Origin: a virus
Lineage: Duplodnaviria; Caudoviricetes
Strand: one strand, 5' to 3'
IMG/VR virus record: IMGVR_UViG_3300025141_000018
Length of the DNA: 64,000 nt
Part shown: one piece after another, positions 1-64,000 of the stretch
Layout of the letters: each line of letters begins with the position of its first letter
Position numbering within the stretch: the first letter of the stretch is position 1
The notes under the pieces: generated by a model
The model's input: the letters and a program-made list of their open reading frames with translations, nothing else
Databases searched by the model: none
Told to the model about the DNA's origin: nothing
Program-made: the position numbers and the translations under genes

Positions 1-1
1 A

Positions 2-379
2 GATGTAAACTTACTTGATATAACTTTTGATACAGATACATATCCAGCAACCACACTTACTGCAATTACTGGCATTGTCGATCCTCACATTAATAAACCC
101 GGAGACGGAACACTTGCCGCGGCAACATTAGGACAAAGATATTTGCTTACAAATGATGTAGGTATTATTACTGAATGGAGTTCTTTAGATGCCGATAAAG
201 ATGATATTATAGAATACAACGGATCTGCATGGATTAAAAGTTTTGATGCAAGTGCTACGAGTGCGGTTAATCACTTACTAAACAATGCCGATAGTAAACG
301 ATACAAGTGGACTGGAACTGCTTGGCTTAATGCTATTGAAGGTACTTATAAACCAGGCTACTGGCGAATTTACTTATAA
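2..379 (+). CDS. 3' part (5'-truncated by the window) of a probable tail terminator/sheath-stabiliser (gp15-like) protein with C-terminal extension
   Basis: Frame is open from position 2 (DVNLLDITFDTDTYPATTL...GQRYLLTND...DIIEYNGSAW...GYWRIYL) to TAA at 379, so the listed start at 143 is internal. The function is recalled from the similar C-terminal pattern upstream of Nudix genes in related large myophages. Confidence 0.45.
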   Translation, partial: DVNLLDITFDTDTYPATTLTAITGIVDPHINKPGDGTLAAATLGQRYLLTNDVGIITEWSSLDADKDDIIEYNGSAWIKSFDASATSAVNHLLNNADSKRYKWTGTAWLNAIEGTYKPGYWRIYL

Positions 380-385
380 ACTAAC

Positions 386-853
386 ATGTTATATAAAGCG
401 GCAGGATGTCTTATATATTCGGTATCCACAGAACGATTTTGCCTACAACTTCGAAAAAATAAAAAAGCAAATACTAATTCGTGGGGTACTTGGGGCGGTC
501 AATTAGAACAAAACGAAAAGCCCATGGACGGCATGTTACGTGAAATACAAGAAGAACTTTCTAGAGATATACAAATATCTAAAATAATACATCTAAACAC
601 TTATCGTAATAAAGACTTTTCATATACAAATTATATTATGTTAGTTCGCAACGAATTTATACCTACTTTAAATAGCGAAAGTGATGGATACTCGTGGGTC
701 AATATACATAGCATACCTGCAGGTTTGCACCATGGAACAAAAAGACTTTTCGAAACGGCTAAGATTAGGAAGAAAATTGAAAAAATAACAGGAAATTATA
801 ATATAAACAAGGCATTATACGATTATATTAAAAGAAATGAATTAGGATCGTGA
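386..853 (+). CDS. Nudix hydrolase
   Basis: Nudix box GX5EX7REUXEE seen as GGQLEQNEKPMDGMLREIQEEL. Confidence 0.9.
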   Translation: MLYKAAGCLIYSVSTERFCLQLRKNKKANTNSWGTWGGQLEQNEKPMDGMLREIQEELSRDIQISKIIHLNTYRNKDFSYTNYIMLVRNEFIPTLNSESDGYSWVNIHSIPAGLHHGTKRLFETAKIRKKIEKITGNYNINKALYDYIKRNELGS

Positions 854-1396
854 AGAATTACCACCAAAAGTATCACTTAAATCAACGTTAGTATTACCTA
901 TGGAACCGCCATCTTCTGAGTGTCTATCTGATTGTAAACTACTAAAAGTAACATTAGAAAGAGACTTACCTTGTAAGCCTGCTACGTCACTAACTGCTAA
1001 TGCACTACCAGTTGCTGGCAAAGGATTGTAAGTATCAGGATTACCGGAGTCACCAACATGAATGGTGTTACCATAACTTTCGCCGCCTGCGACAGAATAA
1101 TAAATAAAATTTAATGCGTGGTTAGCTCCTGAATCATATTCAGGAACATAATTTGAACCAACCGCCCATTCAGTATATGCACTAGCAGAGCCAGCCGTGC
1201 CACTAGTTGTTACACCAGTTGTCCAAGTTGACCCGCTGGGCCAGTTTTTAAATTTAAGTGTGTGTCCACTATTACTTGAATGAGACTGATCAAATTTATA
1301 AGTTTTACCTTCGTCAAGGCTAATTGCAGGAGCCTGTTGAGATCCTAAATAAAATTTACTGCCTGAAACAGTAACAACGAACGTAACGTCAGCCAT
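842..1396 (-). CDS. Putative virion-associated protein with a cupredoxin-like beta module
   Basis: VVTVSGSKFYL..APAISLDEGKTYKFDQSHSSNSGHTLKF resembles modules at 14490-14835 and 63680-64000. It is preceded by a late-promoter motif. Confidence 0.5.
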   Translation of the reverse strand: MADVTFVVTVSGSKFYLGSQQAPAISLDEGKTYKFDQSHSSNSGHTLKFKNWPSGSTWTTGVTTSGTAGSASAYTEWAVGSNYVPEYDSGANHALNFIYYSVAGGESYGNTIHVGDSGNPDTYNPLPATGSALAVSDVAGLQGKSLSNVTFSSLQSDRHSEDGGSIGNTNVDLSDTFGGNSSRS

Positions 1397-1416
1397 AAAT
1401 TATTCCTTACTTCTAA

Positions 1417-1424
1417 TATTTATC
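1417..1424 (-). promoter_or_regulatory. T4-like late promoter (GATAAATA)
   Basis: TATTTATC on the + strand, 21 nt upstream of the 842..1396 start. It is a variant of the T4 late consensus TATAAATA. Confidence 0.6.
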
Positions 1425-2523
1425 TGTTCACTTCTTTAATGAATTCGTCCTTTAGCCAATTGTAATCATTTATTAATAACATATTATTATCTTGATTACT
1501 ACCAAATTCCTTACCAGCAATAGCACCTTTAATACAATATTTTCCAAATTTTTCTTCTTCACCTTTTGTACACCATGCATTTAACCGTTCTTCACTTTCA
1601 TTACTATTATTACCAAAGTAATTAGAACCACGTGCAAGTTTTGCACATTCTCTAAATGCAGTACGCCAGGCACTTAATGGGTCAATATTAAATTGATGTA
1701 TATTACTTACTTCTTCTACCTGTACAAAATTTGCCAACGAACTCATTGTCATATCTATATTATCAGAATGTAACGTTTCTAATATTGATTTAGGCATTAA
1801 TTTAACTGCTCCATGGCCATATACTAATCCATTTATAGGATTTTTTGCTTGCCAAATATAAACTGTATTATTACGTTTACTTTCGGGTGGTTGATAATCA
1901 AATTCAAATGTATCTAGTAACCTTGCATCGGCATCAATAATCCATACCATTTCTGAATTAGACTGTCTACCAACTTCTTTATGTGCATTTATAATACCAG
2001 TAATTTGCTCTATTCTTTTTGCTGATGGTGCTTTATATTTTAATAATTTAAAATTTACATCAGCATATCGTTCATCGTAAGATAAAAATGCAACATCAAA
2101 ATTAGAACTACTTACACTGGCTCCGTATTCTTTTTTAACTTTAGATAAAGATAATAATTTAGCATGGGGTAGATTAGGAATTAAACGTACACAATCCCAT
2201 GTAATAACTTTTCCTGTTGCAGAACTTGTGCGAGGAAATTCCCATATATGATTCATTGCAACAGATTTACGAGGACGCCAGTGCCAAGGAAAATCACTAC
2301 GTATGTTATATTTTTTATTAATTAACCAAATTAAATCTGTTTTTGCTTCTGGTATATTTGACAAATCCGTAACTGTCTCTACATAAATTTTTTCTGCATT
2401 GTTTAAACTTATTGATTTCCATACAAGTCTATCAATAGTAAAAGGATTATCAGGATACTCTAATATTGTATTATGTGTTAACCGTTTGCGAGTTGTTATA
2501 TTAGTCCAAATATTGTTCTTCAT
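1420..2523 (-). CDS. Putative GT-A fold glycosyltransferase
   Basis: C-terminal domain FDVAFLSYDE...AHKEV...MVWIIDADA carries a DxD motif. It lies in an operon with other GTs. Confidence 0.6.
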   Translation of the reverse strand: MKNNIWTNITTRKRLTHNTILEYPDNPFTIDRLVWKSISLNNAEKIYVETVTDLSNIPEAKTDLIWLINKKYNIRSDFPWHWRPRKSVAMNHIWEFPRTSSATGKVITWDCVRLIPNLPHAKLLSLSKVKKEYGASVSSSNFDVAFLSYDERYADVNFKLLKYKAPSAKRIEQITGIINAHKEVGRQSNSEMVWIIDADARLLDTFEFDYQPPESKRNNTVYIWQAKNPINGLVYGHGAVKLMPKSILETLHSDNIDMTMSSLANFVQVEEVSNIHQFNIDPLSAWRTAFRECAKLARGSNYFGNNSNESEERLNAWCTKGEEEKFGKYCIKGAIAGKEFGSNQDNNMLLINDYNWLKDEFIKEVNR

Positions 2524-3115
2524 TTATATCTCTATAGGAAAATGCTTTTATGCCGATATGTTGTAATTGTTGACTTACATCTTTATCACAATAAACTTTC
2601 ATTAAGGTTTTTTTACAAAAATATATATCTTCTCCGTGTTCGGGAGTAAATTGAAACCAAGGTGGTTCTGTTTGCTTGAACGTATTTATTGATATCAACA
2701 TACACCCCATTCCACATGCTTCTATTTCAAATAACTTAGGCCCGTTCTTACTAATATGTACTCTATCAAAGGAATTAGTTGAATATGAATAAAAGCCAGT
2801 ACTATTAATTGGGGGATACCGAGTAGGATATATGCCTGCCACTATATCTTTATTATGTGCTAAAAATAGTTCTATTAAATTATCTGGAAATATAATATCA
2901 CCATCTAACCATAAAATATGCGTGGCATCAAGTTGTATAGCATCCTTAACAAGTTCATTTCGATTACGTGCTAAATCACTACCTGATCTTATTTTAAGAT
3001 GTATATCAAGTCCGATTCTTCCTGCTCGTAAAAATAACTTTGCTAGTCTATCAGCAAATTGTGCATAAACTTGATCATGAACAGGAATACATACACAAAT
3101 TCTAAGTTGTTCCAC
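2501..3115 (-). CDS. GT2-like glycosyltransferase
   Basis: CVCIP start, ARNRNELV, HILWLDGDIIFP (DxD), CGMGCMLI and GEDIYFC are typical GT2/GT-A motifs. Confidence 0.75.
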   Translation of the reverse strand: MEQLRICVCIPVHDQVYAQFADRLAKLFLRAGRIGLDIHLKIRSGSDLARNRNELVKDAIQLDATHILWLDGDIIFPDNLIELFLAHNKDIVAGIYPTRYPPINSTGFYSYSTNSFDRVHISKNGPKLFEIEACGMGCMLISINTFKQTEPPWFQFTPEHGEDIYFCKKTLMKVYCDKDVSQQLQHIGIKAFSYRDINEEQYLD

Positions 3116-3566
3116 TTGTAAGTGCTAATTCTATATCTTTAATTTCTTTATTCATGGCTGTAACTTTTAGCAAACATTCTCTAATAGTTCTATACATAAC
3201 ATTATTAGGCAGGCATGCAATAGCATCCATTGTTTCTGGTTGCAATTTACCAATAGTTAAAATATCAATAGCACCCATTTTGCCAAGTTTTTCAACCCAA
3301 TACTGTTCTTCCTCATCTTCAAGTTGTCCTAATATTTCATTAGTACCTGATCCATCAGGTACAAGATCATTTAAAATTTCTTGAAATATTTCTATTTCAA
3401 CTTCTGCGGTAGCATCACCTTGCATTTCAAGTTTTTCAATCTCTTGAACTATCGAAGCAATTTTCCTTGCTAATCCAGGATGCCTGCCTAATAATAAATG
3501 TTCAATTTCAAATCTTGTTCGATGAGGAACAAACTGAATTTCTTCCCATTTTTTCTCAGTGCTCAT
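3102..3566 (-). CDS. Hypothetical helical protein in the GT operon
   Basis: 154-aa ORF with overlapping start/stop junctions to both neighbours. No motif recognised. Confidence 0.6.
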   Translation of the reverse strand: MSTEKKWEEIQFVPHRTRFEIEHLLLGRHPGLARKIASIVQEIEKLEMQGDATAEVEIEIFQEILNDLVPDGSGTNEILGQLEDEEEQYWVEKLGKMGAIDILTIGKLQPETMDAIACLPNNVMYRTIRECLLKVTAMNKEIKDIELALTSGTT

Positions 3567-4471
3567 TTCTTTTCCTTTGTTTTTTTGTTTTGATTCTTCT
3601 CTTGCAATACCTTTTGCAAATTATCTATAACATCTTTTGGTTCTACTTTAATTTCTGTAGGACTTAAACTTTGCATATTTGTATGTAGATTATGTCCTAT
3701 CATTGTCGGTGTTGTTGTGGTCCCCCAAACTACAACTCCTTTTTTACGATATTGACGTGCCGCGGCAAAATGATGTAAACTCGAATCAATAGCAAAAAAT
3801 GTTTCTGCTTTTTCAACTAAAGCCGCAAATACCATTGCATTCGTTTGAGCAGTTAATACTCGCTTTTGCATTTCGGCGGGAATCTGTACTGGTTCGTTTG
3901 GTAACGCATATAAGAAAAATTTATAATTTTTAAATTCTTCACCTAATGCAAGAATCATATCATAATAATTTTGTAAGTTTCTTCCTTGCGTCATTGCATT
4001 ATGTGTATAACCTTTATTTTGTACATAATGATTATCTGCTGGTTGCCCGCCGGTAACTTGTAGCATTATAAATTTTTCTTGAATAAACTTATCATATATA
4101 TTTTTTGCTTCGCCGATCCATTGTGGATTTATAAACATATCTGGTTGCATATCCATACCGGCAGTATCTAATTCAAAACCAAATAATCTAGCCCATTCTT
4201 TTACTATATGCCTATCACGTTTAGCATATTGTGATACATATGGTTCTCTAAAAATAATATCATCAAAATATTCTGCAATATCATGTCTTAAATCTCCACC
4301 TGTCCATTGTGGTGCTGAATTAATTTTTGGATGAAATTTAAATACTTCTGGAAATCCACATGCTATGGATATTTTATTATTATCTTGTTTTGCAAAAACA
4401 TCTATAAGAGAGGAAAATAACACACATTTACCTAAGCCGCCGTGTGCAACATAAAGATTAGTTTTTTTCAT
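3563..4471 (-). CDS. GT9-like (heptosyltransferase-type, GT-B) glycosyltransferase
   Basis: N-terminal HGGLGKCVLFSSLI and C-terminal FFAIDSSLHHFAAA..KKGVVVWG match the GT9 patterns GG(I/L)GD and DSG..H.A.A....V..WG. Confidence 0.7.
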   Translation of the reverse strand: MKKTNLYVAHGGLGKCVLFSSLIDVFAKQDNNKISIACGFPEVFKFHPKINSAPQWTGGDLRHDIAEYFDDIIFREPYVSQYAKRDRHIVKEWARLFGFELDTAGMDMQPDMFINPQWIGEAKNIYDKFIQEKFIMLQVTGGQPADNHYVQNKGYTHNAMTQGRNLQNYYDMILALGEEFKNYKFFLYALPNEPVQIPAEMQKRVLTAQTNAMVFAALVEKAETFFAIDSSLHHFAAARQYRKKGVVVWGTTTTPTMIGHNLHTNMQSLSPTEIKVEPKDVIDNLQKVLQEKNQNKKTKEKK

Positions 4472-4797
4472 ATACTAGGATTAGGATTTTGGCCCTTTAT
4501 TAGACGTTCTATTTTTTTCCATAATTGATCATACATTTTTGACATATGTTCTATATCTTTAATTAATGATTTGTTTGTTTTTTTAAGTTCTTTTATTTTT
4601 TGAGATTGTTCGTTTAATGCATCAATTACCATTTCATTAGTAACAGTTTCTTTATCAATTTGATTTATTAACTCAGTTGCATTTCTGATTACAACACCAG
4701 TTTCGGCTTTACTTGATTTATATCTTAATACTAATAGATTAATTTGATTGTCATCTGCAACAGATAATAAGTCTTCTATCCATTTGGAATCGTTCAT
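4468..4797 (-). CDS. Hypothetical coiled-coil protein, first gene of the GT operon
   Basis: 109-aa ORF with a heptad-rich C-half and an ATGA overlap with the next gene. Confidence 0.6.
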   Translation of the reverse strand: MNDSKWIEDLLSVADDNQINLLVLRYKSSKAETGVVIRNATELINQIDKETVTNEMVIDALNEQSQKIKELKKTNKSLIKDIEHMSKMYDQLWKKIERLIKGQNPNPSI

Positions 4798-4800
4798 ATA

Positions 4801-4829
4801 ATTATAACAAAAATATAGTAATTAGTCAA
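4801..4829 (-). promoter_or_regulatory. Sigma70-type promoter TTGACT-N17-TATAAT driving the GT operon
   Basis: agtcaa at 4824-4829 and attata at 4801-4806 on the + strand, with a 17-nt spacer, immediately upstream of the ATG at 4797. Confidence 0.7.
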
Positions 4830-7800
4830 CTTCTTTGTTAGGCGGTATGTACCAGGTTAATTCGTCAATTTTTGCTTTTAACTCTTGTATTTTACTAGTT
4901 TGAGCATTAATAGCATTGACCAACAACGGAATTACTTTTTCATATTTAATTGTTAAGTAATCTTCACCTGATTTTGAACTACCATCTTCAGCAATATCAA
5001 ACGGTGCTGGTACTACTACTTCTGGTAATATTTTTTGTACTTCTTGTGCTATTAAACCAACTTGTCGTTTATCAGAATCATATCCAAATAACTTTGCTTC
5101 GTCGTTATTTTTATAATATACGCCTGATATTTCCTTTAATACATCGGCGGCATCTTTACCTTCAACATCTTGTCCCGGACCATCAGGTTCAATTTCTTTT
5201 AATCGTCTATCAGAATAGTATGCTGTAATTTCGCTTGTTGCACGAACTTCTCCGTTTACTGTCAACACTCCACTTGCAAGTGCCATCAAATCAGTATCAG
5301 AAGTATGTCCAATATTAGTACTGTCAATTTTAACATTATCTACCGTTAATGCAGTCAATGTTCCTACTGATGTAATCTGGGTCTGTGCCGCATTTACACT
5401 TAAAGTATTCGTTGATAATGTTAAGCCTGTCCCTGCACTAAGAGCAGTCTTAGACATCGCTAATCCAGATATAGTAGTAGCATTTCCAGAGGAAGTTACA
5501 TCACCGGTTAGGTTTGCATTCGTTACAACAGTTGCCGCATTGCCTACACTTGTTACCCCACCTGTTAGATTTGCGTTTGTTACAACAGTTGCCGCATTAC
5601 CTACACTTGTTACCCCACCTGTTAGATTTGCGTTTGTTACAACAGTTGCCGCATTGCCTACACTTGTTACCCCACCTGTTAAGTTAGCATTAGTTGTGAC
5701 TGTATCTGCATTTCCAGTTAAATCTCCTGTTACATTTCCTTCAAGATGTGCAACGATTGTTCCTTTTACTCCAGAGGCAACCTCTGAGGTTAATGTTGCA
5801 TCTGGTATGAAAATAAGTTTACTAGTAGAATCATCATATCCAAGAAATGCAGTTTTTGCGGCTGATCCATTGTGATACTGCATTGCAAGACCAACATCTT
5901 TATTTGTATCAGCGGCTAACGCACCTCCACCGGAAGCAGTTTGGAGATGAATAATTGGATCGACCACTGTCATTGTTGTACTATCTATTGTGTAATTTGT
6001 TCCTGATACTGTAAAATCGCCAGTTACTGTTAAATCTTGAGATACAGAAACATTTCCGGTTGCATCGATTGCAATAGCATCAGTATCAGAAGCGGAACCT
6101 ATGGTTCCAGCATCCTTTATTACAATATTTCCGCCAAAATATCCATCACATGCTACACTAAGTCCGCCATCTGATTGTAACGCACCATTAGTTGTAGATG
6201 TTGCATTTGTAGTATCATCTGTAAGTATTCTTCCTGTTGCGGTAATAGTTGTTCCACTGAATATTGCTTTAGCGGAACTTATACCACCATCAGTTTGTAT
6301 TGAACCATCTGTACCACTTGTTGCATCTGTTGTGTCATCACTAAGTATTCTGCCAGTTGCAGTAATGGTTGTTCCACCGAATATTGCTTTAGCAGAACTT
6401 ATTCCGCCATCTGTTTGCAATGCACCATCTGTTCCACTTGTTGCATCTGTTGTGCTATCGCTAATTATCCGACCAGTTGCAGTTATTTTACCTGCGGCAA
6501 ATACATCACATGCGGCACTTATACCACCATCTGTTTGCAATGCACCATCAGTTCCGGTTGTTGCATTTGTTGTGCTATCGCTAATTATCCGACCAGTTGC
6601 AGTTATTTTACCTGCGGCAAATACATCACATGCGGCACTTAATCCGCCATCTGTTTGCAATGCACCATCAGTTCCGGTTGTTGCATTTGTTGTATCATTT
6701 GTAAGTATTCGACCAGTTGCAGTTATTTTACCTGCGGCAAATACATCACATGCGGCACTTATACCACCATCAGTTTGTATTGATCCATCTGTTCCAGTTG
6801 TTGCATTTGTTGTGCTATCGCTAATTATTTTGCCAGTGACTGTTACTTGTCCGCCAATATATCCATCACATACTACACTAAGTCCACCGTCAGTTTGTAT
6901 TGATCCATCTGTTGTGTCTGTTGCGTTTGTTGTGCTATCACTAAGTAATCTGCCAGTTGCGGTTATCTTACCTGCGGCAAATACATCACATACTACACTA
7001 AGTCCACCGTCAGTTTGTATTGATCCATCTGTTCCAGTTGTTGCATTTGTTGTGCTATCACTAATTATTCGACTACCACCTACAATACAAGAAGTTGCAG
7101 TAATAAGTCCGGTTTGATCAATACATAATTGCTTAGTACCAGCAGTATAAAATTCTAAATCATCGGAATCTGATGATACCTCAGCACAAATATATGTGTC
7201 CTGATCAATATCAATTAATCCACCGAGGGAGCCCCAAGCAGATCCACTATAACCTTCAAATGAGCTTGTTGTAGTATTGTATCTTACTCCGCCTTGTGTC
7301 GGTGATGCATCTCGTTCAACAGTTGTACCAACCGGTAATACCAATGAATTAGTACCTTCAACAACTACGTTTCCAGTACCGTTTGGATCAAGATTTATAT
7401 TACCATCTGTATCTGTACTTTGTATATCGTTTAAATTAGTAGGATCAAATTGTACATTCGTAGCGGTATCGCCAGCACCTGATTCTGGAACTCCTGTGTT
7501 ACCAGTATAACGTGATCCTTTAACATATATCTTTTTACCACTTAATGCACCCGGTATACTTGTACCAATAAAGTTTAAAACACCTGCATCATAATCAAAA
7601 AACCATTCGTAGCCTGATTCACCACCAAGTAATTGTGTACCGCCTGTTTCTGGATCTGTTTGTCCAGCATCGTCGGCGTATACTTTTACTAAGTAAGTGG
7701 ATCCATACGAAGTATCAATCCAATCTGTTAAACCTGTTTTCCATGATCTTTGTGATGTTGCAGTTGCATCTTCTGTACATTCAACAGTTGCACTTGAACT

Positions 7801-8019
7801 TCCACCATCTGAATATACAGTAACAACACCGGCAGTAGCACTTGGTTGAACACCAGGAATGTCTCCAGATTGTGCCCATATTACTGAGCTATTAATTCTT
7901 GATACGGCAGGAATGGCCTCGTTAGGTCCACCTTTAACAGAAGATATATCTGTTTTCGCGGCTTTAAATCCGAGCTTCTTCCATAAAAAGTCTATCTTTT
8001 GATCACTTGTAATTGCCAT
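4822..8019 (-). CDS. Tail fibre protein with internal repeats and C-terminal intramolecular chaperone (peptidase S74)
   Basis: YYSDRRLK...LKEISGVYY...VGLIAQEVQKILPEVV...IKYEKVIPLLVNAI is the S74 signature. Gly/Thr-rich repeats. Confidence 0.85.
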   Translation of the reverse strand: MAITSDQKIDFLWKKLGFKAAKTDISSVKGGPNEAIPAVSRINSSVIWAQSGDIPGVQPSATAGVVTVYSDGGSSSATVECTEDATATSQRSWKTGLTDWIDTSYGSTYLVKVYADDAGQTDPETGGTQLLGGESGYEWFFDYDAGVLNFIGTSIPGALSGKKIYVKGSRYTGNTGVPESGAGDTATNVQFDPTNLNDIQSTDTDGNINLDPNGTGNVVVEGTNSLVLPVGTTVERDASPTQGGVRYNTTTSSFEGYSGSAWGSLGGLIDIDQDTYICAEVSSDSDDLEFYTAGTKQLCIDQTGLITATSCIVGGSRIISDSTTNATTGTDGSIQTDGGLSVVCDVFAAGKITATGRLLSDSTTNATDTTDGSIQTDGGLSVVCDGYIGGQVTVTGKIISDSTTNATTGTDGSIQTDGGISAACDVFAAGKITATGRILTNDTTNATTGTDGALQTDGGLSAACDVFAAGKITATGRIISDSTTNATTGTDGALQTDGGISAACDVFAAGKITATGRIISDSTTDATSGTDGALQTDGGISSAKAIFGGTTITATGRILSDDTTDATSGTDGSIQTDGGISSAKAIFSGTTITATGRILTDDTTNATSTTNGALQSDGGLSVACDGYFGGNIVIKDAGTIGSASDTDAIAIDATGNVSVSQDLTVTGDFTVSGTNYTIDSTTMTVVDPIIHLQTASGGGALAADTNKDVGLAMQYHNGSAAKTAFLGYDDSTSKLIFIPDATLTSEVASGVKGTIVAHLEGNVTGDLTGNADTVTTNANLTGGVTSVGNAATVVTNANLTGGVTSVGNAATVVTNANLTGGVTSVGNAATVVTNANLTGDVTSSGNATTISGLAMSKTALSAGTGLTLSTNTLSVNAAQTQITSVGTLTALTVDNVKIDSTNIGHTSDTDLMALASGVLTVNGEVRATSEITAYYSDRRLKEIEPDGPGQDVEGKDAADVLKEISGVYYKNNDEAKLFGYDSDKRQVGLIAQEVQKILPEVVVPAPFDIAEDGSSKSGEDYLTIKYEKVIPLLVNAINAQTSKIQELKAKIDELTWYIPPNKEVD
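5465..5700 (-). repeat. 57-nt (19-aa) coding tandem repeat, about 4 copies, VTNANLTGGVTSVGNAATV
   Basis: gttacaacagttgccgcat recurs at 5522, 5579 and 5636. Confidence 0.95.
6120..7075 (-). repeat. 120-nt (40-aa) coding tandem repeat, 8 copies, ATGRIISDSTTNATTGTDGALQTDGGISAACDVFAAGKIT
   Basis: Lines 6481, 6601 and 6721 begin with an identical 40-nt string. Eight units are visible in the translation. Confidence 0.95.
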
Positions 8020-8029
8020 TCATGTTTCC

Positions 8030-11000
8030 TTAACTAAAGCTCAAACTATCTATATAATCACCACTTGCTAATTTAATATTAAAAAACAAGAGATTATTAT
8101 ATGTATTACTTAAATTCGCAGTTCCTAAGGTCATAGTAAATGTTGAGTTTACTGCTGACCCAGTTGTTACTTTATTAGAGTTACCCGAAGCAACTCCATC
8201 ACTTCCATTTCCGCCTGCACCTGTGTTTGATCCTGGCATACCAGCACCACCATATGTAGCCGTACAATCTAACCAGCCACCTAATCCACTTGATGCGTCT
8301 GTTGTCTCGCCCGGTAATGCAATCCAAAATCCACTAATTTTTCCATTTAATAAAATATCAAAACTTGAAACAACCGAACGTTTAAATGCTCCTCTAAAAT
8401 ATTGAGCACCTGATCGTCCTGTGTTCAAATCTGGACCTGCGGGTAAATATCCTGATGATAAATCAGTTGAAAAATGCTTTAATTGTCCCCATCTTGCAAC
8501 GGCTTCATCTGTACCTGCAATAGTTTGTGTACCTGTCCATGCATTACTTGCATAATAATCAGTTGAACTACTATAAGTTGGATTATCACCAGCGGCAGAT
8601 GCAATTACTATACGTTTTGCATCACCCGATCCAGTACCTAAAGTTGTTATAGTAATATCTTCTTCGTCGAATCCGCTAATTGAAGTTCCTTTCAAGTTTA
8701 TCTTTGTTGTAAATGTGCTATATCCACCTTCACCGTTAATATTTGATAAATTTGCTTTAACTGTTCCAACGGCATTAACTGAGCCATTAACACTAAAAGT
8801 AATATCTCCTAATGTATATTTACTTCCGCTTGCTTTACCTGTATCAGCAACCGGATTGCCTCCATTTAAAAATGTACTTGATCCATCAATATTTGCGTAT
8901 GTTTTTGTTTGTGTCGATATGATACTTCCAGATGTACTCTCATCGTTTGATGCATGTTCAATACTAAACGGAGTTGAAGTATCTTGATATGTTTGTCCTA
9001 TCCAATCGTATGCTTTAACAGTACCTAATGTTACTGTGGCACCTGTTGTATAATACGGAATACCACTAATATATGCTAAGGTTCCGGCTCCTGCTTGTGT
9101 TACTGTTGATGCTGATATATCTAAACTTGGTGTTGATGTTACATCATCTTTAACAAATTCAATCTCTGGTGTTGCACCTGTAACAGTATGGCAAATCTGG
9201 TAACTATTAAGACCAACACTAACTGCACTTGCTGTTTTAGAAACTTTTGCTTTAAACACTCTATAAAAATTACTTGGATAAATTTTGCTTGAACCTGATA
9301 CACCTACACCTGTTGCACTAACTGTATTTGCATCAATATCTTCAGTAATACACATTGAACTTGTTAAACCTGAATTATCACTAGCAGTAAAAGTAATTGC
9401 ACCATCTGCGGATCCATTAACCAATGCACAAACTGCACCTGCGGCTGAATTATATGCATAAGAGCTAATTATATCTGAGTCGATTGTTCCGCCAGTATCT
9501 GTTGTTCTATCAACTGCTGAACCTGCCGATAATGTAGCACCGCCAGTATTGTCTGTAAATCCATGTGCTAACTTAGGACTTGTTCCAGTATCTTCACCTG
9601 TAAAACCTATTGTTTTAGCACTTAATCCGGCTGGTGCGGCAGGCGTTGCTAAAATATCCATAGTAAAGTTTTCAGTATCATCAGTAGCATTTAAACTTAA
9701 TGTTGGATTATATGCTAATAAATTACCATTATATGTTCCTGTTCCTACTGATGTATAATCATGTGTAATGTTAGTTCCTACATCACCTGGATTACTACTA
9801 CCGTGGGCCATGCAATCAAGAGCTGAACTATCGCCCCAATTATATTCATAGCATGTAGCATTTTGTGATGTATTAGCGGCACATCCTAACGCATAATTAA
9901 GTCCATCATATCCAGTTACAGCATATCCTCTAACGTTGCTTGCATTATCAATACCTGTTGATTCGTTTTGGAATATTACTGCTACATTAGATCTTGGATC
10001 TGGCTTAATTGTTATTGTACATGCCGATGTTACAAACGGACTGCTTGTGTGTCCGTTATATGCTTGCAAGCATACATCACGTGTTACTGTGGTACCTGAG
10101 GCTTGTTCACCTGTTGTTAAATCAAAAGTATGTGCAACGGCAACATTATAATCGCCTGCTCCACCGCCTCCTGCGGCAACTTCGCATGTTGAACCATCAT
10201 CAAATGTCCACTTCCAACAGTTTCCTGCACCAAAATTACTTGCAGATCCTAGTGTATCAACAGTACCTGTAAAGTTAACAACTAAACCACTTGTTGCTTC
10301 TTCATTATTTCCACTATTAACATCACTTGTAAATGCTGGTGTTTGTGAACTCCAAACACATACACATTTAACTTCGCTAAGTGGAAGTACTGACGGGTTA
10401 GTTGTGCTATGATTATCCATTCTCAAACATACTGAATAACGTGTATCTGCATCTGGTGAATTTGTCCATGTGTGTGCTAATCCTGCACCATCTCGTCCAC
10501 CTGCGGCGGCATCAGTTGCAATACATGCATCGGAACTATCACCCCAAAATATTGTATAATCAGCAGTATTACCATATGAAGTTGTAGCACCTGTTTCTGT
10601 TGATGTATTGCATATGCAAGCGGCTGAAGCACTATCCCAGCCAGCAGTTGTAACATTTGCCGGATTTCCATCATACATTGCCCATTCAATATCCGGAGTT
10701 GGAGTAGCAATTAACATATAATCTGTACAATCTAATGTTATTTCTGAACCATAACCTATACCACTTGTATGCTTTGCAGTTGCACAAACTGTATTACATC
10801 CTACTGCACCCGATCCATATGTTTTTGAAACTGTACATGAACCATCACACGATACACTTGTTAATTTGCAATCCGAAGTTCCGTCACCCCAGTCGATATC
10901 AATACATGATGGATTACCCATCCAGCAAAATGTAAAAGCAATAGCGGTATTAGCACTTGAAATACATTGTCCTGCATCATAATCCGAATCTGTACTCCAA

Positions 11001-12607
11001 GATATATCTCTAACATAAGTATCTCGTCTTACATTTAATATTGTATCGTTTAAAATATGAATTGCGTCTGCTAAACCATCTGTGTTTTCAAGACATACAC
11101 TAGCACCTTCTCGTGTTCCGCTATATCCAGATGTTAATTGTGGTGTTCTGTGGAATACACCTGCATATCCGGCCGGTGTACCAATAGCACTACCAGACCC
11201 TGACGAATCAGTTATTACATTAGCGACACATAAATCAGCAAGTGCCGTTCCAAGTTTTAATTCAAATTTATCAGTTGTTTCGTTCCATGTAATATGTGCA
11301 TTATCATCAGTTCCACGTTCAATTTCAAGTCCTGCATTTTCTGATGGTGTTCCTGTTTCGTCGGCATTTAATGTCATAATTGCATCGCCAATCAGCACAC
11401 AATTTGAACATACCGCAGTTTGCGTTCCTGCTACTGTTAAACTACCACCTATATGAACATCGCATCCTACACCTAAACCACCTGTTACAATAACTGCACC
11501 ACTTGAAGCAGATGTTGAATTTGTTGTATCTGTTACACAAGTTGCACCAGAAACATCTGCGTCACCTGTTACTGATAAACGTGATGCTGAAAACGTTAAG
11601 TTTGAACTATCTTCTACTTCACCATTTGTTCCTGCTAATGCAATTCTTCCTGTTGTTAAATCACATACTTGTAAACTACTTGCTATACCACATGCTAATG
11701 TTGCGGTACCTGTAGTATTAATAGTATCTGCACAAATATCATCAATATATGCATCTTCCCATCTCTTAGTGGTAGCACCTAAATTATATGTATCACTTGC
11801 ATTAGGAATAATATGAGAATGTACATCCGCACCAATTGTTAATTCATCTGTATCTGCATCACCTAAAGTAATATTACCGCTGGCAGTAATATTTGCACCA
11901 ATAATATTACCAGTTGCATTTATATTTCCACCAACACATACATCACATGCTACACCAAGACCACCTTTTACTTGTAATGCTCCTGTGGTAGTACTTGTTG
12001 AATTTGTTACATCACAAAAAATACCAGTACAAGCATCTACATCATCAATAAATCCATCTTCCCATCGTTGTGTAACAGAACCTAAATTATATGTATCACT
12101 TGCATTAGGAATAATATGAGATGTAATATCACCACTAACAGTAATATCATCTGCGGCTGTATCACCTAAAGTAACATCACCGCTAAGTTGTACGCCATCA
12201 GCAAACACTTTATTAAATGCTTGTGTTGAACTACCTAAACAAACAGTACTTTCAAAGGTTAAATCAAAACATGCTCCTGTACCAGTTCCACCTGCGGTTG
12301 CGTTTCCAGTTGTAGTTGTTGGCTTAACATCATAGATGCCAGCACATTTAATAGCGGCAGTTTGGATAATTCCACTACCGTCAACAGTTTGTACACAGAT
12401 TGTTCCTACTTCCGATCCTGATGCAGTGGTTGCGCCAGTATTGTCTACGCAGATAATATCGTTTGCGGTGTATCCTGTTCCTGCGGTATTAATCGAAATA
12501 GCGGTAAGATTGAGTGAAGCAAGTAGATTACCCCTAAGGTACCCGCCTGCCTTTGCTAATTTTTTCTTTTCAAGTTTGTTAATTAACCCGGTATTAATTA
12601 TGCTCAT
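8030..12607 (-). CDS. Large virion appendage/fibre protein with fibre-type N-half and four PKD/Ig-like domains; Cys-rich
   Basis: Fibre repeats (IIPNASDTYNLG..RW; GGLGVACDV) are followed by PKD-type motifs IDIDWGDG, TIFWGDS, WTFDDGS and YNWGDS. About 44 Cys in 1525 aa. Confidence 0.7.
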   Translation of the reverse strand: MSIINTGLINKLEKKKLAKAGGYLRGNLLASLNLTAISINTAGTGYTANDIICVDNTGATTASGSEVGTICVQTVDGSGIIQTAAIKCAGIYDVKPTTTTGNATAGGTGTGACFDLTFESTVCLGSSTQAFNKVFADGVQLSGDVTLGDTAADDITVSGDITSHIIPNASDTYNLGSVTQRWEDGFIDDVDACTGIFCDVTNSTSTTTGALQVKGGLGVACDVCVGGNINATGNIIGANITASGNITLGDADTDELTIGADVHSHIIPNASDTYNLGATTKRWEDAYIDDICADTINTTGTATLACGIASSLQVCDLTTGRIALAGTNGEVEDSSNLTFSASRLSVTGDADVSGATCVTDTTNSTSASSGAVIVTGGLGVGCDVHIGGSLTVAGTQTAVCSNCVLIGDAIMTLNADETGTPSENAGLEIERGTDDNAHITWNETTDKFELKLGTALADLCVANVITDSSGSGSAIGTPAGYAGVFHRTPQLTSGYSGTREGASVCLENTDGLADAIHILNDTILNVRRDTYVRDISWSTDSDYDAGQCISSANTAIAFTFCWMGNPSCIDIDWGDGTSDCKLTSVSCDGSCTVSKTYGSGAVGCNTVCATAKHTSGIGYGSEITLDCTDYMLIATPTPDIEWAMYDGNPANVTTAGWDSASAACICNTSTETGATTSYGNTADYTIFWGDSSDACIATDAAAGGRDGAGLAHTWTNSPDADTRYSVCLRMDNHSTTNPSVLPLSEVKCVCVWSSQTPAFTSDVNSGNNEEATSGLVVNFTGTVDTLGSASNFGAGNCWKWTFDDGSTCEVAAGGGGAGDYNVAVAHTFDLTTGEQASGTTVTRDVCLQAYNGHTSSPFVTSACTITIKPDPRSNVAVIFQNESTGIDNASNVRGYAVTGYDGLNYALGCAANTSQNATCYEYNWGDSSALDCMAHGSSNPGDVGTNITHDYTSVGTGTYNGNLLAYNPTLSLNATDDTENFTMDILATPAAPAGLSAKTIGFTGEDTGTSPKLAHGFTDNTGGATLSAGSAVDRTTDTGGTIDSDIISSYAYNSAAGAVCALVNGSADGAITFTASDNSGLTSSMCITEDIDANTVSATGVGVSGSSKIYPSNFYRVFKAKVSKTASAVSVGLNSYQICHTVTGATPEIEFVKDDVTSTPSLDISASTVTQAGAGTLAYISGIPYYTTGATVTLGTVKAYDWIGQTYQDTSTPFSIEHASNDESTSGSIISTQTKTYANIDGSSTFLNGGNPVADTGKASGSKYTLGDITFSVNGSVNAVGTVKANLSNINGEGGYSTFTTKINLKGTSISGFDEEDITITTLGTGSGDAKRIVIASAAGDNPTYSSSTDYYASNAWTGTQTIAGTDEAVARWGQLKHFSTDLSSGYLPAGPDLNTGRSGAQYFRGAFKRSVVSSFDILLNGKISGFWIALPGETTDASSGLGGWLDCTATYGGAGMPGSNTGAGGNGSDGVASGNSNKVTTGSAVNSTFTMTLGTANLSNTYNNLLFFNIKLASGDYIDSLSFS

Positions 12608-12634
12608 TTAACTTCCAATACACCTTTGTAGTAA

Positions 12635-12642
12635 TATTTATT
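12635..12642 (-). promoter_or_regulatory. Late promoter (AATAAATA)
   Basis: TATTTATT on the + strand, 28 nt upstream of the ATG at 12607. Confidence 0.6.
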
Positions 12643-12644
12643 TG

Positions 12645-13070
12645 TCATATTTTAGTCCATGTTGTACATACTAACTGATCATCTACGTTATATGTCAAAC
12701 ATTGAGTAAAAAGTTTTGTTGATCCATTTGTGTCATAGTAATCAACTATGTTTAAATTATCGTTGCTATCATAACATAAACATTGCATGTTTCCGGTTAC
12801 ATAACAAACTTTCTCCATTAAGTCACTGGCATTATATACCATACAAGATACATTAGTTTCATTTAATGCCGAATCTAATCTATTTGCTACCCGTACCCAA
12901 TTATCATCATAATATGTTTCTAAAGAACATATTGTTGAGTTATATCTCAAAAGTCCATCTACTGGTGTTCCATCACGTTGTGCAGTTGTTCCAACCGAAA
13001 CTTTAATGGAACCAGTTCCATCGAATCTTGGGTTTTCAGACATTAGTGATGTTGGTACTCTTGTTGTCAT
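12645..13070 (-). CDS. Small virion structural protein, Cys-rich
   Basis: GTTAQRDGTPVDGLLRYN module shared with the fibre genes. 7 Cys in 141 aa. Confidence 0.6.
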   Translation of the reverse strand: MTTRVPTSLMSENPRFDGTGSIKVSVGTTAQRDGTPVDGLLRYNSTICSLETYYDDNWVRVANRLDSALNETNVSCMVYNASDLMEKVCYVTGNMQCLCYDSNDNLNIVDYYDTNGSTKLFTQCLTYNVDDQLVCTTWTKI

Positions 13071-13080
13071 AAAAAAATCC

Positions 13081-13347
13081 TTATAATACTACATGTATTC
13101 TTGCTACTATGTCAACACTTAATGGTGGAGCAGTTACAAAAATAATTGTTTGTGTACTATTATTAAAAGTATAATCTGTTGTCGGTTTTTGTAAAACACC
13201 TGATAATTGCACCATTAAATCTTTCGCATCAACGCTTCTTTCACTGGCTGGAAAGTTGCTTAACGCATAATCGGTTAGGCTCCCGTCCCCAACGAACGTC
13301 CACATCATAAGATCTGAATTTATTAATGGTTGGCCAATGTATGACAT
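13081..13347 (-). CDS. Small virion structural protein (GDG..T.Y.L...V..SGVLQ.PTTDY module)
   Basis: MSYIG start and a beta module that also occurs in 17755..19119 and in the gp7-like ORF near 60900. Confidence 0.6.
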   Translation of the reverse strand: MSYIGQPLINSDLMMWTFVGDGSLTDYALSNFPASERSVDAKDLMVQLSGVLQKPTTDYTFNNSTQTIIFVTAPPLSVDIVARIHVVL

Positions 13348-13370
13348 AAAATTCCCTTGTTATATAATAT

Positions 13371-13700
13371 TTAGCTGAGTTCTAAAACACTCATTACAAC
13401 GTCACAATCCGTACTTGAACTTTGCAATTTCAAACTATCATTCGGTTCTAAATTTACTACTTTATCGACAACTAATGTTGTATTTTTAAAAACAGTAATA
13501 TCCTTCATGATATATTTGTCGGTAGCCGCACTTGCATCATGCAAGACAAGACTAACAACAATACCACCGGTTATTAATTTATTTGAAATATATATTGCAT
13601 GAACAATGGAGCCATTTATACTCGCACCTGCGGTATATAGGGTTTCTAATGTGTCTGCGGTAGTAATTGTAGTTGATGTATTTTTAAATGCAATAGCCAT
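13371..13700 (-). CDS. Small virion structural protein
   Basis: MAIAFKN...KVVNLEPNDSLKLQS...DVVMSVLE pattern typical of small fibre-associated proteins of marine myophages. Late promoter upstream. Confidence 0.6.
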   Translation of the reverse strand: MAIAFKNTSTTITTADTLETLYTAGASINGSIVHAIYISNKLITGGIVVSLVLHDASAATDKYIMKDITVFKNTTLVVDKVVNLEPNDSLKLQSSSTDCDVVMSVLELS

Positions 13701-13729
13701 TAGGCAACGTCCATAAAATCTATTTTAGA

Positions 13730-13737
13730 TATTTATC
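13730..13737 (-). promoter_or_regulatory. Late promoter (GATAAATA)
   Basis: TATTTATC on the + strand, 30 nt upstream of the ATG at 13700. Confidence 0.6.
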
Positions 13738-16700
13738 TATTTTAGATCTTCCAGCGCCTTGACTTTTGAGGACAGTTCTTTAATTGCATTAGTTAAAATA
13801 GGTATCATTTTAACATAATCCAACCAATAATCTGATTCTTTTTCATTATCATTAGGGGTATGTTGCAACATTGATACTGTATTCTTATCAATTCCTAATT
13901 CAGTCAATGCATCTTCCATTTCCTGTGCAATAAAACCAAACTGCTTTGGATCAGTATTATCACTTACAGTTGTTCTATAACTAATAGGATCTAAACAAGT
14001 GACAAATTCCAGTCCTAATGGTAGTGATTCAATATCACATTTAATTTTTCTATCAGAAGGTGATTGTGTCGCATCAGTGCTAATTGCGTACACTTCAGTA
14101 CCTTGTTTTTGTATAGAAAGTACTTTACCATTAGTAGCATCATTGCGATTTAGTGTCATTGTAGTAACATTCGGACTTATAAATGTACTAGCACCATCGC
14201 ATGTAATGCACATTCTTTTTACTGGTGTACCATGTGTATAAACAATATAATCTCCAGATGCATCCATGCACATATCATTTGTACTATTAAATTGTAATGC
14301 TCCGCCAGAATTGAAGCATATATTAGAGCAATAACTTACAGTATCACAAAATGTTGTTGCTCCTTGAAATGTAACTGCGCCAGTATTTGAATTAATTGCC
14401 GAAACAATGTTAGCATCAGATGCCCATTTATTTGTTAATCCTTCTACTAAGTCATCTGTAGTTTCAGCTCTTAATAATATACCACCTTGTTTACCCATGC
14501 TAGTATGATTAGCACAACCATAAGAATATCTAGCCTTTGCACTTGTTGGTACAACAAATTGAATATAGGTAGTCGCGGCATTAGTAAAAGAGGCAACATA
14601 ATCTGCGGCTGTGGAATATGTATTTCCTCCAACATGATATGATACTCCGGCTGGAGTAGTTGGATTTGATCCTCCATTAAAATCTACATCTTCTGACAAT
14701 ACTAAAGGATGCCCGGCGTTTGATGCTCCTGATTGTATAATTTTATATGTAAAACCTGGTACAAAATATAGATATGGTTGTGGGCTCCCACTATCAAATT
14801 TAAATTTACTATCAACAACAGTAACATCAAGTTCAATAATAGGAGTGGATGCCGCGGCAGTTGAATCCCACTGTGATCCATCCCATCTCATATAATCGCC
14901 AGTTCCAGGACTTATTGAAGAATTAACATCACATAATTTTTTAATTGAAGCATCTTGAAGATGTGTATTAAAACATGTCTGATCATATGGACTTGTTGAG
15001 GTTGCCCAGCAAAATGCTGATCCATTATAATAAAGATATGAGTTAGTTGTTGGACCTGCTGGTACATCACATAAAGTTAAAACTGAGCTATCACAAACAT
15101 CAGTTGGTAATGTAATTTGCCCGGTTATGTTATTATAAGCACCTATACCAGAAGTAACACAAACGGAAGCTCTTGCTCTAGTATCTGTAAAGTATAATGG
15201 ACTTGCCCCAAATTCATCAATATCGCATGTATATAAATTAATTGCACCAGTTTTTTCATTAACACAAGTTACATCATTAGTATTTTGATCTGTTTTAACT
15301 TTCCAAGATGTTGTACTATGATTATAATATAAAACTTTACCGTCATCAGCTGATGATACTGCATCAACGTCTGATAAACAAGCAAAATTTGTAGCACAAA
15401 TTCGTGTATCTACTCGTGCATCTGTATAATATAAGTTTGACGAACCTTCAGTTACGCAATCTGTACTTGTAGTAACATTATCAACATATGCTTTTACTGA
15501 TTGTTGAGATGGTACTTTAGTTGCACTATTTGAAACCATATTATCTTCGTCAACTAAAGCATTTGTTATTCTTGCATCTGCTCTTGTATCTGTAAAATAT
15601 AAGTTTGTTGAACCTTCTGTAATTTCGTCTGTATTATCTTTGCTTGCTACTTGTGCATCAACATATGCTTTTACTGATTGCTGAGATGGAAGTTTTGTTG
15701 CACTATCTGAAACCATGTTATCTTCATCAATTAATGCATTTGTAATTCTTGCATCAGCTCTTACATTTGTATAATATAAATTACCACTTTCAGTTATATC
15801 ACATGTACATAAATTAACATCACCGTGTAAACTATTAATACTCGATACAATAGCAGATAGACCCATTATGCCTGTTGTGCTATTATATGTTAAAGCGGAA
15901 CCACTTACAGAAATTGCACTTCTTGCTTTGGCATCTGTATAATATTGATTAACACATTCATTTATATCACAAGAATGAAGTACAACCGCTCCTGTTTTTG
16001 TATTAACTTGTGATACTGCATCTGTAAAAGACATAACACCAGTACTATTATTATATGCCAAGGATCCACTAACTGTAATTGCGGCTCTTGCTCTAGCATC
16101 TGTGTAATATAAATCAGTATCTTCTGCTAAATCGCATGTTTTCTTAGTTGCAAAATCTGTATCAAAATCAGCAGTTTTATACGTTGTTGCTGAAATTACT
16201 CCAGTTGCACTATTATACGATATATCACCACTACTACTTAAATGAGCTCTTGTTTCTGATGCAACAGGACCAGTAAATGTAAACACACCAGTCGAACTGT
16301 TATATACCATGCTACCATCACCGCCAGCATCTGTTAGTGAAACGGCTCCTCTAGCCCTTGCATTTGTATAATATAAATTACCACTTTCAGTTATATCACA
16401 TGTACATAAATTTATAGAACCAGTGTTTGAGTTAACACAAGTAACACCACCCGTTACAGTAATAACACCAGTACTTGAGTTATAACTACCTGAACCAGTT
16501 ACACTAATTGCTCCTCTAGCCCTTGCATCTGTATAATACAAATCAGTACACTCCGAAATATCACAAGTATAATGATTTGAAACATCTGAAATTTTACCAT
16601 ATAAACAATCCGAACGTATAGGCTTATTAAACACCCATTCGTCGTTTGTGCTTGCATAAAGTATTGTAGCATATGGAACAGGATTAGCAGAGCAACATAA

Positions 16701-17762
16701 AGTTAATTTCAATCCACCACTATTTGCGGCCGAAGGGTTAGTAACAGCGGTTCCTAAAATAGTATTAATCGCACCAATATTTTGTGTTTCACAACTAACT
16801 TGAGTTGTTGTTCCACAAACAGTTAAATCACCAGTGATTAATGAATCGCCACAAACTGTAACACAAGCACCTGTATCACATGCTATTAATGTATTTGTTA
16901 TAATATCATCTGCAACTAAATCGTTTGTAACTGTAACACAATTAAAAGTTACATTATTAGTTGTGCCAACTGCTTGTCCTATTGCTACTGCTCCACTTGT
17001 AACTGTAACACCTGTTCCAGCAGTTATAGCGGCACGAGCTCTTGCATCTGTATAATATAGATTTCCACTCTCTGTAATATCACATGTACATAAATCAATC
17101 GAACCTGTATTTTCATTAACACAAGTGACACCACCTGTAACGTTAATAACACCAGTTGAATTGTCGTAACTACCTGAACCAGTTACACTAATTGCTCCAC
17201 GGACTCGTGCAGTTGTATGATATTGATTAGTCGAGCCTTCAGTTAAATCATCTGTATCATTATTATCTAATGATTCTTTTTGTCCATCAACATCACAACT
17301 AATTGTTTGTAATCGAGTAGCAGAAGGGTGCTTTCTGAGTCTTAATAAATTAGCACCTGTGCCAATTTGTATTTCATCAACAATAATCTTTTTTAAGTTA
17401 TTTGAATCATCTTGTATTTTAAGATCGCCTGAAGCATCTCTAGATAATTTTGTACCAGCAATATCAATAGTGGTACCAGCAGTATAGATATCGTTCCATC
17501 GCTTTGTTGATGAGCCTAAATCTCTACAACAAGTTTGATCAGGAATTAATGAAGTATCAACAGTATCAAACGATGCGTATATATTAGCATCGGATGCATA
17601 TAAATTCGATCCTTCACTTAAATCAGTTGTAGATTTGGCTGTAAAATCCGTATTAAAACAGGATGAAGCATAATCTGTTTTTGCATCTATCTGTGTTTGT
17701 ACATCAGATGTTACGTTTGCTAGAAAAGGTACCTTATCTGCAATATCTCTGGCTCTACTCAT
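13737..17762 (-). CDS. Long tail fibre protein with repeated TE(G/S)xxNLYYTDAR units, a cupredoxin-like module and C-terminal S74 chaperone; Cys-rich
   Basis: About 11 NLYYT-type repeats, a duplicated DEDNMVS.SATK.PSQQSVKAYVD block, and SPSDRKIK...FGFIAQE...LDYVKMIPILTNAIKEL. About 46 Cys in 1341 aa. Confidence 0.85.
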   Translation of the reverse strand: MSRARDIADKVPFLANVTSDVQTQIDAKTDYASSCFNTDFTAKSTTDLSEGSNLYASDANIYASFDTVDTSLIPDQTCCRDLGSSTKRWNDIYTAGTTIDIAGTKLSRDASGDLKIQDDSNNLKKIIVDEIQIGTGANLLRLRKHPSATRLQTISCDVDGQKESLDNNDTDDLTEGSTNQYHTTARVRGAISVTGSGSYDNSTGVINVTGGVTCVNENTGSIDLCTCDITESGNLYYTDARARAAITAGTGVTVTSGAVAIGQAVGTTNNVTFNCVTVTNDLVADDIITNTLIACDTGACVTVCGDSLITGDLTVCGTTTQVSCETQNIGAINTILGTAVTNPSAANSGGLKLTLCCSANPVPYATILYASTNDEWVFNKPIRSDCLYGKISDVSNHYTCDISECTDLYYTDARARGAISVTGSGSYNSSTGVITVTGGVTCVNSNTGSINLCTCDITESGNLYYTNARARGAVSLTDAGGDGSMVYNSSTGVFTFTGPVASETRAHLSSSGDISYNSATGVISATTYKTADFDTDFATKKTCDLAEDTDLYYTDARARAAITVSGSLAYNNSTGVMSFTDAVSQVNTKTGAVVLHSCDINECVNQYYTDAKARSAISVSGSALTYNSTTGIMGLSAIVSSINSLHGDVNLCTCDITESGNLYYTNVRADARITNALIDEDNMVSDSATKLPSQQSVKAYVDAQVASKDNTDEITEGSTNLYFTDTRADARITNALVDEDNMVSNSATKVPSQQSVKAYVDNVTTSTDCVTEGSSNLYYTDARVDTRICATNFACLSDVDAVSSADDGKVLYYNHSTTSWKVKTDQNTNDVTCVNEKTGAINLYTCDIDEFGASPLYFTDTRARASVCVTSGIGAYNNITGQITLPTDVCDSSVLTLCDVPAGPTTNSYLYYNGSAFCWATSTSPYDQTCFNTHLQDASIKKLCDVNSSISPGTGDYMRWDGSQWDSTAAASTPIIELDVTVVDSKFKFDSGSPQPYLYFVPGFTYKIIQSGASNAGHPLVLSEDVDFNGGSNPTTPAGVSYHVGGNTYSTAADYVASFTNAATTYIQFVVPTSAKARYSYGCANHTSMGKQGGILLRAETTDDLVEGLTNKWASDANIVSAINSNTGAVTFQGATTFCDTVSYCSNICFNSGGALQFNSTNDMCMDASGDYIVYTHGTPVKRMCITCDGASTFISPNVTTMTLNRNDATNGKVLSIQKQGTEVYAISTDATQSPSDRKIKCDIESLPLGLEFVTCLDPISYRTTVSDNTDPKQFGFIAQEMEDALTELGIDKNTVSMLQHTPNDNEKESDYWLDYVKMIPILTNAIKELSSKVKALEDLK

Positions 17763-19119
17763 TGAGCTCCTCCATTAATAACTTATAAAATTTCCCATTT
17801 GTATGGTTAAAAACTCTTATATATTCTGATTGCTCATCAAGTGTAAAATGTCCGTTATCGTTGTGCATATGTAAATCACCAATAGTAGTTGACGAAGCAA
17901 ATACGTCTTTCCAACGTTTTCCTGCTTCTCCTAAACAATGAGTATCATCAACACTAGGAAGAATATGATTTGGAAATGCTTGCATCTGGGCACAAGTATA
18001 ATGACTTGCTGAATCAAATGTTGCATAGGAAACTGTTTCTAATACATCACTAACATTTGCACCTGAATTTAATACAACCGAAGTATTGTTGTTTGCTACA
18101 AAATCATTTGATGCACCTTCTATTAATTTAATACCATTTAAAAATACATCTATGTGTCCTGTTGTATAGCATTGTGCAGGCGTAAACGTTGTTTGACTAG
18201 CAGTTGCCGTAAATGCTTCTGTTACAATAGTGCTTCTTTCAGCATTACCATTTGTAATACATAATTGTTTCGGGTTTGATCCTGTATTTGTTGCTATTGT
18301 AATACCTGTTCCTGCTACTACTTCTAATGTATCATTATTAGTAGCAACTAAACTGCTTTGTCCTGATACTTCTAATGTTTTATATGATACACCTGAACTT
18401 CCAACAGTAACAGTACCACTACCATTATCAGTTAATTCAAATCCACAATTAACATCAAATTTAAAAGTATCTACATTTGCTACTATGGTATTTGAAACTG
18501 GATCGTTTATTTCACATACATTAATAGCAACTCCTGCATCACACCATGCAAAAGCACTACCTGTCCAAATAAGATTTTGATTACTACTAGGACTTGCAGG
18601 AATATCACATAATGATTCAATACCAACACCTAGTGTTCCGTTTGTAGCACACCCTGATGTACCTATATTAAGTACACCTGTTGAATCAGATGATAAAACA
18701 GTATCGCATACTGTAAGAGTACCATCCATACTAACATTTCGCAATGTAGCAATATCTTTATTAGCATCAACAACAAGAGCATTATTACCGGCTACTGTAC
18801 CATCTGTAATTCCATTAATTTTTGCAATATCGGTTTCGGAAACACTTTCTGCACCCATACATAATATATCTGTACAAACTGCTGTAGAAGCACAAATTGT
18901 TCCAACATCAATATTGGCTGTTTTTACACCAACTGTATAAACACATTTCCATTGATTTGTATTACCATCGCTCCCGACTCCGTCTAAACCAATACAATAT
19001 GAGTCGTGGTCAATAGGTACAATGTTCTGATTAATTTGAGTAAGATCAACACCCGATTGAGTTAGTTGCCTCTTATTGTTATAATTAATATTAGGATTAA
19101 AATATGAAAAAGATCCCAC
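17755..19119 (-). CDS. Virion fibre-associated structural protein; Cys-rich
   Basis: Fibre motifs (HILPSVDDTHCLG..KRWKDVF; TIGDLHM.N..G.FTLDE). About 15 Cys in 454 aa. Confidence 0.65.
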   Translation of the reverse strand: MGSFSYFNPNINYNNKRQLTQSGVDLTQINQNIVPIDHDSYCIGLDGVGSDGNTNQWKCVYTVGVKTANIDVGTICASTAVCTDILCMGAESVSETDIAKINGITDGTVAGNNALVVDANKDIATLRNVSMDGTLTVCDTVLSSDSTGVLNIGTSGCATNGTLGVGIESLCDIPASPSSNQNLIWTGSAFAWCDAGVAINVCEINDPVSNTIVANVDTFKFDVNCGFELTDNGSGTVTVGSSGVSYKTLEVSGQSSLVATNNDTLEVVAGTGITIATNTGSNPKQLCITNGNAERSTIVTEAFTATASQTTFTPAQCYTTGHIDVFLNGIKLIEGASNDFVANNNTSVVLNSGANVSDVLETVSYATFDSASHYTCAQMQAFPNHILPSVDDTHCLGEAGKRWKDVFASSTTIGDLHMHNDNGHFTLDEQSEYIRVFNHTNGKFYKLLMEELNE

Positions 19120-19122
19120 TTA

Positions 19123-19473
19123 CTATCCTCCTAACGCTATTGCAAATGCAATAGCACTTTCATCTATTTGTGATTGCAACGAAGTCGTTGACGGTTTAAA
19201 ACTTGACGAAACTGTATCATATGTTAAGTAATATCCTGCCGCCGGAGTTACACTTGAATCATATGAAACCACATTTTTCCAAGTAGCATTACCATAATGT
19301 TCTAATTGATTTGTATCACTATTAAATCTTAAAGATCCATCAGTTGCAACACCTGTTTGCGAACGCCCCGAAGTTGTACCAACAGGTAATATAATAGCAC
19401 CATTTTGATCAACAGTTAAAACTTGACTGCTACTACTGATTTTGTTTAATTGATGATTTAAATTTATTGCCAT
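19123..19473 (-). CDS. Small virion structural protein
   Basis: LPVGTTSGR...DGSLRFNSDT..LEHY module and C-terminal AIAFAIALGG. Confidence 0.6.
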   Translation of the reverse strand: MAINLNHQLNKISSSSQVLTVDQNGAIILPVGTTSGRSQTGVATDGSLRFNSDTNQLEHYGNATWKNVVSYDSSVTPAAGYYLTYDTVSSSFKPSTTSLQSQIDESAIAFAIALGG

Positions 19474-19483
19474 TTTTTATTTC

Positions 19484-21076
19484 CTAACTTGTAATCATAC
19501 TATGATACGGTTCTATATAAGGCATTCTTAAATATCTATTTGGTGCACCACATATACTATCGTCATTATTATAATCATCATCTAATCCTGTTGAATATAA
19601 TCTATTTGCTATACCTTCATCAATGAGCCATTGATTAGCATCATCTTGTGTCCAAGTAGGATGAAGTTGTAACATACAAGCAATTACTCCAGTTACTTGC
19701 GGACTTGCCATACTTGTACCTGATAATGCAGTAACTTTATAACTAGAATTTCTTGGATCATTGTAGCCACTTATATAAGGACTCATAATATTTGATCCTG
19801 GTGCCCATATATGTAATCTTGCGCCTTTAGTTGACGAATATCTAGTTTGCTCATACCATGTTCCACCTGACGATAGATATGATCCTTCAACATTACCAAC
19901 AAGTCCTATATTTGCTGTTGATGTTGTTGGTGTACCACCTCTATGATAATACTTAATACTATTATAATATTTGTCAAAATACCAATTATTATAATCAATA
20001 TGCCCTGAACCTACAATTACATACTTGTTATTGCCAGCGGCATTATACATTATTATTCCATCATCTATGCAATCTTGTACATCTGCATCAATTGATGAAA
20101 CAAAATTACCATGAGTACTACTTACACCTATTCCTCTATTTTCTAATTCTGCTGGACTTGGCCAATCACTTCCAGTATAACTACCAGCACCCCAATCACC
20201 ATGTGATCCAGTATATTCATAAGTCCAATCTGTTCCTCTATAAGTTCCATAAACAGGTTGCAAAGCATTAGTATAATATGACCAACTATTATTACAAACA
20301 GTAGGTCTACCTGCATTAGGACCTGATTTATTATTATGCCATCCTCTAATTAATTCAAAACAAGTATATGAACTAATTGCATACGTATTTGATAATGTAG
20401 CCATTGCATATATGTCTGCACCTCTTGCCCAGCCGTGTGTATTACCTGCGGCTGTTCCTGCTACATGACTTCCGTGTCCGTTTTGATCGCTGTAAAAATT
20501 AGCATTTTGAGAACCAGAAATTCCTGATTCCGTATACCAATCTATTTCTTGTATTCGAGATCCACCAGTACCATCAGGATTAACTGTGTACTCTGGATGC
20601 CCGGCAGTTATACCTGTATCAATTATAACTACATCAACACCTGTGCCATCTAATGCATAATCATGATCAGCGGTTATACTTGTACTATTAACACCTCCAA
20701 ATGCATCAGTATTATTAGTATAAGAACAACTACGTAATCCCCAATTTTTTATATCAGAACCTCCTGAAGTTCTATGAAATTGTGCATCTTCATATTTTCC
20801 AAGAGTCGTAACAGGCATATTTAATATTTCCTGTTTTAATTGTACATCTAGTACTCGCGAATCATTTCTTAATTCTGCGGCTTCTAAATGTGATAATGCA
20901 TACTCTGTATTTCGTTTACTTCCCGGTCGTTTATCAACCCAATCAATAGGTTTATCCGGAATACTGGCTAAACTTGTATCAGAGTTTTTGAGCCCCGATG
21001 TGTCTTTTGTCATTTGATCAAAGAACTCTGACGGGTCACAATCTTTCTTCAGAGTAACTACATATTCTTGTTCCAT
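19484..21076 (-). CDS. Subtilisin-like serine protease (S8) with N-terminal prodomain
   Basis: Complete catalytic set: VVIIDTG (Asp), HGSHVAG (His), AAGN (oxyanion Asn), GTSMASP (Ser). No signal peptide evident. Confidence 0.92.
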   Translation of the reverse strand: MEQEYVVTLKKDCDPSEFFDQMTKDTSGLKNSDTSLASIPDKPIDWVDKRPGSKRNTEYALSHLEAAELRNDSRVLDVQLKQEILNMPVTTLGKYEDAQFHRTSGGSDIKNWGLRSCSYTNNTDAFGGVNSTSITADHDYALDGTGVDVVIIDTGITAGHPEYTVNPDGTGGSRIQEIDWYTESGISGSQNANFYSDQNGHGSHVAGTAAGNTHGWARGADIYAMATLSNTYAISSYTCFELIRGWHNNKSGPNAGRPTVCNNSWSYYTNALQPVYGTYRGTDWTYEYTGSHGDWGAGSYTGSDWPSPAELENRGIGVSSTHGNFVSSIDADVQDCIDDGIIMYNAAGNNKYVIVGSGHIDYNNWYFDKYYNSIKYYHRGGTPTTSTANIGLVGNVEGSYLSSGGTWYEQTRYSSTKGARLHIWAPGSNIMSPYISGYNDPRNSSYKVTALSGTSMASPQVTGVIACMLQLHPTWTQDDANQWLIDEGIANRLYSTGLDDDYNNDDSICGAPNRYLRMPYIEPYHSMITS

Positions 21077-21081
21077 AATAC

Positions 21082-21089
21082 TATTTATT
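21082..21089 (-). promoter_or_regulatory. Late promoter (AATAAATA)
   Basis: TATTTATT on the + strand just upstream of the subtilase ATG at 21076. Confidence 0.5.
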
Positions 21090-21100
21090 GCAAAATATTA

Positions 21101-22918
21101 TTATGTAATTTCTATAGTCCAGGATCCGTCTTTAAAGGGCATGTTGGCGTATCGGTTATGTCCGCCATGTAGGCTGTCTGTAACAGTATAATCTTGGCCG
21201 CCACCGAGCCAGGCTGCTGTGGGGCCTGCGCCATACCTATCTGCGGGAGTATTTGTAGTACCTTGGTGAATTGCTCCGGATTTATGACATTCTGATCGTA
21301 CAAAATCACGGACATTTTTTTGATTCCAATGAGGATTGGCTTCAAGTAAACAAGCAACCATACCACATACTTGTGGGCTTGCCATACTTGTACCACTTAA
21401 TGATTTCCAATGGTAACTAGAATCTCTAGGGTCGGTCCAGGAACTATTTGCGGCATTTACAGGTCCTGCAATATTAGTTCCGGGGGCCCATACATCTATT
21501 CTAGGTCCACTATTTGAATAATCTGCTTTTTTCTCTGTTGTTGTTCCAGGTTTATTAGTATCAGCGATTGCTCCAACACAAACAGGCATCATTCCATTAT
21601 CATTCCAATGCGAACCTGGGGAGCCACCTTGCATATGTTTTATTGAGCCTCTACTAACAGTTCCGTATTCGGTTGCCCAGTCTCTACCTAAATCTGACAT
21701 ATTTAATTTTCTCGGACAACCATCAGTATCGTTATATGCAACATCTATTTTGTGATATTCATTACCTGCGGCGGCTACAAAAATTACTCCAACATCCATA
21801 CATTGTTCCATATCTGCTTTTATATCTGATCTAACTCGCGGATGCACCCAATAATTAGATGGATCATCTGTATCTTCGTATCCTGTTTCACCAAAAAATT
21901 CTTTACGTTGGTTTCCTGATGTATATCCTGCTTCAGCAAATCTGTAAGCCTGACCAGAATCATAAGGATAATCACCATATCTCCATGCATGTATTGTCAT
22001 ATTCCAATAATGCTCTAAAATAATCCAACTTTGATTTACTACTGTAGGTCGTTTATATCCAGTTGATGCCTGGGCTGTTTTTTGTGTATGAAATGCTTCT
22101 ATCATATCAAAACTATATGCATGAGAAACATATGCGGCATCTTGAATTTTTTGTGACCATATACCTGCTTCTGTTGCCCATCCACAAGTATTACCTACTG
22201 CTATTCCAGCAACATGAGATCCATGTCCGTAACTATCATTATGATAACCATCATAACTATAACCACCAGGCATATTAATACCTAATGCATTCCACCAATG
22301 ATATGTGCTATCGTATCTTGAACCACCTGTGCCATCAGGATTAATTGCAAACTCGGGATGATCTCCTATTATACCTGTGTCTTGAATTATAACATCTACT
22401 CCTTTACCTGTCAAGTTATAACCATACTTTCCAGTAAGTTCTGTAGAGTTACTATTCCATCCTCCAGCAGTTGTAGTCATAGAACGTAAACCCCAATTTA
22501 CATCCCATGCTTGCGATGGACTCCTATCAAAATTCATATCAGTTGGTGCCCACCCTACTGCTCCTTGGGTACCTCTATAATGACATAATCCTATATTTTG
22601 ATGGGGATCGTTTTCAAATGGAATTTGCACATCGTCGACTCTAGGATCTTTACGTAACTCTCGCACTTCTTCTAAAGACATGCTATAATGTGTATTACAA
22701 TTACTTTTTTCTCGTCTATTTACAGTATCTATAGTTCTTGTTGGTATTTGTCCTGTATCGGAAAGGGAGGCTGAATCACGAATCATTTTATCATGAAAAT
22801 CTGTTGCATCTGCATCTTTTTTTAATGTCACGATATACTCCTCTTGAGCAGTCATATCAAGACCGTTTGCAATTTCTTCTTCTTCTAGTGCTTTTAATTC
22901 ATCTAATATGTCGCTCAT
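21101..22918 (-). CDS. Second S8 subtilase, paralogue of 19484..21076
   Basis: IIQDTG, HGSHVAG, AAGN and GTSMASP. The prodomain motif EYIVTLKKD matches EYVVTLKKD in the paralogue. Confidence 0.92.
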   Translation of the reverse strand: MSDILDELKALEEEEIANGLDMTAQEEYIVTLKKDADATDFHDKMIRDSASLSDTGQIPTRTIDTVNRREKSNCNTHYSMSLEEVRELRKDPRVDDVQIPFENDPHQNIGLCHYRGTQGAVGWAPTDMNFDRSPSQAWDVNWGLRSMTTTAGGWNSNSTELTGKYGYNLTGKGVDVIIQDTGIIGDHPEFAINPDGTGGSRYDSTYHWWNALGINMPGGYSYDGYHNDSYGHGSHVAGIAVGNTCGWATEAGIWSQKIQDAAYVSHAYSFDMIEAFHTQKTAQASTGYKRPTVVNQSWIILEHYWNMTIHAWRYGDYPYDSGQAYRFAEAGYTSGNQRKEFFGETGYEDTDDPSNYWVHPRVRSDIKADMEQCMDVGVIFVAAAGNEYHKIDVAYNDTDGCPRKLNMSDLGRDWATEYGTVSRGSIKHMQGGSPGSHWNDNGMMPVCVGAIADTNKPGTTTEKKADYSNSGPRIDVWAPGTNIAGPVNAANSSWTDPRDSSYHWKSLSGTSMASPQVCGMVACLLEANPHWNQKNVRDFVRSECHKSGAIHQGTTNTPADRYGAGPTAAWLGGGQDYTVTDSLHGGHNRYANMPFKDGSWTIEIT

Positions 22919-23892
22919 TATGTATTCACCACCGTAGCTCTAGTATCAAATCTAAGCCAATTAGTGCCATCATAAAATACTGGAGTAGGTTGAGCATTAC
23001 TAGATCCGTCTGTTGCATCACATGCATATGCTATTGCTCCTGCACTTGGTGCGCCTAGAGCATTTAAAGCGGTAACTGTACATACTGCTAAACCAATAGG
23101 CGAACACGCTCTTGTTTCACCAGCGGCGTTAAGACAAATATAATTTCCTGCATTTATATTAAATGTGCCTGATGCAGTTGTAATCAAACAACATGAAATA
23201 CATAAAGTATTAGCAACTAATGTTCCACCAATATGTGCATTACATGCAATGCCTACACCACCAGATACCATAAATGCACCTGTTGTTGAACTTGTTGATT
23301 GGGTTGTATTTGTTATAGTAAGTGTACCATCAGTACAATAACAAACATCATGTCCTGAATATTTGCAAAGATAGCCTGTTCCTGAACCACCTGTAATACC
23401 TGTTAAGTTACTTCCATCACCAATGAAACAATCAGCAGTAACATTTCCACCAACTTTTATATCGCATACTACACTAATTCCGCCATCGGTTTGTATAGAC
23501 CCATCAGTTGTAGATGTTGCATTTGTAGTATTTTCAGTATATATTTTACTTTCTGATATAATATGTCCTTCAATATACGCATCGCATTTAACACCTAAGC
23601 CTCCTGAGCAGGCTATTAAAGAACCGGTTACTCCTGATGTTGCATTAGTATTTTGAGTTGCGGTATAAACTGTGGCTGATTGAATTGTATTACAAGTAAG
23701 AGTACCGGAGACTGTCATGTCTCCTGCTACATTAATGTCACCACCAATCCAAGCATCACATGCAATACCGGCTCCACCTAGCATTACTAAGGCACCTGTG
23801 CTAGTACTTGTTGAATTTGTTGTTGTCTTAAGACATAATTTATCTGCGGTTAAATTATAATCACCGCAAATACAAGAAGTGATGTCAGTCAT
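22918..23892 (-). CDS. Cys-rich fibre-repeat virion protein
   Basis: Four TTNSTS.TTGAL..GG.G.ACD-type repeats. About 20 Cys in 324 aa. Confidence 0.7.
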   Translation of the reverse strand: MTDITSCICGDYNLTADKLCLKTTTNSTSTSTGALVMLGGAGIACDAWIGGDINVAGDMTVSGTLTCNTIQSATVYTATQNTNATSGVTGSLIACSGGLGVKCDAYIEGHIISESKIYTENTTNATSTTDGSIQTDGGISVVCDIKVGGNVTADCFIGDGSNLTGITGGSGTGYLCKYSGHDVCYCTDGTLTITNTTQSTSSTTGAFMVSGGVGIACNAHIGGTLVANTLCISCCLITTASGTFNINAGNYICLNAAGETRACSPIGLAVCTVTALNALGAPSAGAIAYACDATDGSSNAQPTPVFYDGTNWLRFDTRATVVNT

Positions 23893-23903
23893 TAGTGATT
23901 ATC

Positions 23904-24665
23904 CTAGTGTAAATCTGTCCATGCACCGTTAGCATATCCTCTAAATTTGCAAGTATCGGATTTATAATACATTTGGCCTTCGGCACCTGCTGGATCACTT
24001 GTGGCAGTATGAAGTTGAACAACATTGCTCATTGTTAATTTACCAGCAATGTATGCATCACAAGCAACTCCAATTCCTCCATCTGTTTGTATTGAGCCAG
24101 TTGTACCACTAGTTGAATTAGTAGTACTGTCAACAGTAATGGCACCAGCAATGTATGCATCACAAGTAACTCCAAGTCCGCCATCTGTTTGTATTGAGCC
24201 AGTTGTACCATTAGTTGAATTAGTAGTACTATCGACAGTGATGGCACCACCAATATATACATCACAAGCAACTCCAAGTCCACCAGCATTAGTAATAGCA
24301 CCTGTGGTTGTGCTAGTTGAATTCGTTGTATCTGTTGCACTAATAATACCTGCGGCTATTGTTTTAACAAAAACACAATTCCATTTTTGTGGCGCAGAAC
24401 CTAAATTATAGGTTTCATCTGTATCGGGTATAATATGTGATATTACATCAGCAGTAAAACAAACAGAATCAGTATTAGCATCACCAATAACTGTATTACC
24501 AGTGGCATATAAATTACCTCCAACACAAATATCTTTAGTAACACCAACTCCACCTGCAACAACTAACGCACCGGTTGTTGTACTTGTTGAATTTGTGTCA
24601 CTTATTATTGTTACACATGTTGAATCAATACTATATTCGCCTGCTATTTTTTCTGTATGTTTCAT
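23904..24665 (-). CDS. Fibre-repeat virion protein
   Basis: Four STTNSTSTTTG...GG.GVACD repeats. The C-terminal module is shared with 24674..25612. Confidence 0.7.
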   Translation of the reverse strand: MKHTEKIAGEYSIDSTCVTIISDTNSTSTTTGALVVAGGVGVTKDICVGGNLYATGNTVIGDANTDSVCFTADVISHIIPDTDETYNLGSAPQKWNCVFVKTIAAGIISATDTTNSTSTTTGAITNAGGLGVACDVYIGGAITVDSTTNSTNGTTGSIQTDGGLGVTCDAYIAGAITVDSTTNSTSGTTGSIQTDGGIGVACDAYIAGKLTMSNVVQLHTATSDPAGAEGQMYYKSDTCKFRGYANGAWTDLH

Positions 24666-24673
24666 TTATATCT

Positions 24674-25612
24674 CTAATGTAAATCTGTCCATGCTCCATT
24701 AGCGTATCCTCTGAACTTGCAAGTATCTGTTTTATAATACATCATTCCTTCAGTTCCTGCAGGATCGCTAGTTGCACCATGTAATTTAATTGTTCCGCCC
24801 ATTGTTAAACTTGTTAATGTACCAACACTTGTAATACCTGCTTGTGCGGCATCTACACTTAAAGAATGGGCAACATTTTCTCCGGTAGTTGCTCCTGAAG
24901 ATGTTAGTCCGGTTCCAGCAGTTAATGTTCCAACATAGTTACCGGAAGTATCAGTACCAAGTGTAACCGAATTTGCTTGAATTGTTGCTGTTCCTGTTAC
25001 ATTTCCTGATCCATCAAACCCACTTGAAGTCCATACAACATCTCCTGTCATACCAATAGTTCTAGCCGTTGTAAGTTTATCAGCAGTTCCTGATGAACCA
25101 CCAGTTGAGCCAGCAGTTGTAGCACAACAAACTGAAAAATCACATGCTAATACTTTTTTAAATGCATTATCAGTTGCATCAACAACTACTAGATAATCAG
25201 TGTTACTGTCAATTGGATTATACATTTGATCGCATATAACACCTGTGCTAACAGTCATACAACCACTAGAAGCAAGAGTTATATCTCCTGAAACTGCTTT
25301 TGCGGTATAGCAACTTCCTTGCCCTACTAATACATTTCCTGCAGATGCAGTTGCAGTAACAACATCTGTTAAACAATTAAGGGCTAAACCAGTTGTGTGT
25401 GCTACTGATTTCCAAGTACATGAAGATGGATCAGAATCAAAATATTCTACTGCATATGTTTCATTATTATATCTTAACGAACCACCTTTTAGTGTACTAC
25501 CTGAAGCACAACGAGAAGCAGTATTACCAGCAGGCAACACCATATTACTACATGTGCCTACTTCTAAATTGCTCGGTGCTGAGCTCGGATATGGTACTAT
25601 TACTGAAGTCAT
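24674..25612 (-). CDS. Fibre-related virion protein (true start 25612, MTSVIVP)
   Basis: The listed start at 25807 lies inside gp23 and crosses its terminator. The ATG at 25612 follows a late promoter. About 11 Cys in 312 aa. Confidence 0.7.
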   Translation of the reverse strand: MTSVIVPYPSSAPSNLEVGTCSNMVLPAGNTASRCASGSTLKGGSLRYNNETYAVEYFDSDPSSCTWKSVAHTTGLALNCLTDVVTATASAGNVLVGQGSCYTAKAVSGDITLASSGCMTVSTGVICDQMYNPIDSNTDYLVVVDATDNAFKKVLACDFSVCCATTAGSTGGSSGTADKLTTARTIGMTGDVVWTSSGFDGSGNVTGTATIQANSVTLGTDTSGNYVGTLTAGTGLTSSGATTGENVAHSLSVDAAQAGITSVGTLTSLTMGGTIKLHGATSDPAGTEGMMYYKTDTCKFRGYANGAWTDLH

Positions 25613-25638
25613 AATTAAATCATTCTTTATATTGTAAT

Positions 25639-25646
25639 TATTTATC
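25639..25646 (-). promoter_or_regulatory. Late promoter (GATAAATA)
   Basis: TATTTATC on the + strand, 27 nt upstream of the ATG at 25612. Confidence 0.6.
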
Positions 25647-25665
25647 TTTAAGAAATAATGGTCAT

Positions 25666-25696
25666 AAAAAAAGGTACTGCCGAAACAGTACCTTTT
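25666..25696 (-). terminator. Rho-independent terminator after the major capsid gene
   Basis: Minus strand reads GGTACTG-T-TTCG-G-CAGTACC followed by 7 T, 10 nt after the gp23 stop. Confidence 0.9.
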
Positions 25697-25706
25697 GTAG
25701 TAAACC

Positions 25707-26876
25707 TTAAATGAATGAAAGGTTTGTTGTGTTGATTGCGATCTTTGCAAGATAGTCGCCAGCATTACCCAAGGATGATGCTGAGTTTGAAAGTTCAACA
25801 TAACCATATCTGGTTAAGAAACTTACGACTGGTTCGAACGAAGTCGGATCAAGTACAACACCAGAGCTCATCAACGGAACGTATGGGCAATAGAAAGATG
25901 CCGCATCCATTTCGCCTGGTCCTTTATAACCAACGAGGATGTCTGTGCTGTCAGTTGCGTATGCGTCAACATAAACACGAACTGAACTGTTCAATGTACC
26001 AACAAATTTTGTATTAGTTGGTGCTTCGAAAGTACCTTCAGTTGTTCTTGCGAACGCTGAAGTTGTTGCACTTTGCAATACTGTAAGAGCAGTTGGTGAA
26101 ACAACTACCCAGTTACCTGCACCACGACGTGTGCGTTGAGCTATCAAGTTAGCGGCTCTATTTACAAGAACTGCTAAAGCGGCATGCTCGTCGCCAACAT
26201 ATGTGGCTGTACCAGATACGGAACCTTGGTCGTATGTACCAATGGCCGTTCCGGACAATGTTCTTAAACTGCCAAGAATGTCTTGATCAATCTCTGCTGT
26301 AATCTCTTGTGCTAAAGCGGCCATAATCTCTGCTTCAACATCAAGCCCATGCTGGGATTGTGCATCTTGTGCGGCTTCAAAAGTCCAACGAGCGGACAGT
26401 CTGCGTGACTGAGCTTCGACTGTTTGCTTTAAGACTTGAATGGATAGCCTGTTACCGGCAACCCCTTCTAAATCTGCTGTTGGGCTCGGTGCGGCCGATG
26501 ATCCTGGTGCACCTGAATAATTTGTTGCGATATCAAACGGACTAAGAGCTTCTTGACCTGCAGTTCCACCATTATCGGTGTCTGAGTATCGTACTCTTAA
26601 CGTATGTATCTGTGCTACGGGTCCACTCATTGGTTGGACTCCGATTATTTCGTTAGCAATAACTGTAGGCATAACCCTGCGGATGACCGGTAAAATAACC
26701 TTATTCAATGTTGCAACGTTACCAGCATGTGAAGCACCAGCGGTTGCTGTCTCCATCAACTGGGAGCGTGTATTTTCTAAGGTTGTTTCCATGACAACTT
26801 TTTTGTTGCCTTGTAGACCGTCGCAGAGAGCCTCTTTTGTTTGTTGCCAATTTGACTCAAAAATTGCGTCTGCCAT
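25707..26876 (-). CDS. gp23: Major capsid protein (T4 gp23-like)
   Basis: VRRVMPTVIANEIIGVQPMSGP, EAQSRRLSARWTFEAAQD, EIMAALAQEITAEID and FYCPYVPL are gp23 signatures. Confidence 0.97.
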   Translation of the reverse strand: MADAIFESNWQQTKEALCDGLQGNKKVVMETTLENTRSQLMETATAGASHAGNVATLNKVILPVIRRVMPTVIANEIIGVQPMSGPVAQIHTLRVRYSDTDNGGTAGQEALSPFDIATNYSGAPGSSAAPSPTADLEGVAGNRLSIQVLKQTVEAQSRRLSARWTFEAAQDAQSQHGLDVEAEIMAALAQEITAEIDQDILGSLRTLSGTAIGTYDQGSVSGTATYVGDEHAALAVLVNRAANLIAQRTRRGAGNWVVVSPTALTVLQSATTSAFARTTEGTFEAPTNTKFVGTLNSSVRVYVDAYATDSTDILVGYKGPGEMDAASFYCPYVPLMSSGVVLDPTSFEPVVSFLTRYGYVELSNSASSLGNAGDYLAKIAINTTNLSFI

Positions 26877-26902
26877 TATATTCTCCTACTTTTCTCTGTT
26901 TT

Positions 26903-28069
26903 TTACTTCATACCTGCTAATTTTTGCAGGTTTAAAATCTCAGCTTTTGCATCGCTGGTATCTGGATTAATGTGGATGGGTTTATTCCCGGTTACCACGG
27001 TCCGCCTTGATTGCGTTTCTGATTCTTTTATAACTTTAGTGTTTTCATTAAGTTTTTGCTTATTTGCTTCCTGCCTCTTCATCTTCTTAGCAGAAACAGC
27101 AGTTTCTTCATTTAATACACCAGGCAAGTACTTTTGATAAGAACCTCTAAGTTGATCTGTTTGGACACTCTCCAACAGTTCGCCCATGAGAGCTCTTTTA
27201 CCCTTTGCCAGTGGGCTTAATAATTCACTTAAAACTTTTTCGCGTTTTGCGGAGTCCTCAGCGATTTTAATTTTTGCATTTGATGTTTTAATTTCATCGA
27301 TTGCTTTTTGTAGAGTATTATTACTTTCATTAAGTTTTGACTCTAAATCTTCTACCCTGTTTTGGTACTTTTTGACTTCTGTTCCATCTGCAAGATGACT
27401 TGTTAAGAATTCTGCCGCGAAAGATTCAAATATCTTCCTGCCAAAGTTGTTCTTTTTGGCTGTTTCAATGTCCTCTTTAAGAGCATTAATTTCGCCCTTT
27501 AAAGCACCTGCTACAATACCTTCAACTTTTTCAGCGGCCTTTTTAACAAAATCACGCTTTGTCTCGGCAATTAAAGCCTTGCCTTCTCTAACCAATTTAA
27601 CTCGTTGCTCTACAACCGCTCGTTTATCGGTGTGGAATTCGTTAAGTTCTTTGGAAATGTTCTTAACAATAAAACTTTCCAACTTAGCGAAGTTTTCTCC
27701 ACTAGCCTTGCGATCAGTACGAAGTTGTTTTACTTCGTTTGCAAGAGATTCGGTTACGAATTTATCAAGGATATTGGCATGTTCTTTGACAGATTTCGTA
27801 TAATTTACACGACTGTCAACTAAGCCTTTTTTATCCTCGGCAAGTTCTTCAATTTCTACTTTAATTGCATCCGAAAGCATATTATCCATTGCTTCAACAA
27901 TTTGAGATTTATCATGCTCATATCGTTGACTAAACTCCTCACGCAATTCGGCTTTCATAGCCTCTTTTTGCTCTGTAAGTTTAGAATCCCATGCTTCCTG
28001 GATGGATGTCCTTGCATCCTCGGAGAGTGCCTCGGAACCTAACAGGTCTTCTATTGCATTATTAGCCAT
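26903..28069 (-). CDS. gp22: Prohead core scaffolding protein (gp22-like)
   Basis: Long charged coiled-coil, GRKIFESFAAEF motif, located between the protease and capsid genes. Confidence 0.85.
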   Translation of the reverse strand: MANNAIEDLLGSEALSEDARTSIQEAWDSKLTEQKEAMKAELREEFSQRYEHDKSQIVEAMDNMLSDAIKVEIEELAEDKKGLVDSRVNYTKSVKEHANILDKFVTESLANEVKQLRTDRKASGENFAKLESFIVKNISKELNEFHTDKRAVVEQRVKLVREGKALIAETKRDFVKKAAEKVEGIVAGALKGEINALKEDIETAKKNNFGRKIFESFAAEFLTSHLADGTEVKKYQNRVEDLESKLNESNNTLQKAIDEIKTSNAKIKIAEDSAKREKVLSELLSPLAKGKRALMGELLESVQTDQLRGSYQKYLPGVLNEETAVSAKKMKRQEANKQKLNENTKVIKESETQSRRTVVTGNKPIHINPDTSDAKAEILNLQKLAGMK

Positions 28070-28081
28070 TATATTTCTCTC

Positions 28082-28711
28082 CTACTTATTGAGTTCATTT
28101 ATAAACCCAAGTATTTGTTTCTGTAAATGCGATTGAGCTCGCCTATCGTGCGTTGTCGCTTCTGCTAACCTAGTTAAAATATTAGCACCATTCATATTTT
28201 GCAAAGCCTCATAAATTGGCTTTGGATATGCATCTGGAGCACTCGGCTGAGCAACAATATCTACAGTTACAATTTCAAAATCACTAACTTTGCCTCCTTC
28301 GGAAACGTTACCGCTTCCTCTAGAACTTACACCAAGTTTAACACCTGATTCTAGCAAAGTCTTGACTATATTACCCATCGGCGTTGGTAAAATTTTAAGT
28401 TTACCTACGCCATCTGAGCCTTTCATACCCATTTCGGTTATCATGTGACTTACACGATCCAGATTAACCGTTAAATCGTCCGGATGATCTGCTTCGCCTA
28501 ACACTGAAAACCCATGGTTAATTTTTTCCTGCAGTGATTGAACTGCGGAGGCAATTTCATTAATTGGGTAAACCCGGGAGTTTTGATTTTTAACATCACC
28601 TTGAATAAAAACGCCATTCATGAAAAGGTTCTTGTCAGATCCTTCACCTTCTGTGACAGTTTCTACGTTTATCGCGGCTTGTTCAAAACTCAACTTTTCA
28701 ATTAACTTCAT
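28082..28711 (-). CDS. gp21: Prohead protease (gp21-like)
   Basis: GVFIQGDVKNQNSRVYP, LGEADHP, RVSHMIT and LGVSSRGSG. Confidence 0.95.
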   Translation of the reverse strand: MKLIEKLSFEQAAINVETVTEGEGSDKNLFMNGVFIQGDVKNQNSRVYPINEIASAVQSLQEKINHGFSVLGEADHPDDLTVNLDRVSHMITEMGMKGSDGVGKLKILPTPMGNIVKTLLESGVKLGVSSRGSGNVSEGGKVSDFEIVTVDIVAQPSAPDAYPKPIYEALQNMNGANILTRLAEATTHDRRAQSHLQKQILGFINELNK

Positions 28712-28720
28712 TGTTTATCC

Positions 28721-29629
28721 TTAAGATCCCATTGGGCTCTTTTTATTGTCTGCATGTTCTACATTGTCTGCTGACTCTGACGAACCTTTAGGTGCTTTAT
28801 TACCTGGCTGGTTGACATTTCCTGCTGTATCTTCGGAAACACTACCTACACCATGATCACCTTCGGATCCTGAATTAGCCATATTAACAGCCTTTCCACC
28901 CATATCATTTTTACCTGCTACGGGAGACTTTTGAGCTCCACCGTCGGCACCAACTGGATCACTAGGATCTTTAACTGCTACCATATTTGCGGCTTCTTCG
29001 ATTTCTTCGAAATCTTCCTCAACTGTTTCAGCAACTCCGTCCTGCTCAACTGATTCCATTTCAGGCATTTCTTCTTCTGCATCCATGGCATCCATTGGCA
29101 TTTCGTCGTCCATTGGTACTTCTTCTTCAGCACCACCGACTAATTCCATAAACTCTGCTTTTAAGCGATCTAATGCTTCTTCAGCATCTACGAACGCCTG
29201 GTCAACTTCTGGGTCGCCAGTTTCTTCTCCGCCTTCGGCGTCGTCCATTGGCATTTCTTCTTCGTCGTCCATTTCGTCTTCACTATACATTTCTTCTGAC
29301 TCAATTTCTTCTAAGTCCGAATCAACTGCATTAGTTACTTCGTCAGTAAAATCCTGTTCAGGATTCCTAACGATTGCTTCGTCTACGTCTTCTTTATCGT
29401 CTTTGTCTTCGTCTTTGCTTGCCTCGTCTACTTGTTCCGAATCTTCGTCGACTTCTTCTTTCTTTTCATCAAGAATTTCGTCTTCAGTGACTTCATCTTC
29501 GGCAACGAGGTTCTCATAAATTCCACGAGCCTTTTCCACAAATACATCATGAAGAAGGTCGCTTGCTTTGTCCGTTTCCTCGTTTATAATGTATTCGAGG
29601 ACCTTTTCTAATTTATCTCGTGTAGTCAT
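28721..29629 (-). CDS. Highly acidic prohead core/internal protein
   Basis: Very Asp/Glu-rich. Position in the head operon corresponds to T4 gp67/gp68. Confidence 0.6.
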   Translation of the reverse strand: MTTRDKLEKVLEYIINEETDKASDLLHDVFVEKARGIYENLVAEDEVTEDEILDEKKEEVDEDSEQVDEASKDEDKDDKEDVDEAIVRNPEQDFTDEVTNAVDSDLEEIESEEMYSEDEMDDEEEMPMDDAEGGEETGDPEVDQAFVDAEEALDRLKAEFMELVGGAEEEVPMDDEMPMDAMDAEEEMPEMESVEQDGVAETVEEDFEEIEEAANMVAVKDPSDPVGADGGAQKSPVAGKNDMGGKAVNMANSGSEGDHGVGSVSEDTAGNVNQPGNKAPKGSSESADNVEHADNKKSPMGS

Positions 29630-29698
29630 AACAACTCCTATAACAAAATTGTTGTATATGTTTATTTAATATATGAAATCAAAAGTGTACTAAAACGG

Positions 29699-30883
29699 CT
29701 AAAAAACGGCGAGTTTTGGAAGATTTTTTATTATTTTTGAATTTTTATTGGTAAGCTCTGTAATTTTCTTTTCAAAAAGTGGGTAAAATTCATGTGTTTT
29801 TAACAGTGATCTGTCTGTTTTATTACTATTTTTAAGTGCCTTATGAAATTTAAATTCTTCTGCTAATCTAACTGCTATTAAAAATAACTCATAAATGTTA
29901 GTAAAATCGTCATAAACTTCTCCTATACGCATATTCTGACTAATCAAATCTGTCCTTATTTCGGCGTTGTTTATAAGTTTGTTAATAATAGCGTTATTAT
30001 CAACCTCCTGTATAACACTATCAATTTCAATACCATTGTGGTCTCTTATATGTTTTTTATACATTTTAGTATGCTTAAACATATCTAAATTAGGGTAAAT
30101 TAATGGATATTTTTCATATTTGTTAAGTCTAATATATGCATTTATTATACTCTTAACAACATTATAATCCAACTTTAAATTAAGTCGCTGGCTTAATAAC
30201 ATTACTTTATCAATATCTAAAATATCCATCATTGGCACATTTATTATTTTATCATGTTGTTGTAATATTGGAATAGCCTCAGGAGCTAATCCATAATTGT
30301 GTGGCCACGTAAATTCTAACATGTGATACAACATATTACTAATTGTACTAAAATAATCGTTGTCTGACCAGTCATTAATTATTTCTTTGTGCCCTCCCCC
30401 GTCGGTCCAACCTGGTATGTGGAAAAAACATCTATCCATAAAAATTTTTATGGCTTGTAATGAAAGTTCATGCATAGGATTTAAATAAACATTTATTACA
30501 AATCTATTGTCACTTAACAGTTGAACAATATCATCGTTATCAAATATTCTTCTAGCATGTATAAAATAAACTTGTTGTGTATTGGGAGGAAAATGTTTTT
30601 CAAATTGTAATATTTCATCAACTGTTATACGATGATTAGAACGAATACTATCGCCGGTGTCGTTAAAATTGTGTGAGTACAATGATTCTAATGAACTACC
30701 GGAATCCCAATTAACACTTGAATCAATAGTTATTTTACTATCAATAAATTTTTCTGATTCAAATATATGTGTAAAACGATCTTCGGGATTAGCAAAATAA
30801 ACTTGTGGGGAGGTTTGTAATATCCTACATAATAAATTTGCACTTACAAATGCAGGACCTGCAACAATAACATGATTTGACAT
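29699..30883 (-). CDS. Hypothetical protein; N-terminus loosely sulfotransferase-like
   Basis: VIVAGPAFVSANLLCRILQTSPQV resembles IxG.PRSGT.LL.RIL..HP.V but lacks the RSGT residues. Confidence 0.45.
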   Translation of the reverse strand: MSNHVIVAGPAFVSANLLCRILQTSPQVYFANPEDRFTHIFESEKFIDSKITIDSSVNWDSGSSLESLYSHNFNDTGDSIRSNHRITVDEILQFEKHFPPNTQQVYFIHARRIFDNDDIVQLLSDNRFVINVYLNPMHELSLQAIKIFMDRCFFHIPGWTDGGGHKEIINDWSDNDYFSTISNMLYHMLEFTWPHNYGLAPEAIPILQQHDKIINVPMMDILDIDKVMLLSQRLNLKLDYNVVKSIINAYIRLNKYEKYPLIYPNLDMFKHTKMYKKHIRDHNGIEIDSVIQEVDNNAIINKLINNAEIRTDLISQNMRIGEVYDDFTNIYELFLIAVRLAEEFKFHKALKNSNKTDRSLLKTHEFYPLFEKKITELTNKNSKIIKNLPKLAVF

Positions 30884-30885
30884 TA

Positions 30886-31086
30886 CTACATAGATTCTGG
30901 GGCCATAGGGCGTGAATAAATTTTATCAAAAAATTCTTTTCTTTTAATAAGATCTACTTTTTTAATCTCTTGCATTTTGCGTAATTTATTTAAATGTCGC
31001 AAAGTAAGTCTTACCTTACGAGTATCGCTTGGTTGTTGCTTAACTCGTTTATCTTCGTCGGCTTCATAAAATTCAAATATTTTCAT
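30886..31086 (-). CDS. Small basic head-operon protein
   Basis: DTRKVRLTLRHLNKLRK motif and an ATGA overlap with the portal stop. Confidence 0.65.
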   Translation of the reverse strand: MKIFEFYEADEDKRVKQQPSDTRKVRLTLRHLNKLRKMQEIKKVDLIKRKEFFDKIYSRPMAPESM

Positions 31087-32798
31087 TGTACTGCTCCTGG
31101 TTCTGGAGGTGGCGGTTGTTCCGCTCCTGATATCGGACTTTCGGATCCACCCTCAACAGGTGCTTCAGCATCCATTTCTGCATCAGCCATGTCATCTAGT
31201 CCTGGCTCCATTTCTGTATCAACTGGTCGTACACCGACTGCACTTAAATTATCAACTGCCTCTGCGTCACCACCTGGTGTTACTCCAGCCTGTATTGGGT
31301 TTTCTTCTGCCCACATTTCTTCATTTTCAACAATCTCATCTTCATTAAGATTTAAGTACTTCTTAAGAGTAAATCTACGTGCTAAGAATGGTACTTCTGC
31401 TAATGCACCAAATACATTTGCTCGTTGTTGGTTAAGTTCTATTTCTCTATATTCCGAAAAACTTTGTGGTTCTACAAATACTAAATCAAATAAACTACTA
31501 TCAACATTAACACCTCTAAACTTTAAAAACAACTTAAACTCTCTATCAAATTCGGGTGCCATTAATGATTGTAATCGTTGACAATATTTTGTAAATCTAA
31601 ATTCTTGAATAAATGCAGTTCCTACTCGTCCGTCAACAAAACTAGCCGTTCCATCATCTGGACCTGTAGGCAAATATGAACTTGGAATTCTTAATGCTCT
31701 TAACATTTTATTTGTAAAATATCTTAAGTCGTCTATCTGTCCTAAGTTTTCTCCACCCGGTAATGTTTCTACTTTTGAACCACGCCCTTCAGCAGTTTGT
31801 GCAAAGAAATAATCTTCCATAACACTAAGTGGATTATAACTAGCATCTAGAACAGTTGCTCCACCACCTGTACGTGATGGAATACGTCTTTGATGTATTT
31901 CATTTTTAACACGTTCAACAAAACCCATTGCTTTATGCGAAGGCATGTTTCCTACATCAATATAAAATACTCTACGTTCAGGTGCTCTTTGTACCCTGTA
32001 AATTATAATAGCATCTTCAAGTAATTCTTTTTGCTTATATGTTTTATAAACAGCATCTAATACACTTTGTCCAAACGGCCAGTTTGAATCTAACCCTTCA
32101 GTTAAACTTAAATGTATCATATGCTCTGCATCAACACCATATTCTTTAATTGAATCGGAAAGAGCTTGTGATGCGTTTTGATATTGTTGATTTTGTACTA
32201 TACCGCCTTGTTGCATTGTTTGCATACTAGAATAATTGTCTGAGTGCGATATAATTTCACTAGCAGTTTTTTCTTGTAAATTTAGTTGTAAATTACGTAC
32301 AATATATTGTTCTATCTCTTTACCTTTTGCTTCGTTGATAATTGCTTTAGAAACATCTGCTGGATTAACCCATGTCCATTCGTATGTTTCTGGATCACGA
32401 ATAAAAAATTGATCTCCATACTTTAATGTACTACGAAACATTCTCCATAAACGTGTATCCCAATCATTAATGTTTGACCATTGTTTTAATGCTTTTTTGA
32501 GTACATCAATTTCGGCTTCAGTTGCTTCGTCTTTAAAATTAAACTCAAAAGCCATATGATCGTTGTTACGTTGTTGCGTACAAAATTCAGATAATGTATC
32601 AAGTGCGGCATTTACTTCGCTATCAACATCAATCTGATCATACTGCATATAACGTTCAACACGGTTTGGTTGTCCAGTATATACTTCTGGTAACCAACTA
32701 TGAAAGCGATTATGCGAGTTCGATAATTGTGTACCTGACGTTTTTTGTTGTAATTTTTCTATATTAGCACTTCTAAAGTGCTTTCTCCATCCAGCCAT
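31083..32798 (-). CDS. gp20: Portal protein (gp20-like)
   Basis: LLEDAIIIYRVQRAPERRVFYIDVGNMP, EDYFFAQTAEGRGSKVETLPGGENLGQIDD and RALRIPSS. Confidence 0.97.
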   Translation of the reverse strand: MAGWRKHFRSANIEKLQQKTSGTQLSNSHNRFHSWLPEVYTGQPNRVERYMQYDQIDVDSEVNAALDTLSEFCTQQRNNDHMAFEFNFKDEATEAEIDVLKKALKQWSNINDWDTRLWRMFRSTLKYGDQFFIRDPETYEWTWVNPADVSKAIINEAKGKEIEQYIVRNLQLNLQEKTASEIISHSDNYSSMQTMQQGGIVQNQQYQNASQALSDSIKEYGVDAEHMIHLSLTEGLDSNWPFGQSVLDAVYKTYKQKELLEDAIIIYRVQRAPERRVFYIDVGNMPSHKAMGFVERVKNEIHQRRIPSRTGGGATVLDASYNPLSVMEDYFFAQTAEGRGSKVETLPGGENLGQIDDLRYFTNKMLRALRIPSSYLPTGPDDGTASFVDGRVGTAFIQEFRFTKYCQRLQSLMAPEFDREFKLFLKFRGVNVDSSLFDLVFVEPQSFSEYREIELNQQRANVFGALAEVPFLARRFTLKKYLNLNEDEIVENEEMWAEENPIQAGVTPGGDAEAVDNLSAVGVRPVDTEMEPGLDDMADAEMDAEAPVEGGSESPISGAEQPPPPEPGAVQ

Positions 32799-32820
32799 GG
32801 TTAACCTTGATTATTTGTTG

Positions 32821-32828
32821 TATTTATT
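32821..32828 (-). promoter_or_regulatory. Late promoter (AATAAATA) for the head operon
   Basis: TATTTATT on the + strand, 23 nt upstream of the portal ATG. Confidence 0.6.
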
Positions 32829-32831
32829 GTT

Positions 32832-34679
32832 TTAGTTAGAGAAGTAATCTCGTAAAGCTCGGTCTTGTTGTGCATTAGATCTCTGAAGTCGTGTATTCTC
32901 TTGAACTGTACTTGTTGTTTCAATTGCCGCTTTAACTTGTTCCTTAATTCCACCAGTCAGAGCCTCTATGTCTCTACCCAACCTTCCTAAAAAGTTTGAA
33001 AAGTTTTCATTTAATTTTAGTAATGCTGAAGTATTTTCAGATAATGCTACTTGATTTTCAGTACCAGTTCCTGAAACGGTAGCAGTAGGGGCTATTCCAA
33101 CACCGTTGGTAGATTTACTTTTAAATAACATTTGTATAAATTCTGATTCTCCAAGTGATTGCGCCTGGGCTCTAAGTTGTGTATTTAAATCCATCCCTGA
33201 TGCACCAAAAAAATCATCTGCTAACCCTTTCATCCGATTTGGAGTCTTAATTAAGTAATCAAGCACGGCTTGCTCGGTTAATCCTGTTTCTTTTCCTATA
33301 TCCTGTAACATTGATGTTAATGTTTCTGCAGTTTCAAATCCCATGGCCTTCAATGTACTAACAGTACCTTTAATTGCACTCTCTGCACCTAGTGCCATTT
33401 TAGTTACAGTATCACCCTCTTTTATTCGGGCTCTAATAGCGGCTAGTTCCTCTTCGTTTACTGCTCTCTGAACAGTACCTAGTTTCATGTGTAACTTTAT
33501 ACCATCATTAAACATTGATTGTTGTATATAATATTCTGACTCGCGACCAGATTTTATTTCTTCATTAAACCGTCTTGCAGAGGCTAATGCAGATGTACCT
33601 GTGCCATCTTTTATATACTGCATCATTTGTTCTAAGCCTTCCATTGTTACATCAGTGGCCGCAACCAGTTGTTTCATATCTTCACTGGATCCTGCTAATC
33701 CTAAACCAGTAGTTACCATTTGAGTAATTTGATTGGCTATTTCTGTACCGTCTTCGCCAAACTGAGAAGTTAATATTCCAACTAATTCTTGTTGGCGTCT
33801 TTGAACTGCGGCAGTATCTCCGCCCTGGGCTTGAATTTGTGCTAGATAAGTTTGCAACGGTACACCAGAACCTGCTTGTTGTTGTGCTAACAATATTTCT
33901 CGTCTATCTCTACCTGTAATCTGTGCCATTGCAGTTGCTTCGTCAGCCATTGCTAATATTGCATCTCTAGCCCGATTTGCGGCTAAGTCTCCTTGGATTC
34001 CTTGCATTCTTTGTATTTCTAATTGCCCAACTAATAAATCATTTAACTCTTCTTGTCGCATGCCATACATACCCATTTGAGCTAAATTTATTGTAAGTTC
34101 CTCTGATAAGGCACCAAATCGTTGTGCAGACTCTATTGCAGAGTCTCCTAGATTTCGAATAGTTATGCCATTCTCTATTAGTATACTATTAAAAGCATCA
34201 ATTGTCAACCTAGAACTCGCGGCCGCTTGTGCAATTCGTGTCATTTCCCCACTTAAACCAAGTCCAACATTTGATAAATCTCTAACACGTCTAACATATC
34301 CATCCATCATTGTCATGGCAGTTGCAAATATACCTGTACCATCATCAACAAGTTGTGATAAACTTTTAAATGAACCATCTACTTTATCAAGGTTTCTAAT
34401 AAGTTTTCCTAATTGTCCAGTTGCTCCCGTAATTAACTTACCAAAGCCGCTTATCCAGTTCGCTGGATTTAATCCACCACCAAAAGCACCTCCAGATTTT
34501 ATTGCTTGAACAGTTGCTCTAGTACCTTTAGTAATTGCCTGTTGTGTTTGATTGCCTTCATCAACAGAGGTACTTCTTACACCTTTTATTGCTTCTACTA
34601 ATTCTTGTAATGTTTGCTCATTAGCCCATTCAGGATAGTCTACTCCCTGTTCTAATGCTGACATTGAAACTCGTGGCAT
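32832..34679 (-). CDS. Tape measure protein (gp29-like)
   Basis: 615-aa helical Ala/Gln/Gly-rich protein with PEWANEQTL N-terminus, divergent from the gp26-like gene. Size is close to T4 gp29. Confidence 0.75.
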   Translation of the reverse strand: MPRVSMSALEQGVDYPEWANEQTLQELVEAIKGVRSTSVDEGNQTQQAITKGTRATVQAIKSGGAFGGGLNPANWISGFGKLITGATGQLGKLIRNLDKVDGSFKSLSQLVDDGTGIFATAMTMMDGYVRRVRDLSNVGLGLSGEMTRIAQAAASSRLTIDAFNSILIENGITIRNLGDSAIESAQRFGALSEELTINLAQMGMYGMRQEELNDLLVGQLEIQRMQGIQGDLAANRARDAILAMADEATAMAQITGRDRREILLAQQQAGSGVPLQTYLAQIQAQGGDTAAVQRRQQELVGILTSQFGEDGTEIANQITQMVTTGLGLAGSSEDMKQLVAATDVTMEGLEQMMQYIKDGTGTSALASARRFNEEIKSGRESEYYIQQSMFNDGIKLHMKLGTVQRAVNEEELAAIRARIKEGDTVTKMALGAESAIKGTVSTLKAMGFETAETLTSMLQDIGKETGLTEQAVLDYLIKTPNRMKGLADDFFGASGMDLNTQLRAQAQSLGESEFIQMLFKSKSTNGVGIAPTATVSGTGTENQVALSENTSALLKLNENFSNFLGRLGRDIEALTGGIKEQVKAAIETTSTVQENTRLQRSNAQQDRALRDYFSN

Positions 34680-34688
34680 TTTCGTCCT

Positions 34689-34723
34689 TATAAATACGAT
34701 TGAACACTTTCTTATATTTATTC
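34689..34723. promoter_or_regulatory. Divergent pair of late promoters
   Basis: TATAAATA on + at 34689-34696 (towards 34725) and AATAAATA on - at 34716-34723 (towards 34679). Confidence 0.7.
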
Positions 34724-34724
34724 T

Positions 34725-35552
34725 ATGGAAAACCCCTTAAAACAATACTTTAGGGCGCCTGGTGCTTTTATCAAGTTACCTAGTAAAGGTATGTTCTATT
34801 CAGTTCCTCCTAAACTTTCAGTAGAAGGGGAATTAGCAATTTATCCAATGACAGCAGAAGATGAGCTGTGGCTTAAAAATCCTGATGCATTATTAAATGG
34901 AGAAGCACTAAAGCGAATTGTTGCTAGTTGTGCCCCTGATATTCATAATCCAGAAGAAACTACAATAGCCGATGCTGATGTTATTATGGTTACTGCAAGA
35001 TTTGTTACATATGGTGATGATCTTACAGTTTCTAGCGAATGTCCAACTTGTCGTGAAAATACAGATTATTCATTTAAACTTCCTGATATAATTGCTAACA
35101 TTAGAGAAATGCCTGCGGAAACTTTTGTAAACATAAACGAACTAAAAGTATTTTTAAAACCCTCAACAGTTGCATTACAAACAAAACAAGGAGTAGCGGC
35201 ACTTCAGTATAGAATGTTGCTTAATAAACTTGCGGTTGAAAACAAAGAACCCGAAGAAAGGCAACAAGAATTATTAAAATCATTTGCTCATAATGTTACT
35301 ACAATGCAATTTGAAACATTAAGAGAAAATATTGTTAAAATTGAAATGCCTGATGGTAATCATGTTTCAAATAAAGATCATGTTAAAGACTGGTTGAGGA
35401 ATATTAAAAAAGTTGAGTTTGATGCTCTAAATAGTAAAATTGACGACTTAAATAATTCTGGTACCGACATTGATTATAACGCAGAATGCCGGGCATGTTC
35501 GCACAAATATAATACCAGGATTAGCATGGATCCAATATCTTTTTTCGGATAA
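34725..35552 (+). CDS. Baseplate hub/tail assembly chaperone (T4 gp26/gp51-like family) with two CxxC motifs
   Basis: MENPLKQYFRAP..IKLPSKG.FY, IYPMTAEDE..LKNPDALLNGEA, CPTC and CRAC. Confidence 0.8.
   Translation: MENPLKQYFRAPGAFIKLPSKGMFYSVPPKLSVEGELAIYPMTAEDELWLKNPDALLNGEALKRIVASCAPDIHNPEETTIADADVIMVTARFVTYGDDLTVSSECPTCRENTDYSFKLPDIIANIREMPAETFVNINELKVFLKPSTVALQTKQGVAALQYRMLLNKLAVENKEPEERQQELLKSFAHNVTTMQFETLRENIVKIEMPDGNHVSNKDHVKDWLRNIKKVEFDALNSKIDDLNNSGTDIDYNAECRACSHKYNTRISMDPISFFG
35540..35546 (+). other. Predicted -1 ribosomal frameshift site T_TTT_TTC
   Basis: In-frame X_XXY_YYZ heptamer (TCT TTT TTC GGA TAA) two codons before the stop. The -1 frame stays open for 78 codons. Confidence 0.7.
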
Positions 35553-35782
35553 GGCTTCTTGACGCAGGATGGGATAACATCGACTCGCTAGTTGAGGAGT
35601 TTTGGACCGAAAGCGATCAATTTACTAAAGGTTTATTAGAACTAGTTGTTAATACCGAAGGTACGGTATCATACGAAGATGTGACAAAAATGAGTGCCAA
35701 GGAAAGAAAACTATTAATTGAAGTTGTTAATGAACGTAATGAGAAATTAAATAAACAAATGCAGGAAAATTCTAGAAAGTAG
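35546..35782 (+). CDS. -1-frame extension of the chaperone (gp51/T-domain-like), no own start codon
   Basis: RIRLLDAGWDNIDSLVEEFWTESDQFTKGLLELVVNTEGTVSYEDVTKMSAKERKLLIEVVNERNEKLNKQMQENSRK*. An in-frame TAG at 35522 closes it upstream. The first GTG/ATG lies about 45 codons in. Confidence 0.7.
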   Translation, partial: RIRLLDAGWDNIDSLVEEFWTESDQFTKGLLELVVNTEGTVSYEDVTKMSAKERKLLIEVVNERNEKLNKQMQENSRK

Positions 35783-36638
35783 ACGGCATATCATAGTCTC
35801 TACGAGTATTACTCCAATGAGCATTTATACCATCCCATTTTTGAGAAACTTTAGCCATTGCTTTCCAAGACATTTCTTCCTTAGGTATTTTAGTTGCAGG
35901 TTCTCTTATTAATTTATGAGGTAATGGATTTTTGTATGTACGTAATTTTACATTTGAATATTTGTAGATATGTGACCATCCAGTATGTGTATGAAAATGT
36001 CTTTCTTTTATTTTAGGATCTGTTATACAAAATTTCATAATATCTAGAATAGGTTCATATAACATTTTTGAAGCACTATGACTTCCAAAGTATACTATAT
36101 CTACAATTTTTGTTTTGCCACGTTTTAAAGTCATATCTGTTGTATACATGCCATCAGGCTCTTTATTTTTTGCCCAACTTATTGCATCTTCAATGGGAGC
36201 GGCCGCATTATAGTTTATAGCACAATCTAATCGCATTCTATATACAATGTCGTAATTATCTTCTAATAATTTAAAACTATTATATGCACTAAAAAACATG
36301 CCGTATGCTTGATAATTTCCTGCATGTCCAATTTCATGTTCTGTTTCTTGTTTTTCAGGATCTCCCCAATAGCAACAATCTGGATTTTCTTCAAGCCATT
36401 CGTCTATAATATTATACCCTGTAATTTCTATACGTTTAAAAGGATAACAATCATTTAAATCTCGTTTTAATTTTTCTAAATCATGTTTTACAACGACTTC
36501 GGCTACTGTTTGAGTATCCCATGTATGTAAGTAATAATCAACAGAGGTTTCCTCAGTTTCAAAATATTTTCGATTGAATAAACATCCTATATCTGCAAAC
36601 CGAGGTTGTCCACTAAAACATACTGCTACTTTTTTCAT
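35772..36638 (-). CDS. Putative glycosyltransferase-like protein
   Basis: KVAVCFSGQPRF, VDYYLHTW and YDIVYRMRLDC, a pattern seen in uncharacterised GT-like proteins of polysaccharide loci. Confidence 0.5.
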   Translation of the reverse strand: MKKVAVCFSGQPRFADIGCLFNRKYFETEETSVDYYLHTWDTQTVAEVVVKHDLEKLKRDLNDCYPFKRIEITGYNIIDEWLEENPDCCYWGDPEKQETEHEIGHAGNYQAYGMFFSAYNSFKLLEDNYDIVYRMRLDCAINYNAAAPIEDAISWAKNKEPDGMYTTDMTLKRGKTKIVDIVYFGSHSASKMLYEPILDIMKFCITDPKIKERHFHTHTGWSHIYKYSNVKLRTYKNPLPHKLIREPATKIPKEEMSWKAMAKVSQKWDGINAHWSNTRRDYDMPSTF

Positions 36639-45234: not shown

Positions 45235-47475
45235 ATGGCCACCACACATGATGATGATGCACGTTATAATAAGGCTATAGGCGTACAAGCCAGAGGATTA
45301 TCTGGCAAAGGCAAAGGAAAGTTTCTCCTCGGTAGTATGCTTGATCGCTTTAATTATACATATCATCTTAGATTTACAATGTTAAATCCAATAGAATCAA
45401 TAGATATGGATCCTTCTTTAGGAGTTGTAATGGTTGAATCTGCAACAACTTCTAGGTACATTATTGATAGTTTTGAACTTACACAAACTGTTGGATGGGA
45501 CAAAGTAACCCGAAGTGCTTTTGGCGGACGAGGTACTTTAGTAATTACTGAATCTGGTGGAGCATCATATTTAGATAGTATGTTACGTGCCGCAACTCTA
45601 CTTAAAATACCTGATTATAAAGAAGCAACATATTTAATGGAAGTATCTTTTCCGACCGAAAGTCCATCTGATCCTATGCTACCAACATATAAGTGGTTAT
45701 TTAAAATTACAGGAATGGCAGTAAATGTTTCCACCGCAGGAGCCCAATATTCTATACAAATAATAGATGTATCGCAACATGCTATTAGTAGTACAGTCGC
45801 AATAATTAACGATGTTTTAGTTTTAGATAAACTAGAAACATTTGGAGATTTTGTTGACACTTTAGAAAAAGAATTAAATGATGCCCAACAAAAGAAAGTT
45901 AAAGTAACACAAATGGTTGCCAATGAATACGAATTTATATATCCTAAAAGTTGGAAATCGTGGAAATTAGAAAACTTAGATGCACCAGATGAAAATGATC
46001 CGTTTATGCGATCAACAAACGATAATACTAAAATACAATGTAAAGTAACAAAAGGAACTAACATACTTGATTTAACGGGTTTTGCAGTAGGTAATACAGC
46101 GGAGTTTCAAGGTTGGGTTAGTGATAAAAGTTCTTCTGGTGAAGCAACAGATAGAGATAAAACGGACGAAACAAAGTTAGATACAATTAAAAAGTTTTAT
46201 AGAATACAAACAGATGTAGAATATTTAAAGTATGATGTTTTAAGAGGCGAATATGCCCAGAAACTTACATATAAAATAATGAGCTACTTGGAACCTAGAC
46301 TAGATGCAGGAATGGCAAAAACATATGTTCCAAATATTGGTAATGCTCAACAAGCAAAAACCCGAGTAGACAAAATGCGTAAAGCAGGATTGCTTAAAAA
46401 AGTTTATGCACACTCAGGAACAGGTATAAACACAAATGTTTTAAACTTTGATTGTACAATGAATCATTCTTACTATTCATTACAACCTGTTTTTAATTCT
46501 GCTAGTATAGCACAAATACCTGGATATAAATTTGAACAAGGCGGAAAACACAAACAAAACAAATTATTAGATGACATTAAAAAAATAGATTCAAAAATAG
46601 AAAAATTACAATCAGCGGCAAATGCAGAAAGTTCGCCAGGCGTAATAGGTAGTAGTATAGCAAAAAGCCAAGAAGACTCAGTTAAACAACGAAATCAAAA
46701 AATGGACGAATTAGTATCAACCCCTTCAGTAAATGATGAGCCCTCAGTTCCTGCACCAACAAGTAATAAAGGACGAATGACAGGATTAACGTATGCAGAA
46801 TCATTTCAGGATGAAGAAGAATACTTAAATCCAAATAGTTTTCCTATAAAATTTATAGAAGATGCAAATATGGCAACTAATATGGAAGCATTTCCGGGCG
46901 GATCACATCGCGGTAGGGCATTTTTTAACACAACATATTTAAATTTAAGTAACAATGCAGATTTTGCAAAAATAGATTTACATATTAAAGGTGATCCGTA
47001 TTGGTTTGGAAGTCCTAATAGTATACGAGATAATGATTGGCATGATGATGAAACCGGTTTATATGCTAACTATGAATTAGGAAGTTGTGCTTTCTTTTTT
47101 ACAATGAATTTTCCGTCAACATCATTAGCATCAAGAGATTCAAATTCTCAATACGGTAGTCCTTCAGAAACAAATATGGAAAGCCAAGGAGTTAGCAATC
47201 CAACTCATCAAGGAACGGCTTCTTCTATGCTAACTGGAAAGGCTATGGCAAATAACGATACTTCAAGTAAAGGATTAACAAGTCCAGAACCATGGGTACA
47301 AGAAGCAAACGGATTAGAGGCTGTTTATCTAGTTACAAATATTATAAGTAATTTTTCTAATGGACAATTTACACAACATTTATATGGATTGCGTGATTGC
47401 ACAATTAATATATCTTTAGTTTATGACGAGTTAAAAGGCGACATAGACTTAGTAAAACAACATCAAGATTTTTGA
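45235..47475 (+). CDS. Baseplate hub protein (gp27-like)
   Basis: Position between the gp53-like and gp5-like genes, with YTYHLRF and IKGDPYW...F.Q.L patterns. Confidence 0.6.
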   Translation: MATTHDDDARYNKAIGVQARGLSGKGKGKFLLGSMLDRFNYTYHLRFTMLNPIESIDMDPSLGVVMVESATTSRYIIDSFELTQTVGWDKVTRSAFGGRGTLVITESGGASYLDSMLRAATLLKIPDYKEATYLMEVSFPTESPSDPMLPTYKWLFKITGMAVNVSTAGAQYSIQIIDVSQHAISSTVAIINDVLVLDKLETFGDFVDTLEKELNDAQQKKVKVTQMVANEYEFIYPKSWKSWKLENLDAPDENDPFMRSTNDNTKIQCKVTKGTNILDLTGFAVGNTAEFQGWVSDKSSSGEATDRDKTDETKLDTIKKFYRIQTDVEYLKYDVLRGEYAQKLTYKIMSYLEPRLDAGMAKTYVPNIGNAQQAKTRVDKMRKAGLLKKVYAHSGTGINTNVLNFDCTMNHSYYSLQPVFNSASIAQIPGYKFEQGGKHKQNKLLDDIKKIDSKIEKLQSAANAESSPGVIGSSIAKSQEDSVKQRNQKMDELVSTPSVNDEPSVPAPTSNKGRMTGLTYAESFQDEEEYLNPNSFPIKFIEDANMATNMEAFPGGSHRGRAFFNTTYLNLSNNADFAKIDLHIKGDPYWFGSPNSIRDNDWHDDETGLYANYELGSCAFFFTMNFPSTSLASRDSNSQYGSPSETNMESQGVSNPTHQGTASSMLTGKAMANNDTSSKGLTSPEPWVQEANGLEAVYLVTNIISNFSNGQFTQHLYGLRDCTINISLVYDELKGDIDLVKQHQDF

Positions 47476-47490
47476 AATGGATAAGGAATA

Positions 47491-48630
47491 ATGTCAGGAT
47501 CAATAGAAAGTGGTATACCTAATCGCTATAAGACAGGTGCAGGATTATATAATAAAATGTCCGGCATCTATATTGGCAAAGTAAAAAAGAATGAAGATAA
47601 AGAAAACCACGGCAGAGTCTGGGTATGGATTGGCTCAACTGGATCTTCTGAAGATGATGAACGCTATTGGCTTCCTGTTGTTTATACTAGTCCATTTGCA
47701 GGAGCAACAGATCAATTAAAAGTATCACCAGGTAAAACTTATAAAGCCACACAAAAAAGTTACGGCTGGTGGGCAACGCCTCCAGATATTAATAACTATG
47801 TAATTTGTGCATTTCCTGAAGGTGTGCCGTGGGGTATATGGTTTTCTTGTTTATATCAAACCAGTACAAATCAAACAGTACCGGGTATTCCTTATGATAC
47901 TACTACTGCTGGAGAGTTTCCGGCGGCTAACAAAAATAGATTATCGCAAGGTAAAAAAGATACAACATTCCCGCCACATGATATAATAAAAGCCGGACTT
48001 ACTACCCAAGGACTAGAAAAAGATAAAGTACGTGGACTAACAACTAGTGGAGCAAGACGAGAAAGTCCGAGTAAAGTATTAGGCATACTAAGTCCAGGAC
48101 AACATCAGTTTGTTATAGACGACGAGGATCCTGATAGTGGTATACGATTGCGTACTGCTAATGGTGCCCAAATTTATATAAATGATACCAATAATTTTAT
48201 CTACATTATTAATAAAGATGGTAGCAGTTGGGTTGAAATGGACGGTGACGGCCAAATCAATATGTATGCAAAGAATAATATTAACATACATAGTGAAGCC
48301 AATGTTAACATACATGCTAATCAAGATATACGTATGCAAGCAGATAATATTGTAGGTATAAAAGCACTTGCCGATGTACATTTAGAAAGTGTTGGCAAAA
48401 TGAATATCCAATCAGGTGATAATTTAATGATAACAACGGATGCAGATGGCAATATAAAATGTGCAGGCGGATATAAAGAAACTGCAAGTAGAATTGACAT
48501 GAACGGGCCACCAGCGACTGCCGCAACTAAATTAACACCTAATTCGTTAGGCGAAAATAAAAATGTAACGTCTAGCATAGCAGTAAAAGTTCCAGAACAC
48601 GAGCCGTGGAAAGGACACATAAATCAATAA
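47491..48630 (+). CDS. Baseplate central spike (gp5/VgrG-like OB-fold plus beta-helix), no lysozyme domain
   Basis: YIGKVKKN...GRVWV, SYGWWATPPD, GQHQFVIDD, IRLRTANGAQI, beta-helix repeats and terminal VPEHEPWKGH. Confidence 0.8.
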   Translation: MSGSIESGIPNRYKTGAGLYNKMSGIYIGKVKKNEDKENHGRVWVWIGSTGSSEDDERYWLPVVYTSPFAGATDQLKVSPGKTYKATQKSYGWWATPPDINNYVICAFPEGVPWGIWFSCLYQTSTNQTVPGIPYDTTTAGEFPAANKNRLSQGKKDTTFPPHDIIKAGLTTQGLEKDKVRGLTTSGARRESPSKVLGILSPGQHQFVIDDEDPDSGIRLRTANGAQIYINDTNNFIYIINKDGSSWVEMDGDGQINMYAKNNINIHSEANVNIHANQDIRMQADNIVGIKALADVHLESVGKMNIQSGDNLMITTDADGNIKCAGGYKETASRIDMNGPPATAATKLTPNSLGENKNVTSSIAVKVPEHEPWKGHINQ

Positions 48631-49940
48631 TGTGGATAGGCACAGACTGTCAACAAGACGAAGTGTTTGATAAAGACACTTACACGTGGCCAACAGGACA
48701 AAAATATACTGGCGAATTTACAAAAAATCCAAATACAAATAAAAATAATCCACCAATGATTCCGCACGGCAATGGTACATGTGAATATCCGGACGGAAGA
48801 AAATTTGTTGGTACATTTAATTTAGGACAACCTGTAAAAGGAGAATGGAATGTAGCAACAGATATAGTACAGGATAACAAAATGTATACTTCTGATGGCA
48901 GAGTATACGAAGGAAATTGGAAAGACGGTAATGCTAAGTTAACATTGCATACGGGTACAATATATGAAGGTGTCTTTAAAAACGGAAAAATAATTAAAGG
49001 AACAATGACATATCCTTCTGGAAGGAAATGGAATGGTAAATTTGATGAAGATATGCAACGATATATTCATGATCCAGTAAAAGAAACAATAGTACCTAGA
49101 GGTAAAAGAACATACTATGGAGAAGTTAATAAATTTGGCGAAGAAGATGGCATAGGATATTTTACTATCGAAGATGGTACACAAGGAGCAGGCGAATTTA
49201 CTAACGGATGGTTATCGGGCATTTCAGTTTTACAAAGAGCTTCAGGAGAAACATATGCTATTGATAGAAAAGGCAACAGTAAAGAAGGACACGGCATTTA
49301 TGTTTGGCCAGCAAAGAATGCATACGAAGAAGATACATGGTATATCGGAGAATTTAAAAACGCAAAACCAGAAGGGTTTGCAATATTCAAAACAAGTTAT
49401 GGATATACATGGATTGGCGAAGTTAATAGATCGTGGATGCCAGTAGAAGGCCGCGGAAATTGGTTTAATAGATATAATCAGCCTGTAAAATTGCCTATAT
49501 GGATTGGTGGTGAAAAAAAGTTTGAAGGCTTTGGTACAAATATTGCTTCAAACGGAGTATACTATCAAGGAGATTGGGTTAATGGACAACGACATGGCTG
49601 GGGTATTCATACTAAACCAGATGGATATAGATATGAAGGCGAATTTAAACACGATAAAAAACACGGCAAAGGAATATTTTTTAAGGCAAAACATAATAGT
49701 GTCTACGAAGGCGAGTTTGCTTATAACCTACCTAATGGTTACGGAATACGTTATAACCCAGAAGGCCCAGGCGGCCCAGTTATACATAGGGGAACATTTA
49801 AAAACGGGTTGTACTACGGAAAAGGAGAAATGCGATTTAGTGATTGCACATCCTTTTTTGGCACGTGGAACAACGGTAAATTAATTAAGGAGGATGTAAA
49901 ACGATATGAAGAACACACAGGAACACAATACCCAACTTGA
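48630..49940 (+). CDS. MORN-repeat protein (probable start 48630)
   Basis: Many YxGxWxxGxxHGxG units (e.g. YYQGDWVNGQRHGWG, YEGEFKHDKKHGKG). TAATG overlap with the spike gene. Confidence 0.85.
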   Translation: MWIGTDCQQDEVFDKDTYTWPTGQKYTGEFTKNPNTNKNNPPMIPHGNGTCEYPDGRKFVGTFNLGQPVKGEWNVATDIVQDNKMYTSDGRVYEGNWKDGNAKLTLHTGTIYEGVFKNGKIIKGTMTYPSGRKWNGKFDEDMQRYIHDPVKETIVPRGKRTYYGEVNKFGEEDGIGYFTIEDGTQGAGEFTNGWLSGISVLQRASGETYAIDRKGNSKEGHGIYVWPAKNAYEEDTWYIGEFKNAKPEGFAIFKTSYGYTWIGEVNRSWMPVEGRGNWFNRYNQPVKLPIWIGGEKKFEGFGTNIASNGVYYQGDWVNGQRHGWGIHTKPDGYRYEGEFKHDKKHGKGIFFKAKHNSVYEGEFAYNLPNGYGIRYNPEGPGGPVIHRGTFKNGLYYGKGEMRFSDCTSFFGTWNNGKLIKEDVKRYEEHTGTQYPT

Positions 49941-50253
49941 AGCAGGTAATCTTAATAACGGTATTGGCATCAAAAAGTATAAACTTAAAAAACATGCCGG
50001 AGTTTTTAAGCATAATATAGAAAACGGCGTAGGCATTACAGAATGGCCATCGGGTGCTAAACTATATGGTTATTTTAAAGATGGCACAATAAACAGTTTA
50101 GGACTTTTTATAACAAGTAATAAATTAAGATACTATGGTAAAATAAAAGATTTCAAGCCTGTTAATAATAAACATTGGTTTGATGATAACAACAATGCAG
50201 TTAATTTTACCTTGGAAGAGTCAGTCAATATATTTGCAAAAGAAATAAGTTAA
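49906..50253 (+). CDS. Short MORN-like repeat protein
   Basis: NGVGITEWPSGAKLYGYFKDG. Confidence 0.5.
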   Translation: MKNTQEHNTQLEAGNLNNGIGIKKYKLKKHAGVFKHNIENGVGITEWPSGAKLYGYFKDGTINSLGLFITSNKLRYYGKIKDFKPVNNKHWFDDNNNAVNFTLEESVNIFAKEIS

Positions 50254-50274
50254 ATATATGTAAGGAATATTTTA

Positions 50275-51039
50275 ATGATAACAGTAGCACCAACAGTTGA
50301 TTTTAGTATTTTTACAGCCTCAACGACTGTCGACACAACAACAAAGGCATTAATAACCAGTTTTTCATTAAGTACGGCCGGTAAATCGTTTATTTTATCG
50401 CAAACACGTTATCGCCCTGTAAGAATATATCAAAACGGATCATATCAACAAGGTTATTATAATACTACTCTTGATTTTGAATATGGGCTAACCTCAACAG
50501 AAGCATACAGAGTATACGAACAAGATGTTGCAGATGCCGCAATATTTGTTAAAAACTTTTATCCCGACACTACAACATGCACCCAAAATCAATTTGATGT
50601 GTTAGTTAGTTTATATTTCTTTGAAAGAAATTTACGAACATTTATAGGTAATTCAGGTACATACGATATACAAACTGCATTCTTATCTGGTACTGCTGAA
50701 AATTTTGCAAATATATTAATGGATACATCTGCTAACAGACAACGACATTTTAAGGAAGCAAAAATATATGCCTTAGGAGAGTATGGAGATGCGTTAACTA
50801 CGGCGTGGCTTCGCAATGAAGGTATACAGTATATGCGAGCTAATTATCCGGATAATTTTCCTAGTGCGGCGAGCAGTCCAACGACCGAGCAAAAAAGGCA
50901 AGCTCGGTTATCCTATTACCGTGAAGTTCAACTTTGGCTAACAGGAATGACCGAGCTTGAAAAGCAAGATACAACTAACTTATATGATCAAGTTGTTGCA
51001 GGAACAATTGATCCTTTAAAGGCATTAATTGTTAAATGA
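50275..51039 (+). CDS. Divergent GH24/T4-lysozyme-like protein of the baseplate
   Basis: LSTAGKSFIL...GY and CTQNQFDVLVSLYF follow the lysozyme pattern. The catalytic Glu is not evident. Confidence 0.55.
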   Translation: MITVAPTVDFSIFTASTTVDTTTKALITSFSLSTAGKSFILSQTRYRPVRIYQNGSYQQGYYNTTLDFEYGLTSTEAYRVYEQDVADAAIFVKNFYPDTTTCTQNQFDVLVSLYFFERNLRTFIGNSGTYDIQTAFLSGTAENFANILMDTSANRQRHFKEAKIYALGEYGDALTTAWLRNEGIQYMRANYPDNFPSAASSPTTEQKRQARLSYYREVQLWLTGMTELEKQDTTNLYDQVVAGTIDPLKALIVK

Positions 51040-52623
51040 AACTATTTTATTATTATTATTATCTTCCCAATTTACCATATAATCCCATTCAAAAATAGTA
51101 ACTTTACAATTACCAAATTCAGAAGTTCCAGGACCATCATTCCAAGTACCTAATTTTTTCTTTGGATTCTTATTTTTGAATATCATCTCTGCAAAATCTT
51201 CCCCAGAGCCATAATCATTTGGTCCATTTAGTGCCCAATTAGTAAAAAGCGGATTCGAATTATCAAACCATCTCCAATCACCTTCACTACTCAAATCAGT
51301 TAATCCTATTCTTAATGTATACCCTGATACTTTATTGATTTTATCATTCAATTGGTTATAAAAATAATTTGCAATAAATTCATTTTCTTCATTTCCTTCA
51401 ATTTTCACAGGATACGAATTGAATTCTTTTGATAGATTTTTAGCTATTGACCAAGTAACACACTTATTGGTTAATGCGTATGTATGGTTTTGATAAACCG
51501 TAAAATGTGAAAAGTGTTCATCAATATGTGGACGAGCCATCTCTAAGGATTCAGGCTTAGAAGGAATAACGGCCAGGATTTTCTTTTCGCCCCGAACACA
51601 ACGGACACTGTATTCTTTCGACTTATCCTTTGTTTCATCAGTCAAGGTCCAAAATTGTTCATAACGGCTATCATCCGGATAATCTCCTTTTTCAGGCAAA
51701 GTCCAATCATTGAATCCTTCGAGATCCAGATTTTTGCAATATTCAACAGCACCATACCAATTAAGGTGGTAATCAAATGCTTCTTTCTGCCACATCAGCC
51801 TGGTTGTTGGTTTATTAGTTGTTGGTTTATTATTAGAAACGAGTTTCTCGGGCGTTTTATTAACAACTTTTTTAGCAACAGACTTCCGTTTCTGTTTTTT
51901 ATTCTTAATTTGTTCAAAGAGCTTGTTAGATTGCACAACCTGATTCATAGCAAGTGTCTGATTGTTCCTCTCAACTACTTGAATTCTATTTTCAAGAGTT
52001 TCGTTTTTCTTAGATAATTTTGCTATTGTTTCAGATTGTTCTTCAATGTAGGTATTTGCAGTTTTCCTATTTGCTCTGCAAGTTTCCATTTCATCCCGTG
52101 GAACTTTTATTAATGTCGACACTACAAAAGAATGTCCCATAAAACTTCCACCATGAAAGTTACTGTATCGTTCTAAATAGCGATCCTCGGTTGTTACATT
52201 TCCCATATATAATTCTGCTCTCATTTTAGCAAACGAATTACCTTGGGTCAATGTATCAATTACACCGCCATTACCGCCAATACTAACATCTTTATGTTCT
52301 TCAATAACAGAAACATTAAGTCCACAGTAACGAGCAAACGCAATCATGGCATCATTAAATGATTCATTTTTTGCATCTTTACGTTCTGAACGTCTTGCTG
52401 ACATTCCAACAAAATAAAATGCATCACCTTCTTTTGGAGTTTTTCGCAACCAATCAGGTTCTATTGCAGGCTCAGTATGATCTAGTTGAGAATATCCTGA
52501 TATTTTTACTTTGTTTATTTCTTGAGATTTTGCTTTTGGAGTAGTAGCCGTCGCAGTTGAACAACTAATTATAAACGGAAGGAGTAAGTATAAAATCTTA
52601 TCCTTTATTGTTATATTTTTCAT
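51025..52623 (-). CDS. Multidomain lipoprotein: LPP20-like, coiled coil, DUF1566(Lcl)-like and C-type lectin domains
   Basis: Lipobox IISC; PDWL..YFVG; LMWQK...NWYGAVEYCKNLDLEGFNDWTLP..YSVRCVR; then TWSIAK...PVKIEGNEENEFI...IGLTD..SEGDWRW..NWALNGPN..EDFAEM...WND. Confidence 0.7.
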   Translation of the reverse strand: MKNITIKDKILYLLLPFIISCSTATATTPKAKSQEINKVKISGYSQLDHTEPAIEPDWLRKTPKEGDAFYFVGMSARRSERKDAKNESFNDAMIAFARYCGLNVSVIEEHKDVSIGGNGGVIDTLTQGNSFAKMRAELYMGNVTTEDRYLERYSNFHGGSFMGHSFVVSTLIKVPRDEMETCRANRKTANTYIEEQSETIAKLSKKNETLENRIQVVERNNQTLAMNQVVQSNKLFEQIKNKKQKRKSVAKKVVNKTPEKLVSNNKPTTNKPTTRLMWQKEAFDYHLNWYGAVEYCKNLDLEGFNDWTLPEKGDYPDDSRYEQFWTLTDETKDKSKEYSVRCVRGEKKILAVIPSKPESLEMARPHIDEHFSHFTVYQNHTYALTNKCVTWSIAKNLSKEFNSYPVKIEGNEENEFIANYFYNQLNDKINKVSGYTLRIGLTDLSSEGDWRWFDNSNPLFTNWALNGPNDYGSGEDFAEMIFKNKNPKKKLGTWNDGPGTSEFGNCKVTIFEWDYMVNWEDNNNNKIVSFNN

Positions 52624-52646
52624 TTTGCCTTTATTTGCCTAAGTTT

Positions 52647-52675
52647 AAAAGAAAGGAGTGACCTAAGCCACTCCT
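52647..52675 (-). terminator. Rho-independent terminator between the two lipoprotein genes
   Basis: Minus strand reads AGGAGTG-GCTTAGGT-CACTCCT followed by TTCTTTT. Confidence 0.7.
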
Positions 52676-52683
52676 GAGTGAGT

Positions 52684-53400
52684 TTATTGAGTTACAGGTG
52701 CCTCAAGTGGGCTAACTTCAGTTTGAAAAAAGTCATCATCGTTGATGCCTTCTTTTTCAACTATTTCCCAGAACTTAAGACTATTGACTGCCTGCTCTTG
52801 AGCGGCCGCCGTTACTGCATTACTTGCTTCTTGCTTTGCTTTAAAAACATTATGCTTGGCAGTATTACCAAATGCCTCAATAAAATGTTTCTTTGGCATT
52901 GACACAAGTGCAAAATACTTGTATCCTGGGCGTCCGACCATGTCGGCTTCACGCTCAAAATACCACTTAGTAGTACGAGCACCTTTAAGTACATTCATAT
53001 GAACGAACTTATAATAGCCCCTTGAACCTATTGTTGGTGCAAGTGTAGCACCATCAAGACCGAAACCTAATTCGGCTTCTTCATACTTTGCTTTTGCTAC
53101 GGTACTCAAATACTCCATACCGGAGAACAACGCATCACGTTTCGCGGCACGTCTTGCCGATTTTTCAGTGGCGTAAAGTGAACTTACACCAGTAAAATAA
53201 ATCAGATCTCCATCAAGCAATGGTTCATTCATTACCCACTCAGGACGATCAGATTGGTCTGGATACGTGATTGGTTTTAGTTGCTGAACAGTAGTAGTAG
53301 CAATTAAACTATCACTAACTGACGAACTAATCGATGGCCTTTTGTCACTACATCCGACAGCCACCATTGCAATTACCATTGCAACGAGGATATTTTTCAT
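52684..53400 (-). CDS. LPP20-like lipoprotein
   Basis: Signal MKNILVAMVIAMVAVG-C (lipobox), RPEWV..YFTGVS..ARRAAKRDA. Probable start at 53400. Confidence 0.75.
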   Translation of the reverse strand: MKNILVAMVIAMVAVGCSDKRPSISSSVSDSLIATTTVQQLKPITYPDQSDRPEWVMNEPLLDGDLIYFTGVSSLYATEKSARRAAKRDALFSGMEYLSTVAKAKYEEAELGFGLDGATLAPTIGSRGYYKFVHMNVLKGARTTKWYFEREADMVGRPGYKYFALVSMPKKHFIEAFGNTAKHNVFKAKQEASNAVTAAAQEQAVNSLKFWEIVEKEGINDDDFFQTEVSPLEAPVTQ

Positions 53401-53477
53401 AACATTCCCTTTCAATTAAGGATTAACAGTTAAATTATGTGTTTACACGATGCAAACACTTCTGACCTCATGCAATT

Positions 53478-53506
53478 ATTATACACTATGCACACTCTAG
53501 AGTCAA
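53478..53506 (-). promoter_or_regulatory. Near-consensus sigma70 promoter TTGACT-N17-TATAAT with A-tract UP element
   Basis: agtcaa at 53501-53506 and attata at 53478-53483, with T-tracts at 53511-53526 on the + strand. Confidence 0.8.
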
Positions 53507-54193
53507 CCTCTTTTTTAATTTTTTTTCATAATAGAGCCATTTTTTTGCAAAATCGCACGATTTTGTTTCATTTGCCCAAGGGCCACCTAGTGTATAGTGA
53601 TAAATTTTTATATTTTTGATTGGATTGTATTCGCCTACGAGGAAATTATAGTGTATAGGCATTTTACCTATAAAGGGGGTTTCGGTCCATCTAAAGTGCA
53701 TTAAATCACTTGCTGGAGCATTATTAACATAAGATAATGTTAACTTTCTGCAATCAGGATGTCCGTTATTAAACAACATAAAACTTGCCCAATTCTTACG
53801 TGGAAAGGCTGAATTGTGTTCATCTTTAACGCCTGAAGCAATATATTTTGATTTAGTAGGAGTATAATTATGCTGAACTACACTAACCGCTTGCATATCA
53901 TTTATATAACGAAGCGTTTCCATTAGATTACATTCAACAATAAAGTCATCATCCATGAATATACTGTAACCTTCAAATTTACAAAAAGCAGGACACATAA
54001 ATCGAGCAATAGTGTGATCTGTATTTTGATCCGGTGCTCGTTTTCTAGTCCATCCTGCTAGGTGCTGAGGATGCATAGGAAAGATACGAGCCTCAGGATT
54101 ATATGTTAAAACGCTTTCTTTACACACATCCGACACATGAGGGCGTTCATGTGTGAGTCCTATGAAGATGTTTAATTTAGGTAGTTTTTTCAT
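53486..54193 (-). CDS. GT8-like glycosyltransferase
   Basis: IFIG, ARFMCP, SIFMDDDF (DxD), VSVVQH, RKNWASFML, YNFLVG and HYTLGGPW. Confidence 0.75.
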   Translation of the reverse strand: MKKLPKLNIFIGLTHERPHVSDVCKESVLTYNPEARIFPMHPQHLAGWTRKRAPDQNTDHTIARFMCPAFCKFEGYSIFMDDDFIVECNLMETLRYINDMQAVSVVQHNYTPTKSKYIASGVKDEHNSAFPRKNWASFMLFNNGHPDCRKLTLSYVNNAPASDLMHFRWTETPFIGKMPIHYNFLVGEYNPIKNIKIYHYTLGGPWANETKSCDFAKKWLYYEKKLKKRLTLECA

Positions 54194-54194
54194 C

Positions 54195-54202
54195 GATAAA
54201 TA
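54195..54202 (+). promoter_or_regulatory. Late promoter (GATAAATA) for gp25-gp6-gp7
   Basis: Ends 22 nt upstream of the ATG at 54225. Confidence 0.65.
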
Positions 54203-54224
54203 TATAAAATTGAAGGTACTTCGT

Positions 54225-54608
54225 ATGGCTAAGATTCTATTTAAAGGTTACTCAACAATCGATAAGAAGATTGGAAGTACGCAACTTTTTGATTTAAATT
54301 TAGCAAAACAAGATTTAATGAACCATTTTTACACCAGACGTGGTGAACGTGTAATGGAACCAACTTTCGGTAGTCTTATCCCTACATTGTTATTTAACCC
54401 GATTAATAACGATATGGATGATATAATTTTACAAGATGCTGAATCAATTATAGATACAGACCCACGTTTTGAATTAGTTACAGCAGATACCACAATTAAT
54501 GCAGATGCTAATTCAATTACATTAAACTTATTATTAAACTATACACCAGATGATAAACAAGTAACTATGGAGTTACAATTCGACGCAAGAGCTGAAGAGG
54601 CAGTATAA
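54225..54608 (+). CDS. gp25: Baseplate wedge gp25-like (probable start 54225)
   Basis: FKGYST, DLMNHFYTRRGERVMEPTFGS and DPRFEL. Confidence 0.9.
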   Translation: MAKILFKGYSTIDKKIGSTQLFDLNLAKQDLMNHFYTRRGERVMEPTFGSLIPTLLFNPINNDMDDIILQDAESIIDTDPRFELVTADTTINADANSITLNLLLNYTPDDKQVTMELQFDARAEEAV

Positions 54609-57600
54609 ATGGCAACAACATTACGACAGAAAAAACTTTTAGCCGCTGAAGATTTCACGGCTTTGTATGAATCATTTGCAAGTGCAAATTTTAAAGCATA
54701 CGATTATGATAGTATCAGAGAAGCATTAATTAACTATGTACAAGACAATTATGCTGAAGATTATAACGATTGGATTGAAAGTAGTGAATTTGTTGCTCTA
54801 GTAGATTTGTTTAGTTTCATTGGACATAGTATTGCATTTAGATTAGATTTAACAACTAGAGAAAATATTCTTGATACTGCAACTAAATCTTCAAGTGTTT
54901 TAAATCTTGCAAGATTTGTTGGATATAATCCAAGCAGATGTAATCCTGCAACAGGTTTATTAAAATTAAAAGCATTACGTACAACAGAAACCATATACGA
55001 TTTTAATGGGACTGATATAGGTAATACTGATATAATTTGGGGTGATGCAAGTAACACCGATTATTATGAACAATTTATTACAGTATTAAATAGGGCATTT
55101 CAAACTATTAATCAATTTGGAAATCCTTATAAAAAAGGAACAGTTGATAACATATCAACTGAAGTATATAAATTAAATTCTAATACAGAAAAAGCAGAGG
55201 TTACATATCCTTTTACTGCTATTGCTAATGGATCTTCTCATTCATTTGAAGTTGTTAATGGAACATTTAAAGATACTGAATATTTTTACGAAGACGATCC
55301 AGATCCAAGTGCCGCAATGAGTTTATATTATAGAAATGATGGAACAGGATTTTTAAGTAAGGATACTGGATTCTTTGTAATGTTTAAGCAAGGGTCATTG
55401 CAACATACAGATTATACATTAGATAAAGCAATAGAAAACAGAGTTATAGATATTGATACCGAAAATATTAATAATACTGACGTATGGGTACAAAATATTA
55501 GTGCCGATGGTACTGTAACAACCGCAAACAAATGGACTAAAGTAGATAGCACCGAAGGTAACAATGTAATATACAATTCATTAAACAAAAACATACGTAA
55601 GATTTTTTCTGTAATTTCAAGATTAAATGATACTATTAGTATTAAATTTGCTGATGGTAACTATGGTGAAATTCCACGTAACCTAATGAGAGTGTGGTAT
55701 AGAACTAGCAATGGCGACACATATGTTTTACGAAGTGCTGATGTACAAGATGTATCTATAACAATTCCATATATTGGAATTGATGGATTGTCATATGATT
55801 TAACATGCACATTTGATTTAGAGTATACTGTTAGAACTGCTACCGCAACCGAAAGTGTAGATAATATTAAACAAAATGCACCATTAGTTTATGCAAGTCA
55901 AAACAGAATGGTTTCAGCACAAGACTATACAGTATTTCCATATACTCAAAGTAGTGCCGTTAAAAAAGTAAAAGCAGTTAATAGAACCAATATTGGACAT
56001 AATAGATTTTTAACATTTAACGATCCAACCGGCGTATATACTAATCTTAACATTTTTGGATCAGATGGGTACATTTACAAAGATTCATTATTAAAACGAA
56101 AAATTATAACATTGCCTAGTACATATACAAATCAAGAAATAGCAGACGATTTAATGACTAACATGTTATTTGATGCTGATGTTATGAATTTTTATTACGA
56201 GAATTATCCTAAGATTACTGGAACACCTTATTTGGCATCTTCGGATTCAGCAGTAAAAATCTTTAGACAAGTGTCAAGTACGTCAACAACATCAACTGGA
56301 TATTTTAAAGTTGGTGGATCATTAACAACAGCGGCGGCAGTTGGCACTAGTTACACAACAGATACAATTTTAAAAGTTATTAAAAAAGATGCATTACTGG
56401 GGTTTGTAGAACCAGCAACTGGAGATACTGAAGAGTCAACATGGGCGTCAAGTACTGCACATACAATAACATGGGCAAAAGTTTTAAGTGTAACAGGCTC
56501 AGGGTTAGGTACATTTGATACTGATGGAAACTATACTGGTAAAGATACTGCTGGTGTCGGAACAATATCACTTAGTCAACGTATACCCGATAATGCTAGA
56601 ATTCGACATGCAGTACCACATTTTAGAAGGAAGTTTACACCATCTGAACGAGATTTAATTGTTGAACAATTATCTTTAAAAAATAGTTTTGGTATAGGAT
56701 ACGACGAAGGACTAGATTTATGGTGGATCGTAGACGAAGATAACATCAGTGAACCATCAACTACATTTGTAAGAAATGTTGTTCAAGATAATACAAATAC
56801 TAATCCAAGTTGGATTATACGTGCTGAAGTTAAAAATAATAAAATAGAATTCTTAATTAGACATTCTAGGTATATTTTTAGTAGTGATAAAGAAGTACGT
56901 TTTTATAATCCAAATATTAAACGATCAATTGATGTAGACACAAATAAACCTGTTGTTGACCAGATTAGTGTATTAGGTACTAATACTAAACCTGGAGAAA
57001 CAACATTAATAGGGTCTGATATTAAATTTAATCCTGTCGGAACAGTAACATATAATGATGGATACAGCGATCCAACTAAATTAATTATTTCTCCAGCAGA
57101 TGAGAACTTAGATTTAGTACCAGATTTTCCAGATTCATTTGAACAGATTGTAGGTGCCGATACAAACAAAATATATTTTAATAAAGTAACTGAGGGTGGA
57201 TACGAATATGAACGTTATACTCCTAATACTACAACTACAACAAAAACAGGACGAGCGACATTAAAATTTCAATGGAAGCATTATGCAACTGATGAAAGAA
57301 AAATCGATCCATCAGCAAGTAACATTATTGATATATTTGTATTAACAGAAAATTATGACAACGAATTTAGAGAATGGTTAGCGGCAAACGGATCGGTTAG
57401 TACAAAACCAGCCGAACCAACACAAACAGATCTTAATACATTATTAAGTGGTATAAAAGATTATAAAATGAGTTCGGACGAAATTGTCTTTAAACCAGTA
57501 AAGTATAAAATATTATTTGGACAGAAAGCAGATTTAGAAATGCAGGCTAGATTTAAAGTTATTAAAGCACCGGGCATAAACCTAACAGACAACGAAATAA

Positions 57601-57956
57601 AAAGTAAAGTAATTACCGCAATAGATGCGTATTTTAATGTTGAAAATTGGGATTTTGGTGAAACATTCTATTTTACAGAATTATCAGCATACATACACCA
57701 ATCATTAGCAGGTATTGTAAGTTCTGTTGTTATTGTTCCTGTAAGTCAAGCAAGTGTATTTGGTGATTTATTTCAAATTACACCAAACTTAGATGAAGTG
57801 TTTATTAGCTCAGCACACATAACAGATGTTGAAATTGTTTCAGCATTAACAGATACTAATTTAAGAACAACTGCAACAACTGCAACAGAATCAAGTACAG
57901 AAGAAATTGTTACCACATCGTTTGTAGGTGGTAGTACATCAACAGGGTCGTATTAA
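54609..57956 (+). CDS. gp6: Baseplate wedge protein gp6-like
   Basis: FKAYDYDSIREALINY, ENILDTA..SSVLNLA..GYNP, FADG.YGEIP, ES...IKQNAP..YASQNRMVSAQDY and DYFNVENWDFGE. Confidence 0.9.
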   Translation: MATTLRQKKLLAAEDFTALYESFASANFKAYDYDSIREALINYVQDNYAEDYNDWIESSEFVALVDLFSFIGHSIAFRLDLTTRENILDTATKSSSVLNLARFVGYNPSRCNPATGLLKLKALRTTETIYDFNGTDIGNTDIIWGDASNTDYYEQFITVLNRAFQTINQFGNPYKKGTVDNISTEVYKLNSNTEKAEVTYPFTAIANGSSHSFEVVNGTFKDTEYFYEDDPDPSAAMSLYYRNDGTGFLSKDTGFFVMFKQGSLQHTDYTLDKAIENRVIDIDTENINNTDVWVQNISADGTVTTANKWTKVDSTEGNNVIYNSLNKNIRKIFSVISRLNDTISIKFADGNYGEIPRNLMRVWYRTSNGDTYVLRSADVQDVSITIPYIGIDGLSYDLTCTFDLEYTVRTATATESVDNIKQNAPLVYASQNRMVSAQDYTVFPYTQSSAVKKVKAVNRTNIGHNRFLTFNDPTGVYTNLNIFGSDGYIYKDSLLKRKIITLPSTYTNQEIADDLMTNMLFDADVMNFYYENYPKITGTPYLASSDSAVKIFRQVSSTSTTSTGYFKVGGSLTTAAAVGTSYTTDTILKVIKKDALLGFVEPATGDTEESTWASSTAHTITWAKVLSVTGSGLGTFDTDGNYTGKDTAGVGTISLSQRIPDNARIRHAVPHFRRKFTPSERDLIVEQLSLKNSFGIGYDEGLDLWWIVDEDNISEPSTTFVRNVVQDNTNTNPSWIIRAEVKNNKIEFLIRHSRYIFSSDKEVRFYNPNIKRSIDVDTNKPVVDQISVLGTNTKPGETTLIGSDIKFNPVGTVTYNDGYSDPTKLIISPADENLDLVPDFPDSFEQIVGADTNKIYFNKVTEGGYEYERYTPNTTTTTKTGRATLKFQWKHYATDERKIDPSASNIIDIFVLTENYDNEFREWLAANGSVSTKPAEPTQTDLNTLLSGIKDYKMSSDEIVFKPVKYKILFGQKADLEMQARFKVIKAPGINLTDNEIKSKVITAIDAYFNVENWDFGETFYFTELSAYIHQSLAGIVSSVVIVPVSQASVFGDLFQITPNLDEVFISSAHITDVEIVSALTDTNLRTTATTATESSTEEIVTTSFVGGSTSTGSY

Positions 57957-60900
57957 TGGCAGATATACCTCATGTTCCTAAGGTAATAAAAGACACTACT
58001 AAACCAGGAACTAATAAAGCAGTCGAACGTAAAGAGTTTTCTAACCTATTACCTTCCTATCTTCGAACAGATACTAATAAAAAAGTTTTATCAACTATAC
58101 TAGACTTTTTAATGAGTAATGGTAATACAAGACAATATAGCCAATATTACGGAAGAGCAAAAGGTGGATATCATACAGCCACACAAGACGAAATAGCAAA
58201 TCTACTTAACGAGTGGCAAAAGAATTATAGTTTTAGTCCCGGTTGGTTTAGTCAAGATCCGGGAACAAAAGAAATACAGTTAAGTCTAACACAAGATGAT
58301 GCATATACAGAACTTAAACGACACGGAGTAAATGATAAAGATTGGAATGATGTTTTTGAGCATTCGGCATATTCATGGAGTCCTCCTATTGACCATGATA
58401 AGTTTATTAACTATGAACAATATTATTGGATTAATTGGGCGTTAGTTCTTGATGTACCAACACTTGGTAGTGGAGGTTCTGTTATTAACGAAATAACTGC
58501 AAATGTTACAACCCGAGAGGGCGTGTCTGTTGCATTAGAAACTGGAATGGGACTTAAAAATCTTGGTAACTTCCATTTTAAAGTATCCGGTGTTGGCGAT
58601 AGCATAAGACTTGACGAAAGACAAGCCGCAGATATAATAACACGAATAGGTACTACACGAGAACAACACGAAGCAGATTATATTACTATTGGCCTTGGTG
58701 CAACTAACGGAAATCCTTGGAGTAGAAGTAATTATTGGATGCACGAAGATACTCTTAAAGCAATGGAAATAGGGTGTGCTTGGAGTGCTTCAGTAACATA
58801 TGCCGCCGACGATATTGTTAGTCGCGATGGAGAATTTCGCATAGCAAAACAGATAGGAGGTAATATAAATCAAGATCCGTTATCTGATAATACATTAACA
58901 TATTGGGGTCCTGGTATTAAAGTATTAGATCCGGGTGCTCGAGCTACACGACCTATTATAGAATTTAATAAAGACATAGAAATATATAATCATGGTTTCG
59001 ATCATGCGGCAGAAGTTGGCCACATTACATCTGCTAGTATCGCTGATATTGTAGGTAAATCAAGTTATTCATATAAATCTGGTGCAGACGATGTATCTTT
59101 TGGTAATGGACAATCAGTACTGTTTATAAATTCGACTACAGATATTAATAATAAAATGTATACAATTGGTGGAGTTGGTTCTGCAATTACATTAACAGGC
59201 GAAAAAACATTTACAACTGGACAATCAGTACTCACACACAAGCGGGACACTGGCACCTCGGCAACAAAAATCTATATGGGTTCTCGTTATCACTTTAATG
59301 GAACGACCTTTGTTACTTCCCAACAAAAGACTGCAAGAGGACAAGCACCTTTATTTAATTTGTATGATAAAGATAATGTATTGTTAGATAATACAACAAA
59401 ATACCCAGATAGCAACTTTGCTGGTAGTAACGTTTTTACATATGCAACAGATACAACCGGTACTACTGATACAGAATTAAATTTTAATCCTGTTATTGAA
59501 ACAATCGGATTACAGGTAGCAGATTTATACGCAAGTAATAATGATTATGTATTTGATTGGGATCAGTCTAAAAAAGAATATCAGTATAAATCAAATAATG
59601 TAGTAACTGAAATAGCAGGAATATATTATACTAAAATTGGTTCTCAATATCAAAGTGGCTGGCATGAAAGTAATTACGAAGCATACACTCCTGTCATACA
59701 AGACATTGAAGTAGGTTCGACAACAAGCGATACTCGATATTCTGGATGTGTAACAGGAACAGTAGGATTAAATGGAAAATATGAAATTGATACAGGAACT
59801 AATACTCCGTATTATTCACGAGAATTTTATGTACATTTTGAAGGGAATAAATTTTCATGGTTTGTTAAAAAAAATGGACGGTATCATCAAATTCCAGCAG
59901 AGCCAAATGAAACTAATCCTAAATTATATTTTCCATCTGGTAAAGATATAACAATTAATTATTATAGTGAAATCGAAGGATTTAAAATTACTGATCCAAC
60001 CGGTACCGTTCCCGCCTCTGGAATTACTAATAATAATGCAACATCAGGTACAATAACAATTAATATTGATAAAGCAACATACCCGGTATTACGTTATAAC
60101 GCATATCCAACAAGTACTGTTTACGGAGAGATATACCTATTTGATGAAAAACAAGAACATGGAAGACCTTTAGTATATAGAAACGGAATTATACAAAAAG
60201 AAGGAACACAGGTACAAGCAGAAGCTCAAACTGCTGATTGGTATTTAAGTGGATCAAAAATTACATTTCCATTTTTTACAACAGAAGGCAGCCAGGGTAG
60301 AACTGTAACATTTGATTCAGTAACAGGTGATTATATTATACCAAGTGAAACTAGTAATGAACTATTAGAAGTAACTACAATACAAGAAAAAGATGTTATT
60401 AATATTGAATATTATATTGATGAACCGCGAGCTACTGATGTATGGGATGATTGTGCACCATTAACTAAAAATCCTAATTGGGAAAATCCTGCCAGTTTAA
60501 GTTATGGTAAGTTATATAAACATTTTACTACATGCTTACGAAAGCAACCATTACTTGAAGGAGCATCTTCGGGTAAGAATAATTCTAGAAATATTAGATC
60601 ATTTAACACAATACCGGGTACAATATTACAATATAAAAATCCGGCATTAATAAGTGGGTTGATTTTAGATAATCCTTTTGCACCAATTATGCAAAGTATT
60701 TTTTGGTATGCACAACAATATGAAGTGTTTAAATTTAAGTTACTTAATGCATTTGATAACGCAATGCTAGGTAAGGATTATACATTATTATCTCATAGAG
60801 AATTACTTGATGATGCACTAATTGCATTAACTAAAGGAAAGACTAAAGGATTCTCCTTTAGTTTAACAAATCATGTTGCATATAAAGGGTATACTGAAAA

Positions 60901-63900
60901 ATCATACGTAGGGGATGGCACTACAACGGCTTTTGCGTTACCAACCGGATGCACATATGGCACAACGCCAACAAGTCAAAATATTGAAATATATGTTAAC
61001 GACACAATACAATTACTTGGTACTCAAGCAGGTTACAACTATACTATTAGTTCTAACACAATTAACTTTAGACCCGATTCAATACCAGCAAATGAAAAAA
61101 TAATTTTAATTAGATATGCTGATGCAATTGAAGATAATTTTATACCACATACACCAGCAAGTTTAGGTATTAATAGATTATTTAAACCTTGTGTACGTAA
61201 TTTTACAAGTACAAATAAATCTGTTGTTACTCATGCACTTAAAATGCAAGCACTTAATAATGGGCCTCGTACAATTAAAATTCATGATGGATTTAATTAT
61301 TTTATACAAGGACATGATGGTAGTATGTATCCTGTAAGTGATCAAAATAATTTAACAAAATCGGAAAATGCACTATTAGAATTTGAACGAAGAATTTATA
61401 ATCAAGTACAAAAATATAATACATTTGATACAAACGGAATATATCATCTTTCTATTACTAAAGACTTACGACAAACTGCTCCTAAGTTAATTAGAAAAGA
61501 ATCAGGTGCTATTTGGCAAAAATTATTTAATATAGATCCATTTGAATTTACGTTTGATGTAACTGATAAATTTAGAGTAAATTATAATGATCTCAATAAT
61601 TCCGGTCATGCATTAGGACTTATTAAAGAAAAATTTGGAACTTCTCGACCAGACATTGAACCATGGAGAATACTTGGATATCAAAAATATCCTGAATGGT
61701 GGGAAACTTATTATACGTGGAAAGATACTGCTAATGGTGGTGACGATACAAAACGTGCAAATCTTATAACGGCTATTCAAGCAGGACATTATAATAGTCC
61801 GGGCGATTCAACTAAAAACTTTGATTCACGTTATGCAATTGATTCCACAATAGTAGGTAATATTGTTTCTGTTACAGGTGAATTACAAGATCCTGTTACT
61901 GCAGGTATTATTTCCCCAGCAAGTTTTAATACATTATCAAAAGGACAATTAGTAAAAAATTATGTATGGAATGATTACGGTCCAGTACAAAATGCATATG
62001 ATCATAGTAGTTTTGCTCGCTTTGTAGAAGTATTAGAGTTTTATGTTGGGTTTGCTAATGAATATGCATTTAGATATTTTGATTCACAGAAATTTAATAC
62101 GTCTGGTACTAATATAACAGACATAGATGGCGGAAGAACTACGTTTACAAATTATATAACAAATGGCGAGGTAACGTCAACCGGAACAGTAACGAAACAA
62201 ATTGGAATACAAAATTTATTGTTTGAGTTTATGTTATCACAAGGCAAAGATAATACATTATTTGGAAAAACACTACGGAACTTACAACCACATATCTTAT
62301 GTAAAACAAATAACTTTATTATTGATAATAGAACTGCTATAAAATTACCTATAAGTTTTAATTTACAATCAGGTAATACATTACCAGAAGAAAACCAGCA
62401 CATATTTTTATATGAAAGTCCGGCAACTGAAAGGTTTGTATACAGTCAAATAAAAGTAACAAAAGTTGCAACAGGCTTTAAATTAAGCACATATGATACT
62501 ATTGGTAGAGAAATAAAGTATTATGCTCCAAAGCCAGCAGTAATATCAACAGATGTTGTTAGTGCTAGTAAAATTCAAAAGAAACGATATACTACAACTG
62601 AAACTATATTAGATACACAAGTAGTTTTAAAAAATAATCAAGAAGTAGTCGATGTGCTAAGAGGAATATACAATTGGTATGAAGCCAGCGGCATAGCGAT
62701 GGACAAGTCATCAGATGCGGTTGTAAAACAATATATTGTTTGGGGCGAAGTAACACAAGCAATAGATAATAATGTTACAGTAAGTTTTTCGACAAGTAAA
62801 ATAACAGTTACTAAAACATCAGGTACAGTATTGTTAGATAGAGAGTTAGGTTATCAACATATTAATGGTTTTAAAACCACAGGTGGTATTATAAAAGATA
62901 ATGATGTAGAAGTATTTCGTACAGGACATGATTTTGAAATAACACATACAGCAGATGTTGGTTGTTTATATTTTAAAATATGTACATATGAACACGTAAT
63001 AGCAGTTGATAATACTACCCAATTTAATGATATTGTGTACAGTCCGTTATTAGGTATTAAACAGCCACGAGTTAGAATATCAACAATAGGTTTATTAGAC
63101 TGGACAGGACGACTTACCGAGCCAGGATACATGATTAAAAGTAATACTATTGAGCCTAATATTGAAACAAGTGTTAAGCAAATTAGTACTGATTACTTTG
63201 CAGTTGAACAAGGCATTGCTAATGAAGAATTATCTAAAGCATTGCGTTACAACATTGGTTATTCAGAAAAAGAATTTTTACGTAATATAAACACAGATAA
63301 TGATGTAAGTTTTGAATTTTATAGAGGGTATATCCAAAATAAAGGTACTAACGAAAACTTTAATCGTTTACAAAGAAACAAAAATACACTATACAATGAT
63401 AGCAATAGTGTAACATCTATTAACGAAGAATGGATGATTAAAGAAGATGATTTTGGTGCTACACGTGAAAATGAAACATTAGAATTTGTTGTACAACCCA
63501 GAGATTTTAATCAGGAACGACAATTAATAGAATTTTCTAAGTATCGAGATCCTTCAAACAAAGATCTTAAAGCAGATACTAAAATTGAAATACTTGCTAA
63601 TGATGCAAGATGGGTATGGAAACCAACTGATTTAAGTACGGGTGCTGAAAATTGGTGGGATGATTATACATCTGAAATTTTTAGAGTTACAGTTTCAAAA
63701 ATTGGACTTAAAAATGTATTTCAACTTGATGGAGTAGTTCGTCCAATACTTGTTTTAAATAAAGGCAAAAAATATAGATTTGATAGTACCGATTCTTCTG
63801 TTGACAACGATGCATTGCTATTTTCAACTACACCAAATGGTACACATAATAGCGGAACCACTTATAGTACAACAGTAAAATACTTTTTAGAAGGCGTTGA

Positions 63901-64000
63901 AAAAAATAAAGCAGATTATCTTGCAGGACATTCAACTGCTACTTCACGATACATAGAAGTAGTGCCTACATCAGATACTGGTGATAGATTATATTATTAT
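57956..64000 (+). CDS. Very large baseplate wedge protein (gp7-like), 3'-truncated; absent from the ORF track
   Basis: TAATG overlap with gp6; MADIP...LLPSYLRTDTNKK. In-frame spot checks at 58622 (DYITIG..NPWSRSNYW), 60902 and 63662-64000 all read open in the same frame. Not every codon was checked. Confidence 0.8.
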   Translation, partial: MADIPHVPKVIKDTTKPGTNKAVERKEFSNLLPSYLRTDTNKKVLSTILDFLMSNGNTRQYSQYYGRAKGGYHTATQDEIANLLNEWQKNYSFSPGWFSQDPGTKEIQLSLTQDDAYTELKRHGVNDKDWNDVFEHSAYSWSPPIDHDKFINYEQYYWINWALVLDVPTLGSGGSVINEITANVTTREGVSVALETGMGLKNLGNFHFKVSGVGDSIRLDERQAADIITRIGTTREQHEADYITIGLGATNGNPWSRSNYWMHEDTLKAMEIGCAWSASVTYAADDIVSRDGEFRIAKQIGGNINQDPLSDNTLTYWGPGIKVLDPGARATRPIIEFNKDIEIYNHGFDHAAEVGHITSASIADIVGKSSYSYKSGADDVSFGNGQSVLFINSTTDINNKMYTIGGVGSAITLTGEKTFTTGQSVLTHKRDTGTSATKIYMGSRYHFNGTTFVTSQQKTARGQAPLFNLYDKDNVLLDNTTKYPDSNFAGSNVFTYATDTTGTTDTELNFNPVIETIGLQVADLYASNNDYVFDWDQSKKEYQYKSNNVVTEIAGIYYTKIGSQYQSGWHESNYEAYTPVIQDIEVGSTTSDTRYSGCVTGTVGLNGKYEIDTGTNTPYYSREFYVHFEGNKFSWFVKKNGRYHQIPAEPNETNPKLYFPSGKDITINYYSEIEGFKITDPTGTVPASGITNNNATSGTITINIDKATYPVLRYNAYPTSTVYGEIYLFDEKQEHGRPLVYRNGIIQKEGTQVQAEAQTADWYLSGSKITFPFFTTEGSQGRTVTFDSVTGDYIIPSETSNELLEVTTIQEKDVINIEYYIDEPRATDVWDDCAPLTKNPNWENPASLSYGKLYKHFTTCLRKQPLLEGASSGKNNSRNIRSFNTIPGTILQYKNPALISGLILDNPFAPIMQSIFWYAQQYEVFKFKLLNAFDNAMLGKDYTLLSHRELLDDALIALTKGKTKGFSFSLTNHVAYKGYTEKSYVGDGTTTAFALPTGCTYGTTPTSQNIEIYVNDTIQLLGTQAGYNYTISSNTINFRPDSIPANEKIILIRYADAIEDNFIPHTPASLGINRLFKPCVRNFTSTNKSVVTHALKMQALNNGPRTIKIHDGFNYFIQGHDGSMYPVSDQNNLTKSENALLEFERRIYNQVQKYNTFDTNGIYHLSITKDLRQTAPKLIRKESGAIWQKLFNIDPFEFTFDVTDKFRVNYNDLNNSGHALGLIKEKFGTSRPDIEPWRILGYQKYPEWWETYYTWKDTANGGDDTKRANLITAIQAGHYNSPGDSTKNFDSRYAIDSTIVGNIVSVTGELQDPVTAGIISPASFNTLSKGQLVKNYVWNDYGPVQNAYDHSSFARFVEVLEFYVGFANEYAFRYFDSQKFNTSGTNITDIDGGRTTFTNYITNGEVTSTGTVTKQIGIQNLLFEFMLSQGKDNTLFGKTLRNLQPHILCKTNNFIIDNRTAIKLPISFNLQSGNTLPEENQHIFLYESPATERFVYSQIKVTKVATGFKLSTYDTIGREIKYYAPKPAVISTDVVSASKIQKKRYTTTETILDTQVVLKNNQEVVDVLRGIYNWYEASGIAMDKSSDAVVKQYIVWGEVTQAIDNNVTVSFSTSKITVTKTSGTVLLDRELGYQHINGFKTTGGIIKDNDVEVFRTGHDFEITHTADVGCLYFKICTYEHVIAVDNTTQFNDIVYSPLLGIKQPRVRISTIGLLDWTGRLTEPGYMIKSNTIEPNIETSVKQISTDYFAVEQGIANEELSKALRYNIGYSEKEFLRNINTDNDVSFEFYRGYIQNKGTNENFNRLQRNKNTLYNDSNSVTSINEEWMIKEDDFGATRENETLEFVVQPRDFNQERQLIEFSKYRDPSNKDLKADTKIEILANDARWVWKPTDLSTGAENWWDDYTSEIFRVTVSKIGLKNVFQLDGVVRPILVLNKGKKYRFDSTDSSVDNDALLFSTTPNGTHNSGTTYSTTVKYFLEGVEKNKADYLAGHSTATSRYIEVVPTSDTGDRLYYY

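What the first reader, a model, noticed from the sequence alone, without database searches (positions are those of the whole stretch)
4822..25612. Systematic cysteine substitution across the whole fibre/appendage cluster (candidate undescribed virion-surface system)
Seen (hand counts, +/- a few): about 46/1341 Cys in 13737..17762, 44/1525 in 8030..12607, 20/324 in 22918..23892, 15/454 in 17755..19119, 11/312 in 24674..25612, 8/253 in 23904..24665 and 7/141 in 12645..13070. By contrast there are 2/389 in capsid, 2/571 in portal, 2/1115 in gp6 and none seen in tape measure. Cys occupies positions where sister repeats in this window carry other residues: ACDVF vs SAKAIF, VACDVY vs VTKDIC, TCDITE vs TDDLTE, VTCVN vs VSQVN. 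It even enters the S74 chaperone (SDRKIKCD, FVTCL). Most are single, CxC or CC rather than CxxC. Known: cytoplasmically assembled phage fibres are normally Cys-poor. Inference: selection for a dense array of thiols on the virion surface. Possible roles are S-glycosylation by the neighbouring GTs, inter-chain disulfide armouring after lysis, or metal/redox binding.
Basis: partly seen in the sequence, partly recalled or inferred. Interest (0 to 1): 0.88.

Follow-up and report, generated by a model that had tools for sequence, protein, structure and literature searches.

The report
Cysteine-packed fibres of a marine phage
A widespread marine jumbo phage lineage has replaced many ordinary surface residues of its tail-fibre proteins with cysteine (3-6%, against about 0.2% in related fibres); the pattern is real and under selection, and most likely gives sulfur cross-links or attachment points, an unusual form of something already known from a few other phages.

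Summary
The counts are exact. Seven fibre ORFs hold 151 Cys in 4350 residues (3.47%), against 32/7993 (0.40%) in the window's other structural proteins (odds ratio 8.9, p 6e-40). The window is a T4-superfamily marine jumbo myophage.

The enrichment is lineage-specific:
- Homologous fibre ORFs in 37 related contigs have 0.15% Cys.
- The 145 best representative clusters worldwide have a median of 0.34%.
- In the universal fibre repeat GGxG[IV]x-X-[DN], X is Cys in 14/15 window copies, against 4/1077 elsewhere (mostly K or G).

Only contigs with a capsid protein at least 93% identical share the trait. Their fibres have diverged to 39-80% identity and still carry 3-5% Cys.

Cys is 95% conserved between close relatives, with synonymous TGT/TGC changes. 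Positions turn over at greater distance, while density is kept.

Cys sits at K-like positions, shows no CxxC or CxC excess, and is often single per repeat.

No thiol oxidase was found. The radical SAM enzymes next door also occur in Cys-poor relatives.

The mechanism is unproven. Post-release disulfide cross-linking, as in phage Milano, is the best guess (about 0.4). Enzymatic thiol modification and metal binding remain open.

This scan has noted Cys-rich virion modules on other phage DNA before.

The parts
24674..25612 (-). First fibre gene after the capsid gene: 312 aa, 11 Cys (3.5%). The ORF is open up to 25807, but the start at 25612 fits the gene called in L002.
   Evidence: PHROG tail fibre/minor tail
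23904..24665 (-). Short fibre: 253 aa, 8 Cys (3.2%). It has three GGxGVxCD repeats and one ancestral K copy. It is predicted to form a homotrimer.
   Evidence: ESMFold2 trimer score 0.91 against 0.00 for the best of 3 controls; the mark was reached by 21/30 solved same-chain pairs and 0/23 single chains; the runs agree in at least 91% of contacts; pLDDT at least 92.
22918..23892 (-). Most Cys-rich fibre protein: 324 aa, 20 Cys (6.2%).
19484..22918 (-). Two paralogous S8 subtilases (605 and 530 aa) with intact Asp/His/Ser motifs. They lie inside the fibre cluster but are not Cys-enriched (1.3-1.5%).
17755..19119 (-). Fibre or appendage protein: 454 aa, 15 Cys (3.3%). All 15 are conserved in L002.
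13737..17762 (-). Long fibre with a C-terminal Peptidase_S74 chaperone: 1341 aa, 46 Cys (3.4%). Cys sits in the repeated VTxVN...LxTxDITE units and at two places in the S74 domain.
12645..13070 (-). Small Cys-rich protein: 141 aa, 7 Cys (5.0%). All 7 are conserved in L119 at 80% identity.
8030..12607 (-). Long fibre: 1525 aa, 44 Cys (2.9%). 43 of them lie in residues 1-1140 (shaft and WGDG-type modules). The C-terminal part (phrog_8578) has one.
4822..8019 (-). S74-chaperone fibre: 1065 aa with only 10 Cys, but 6 of them are the single Cys of six GG[LI]S[VA][AV]CD repeats. Two sister repeats keep K (SAKAIF).
25707..26876 (-). Major capsid protein (gp23-like): 2 Cys in 389 aa. Used as the marker that delimits the Cys-rich lineage.

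Best explanation
In one sub-lineage of marine T4-superfamily jumbo phages (capsid protein at least 93% identical), selection has replaced outward-facing polar or small residues (K, G, S, T, D, N) of the trimeric fibre shafts with cysteine. This gives a dense array of thiols on seven or eight fibre and appendage proteins, while head, portal and baseplate stay Cys-poor. Shown: the enrichment, its restriction to the lineage, its conservation, its K-like sequence context, and (as a prediction only) trimer formation. Inferred: the fibres fold in the reducing cytoplasm as free thiols. After lysis they oxidise spontaneously in seawater into disulfides between chains, between fibres, or to small Cys-rich partners such as 12645-13070. 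This toughens the fibre apparatus covalently without any phage-encoded oxidase, as documented for the whole virion of phage Milano. Because density is preserved over deeper divergence and exact positions are not, the cross-links would be numerous and partly redundant (keratin-like) and not a fixed disulfide architecture.
For: Enrichment: 3.47% against 0.40%, p 6e-40. Homologous fibres in 37 related loci hold 69/46316 Cys, or 0.15%. 115 homologues have a median of 0.2%, and the 145 best clusters out of 1.84 billion proteins have a median of 0.34%, none at 3% or more. At the repeat position, Cys is present in 14/15 window copies against 4/1077 elsewhere. The trait is present in L002 and L114/115 (MCP 99%; MCP identity measured for L002 only) and in L118/L119 (MCP 93%, fibres 39-80% identical, still 3-5.4% Cys). 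It is absent from 80 loci with MCP at 72-77% identity. Cys is 94.8% conserved against 80% overall, with 18% synonymous codon changes. The hydrophobic-neighbour profile of Cys clusters with K, R and Q and not with V, L and M. The trimer prediction scored 0.91 against 0.00 for the best control (21/30 solved same-chain pairs and 0/23 single chains reach the mark; contact agreement at least 91%; pLDDT at least 92). Precedents in which phage structural Cys proved to be disulfides: Milano, with 2.4% Cys in structural proteins and DTT-sensitive robustness (PMC10491603), and Pam3 fibre-baseplate disulfides (PMC9942802).
Against: No coordinates were available, so no Cys-Cys proximity could be tested. 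Several repeat arrays carry exactly one Cys per roughly 40-residue repeat per chain (4822-8019, 23904-24665). That gives three symmetry-related thiols per layer, which cannot all pair within one fibre. Sequence separations of 1 to 12 residues between Cys, which cover the inter-chain contact offsets of 5-10 residues in the predicted trimer, are no more frequent than chance. At 44-51% identity, the positional conservation of Cys is only average (0.48 against 0.48 overall), unlike classical structural disulfides. Two Cys lie in the S74 chaperone, which is cleaved off. The oxygen status of the habitat is unknown.
Confidence: 0.4

Rival explanations
1. The thiols are acceptor sites for enzymatic modification in the cytoplasm: S-linked glycosylation, or thioether cross-links made by the tailoring enzymes that flank the fibre genes. 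What is selected is site density, as with mucin-type glycosylation sites.
For: Density is kept while positions turn over. Cys sits at exposed, K-like positions next to S/T-rich tracts. Glycosyltransferase-like genes (2501-3115, 3563-4471) lie immediately after the fibre genes on the same strand. An island with twitch-domain radical SAM enzymes (NF033640, 316 and 289 bits) and a sulfotransferase starts about 7-12 kb beyond the window (lead from earlier notes). The GT-like genes have no homologue in the sampled Cys-poor relatives.
Against: The GT is GT62/Mnn9-like and not a SunS-type S-glycosyltransferase. N_Twi_rSAM genes are also present in G002-G005, whose large structural proteins have 0-0.9% Cys, so their presence does not track the trait. 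There is no regular Cx3D/E ladder or other maturase-type motif. No lanthionine or sactionine machinery was recognised.
Confidence: 0.2
2. Symmetry-related Cys of the three chains form metal-thiolate sites along the fibre axis. This would be a thiolate analogue of the His-x-His iron sites of T4 gp37.
For: There is one Cys per repeat per chain in a predicted homotrimer. Asp is co-enriched (7.6% against 4.3%), and Cys-Asp dipeptides are three times more frequent than expected (38 of 161 Cys). An earlier, unchecked note reports a phage-borne SUF Fe-S assembly operon elsewhere in the genome. The Ferrojan Horse literature covers metal in marine phage fibres.
Against: The replaced residues are K, G, S or Q, and the neighbour profile is that of exposed residues. 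That does not fit an axial core position. CxC and CxxC are not enriched and there are only 2 HxH. Positional turnover is high for ligand residues.
Confidence: 0.1
3. The Cys stay as free surface thiols with a direct role, such as thiol-disulfide exchange or adhesion to a host surface component, or sacrificial protection against oxidants.
For: The positions are exposed-type. A neighbouring Asp should raise the thiol pKa and slow oxidation (inference). The receptor-binding C-terminal part of 8030-12607 is almost Cys-free, so the trait belongs to the shafts.
Against: I know of no precedent in phages. Free thiols would be short-lived in oxic seawater. There is no direct evidence.
Confidence: 0.1
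4. It is a non-adaptive compositional quirk: drift, hitch-hiking with recombining fibre modules, or a mutational bias.
For: Residues opposite the window's Cys in relatives mirror the background composition. Positions turn over.
Against: The 20-fold excess is confined to one functional class on the same strand and with the same base skew as Cys-poor head genes. Cys is among the most conserved residues between close relatives, with synonymous changes. Density is maintained at 39-50% identity. K to C needs three base changes yet recurs at one repeat position 14 times.
Confidence: 0.05

Closest known systems
Agrobacterium phages Milano, 7-7-1 and OLIVR4: disulfide-networked virions (PMC10491603)
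   Same: Structural proteins have an unusually high Cys content (2.4% in Milano). The Cys are conserved in close relatives. There is no dedicated oxidase. The trait is specific to a lineage.
   Different: In Milano the Cys are in capsid, neck, collar and sheath, and were seen as disulfides by cryo-EM. Here head, portal and baseplate are Cys-poor (0-0.5%) and only fibres and appendages are enriched, to higher levels (3-6%). Positions turn over, and no structure is available.
Cyanophage Pam3 tail fibre gp24 disulfide-linked to baseplate wedge gp22/gp23 (PMC9942802)
   Same: An aquatic myophage with Cys in fibre proteins. The disulfides are DTT-sensitive and form without a known oxidase.
   Different: Pam3 uses one Cys per fibre chain, docking onto Cys-rich wedge loops. 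Here the wedge proteins are Cys-poor (gp6-like 2/1115, gp7-like 16/3592) and the fibres carry dozens of Cys along the shaft.
T4 gp37 long tail fibre tip with His-x-His iron sites (established knowledge; Ferrojan Horse literature)
   Same: A repeated ligand-type residue in a trimeric beta-structured fibre. The marine context is relevant.
   Different: The ligand here would be thiolate. There is no CxC excess, the positions look exposed, and no metal evidence exists.
Convergent Cys enrichment in gut phage major capsid proteins (bioRxiv 10.64898/2026.07.03.736451)
   Same: Lineage-wise, apparently convergent Cys enrichment of virion proteins.
   Different: That study concerns capsid proteins, with 83% of Cys buried, in the gut habitat. 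Here it is fibres, exposed-type positions, and the ocean.
SCIFF, ranthipeptide and sactipeptide thioether maturation by SPASM/twitch radical SAM enzymes; sublancin-type S-glycosylation (established knowledge)
   Same: Cys-rich substrates, with radical SAM enzymes or glycosyltransferases encoded nearby.
   Different: There is no leader peptide or regular Cys motif. The radical SAM family here (N_Twi_rSAM) also occurs in Cys-poor relatives. The GT is not SunS-like.

Membership tests
Milano-type disulfide-armoured virion | Elevated Cys in structural proteins generally (capsid, neck, sheath) | tested here: not met
   Capsid 2/389, portal 2/571, head proteins 0, gp6-like 2/1115. Only the fibres are enriched.
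Milano-type disulfide-armoured virion | Cys conserved among related phages | tested here: met
   55/58 conserved against L002. Conservation is only average at 44-51% identity.
Milano-type disulfide-armoured virion | Cys spatially paired as disulfides; stability sensitive to DTT | not testable with these tools
   No coordinates are returned. The AF2 monomer model failed (pLDDT 29).
Pam3-type fibre-to-wedge disulfide docking | Cys-rich loops on the baseplate wedge proteins | tested here: not met
   gp25-like 0, gp6-like 0.18%, gp7-like 0.45% Cys.
Virus-encoded cytoplasmic disulfide pathway (Erv1/ALR-type oxidase; NCLDV; earlier scan note e1-3276225) | A sulfhydryl oxidase or thioredoxin-fold CxxC protein encoded with the virion genes | tested here: not met
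   No such Pfam hit among the window ORFs or the 20 island ORFs. The only CxxC-bearing ORFs are fibres, a baseplate protein and the Rad50 zinc hook. The rest of the genome could not be reached.
T4 gp37-type metal-binding fibre | Regular two-residue ligand motif (HxH, or by analogy CxC) in the trimeric shaft | tested here: not met
   HxH occurs twice. CxC is seen 8 times against 5.5 expected (p 0.17), and CC 4 times against 5.4 expected.
Radical SAM thioether (SCIFF, ranthi- or sactipeptide) substrates | Regular Cys motif plus a SPASM/twitch maturase that co-occurs with the substrate | tested here: not met
   Spacing is random. Twitch radical SAM enzymes lie nearby, but they are also present in Cys-poor relatives G002-G005.
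S-glycosylated proteins (SunS/ThuS type) | A GT2 SunS-like S-glycosyltransferase | tested here: not met
   2501-3115 matches Anp1/Mnn9 (GT62). 3563-4471 gives only a weak GT9 match.
Peptidase_S74 intramolecular-chaperone tail fibres | C-terminal PF13884 domain above the gathering score | tested here: met
   4822-8019 scores 42.4 bits and 13737-17762 scores 38.7 bits, against a cut-off of 22. There is a PDB match to 6f45.
T4-superfamily jumbo myophage | gp20-type portal, gp23-type capsid protein, gp21 protease, gp25 and gp6 baseplate proteins | tested here: met
   The portal is 50-54% identical to those of PA5oct and Phosso. PHROG and Pfam hits support the rest.

The most novel reading that the evidence does not exclude
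The periodic Cys array is a purpose-built set of acceptor sites. The fibres would be modified in the cytoplasm, by S-linked glycans or radical-SAM thioether staples, using enzymes of the tailoring island of about 60 kb that adjoins the fibre genes. That would be the first enzymatically S-modified or 'vulcanised' phage fibre.
Probability: 0.15. Interest if true: 0.85.

Novelty: new variant of a known kind. Interest (0 to 1): 0.55.

Why it matters
Tail fibres decide host range and limit how long a virion stays infectious in the sea. Here a globally distributed marine jumbo phage (found in 17 studies) has rewritten a universal fibre repeat from Lys/Gly to Cys and keeps 3-6% Cys while the fibres otherwise diverge quickly.

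If the thiols form disulfides, this is a cheap, oxidase-free way of hardening only the exposed appendages. That bears on virion decay rates and on engineering robust phages. If they are modified or bind metal, it would add a new chemistry to phage surfaces and touch the debate on trace metals carried by marine viruses.

The lineage contrast is a clean natural experiment for finding the cause: capsid identity of at least 93% goes with the trait, and 77% or less goes without it.

Tried and rejected
1. Assembly or sequencing artefact: rejected. The same sequence occurs in 17 studies, and conserved Cys codons differ synonymously between relatives.

2. Codon reassignment of TGT/TGC: rejected. The homologous positions hold K, G, S, D, T and others, with no single residue. 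Head genes use the same codons sparingly, and the window has no tRNA.

3. Base-composition effect: rejected. Cys-poor head genes lie on the same strand with the same skew.

4. Radical SAM co-occurrence: NF033640 enzymes are present in Cys-poor relatives, so they give no specific support.

5. Thiol oxidase or thioredoxin-like gene: none in the window or in the first ~17 kb beyond the gp7-like gene (the last ~3 kb of the window and the following ~13.5 kb). The earlier notes mention none.

6. AF2 monomer model of 22918-23892: unusable, with pLDDT 29, so no fold search was run.

7. Solved structures for the repeat: none by sequence or by profile.

8. Search of IMG/VR with the Cys-rich alignment: no relatives found.

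9. The Cys-rich ORFs next to capsid genes in L036, L038, L041, L043, L049 and L070 are enzymes or spurious frames, not fibres.

10. The window's own whole genome is not held. I reached only about 30 kb beyond the window by walking contigs.

Full report
**What the window is.** The portal protein (31083-32798, minus strand) is 50-54% identical to the portals of jumbo T4-superfamily myophages such as PA5oct, Phosso and Atu_ph07. PHROG and Pfam searches identify a gp23-type capsid protein, a gp21-type protease, gp25-, gp6- and gp5-like baseplate proteins, and a run of tail-fibre genes on the minus strand from 25612 down to 4822. GC content is about 35%. The same DNA is held by marine or seawater metagenome runs of 17 studies. 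No whole genome is held for the window.

**The observation.**
- The seven flagged ORFs hold 151 Cys in 4350 residues (3.47%). Fourteen other structural ORFs hold 32 in 7993 (0.40%). The odds ratio is 8.9 and p is 5.8e-40.
- Not every gene of the cluster is enriched. The two S8 subtilases have 1.3-1.5% Cys, 19123-19473 has none, and 4822-8019 has 0.94%.
- Six of the ten Cys of 4822-8019 are nevertheless the single Cys of six GG[LI]S[VA][AV]CD repeats. Two sister repeats keep K.
- Some small enzymes in the window reach about 3%.
- In two related phage records, ORFs of 150 aa or more have a median of 0.7-1.3% Cys and a 90th percentile of about 2.4%. Their large structural proteins have 0-0.9%.

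**Is it more than composition?** Yes.
- The Cys-poor head genes lie on the same strand and have the same base skew as the fibre genes.
- Of 120 database homologues of 22918-23892, only the five closest (99, 88, 35, 35 and 42% identity) have 3.5-6.5% Cys. The median over all 120 listed is 0.2%.
- An exhaustive search of 1.84 billion cluster representatives gave 145 further best hits with a median of 0.34% Cys, none at 3% or more.
- In the widespread fibre repeat GGxG[IV]x-X-[DN]xxx[GA]G, position X is K (451), G (335), Q, E, R or S in 1077 copies from those hits, and Cys in only 4. Three of those four are in one probable clade member. In the window X is Cys in 14 of 15 copies.
- 80 IMG/VR loci with a capsid protein 72-77% identical carry no Cys-rich fibre gene.
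- 78 ORFs in 37 of those loci are homologous to the window's fibres. Together they hold 69 Cys in 46316 residues (0.15%). Opposite the window's Cys they carry Cys in 0.3% of aligned cells.

**Who shares it.** Contigs L002, L114 and L115 (MCP 99% identical, measured for L002) have the same gene order and the same Cys levels. L118 and L119 have a capsid protein 93% identical, but their fibres are only 39-80% identical. Those fibres still hold 3.0-5.4% Cys. The trait therefore marks a sub-lineage that arose between 77% and 93% capsid identity, and it has been kept while the fibres diverged fast.

**Selection.** Against L002, 55 of 58 fibre Cys are conserved (94.8%, second only to Arg; overall identity 80%), and 18% of the conserved Cys codons differ synonymously. 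Against L119, positional conservation of Cys is only average: 0.48 against 0.48 overall at 44-51% identity, and 0.82 against 0.79 at 78-80% identity. Gains and losses occur on both sides, mostly exchanging with K, S, T, D, N, G and A, while density stays constant. Cys is thus protected in the short term, but over longer times the density is preserved and the exact sites are not.

**Where the Cys sit.**
- Cys-to-Cys separations of 1 to 12 residues (adjacent Cys up to Cx11C) are as frequent as in shuffled sequences, and there are only two HxH motifs.
- The residues flanking Cys at +/-1 are hydrophobic more often than those at +/-2. This is the profile of K, R, Q and T in these proteins and the opposite of L, M, V and F. 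It suggests the outward face of amphipathic strands.
- Asp follows Cys three times more often than expected (38 of 161), and Asp is itself enriched (7.6% against 4.3% in homologues).
- 23904-24665 is predicted to form an intertwined homotrimer. The score was 0.91, and the best of 3 controls scored 0.00. The mark was reached by 21 of 30 solved same-chain pairs and 0 of 23 single chains. The runs agree in at least 91% of contacts, and pLDDT is at least 92.
- Inter-chain contacts in that model are offset by 5-10 residues. The top-ranked contact list shows no Cys-Cys pair.
- Arrays with one Cys per repeat per chain therefore present three symmetry-related thiols per layer.
- No solved structure matches the repeat, and an AF2 monomer model failed. 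The geometry could not be tested.

**Accessory genes.** No thiol oxidase or thioredoxin-like protein was found in the window or in the further ORFs I reached by walking public contigs. Earlier first-reader notes on the same genome report a large tailoring island with many radical SAM enzymes just beyond the window. I confirmed its start:
- two paralogues match NF033640 (N-terminal twitch radical SAM) at 316 and 289 bits against a cut-off of 170;
- a third is a conventional radical SAM enzyme;
- a sulfotransferase lies nearby.

NF033640 genes are also present in four of five related records. Of these, the two read in full (G002, G004) have Cys-poor structural proteins. Their presence therefore does not track the trait. 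The glycosyltransferase after the fibre genes (2501-3115) is GT62/Mnn9-like.

**Interpretation.** The known cases of Cys-rich phage structural proteins that have been solved turned out to be disulfide networks:
- Milano has 2.4% Cys in its structural proteins and DTT-sensitive robustness (PMC10491603).
- Pam3 has fibre-to-wedge disulfides (PMC9942802).

This makes post-release oxidative cross-linking the most probable reading (about 0.4). The single-Cys repeats, the exposed-type context, the random spacing and the positional turnover fit a redundant, density-dependent use of thiols better than a fixed disulfide architecture. They keep three alternatives alive: enzymatic modification (0.2), axial metal sites (0.1) and functional free thiols (0.1). 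Neutral drift is unlikely (0.05).

This scan has already noted Cys-rich virion modules on other phage DNA. The case is therefore a new variant of a known kind. It is distinctive for being fibre-only, for rewriting a universal repeat, and for the clean lineage contrast.

Noticed in passing
window 19484-22918 (-): Two paralogous subtilases (530 and 605 aa) with intact D/H/S motifs and an N-terminal propeptide-like region sit in the middle of the fibre cluster. Homologues are in L080, L118 and L119. They may be virion-borne proteases acting on a proteinaceous host surface layer.
   Followed up: partly
window 57956-64000 (+), continuing in L089 6439-17217: The gp7-like baseplate protein that runs off the window is 3592 aa long (P0121) and has only 0.45% Cys.
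   Followed up: partly
L090 8509-12620 (about 11.6-15.7 kb beyond the window end): Three tandem radical SAM genes. Two belong to NCBIfam NF033640 (N-terminal twitch domain). The family recurs in related jumbo phage records G002-G005, and its substrate is unknown.
   Followed up: partly
window 2501-3115 (-): A 204-aa glycosyltransferase-like protein matches fungal Anp1/Mnn9 (GT62) mannosyltransferases, which is an unusual family for a phage. It lies directly after the fibre genes on the same strand and has no homologue in the sampled relatives.
   Followed up: partly
window 24674-25612 and 23904-24665 against L002, L114, L118 and L119: Several K/C exchanges between close relatives need three base changes each, for example a column reading K in the window and C in four relatives. 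This suggests gene conversion between repeat units and not stepwise mutation.
   Followed up: no
window 4822-8019 (-), protein residues about 786-842: Three exact tandem copies of a 19-residue unit (TNANLTGGVTSVGNAATVV) lie in the fibre shaft.
   Followed up: no
window 51025-52623 (-) and 48606-49940 (+): A C-type lectin/Lcl_C-domain protein and a MORN-repeat protein lie among the baseplate genes.
   Followed up: no
window fibre ORFs overall: Asp is co-enriched with Cys (7.6% against 4.3% in homologues) and Gly is depleted (10.1% against 13.1%). The Cys-Asp dipeptide is three times more frequent than expected.
   Followed up: partly
window 24674-25807 (-): The longest ORF overlaps the 3' end of the capsid gene by about 100 bases. 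The start at 25612 matches the gene called in L002.
   Followed up: yes

Follow-up and report, generated by a model that had tools for sequence, protein, structure and literature searches.

In the phage DNA analysed here, a gene for a protein resembling gp26 of bacteriophage T4 is very probably joined to a start-less open reading frame (ORF) in the -1 frame by a programmed -1 ribosomal frameshift at the heptamer T_TTT_TTC. The slip was already suggested in a first-pass annotation of this DNA, and comparative evidence strongly supports it, namely the conservation of the site, the -1 ORF downstream of it, the coding signature of that ORF, and the collinearity of the fused product with gp51 of T4. 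Nevertheless, the slip itself is inferred, as we have no peptide, ribosome profile or reporter data. The DNA (hereafter the window, meaning the whole stretch of 64,000 nucleotides) is part of a marine giant myovirus, and the stretch is present in marine and seawater metagenomes from 17 studies. The features of the gene and its surroundings are as follows.

34725..35782, + strand: whole recoded gene with its proposed long form of 352 aa (frame 0 at 34725-35546, then frame -1 at 35546-35779)
34725..35552, + strand: zero-frame gene, short form of 275 aa, putative T4 gp26-like baseplate-hub assembly protein; stop codon at 35550-35552
35522..35524, + strand: TAG closing the -1 frame, six codons 5' of the heptamer, read from the sequence
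35540..35546, + strand: slippery heptamer T_TTT_TTC in the X_XXY_YYZ register, proposed -1 tandem tRNA slip site
35546..35782, + strand: extension in the -1 frame, 78 sense codons (35546-35779) and TAG (35780-35782), without a start of its own; putative gp51-like helical C-terminal domain
35547..35608, + strand: predicted hairpin directly 3' of the heptamer, -21 kcal/mol; possible stimulator, not established
34689..34696, + strand: TATAAATA, an exact copy of the T4 late-promoter consensus, located 28 nt 5' of the ATG; possible late promoter
32832..34679, - strand: divergent neighbour, virion structural protein of 615 aa, probably the tail tape measure (phrog_14121, language-model features)

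Read directly in the window, the 3' end of the gp26-like ORF is TCT TTT TTC GGA TAA, which bears out both the gene end and the register of T_TTT_TTC given in the first-pass annotation. That annotation had further described a -1 frame shut by TAG at 35522, without a start for about 45 codons, open for 78 codons past the heptamer, and giving a fusion of about 352 aa. All of these were found as described: no stop interrupts the frame between 35525 and the TAG at 35780-35782, its earliest ATG, GTG or TTG is a GTG located 46 codons past the slip, and the fusion product that we built, at the level of sequence, is 352 aa long with the junction PISFF followed by RIRLLDAGW. The -1 frame spans exactly the 220-nt 'gap' before the next gene, and shares 11 nt with the 3' end of the convergent ORF at 35772-36638(-).

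Under the proposed mechanism, most ribosomes would stay in frame 0 and stop at 35550, releasing the gp26-like protein of 275 aa. A fraction of them, of a size that can only be inferred (the low frequency given in the first-pass annotation being an assumption), would slip back one base with tRNA-Phe in both the P and A sites on 35540-35546, continue in the -1 frame with CGG ATA AGG, and terminate at 35782. The slip would add a helical domain of 78 residues to give a gp51-like protein of 352 aa, such that the two forms would share the whole PF12322 body (see below) and differ only in the C-terminal domain.

The first-pass annotation had proposed to check whether TTTTTTC and the start-less -1 ORF are conserved in homologous loci, and a slippery heptamer with a -1 ORF is present in every locus that we tabulated. 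The comparison covered 92 loci, comprising the window, 11 GenBank jumbo phages and 80 IMG/VR contigs, beside which two further metagenome contigs were read by eye. The related loci are 24-74% identical to the window protein (29-74% for the 80 IMG/VR contigs). Relatives among isolated phages, detected by tblastn at 24-31% identity, include Phosso, Atu_ph07, PA5oct, RsoM2USA, XaC1, XacN1, GAP32, Asteriusvirus, Kaldavass and SCTP-2; judged from these similarities, the isolated relatives of the window are Rak2-like and other jumbo phages. An in-frame slippery heptamer occupies the homologous spot in 92 of the 92 tabulated loci, plus the two read by eye, and all loci have in common a zero-frame stop a few codons past the heptamer and a homologous -1 frame of ~77 codons. 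The site is T_TTT_TTC in 80 of the 92 loci, T_TTT_TTT in seven and A_AAT_TTT in five (71, 4 and 5, respectively, among the 80 IMG/VR loci). In 79 of the IMG/VR loci the zero-frame stop lies 1-4 codons past the site, and the median -1 run in these 80 loci is 77 codons, as opposed to 8 for the +1 frame taken as a control. The window and the 11 GenBank phages each carry the in-frame heptamer at the homologous FF dipeptide, followed by an alignable -1 ORF of 73-91 codons. Even the -1 peptide alone, used as a tblastn query, matched the -1 frame directly downstream of the homologue in Kaldavass, RsoM2USA, EJP2 and Hallingskeid. The -1 peptides of the 92 loci are diverse, falling into 79, 48 and 24 clusters at 90%, 60% and 40% identity, respectively.

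A lone heptamer means little, because such sites are common in AT-rich genes; what counts is the conservation of its position. In the remainder of these genes, in-frame X_XXY_YYZ sites have a frequency of 0.0056 per codon, and another in-frame heptamer is present in 73 of the 92 genes. Within the last 25 codons, however, a heptamer was observed in 92 of 92 loci, against an expectation of about 0.14 per locus. The same boundary was seen at greater distance. We searched 1.84 billion protein representatives and inspected the best 150 matches, which are mutually no more than 50% identical: in 140 of them the chain ends 0-15 residues past FF, eight stop directly after NF or DF in the equivalent position, and the remaining two are truncated. 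No in-frame extension was found in any of these 150 distant representatives. The DNA of two of the eight NF/DF 'exceptions' was available, and one carries T_TTT_TTG (locus L016) and the other A_AAT_TTT.

The -1 frame, as far as its substitution pattern can tell, evolves like coding sequence. Between the window and its 74%-identical relative (locus L013), the differences in the -1 frame number 18, 13 and 33 at the first, second and third codon positions, respectively, and those in the gene body 47, 31 and 91. The first 18 residues past the slip are identical between the two, with synonymous changes.

We considered whether the downstream frame could be a separate small gene of ~75 aa, translated by termination-reinitiation or from a non-canonical start of its own, with the T run just reflecting the FF dipeptide. 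GenBank records annotate small ORFs at this place in Kaldavass (its ATG overlapping the stop), EJP2, Phosso, XaC1, GAP32 and SCTP-2; these belong to phrog_18291, a family of unknown function that was also the sole PHROGs match of single extensions. An ATG, GTG or TTG lies no more than 10 codons from the slip in 44 of the 80 IMG/VR relatives, and odd starts do exist in the family, as T4 gene 26 uses an internal AUU start. Nevertheless, we regard this explanation as very unlikely. No ATG, GTG or TTG occurs among the first 10 codons of the other 36 of the 80 IMG/VR loci, a canonical start is missing for 40-46 codons in the window and its 74% relative, and RsoM2USA has neither a start codon nor an annotated CDS in the -1 frame downstream of the site. 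The junction motif FF-R-x-R-L-L-[ST]-x-x-P-E-E-I is kept across 48 clusters, and since the peptides of these clusters open with FF-R-x-R-L-L, the conservation starts at the heptamer, upstream of the ATGs chosen by annotators. In T4 gp51, moreover, the same domain is covalently joined to the PF12322 body.

An FF dipeptide alone would also leave the nucleotides of the site unexplained. Phenylalanine codons elsewhere in the same genes are 74% TTT and 26% TTC, and T makes up 36% of third positions. At the site, by contrast, TTC is the second codon in 80 of the 87 loci in which FF is encoded, and the preceding base is always T, across codons for Ser, His, Val, Ala, Asn and Asp. Given the codon use elsewhere, a conserved FF dipeptide would not be expected to produce the combination of T, TTT and the less common codon TTC. 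In the A_AAT_TTT variant, the second F of 'FF' is present only in the -1 reading. The first-pass annotation had named a conserved independent start without a conserved slippery run as an outcome that would refute the frameshift. The run is conserved, and both the window and RsoM2USA lack a start; the nearby start codon in 44 of the 80 relatives, together with the annotated small ORFs, means that separate initiation in some lineages cannot be excluded. It cannot be the conserved mechanism, as many loci, the window included, have no such start and the motif precedes those starts that do exist. A joined CDS is annotated in none of the 11 GenBank records.

Slightly less credible still is a slip of the RNA polymerase rather than of the ribosome, in which stuttering on the T run would add one U to some transcripts and thereby give the long form. 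The run is a homopolymer of six T in most loci and of 7-9 T in some (nine in RsoM2USA), the resulting protein would be the same, and contigs cannot exclude minority transcripts. On the other hand, six T are short for efficient slippage by bacterial RNA polymerase. The run always lies in the X_XXY_YYZ register, which is relevant to ribosomes only, and five tabulated loci plus one read by eye use A_AAT_TTT, a canonical tandem-slip site that is not a homopolymer. Both the strict register and the A_AAT_TTT variants are compatible with tandem tRNA slippage but not with stuttering, for which a homopolymer is required and the reading frame is irrelevant. The sole metatranscriptome contig across the site has an unshifted run of six T, which is only weak evidence because contigs drop rare variants. 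Finally, homopolymers are prone to sequencing errors, and the fused frames do make up a single gp51-like protein. Nevertheless, the splitting of a true single gene for 352 aa by a sequencing error or a recent frameshift mutation, the former of which the first-pass annotation had allowed for, can be set aside, as (i) the site is covered, in agreement and without gaps or an indel, by contigs assembled from three DNA runs (three studies) and by a metatranscriptome contig, (ii) the stretch was found in runs of 17 studies, (iii) the same frame break occurs in 92 of 92 loci and is implied in at least 140 of the 150 representatives, and (iv) no homologue has both parts in one frame.

A programmed ribosomal frameshift thus remains the preferred reading, and the protein family lends it further support. 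The short form matches PF12322 (T4_baseplate) with an E value of 1.3e-14 and 54.9 bits against a cut-off of 24.5, residues 50-274 aligning to profile positions 35-218 of 219, and it also matches phrog_150 'baseplate hub' (E 6.8e-16). In T4, PF12322 is matched end to end by both gp26 (208 aa) and gp51 (249 aa), between which BLASTP detects a weak similarity (2e-6 over 160 residues), and gp51 consists of the PF12322 body and about 48 extra C-terminal residues. The coverage of phrog_150 is 14-235 by gp26, 13-280 by gp51 and 3-226 by the short form of the window. The cysteine pairs C106/C109 and C255/C258 are invariant or nearly so in sets of 12 and 71 sequences, and both T4 proteins carry Cys pairs at aligned places; a zinc site is predicted in the body of the short form. 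Although the window protein has very low identity to T4 gp26 and is about 65 aa longer, the assignment of the short form as gp26-like and of the long form as gp51-like is well supported by these profile matches and by the alignments below.

That the extension is homologous to the C-terminus of gp51 is moderately supported, on the strength of profile comparisons. When the extension profile of 12 phages was compared with a 22-member gp51 alignment, the last 30 residues were matched with an hhalign E value of 0.0033 and a score of 23.2, which none of 300 column shuffles reached (maximum 19.3). An independent extension profile of 40 sequences hit the same place in gp51 (E 0.0022), and the profile of 13 fused proteins is collinear with the gp51 family over 15-351 versus 4-257 (E 2e-4). 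The motifs F..LL..P[DE]EI and Y...M...ER are common to the extension and the gp51 C-terminus, and the junction motif resembles F-K-L-L-L-N-P-D-E-I of gp51. The hhalign probability of the extension against the gp51 C-terminus is only 10-13%, and single-sequence HMM scans, in a library without PF28602 (the gp51-type C-terminal domain of newer Pfam), gave no match to that domain. We also tried a T4-type gp51 family HMM against the fused proteins and discarded it, as it gave no significant or collinear matches, the profile being too narrow. The pairing with T4 gp26/gp51 that the first-pass annotation had drawn is nonetheless supported by the shared PF12322 body and by the collinearity of the fused profile with gp51.

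The number of genes differs accordingly between the two groups. We found one PF12322 gene each in the complete genomes of PA5oct, GAP32, Atu_ph07 and RsoM2USA, and two in T4. T4 thus has two diverged genes, 26 and 51, on opposite strands, whereas the window and the complete jumbo-phage genomes that we checked have one gene with the frameshift site. The FF codons of T4 gene 26 are TTC TTT, which are not slippery.

The AlphaFold model of the short form has a pLDDT of 94.3. The extension modelled alone, from an alignment of 40 sequences, has a pLDDT of 92.2 and consists of four helices, in agreement with the helical segment foreseen in the first-pass annotation. Searches with these models added little: Foldseek found nothing in the PDB for the short form at E <= 0.001, the extension model retrieved nothing significant from BFVD (gp51 included), and a profile of 71 homologues had no match among PDB sequences. 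The matches of the short form to 48,161 chains in VIA-align (Z up to 7.5) were merely to generic helical hairpins, and we rejected them.

In T4, gp26 and gp51 are hub assembly chaperones, and gp51 is needed for assembly yet absent from the particle (PMC3004832). By analogy, the two forms encoded in the window would act in building the central hub and the tape-measure part of the baseplate, and would be largely absent from the finished virion. In one GenBank record, the gp51 homologue already bears the name 'tape measure protein assembly chaperone'. Chaperone function, however, is inferred here from the T4 genetics summarised in that review and from analogy.

The window encodes, in this order, a T4-type portal, a prohead protease, a major head protein and the 615-aa virion protein; the gp26-like gene follows on the opposite strand, and beyond it lie RusA and SbcC-like recombination genes. 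PA5oct, XaC1 and GAP32 have the same succession of portal, structural protein and divergent hub gene as the window, and the structural neighbour in PA5oct was seen by mass spectrometry according to its record. The first-pass annotation had placed the gp26-like gene next to the tape measure gene. The neighbour at 32832-34679(-) matches phrog_14121 'virion structural protein' and, in its language-model features, resembles tape-measure clusters with scores of 0.90-0.91. BLASTP detected no resemblance to T4 gp29, and the neighbour lies on the opposite strand. We consider it probably the tail tape measure by language-model features, place and size, not by sequence; the claimed adjacency stands to that extent. 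A predicted complex of this protein with the short form scored 0.01, which speaks neither for nor against binding. On its other side, the gp26-like gene adjoins a convergent gene whose function is unknown, and no tube gene is adjacent.

The arrangement recalls the tail assembly chaperones of other phages. In lambda, a -1 frameshift near the 3' end of the chaperone ORF gives the short and long forms G and GT, and Xu, Hendrix and Duda reportedly described in 2004 that such a -1 frameshift is conserved in tail assembly chaperone genes. In P2, which has a contractile tail, the frameshift from the small chaperone E to E+E' takes place on a run of six T. The window gene resembles G/GT in a canonical heptamer close to the 3' end of ORF 1, in the start-less overlapping second ORF conserved among relatives, in short and long forms with a common N-terminal body, and in a putative role as assembly helpers of the tape-measure or hub part, the gene lying beside a tape-measure-like gene. 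With P2 it shares the contractile tail and a slip on a TTTTTTG-type run, exactly T_TTT_TTG being used in the relative L016. The logic would be the same as in both systems, namely a fixed ratio of a chaperone and a chaperone with an extra docking domain. The differences are no less clear. The lambda pair lies between the tube and tape measure genes in the same orientation, whereas the window gene is divergent and has no adjacent tube gene, and lambda gpG is much smaller than the window body of 275 aa with its predicted zinc site. P2 E/E+E' likewise belongs to another protein family and another gene neighbourhood.

No membership of Phage_TAC, gpG or gpE families was found in Pfam or PHROGs, where PF12322 and baseplate-hub families were matched instead, and the chaperone family is apparently unrelated to lambda G/GT and P2 E/E+E'. 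The sole domain-covering fold matches were those of the HK97 chaperone 2ob9_B to residues 1-101 of the short-form model (Z 5.7, rmsd 5.4, 85 of 104 residues) and of YqbN 3klu, which we take to be XkdN-like, to residues 127-246 (Z 5.4, 86 of 119 residues). Both are weak and in a range in which matches are common, and we treat this similarity between models and structures as a lead, not a result. The likeness to lambda and P2 claimed in the first-pass annotation thus holds for mechanism and logic; homology is not demonstrated, as only PF12322 was matched and the fold similarities are weak (Z 5.4-5.7). The window protein also has a weak, marginal match to phrog_1854 'PmgB-like' (E 0.0013). In phage P1, the tape measure gene is directly preceded by pmgB, whose product PmgB is not present in virions and has been proposed as a tape measure chaperone; no frameshift is reported for pmgB (PMC9024508). 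The sole 'programmed frameshift tail chaperone' that our literature search retrieved for a giant phage is that of phage G, in the order tail tube, chaperones and tape measure (PMC12484599), which appears to be a classical case and not of the type proposed for the window.

It is attractive to speculate, albeit we think it unlikely on present evidence, that the PF12322 proteins are extremely diverged true homologues of the G/GT and E/E+E' chaperones, perhaps composed of two domains of chaperone type. In that case, long-tailed phages as a whole would have inherited the frameshift from their common ancestor, and genes 26 and 51 of T4 would represent a frameshift 'resolved' by duplication; there are three very distant clades and no outgroup. 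If this were true, the 'catalytic' gp51, long unexplained, would be the GT-like docking form of a tape-measure or hub chaperone.

Lambda-like and P2-like phages are characterised by programmed frameshifts in their tail chaperone genes. For the T4 superfamily, we found no such case described in the literature, and our search of the full-text literature retrieved no report of a frameshift in the gp26/gp51 family, albeit journals outside its coverage are not excluded. If the frameshift is real, one gene in jumbo phages does the job of the two T4 genes 26 and 51, and the same two-form logic has arisen or persisted in a different protein family. It would also provide gene finders with a clean, deeply conserved recoding signal, and would correct the annotation of all the jumbo-phage genomes compared here (Rak2-like phages, Asteriusvirus, PA5oct, Atu_ph07, XacN1 and others) and probably of hundreds more. 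At present, these annotations show a gap or a spurious small ORF at this place.

Stimulators of the slip are less clear than the site itself. The dnaX-type stimulated -1 frameshift has a conserved stem-loop and an upstream Shine-Dalgarno-like stimulator, whereas the window has a predicted hairpin of -21 kcal/mol without a consensus, and no Shine-Dalgarno-like element was seen 10-14 nt upstream. The hairpin has a z score of -2.46, and 4 of 200 shuffles fold as well. Scores of -2 or below were obtained in 7 of 13 loci, L013, the close relative, has only a weak hairpin (z -0.57), and RNAalifold found no shared downstream RNA structure.

Upstream of the gene, TATAAATA may serve as a late promoter. 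Its function is inferred from established knowledge of T4 only. The motif is present in a single copy in the 64 kb, against 14.6 +/- 4.6 copies expected.

The C-terminus of T4 gp26 reads ..EFFELL* (3' end of T4 gene 26, positions 3803-3830 (-) of L012, the locus carrying that gene), and an F-F-x-x-L-L-type junction motif is therefore present in frame in the T4 protein, whereas the jumbo phages complete the motif only in the -1 frame. Because of this in-frame motif, it is tempting to speculate that T4 gene 26 was once a copy of the long-form type and lost everything beyond the junction, albeit the motif is no more than a hint of such an origin. As for T4 gp51, its homologue in Acinetobacter phage Berthold (GenBank MN709128.1, 119798-120547) is labelled 'tape measure protein assembly chaperone', and thus at least one annotator already takes gp51 as a tape-measure chaperone.

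Two features flank the gp26-like gene and its -1 extension.

34689-34696 (+): octamer TATAAATA, by sequence match the T4 late-promoter consensus
35772-36638 (-): convergent ORF, phrog_13607, unknown function

The octamer, which matches the T4 late-promoter consensus (its promoter function is only inferred), lies 28 nt upstream of the start codon of the gp26-like gene. This is the sole copy in the 64-kb window, against 14.6 +/- 4.6 expected from shuffles; the octamer is strongly avoided in the rest of the window. At the other end, the TAG closing the -1 extension (35780-35782) falls within the last codons of the convergent ORF, giving a tail-to-tail overlap of 11 nt (35772-35782), and the two genes have no terminator-like site between them.

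Elsewhere in the window, we noted the head-gene region, a pair of paralogues and three very large ORFs (head protein ORFs and very large ORFs as in the ORF listing).

24674-25807 and 25707-26876 (both -): overlapping ORFs, one being the major head protein (phrog_138)
22918-23892 and 23904-24665 (both -): adjacent genes, phrog_697 and phrog_3018
19484-21076 and 21101-22918 (both -): neighbouring paralogues of 530 and 605 aa, phrog_9158, unknown function
8030-12607 (-): very large ORF, 1525 aa
13737-17762 (-): very large ORF, 1341 aa
57956-64000 (+): very large ORF, >2015 aa

The major head protein ORF as listed overlaps the next ORF by ~100 nt, and the true start of one of the two is probably further in. 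Immediately downstream of this region, both members of the phrog_697/phrog_3018 pair carry a short repeat typical of head-decoration/structural proteins. The phrog_9158 paralogues also gave weaker matches to phrog_3677, a 'protease' family.
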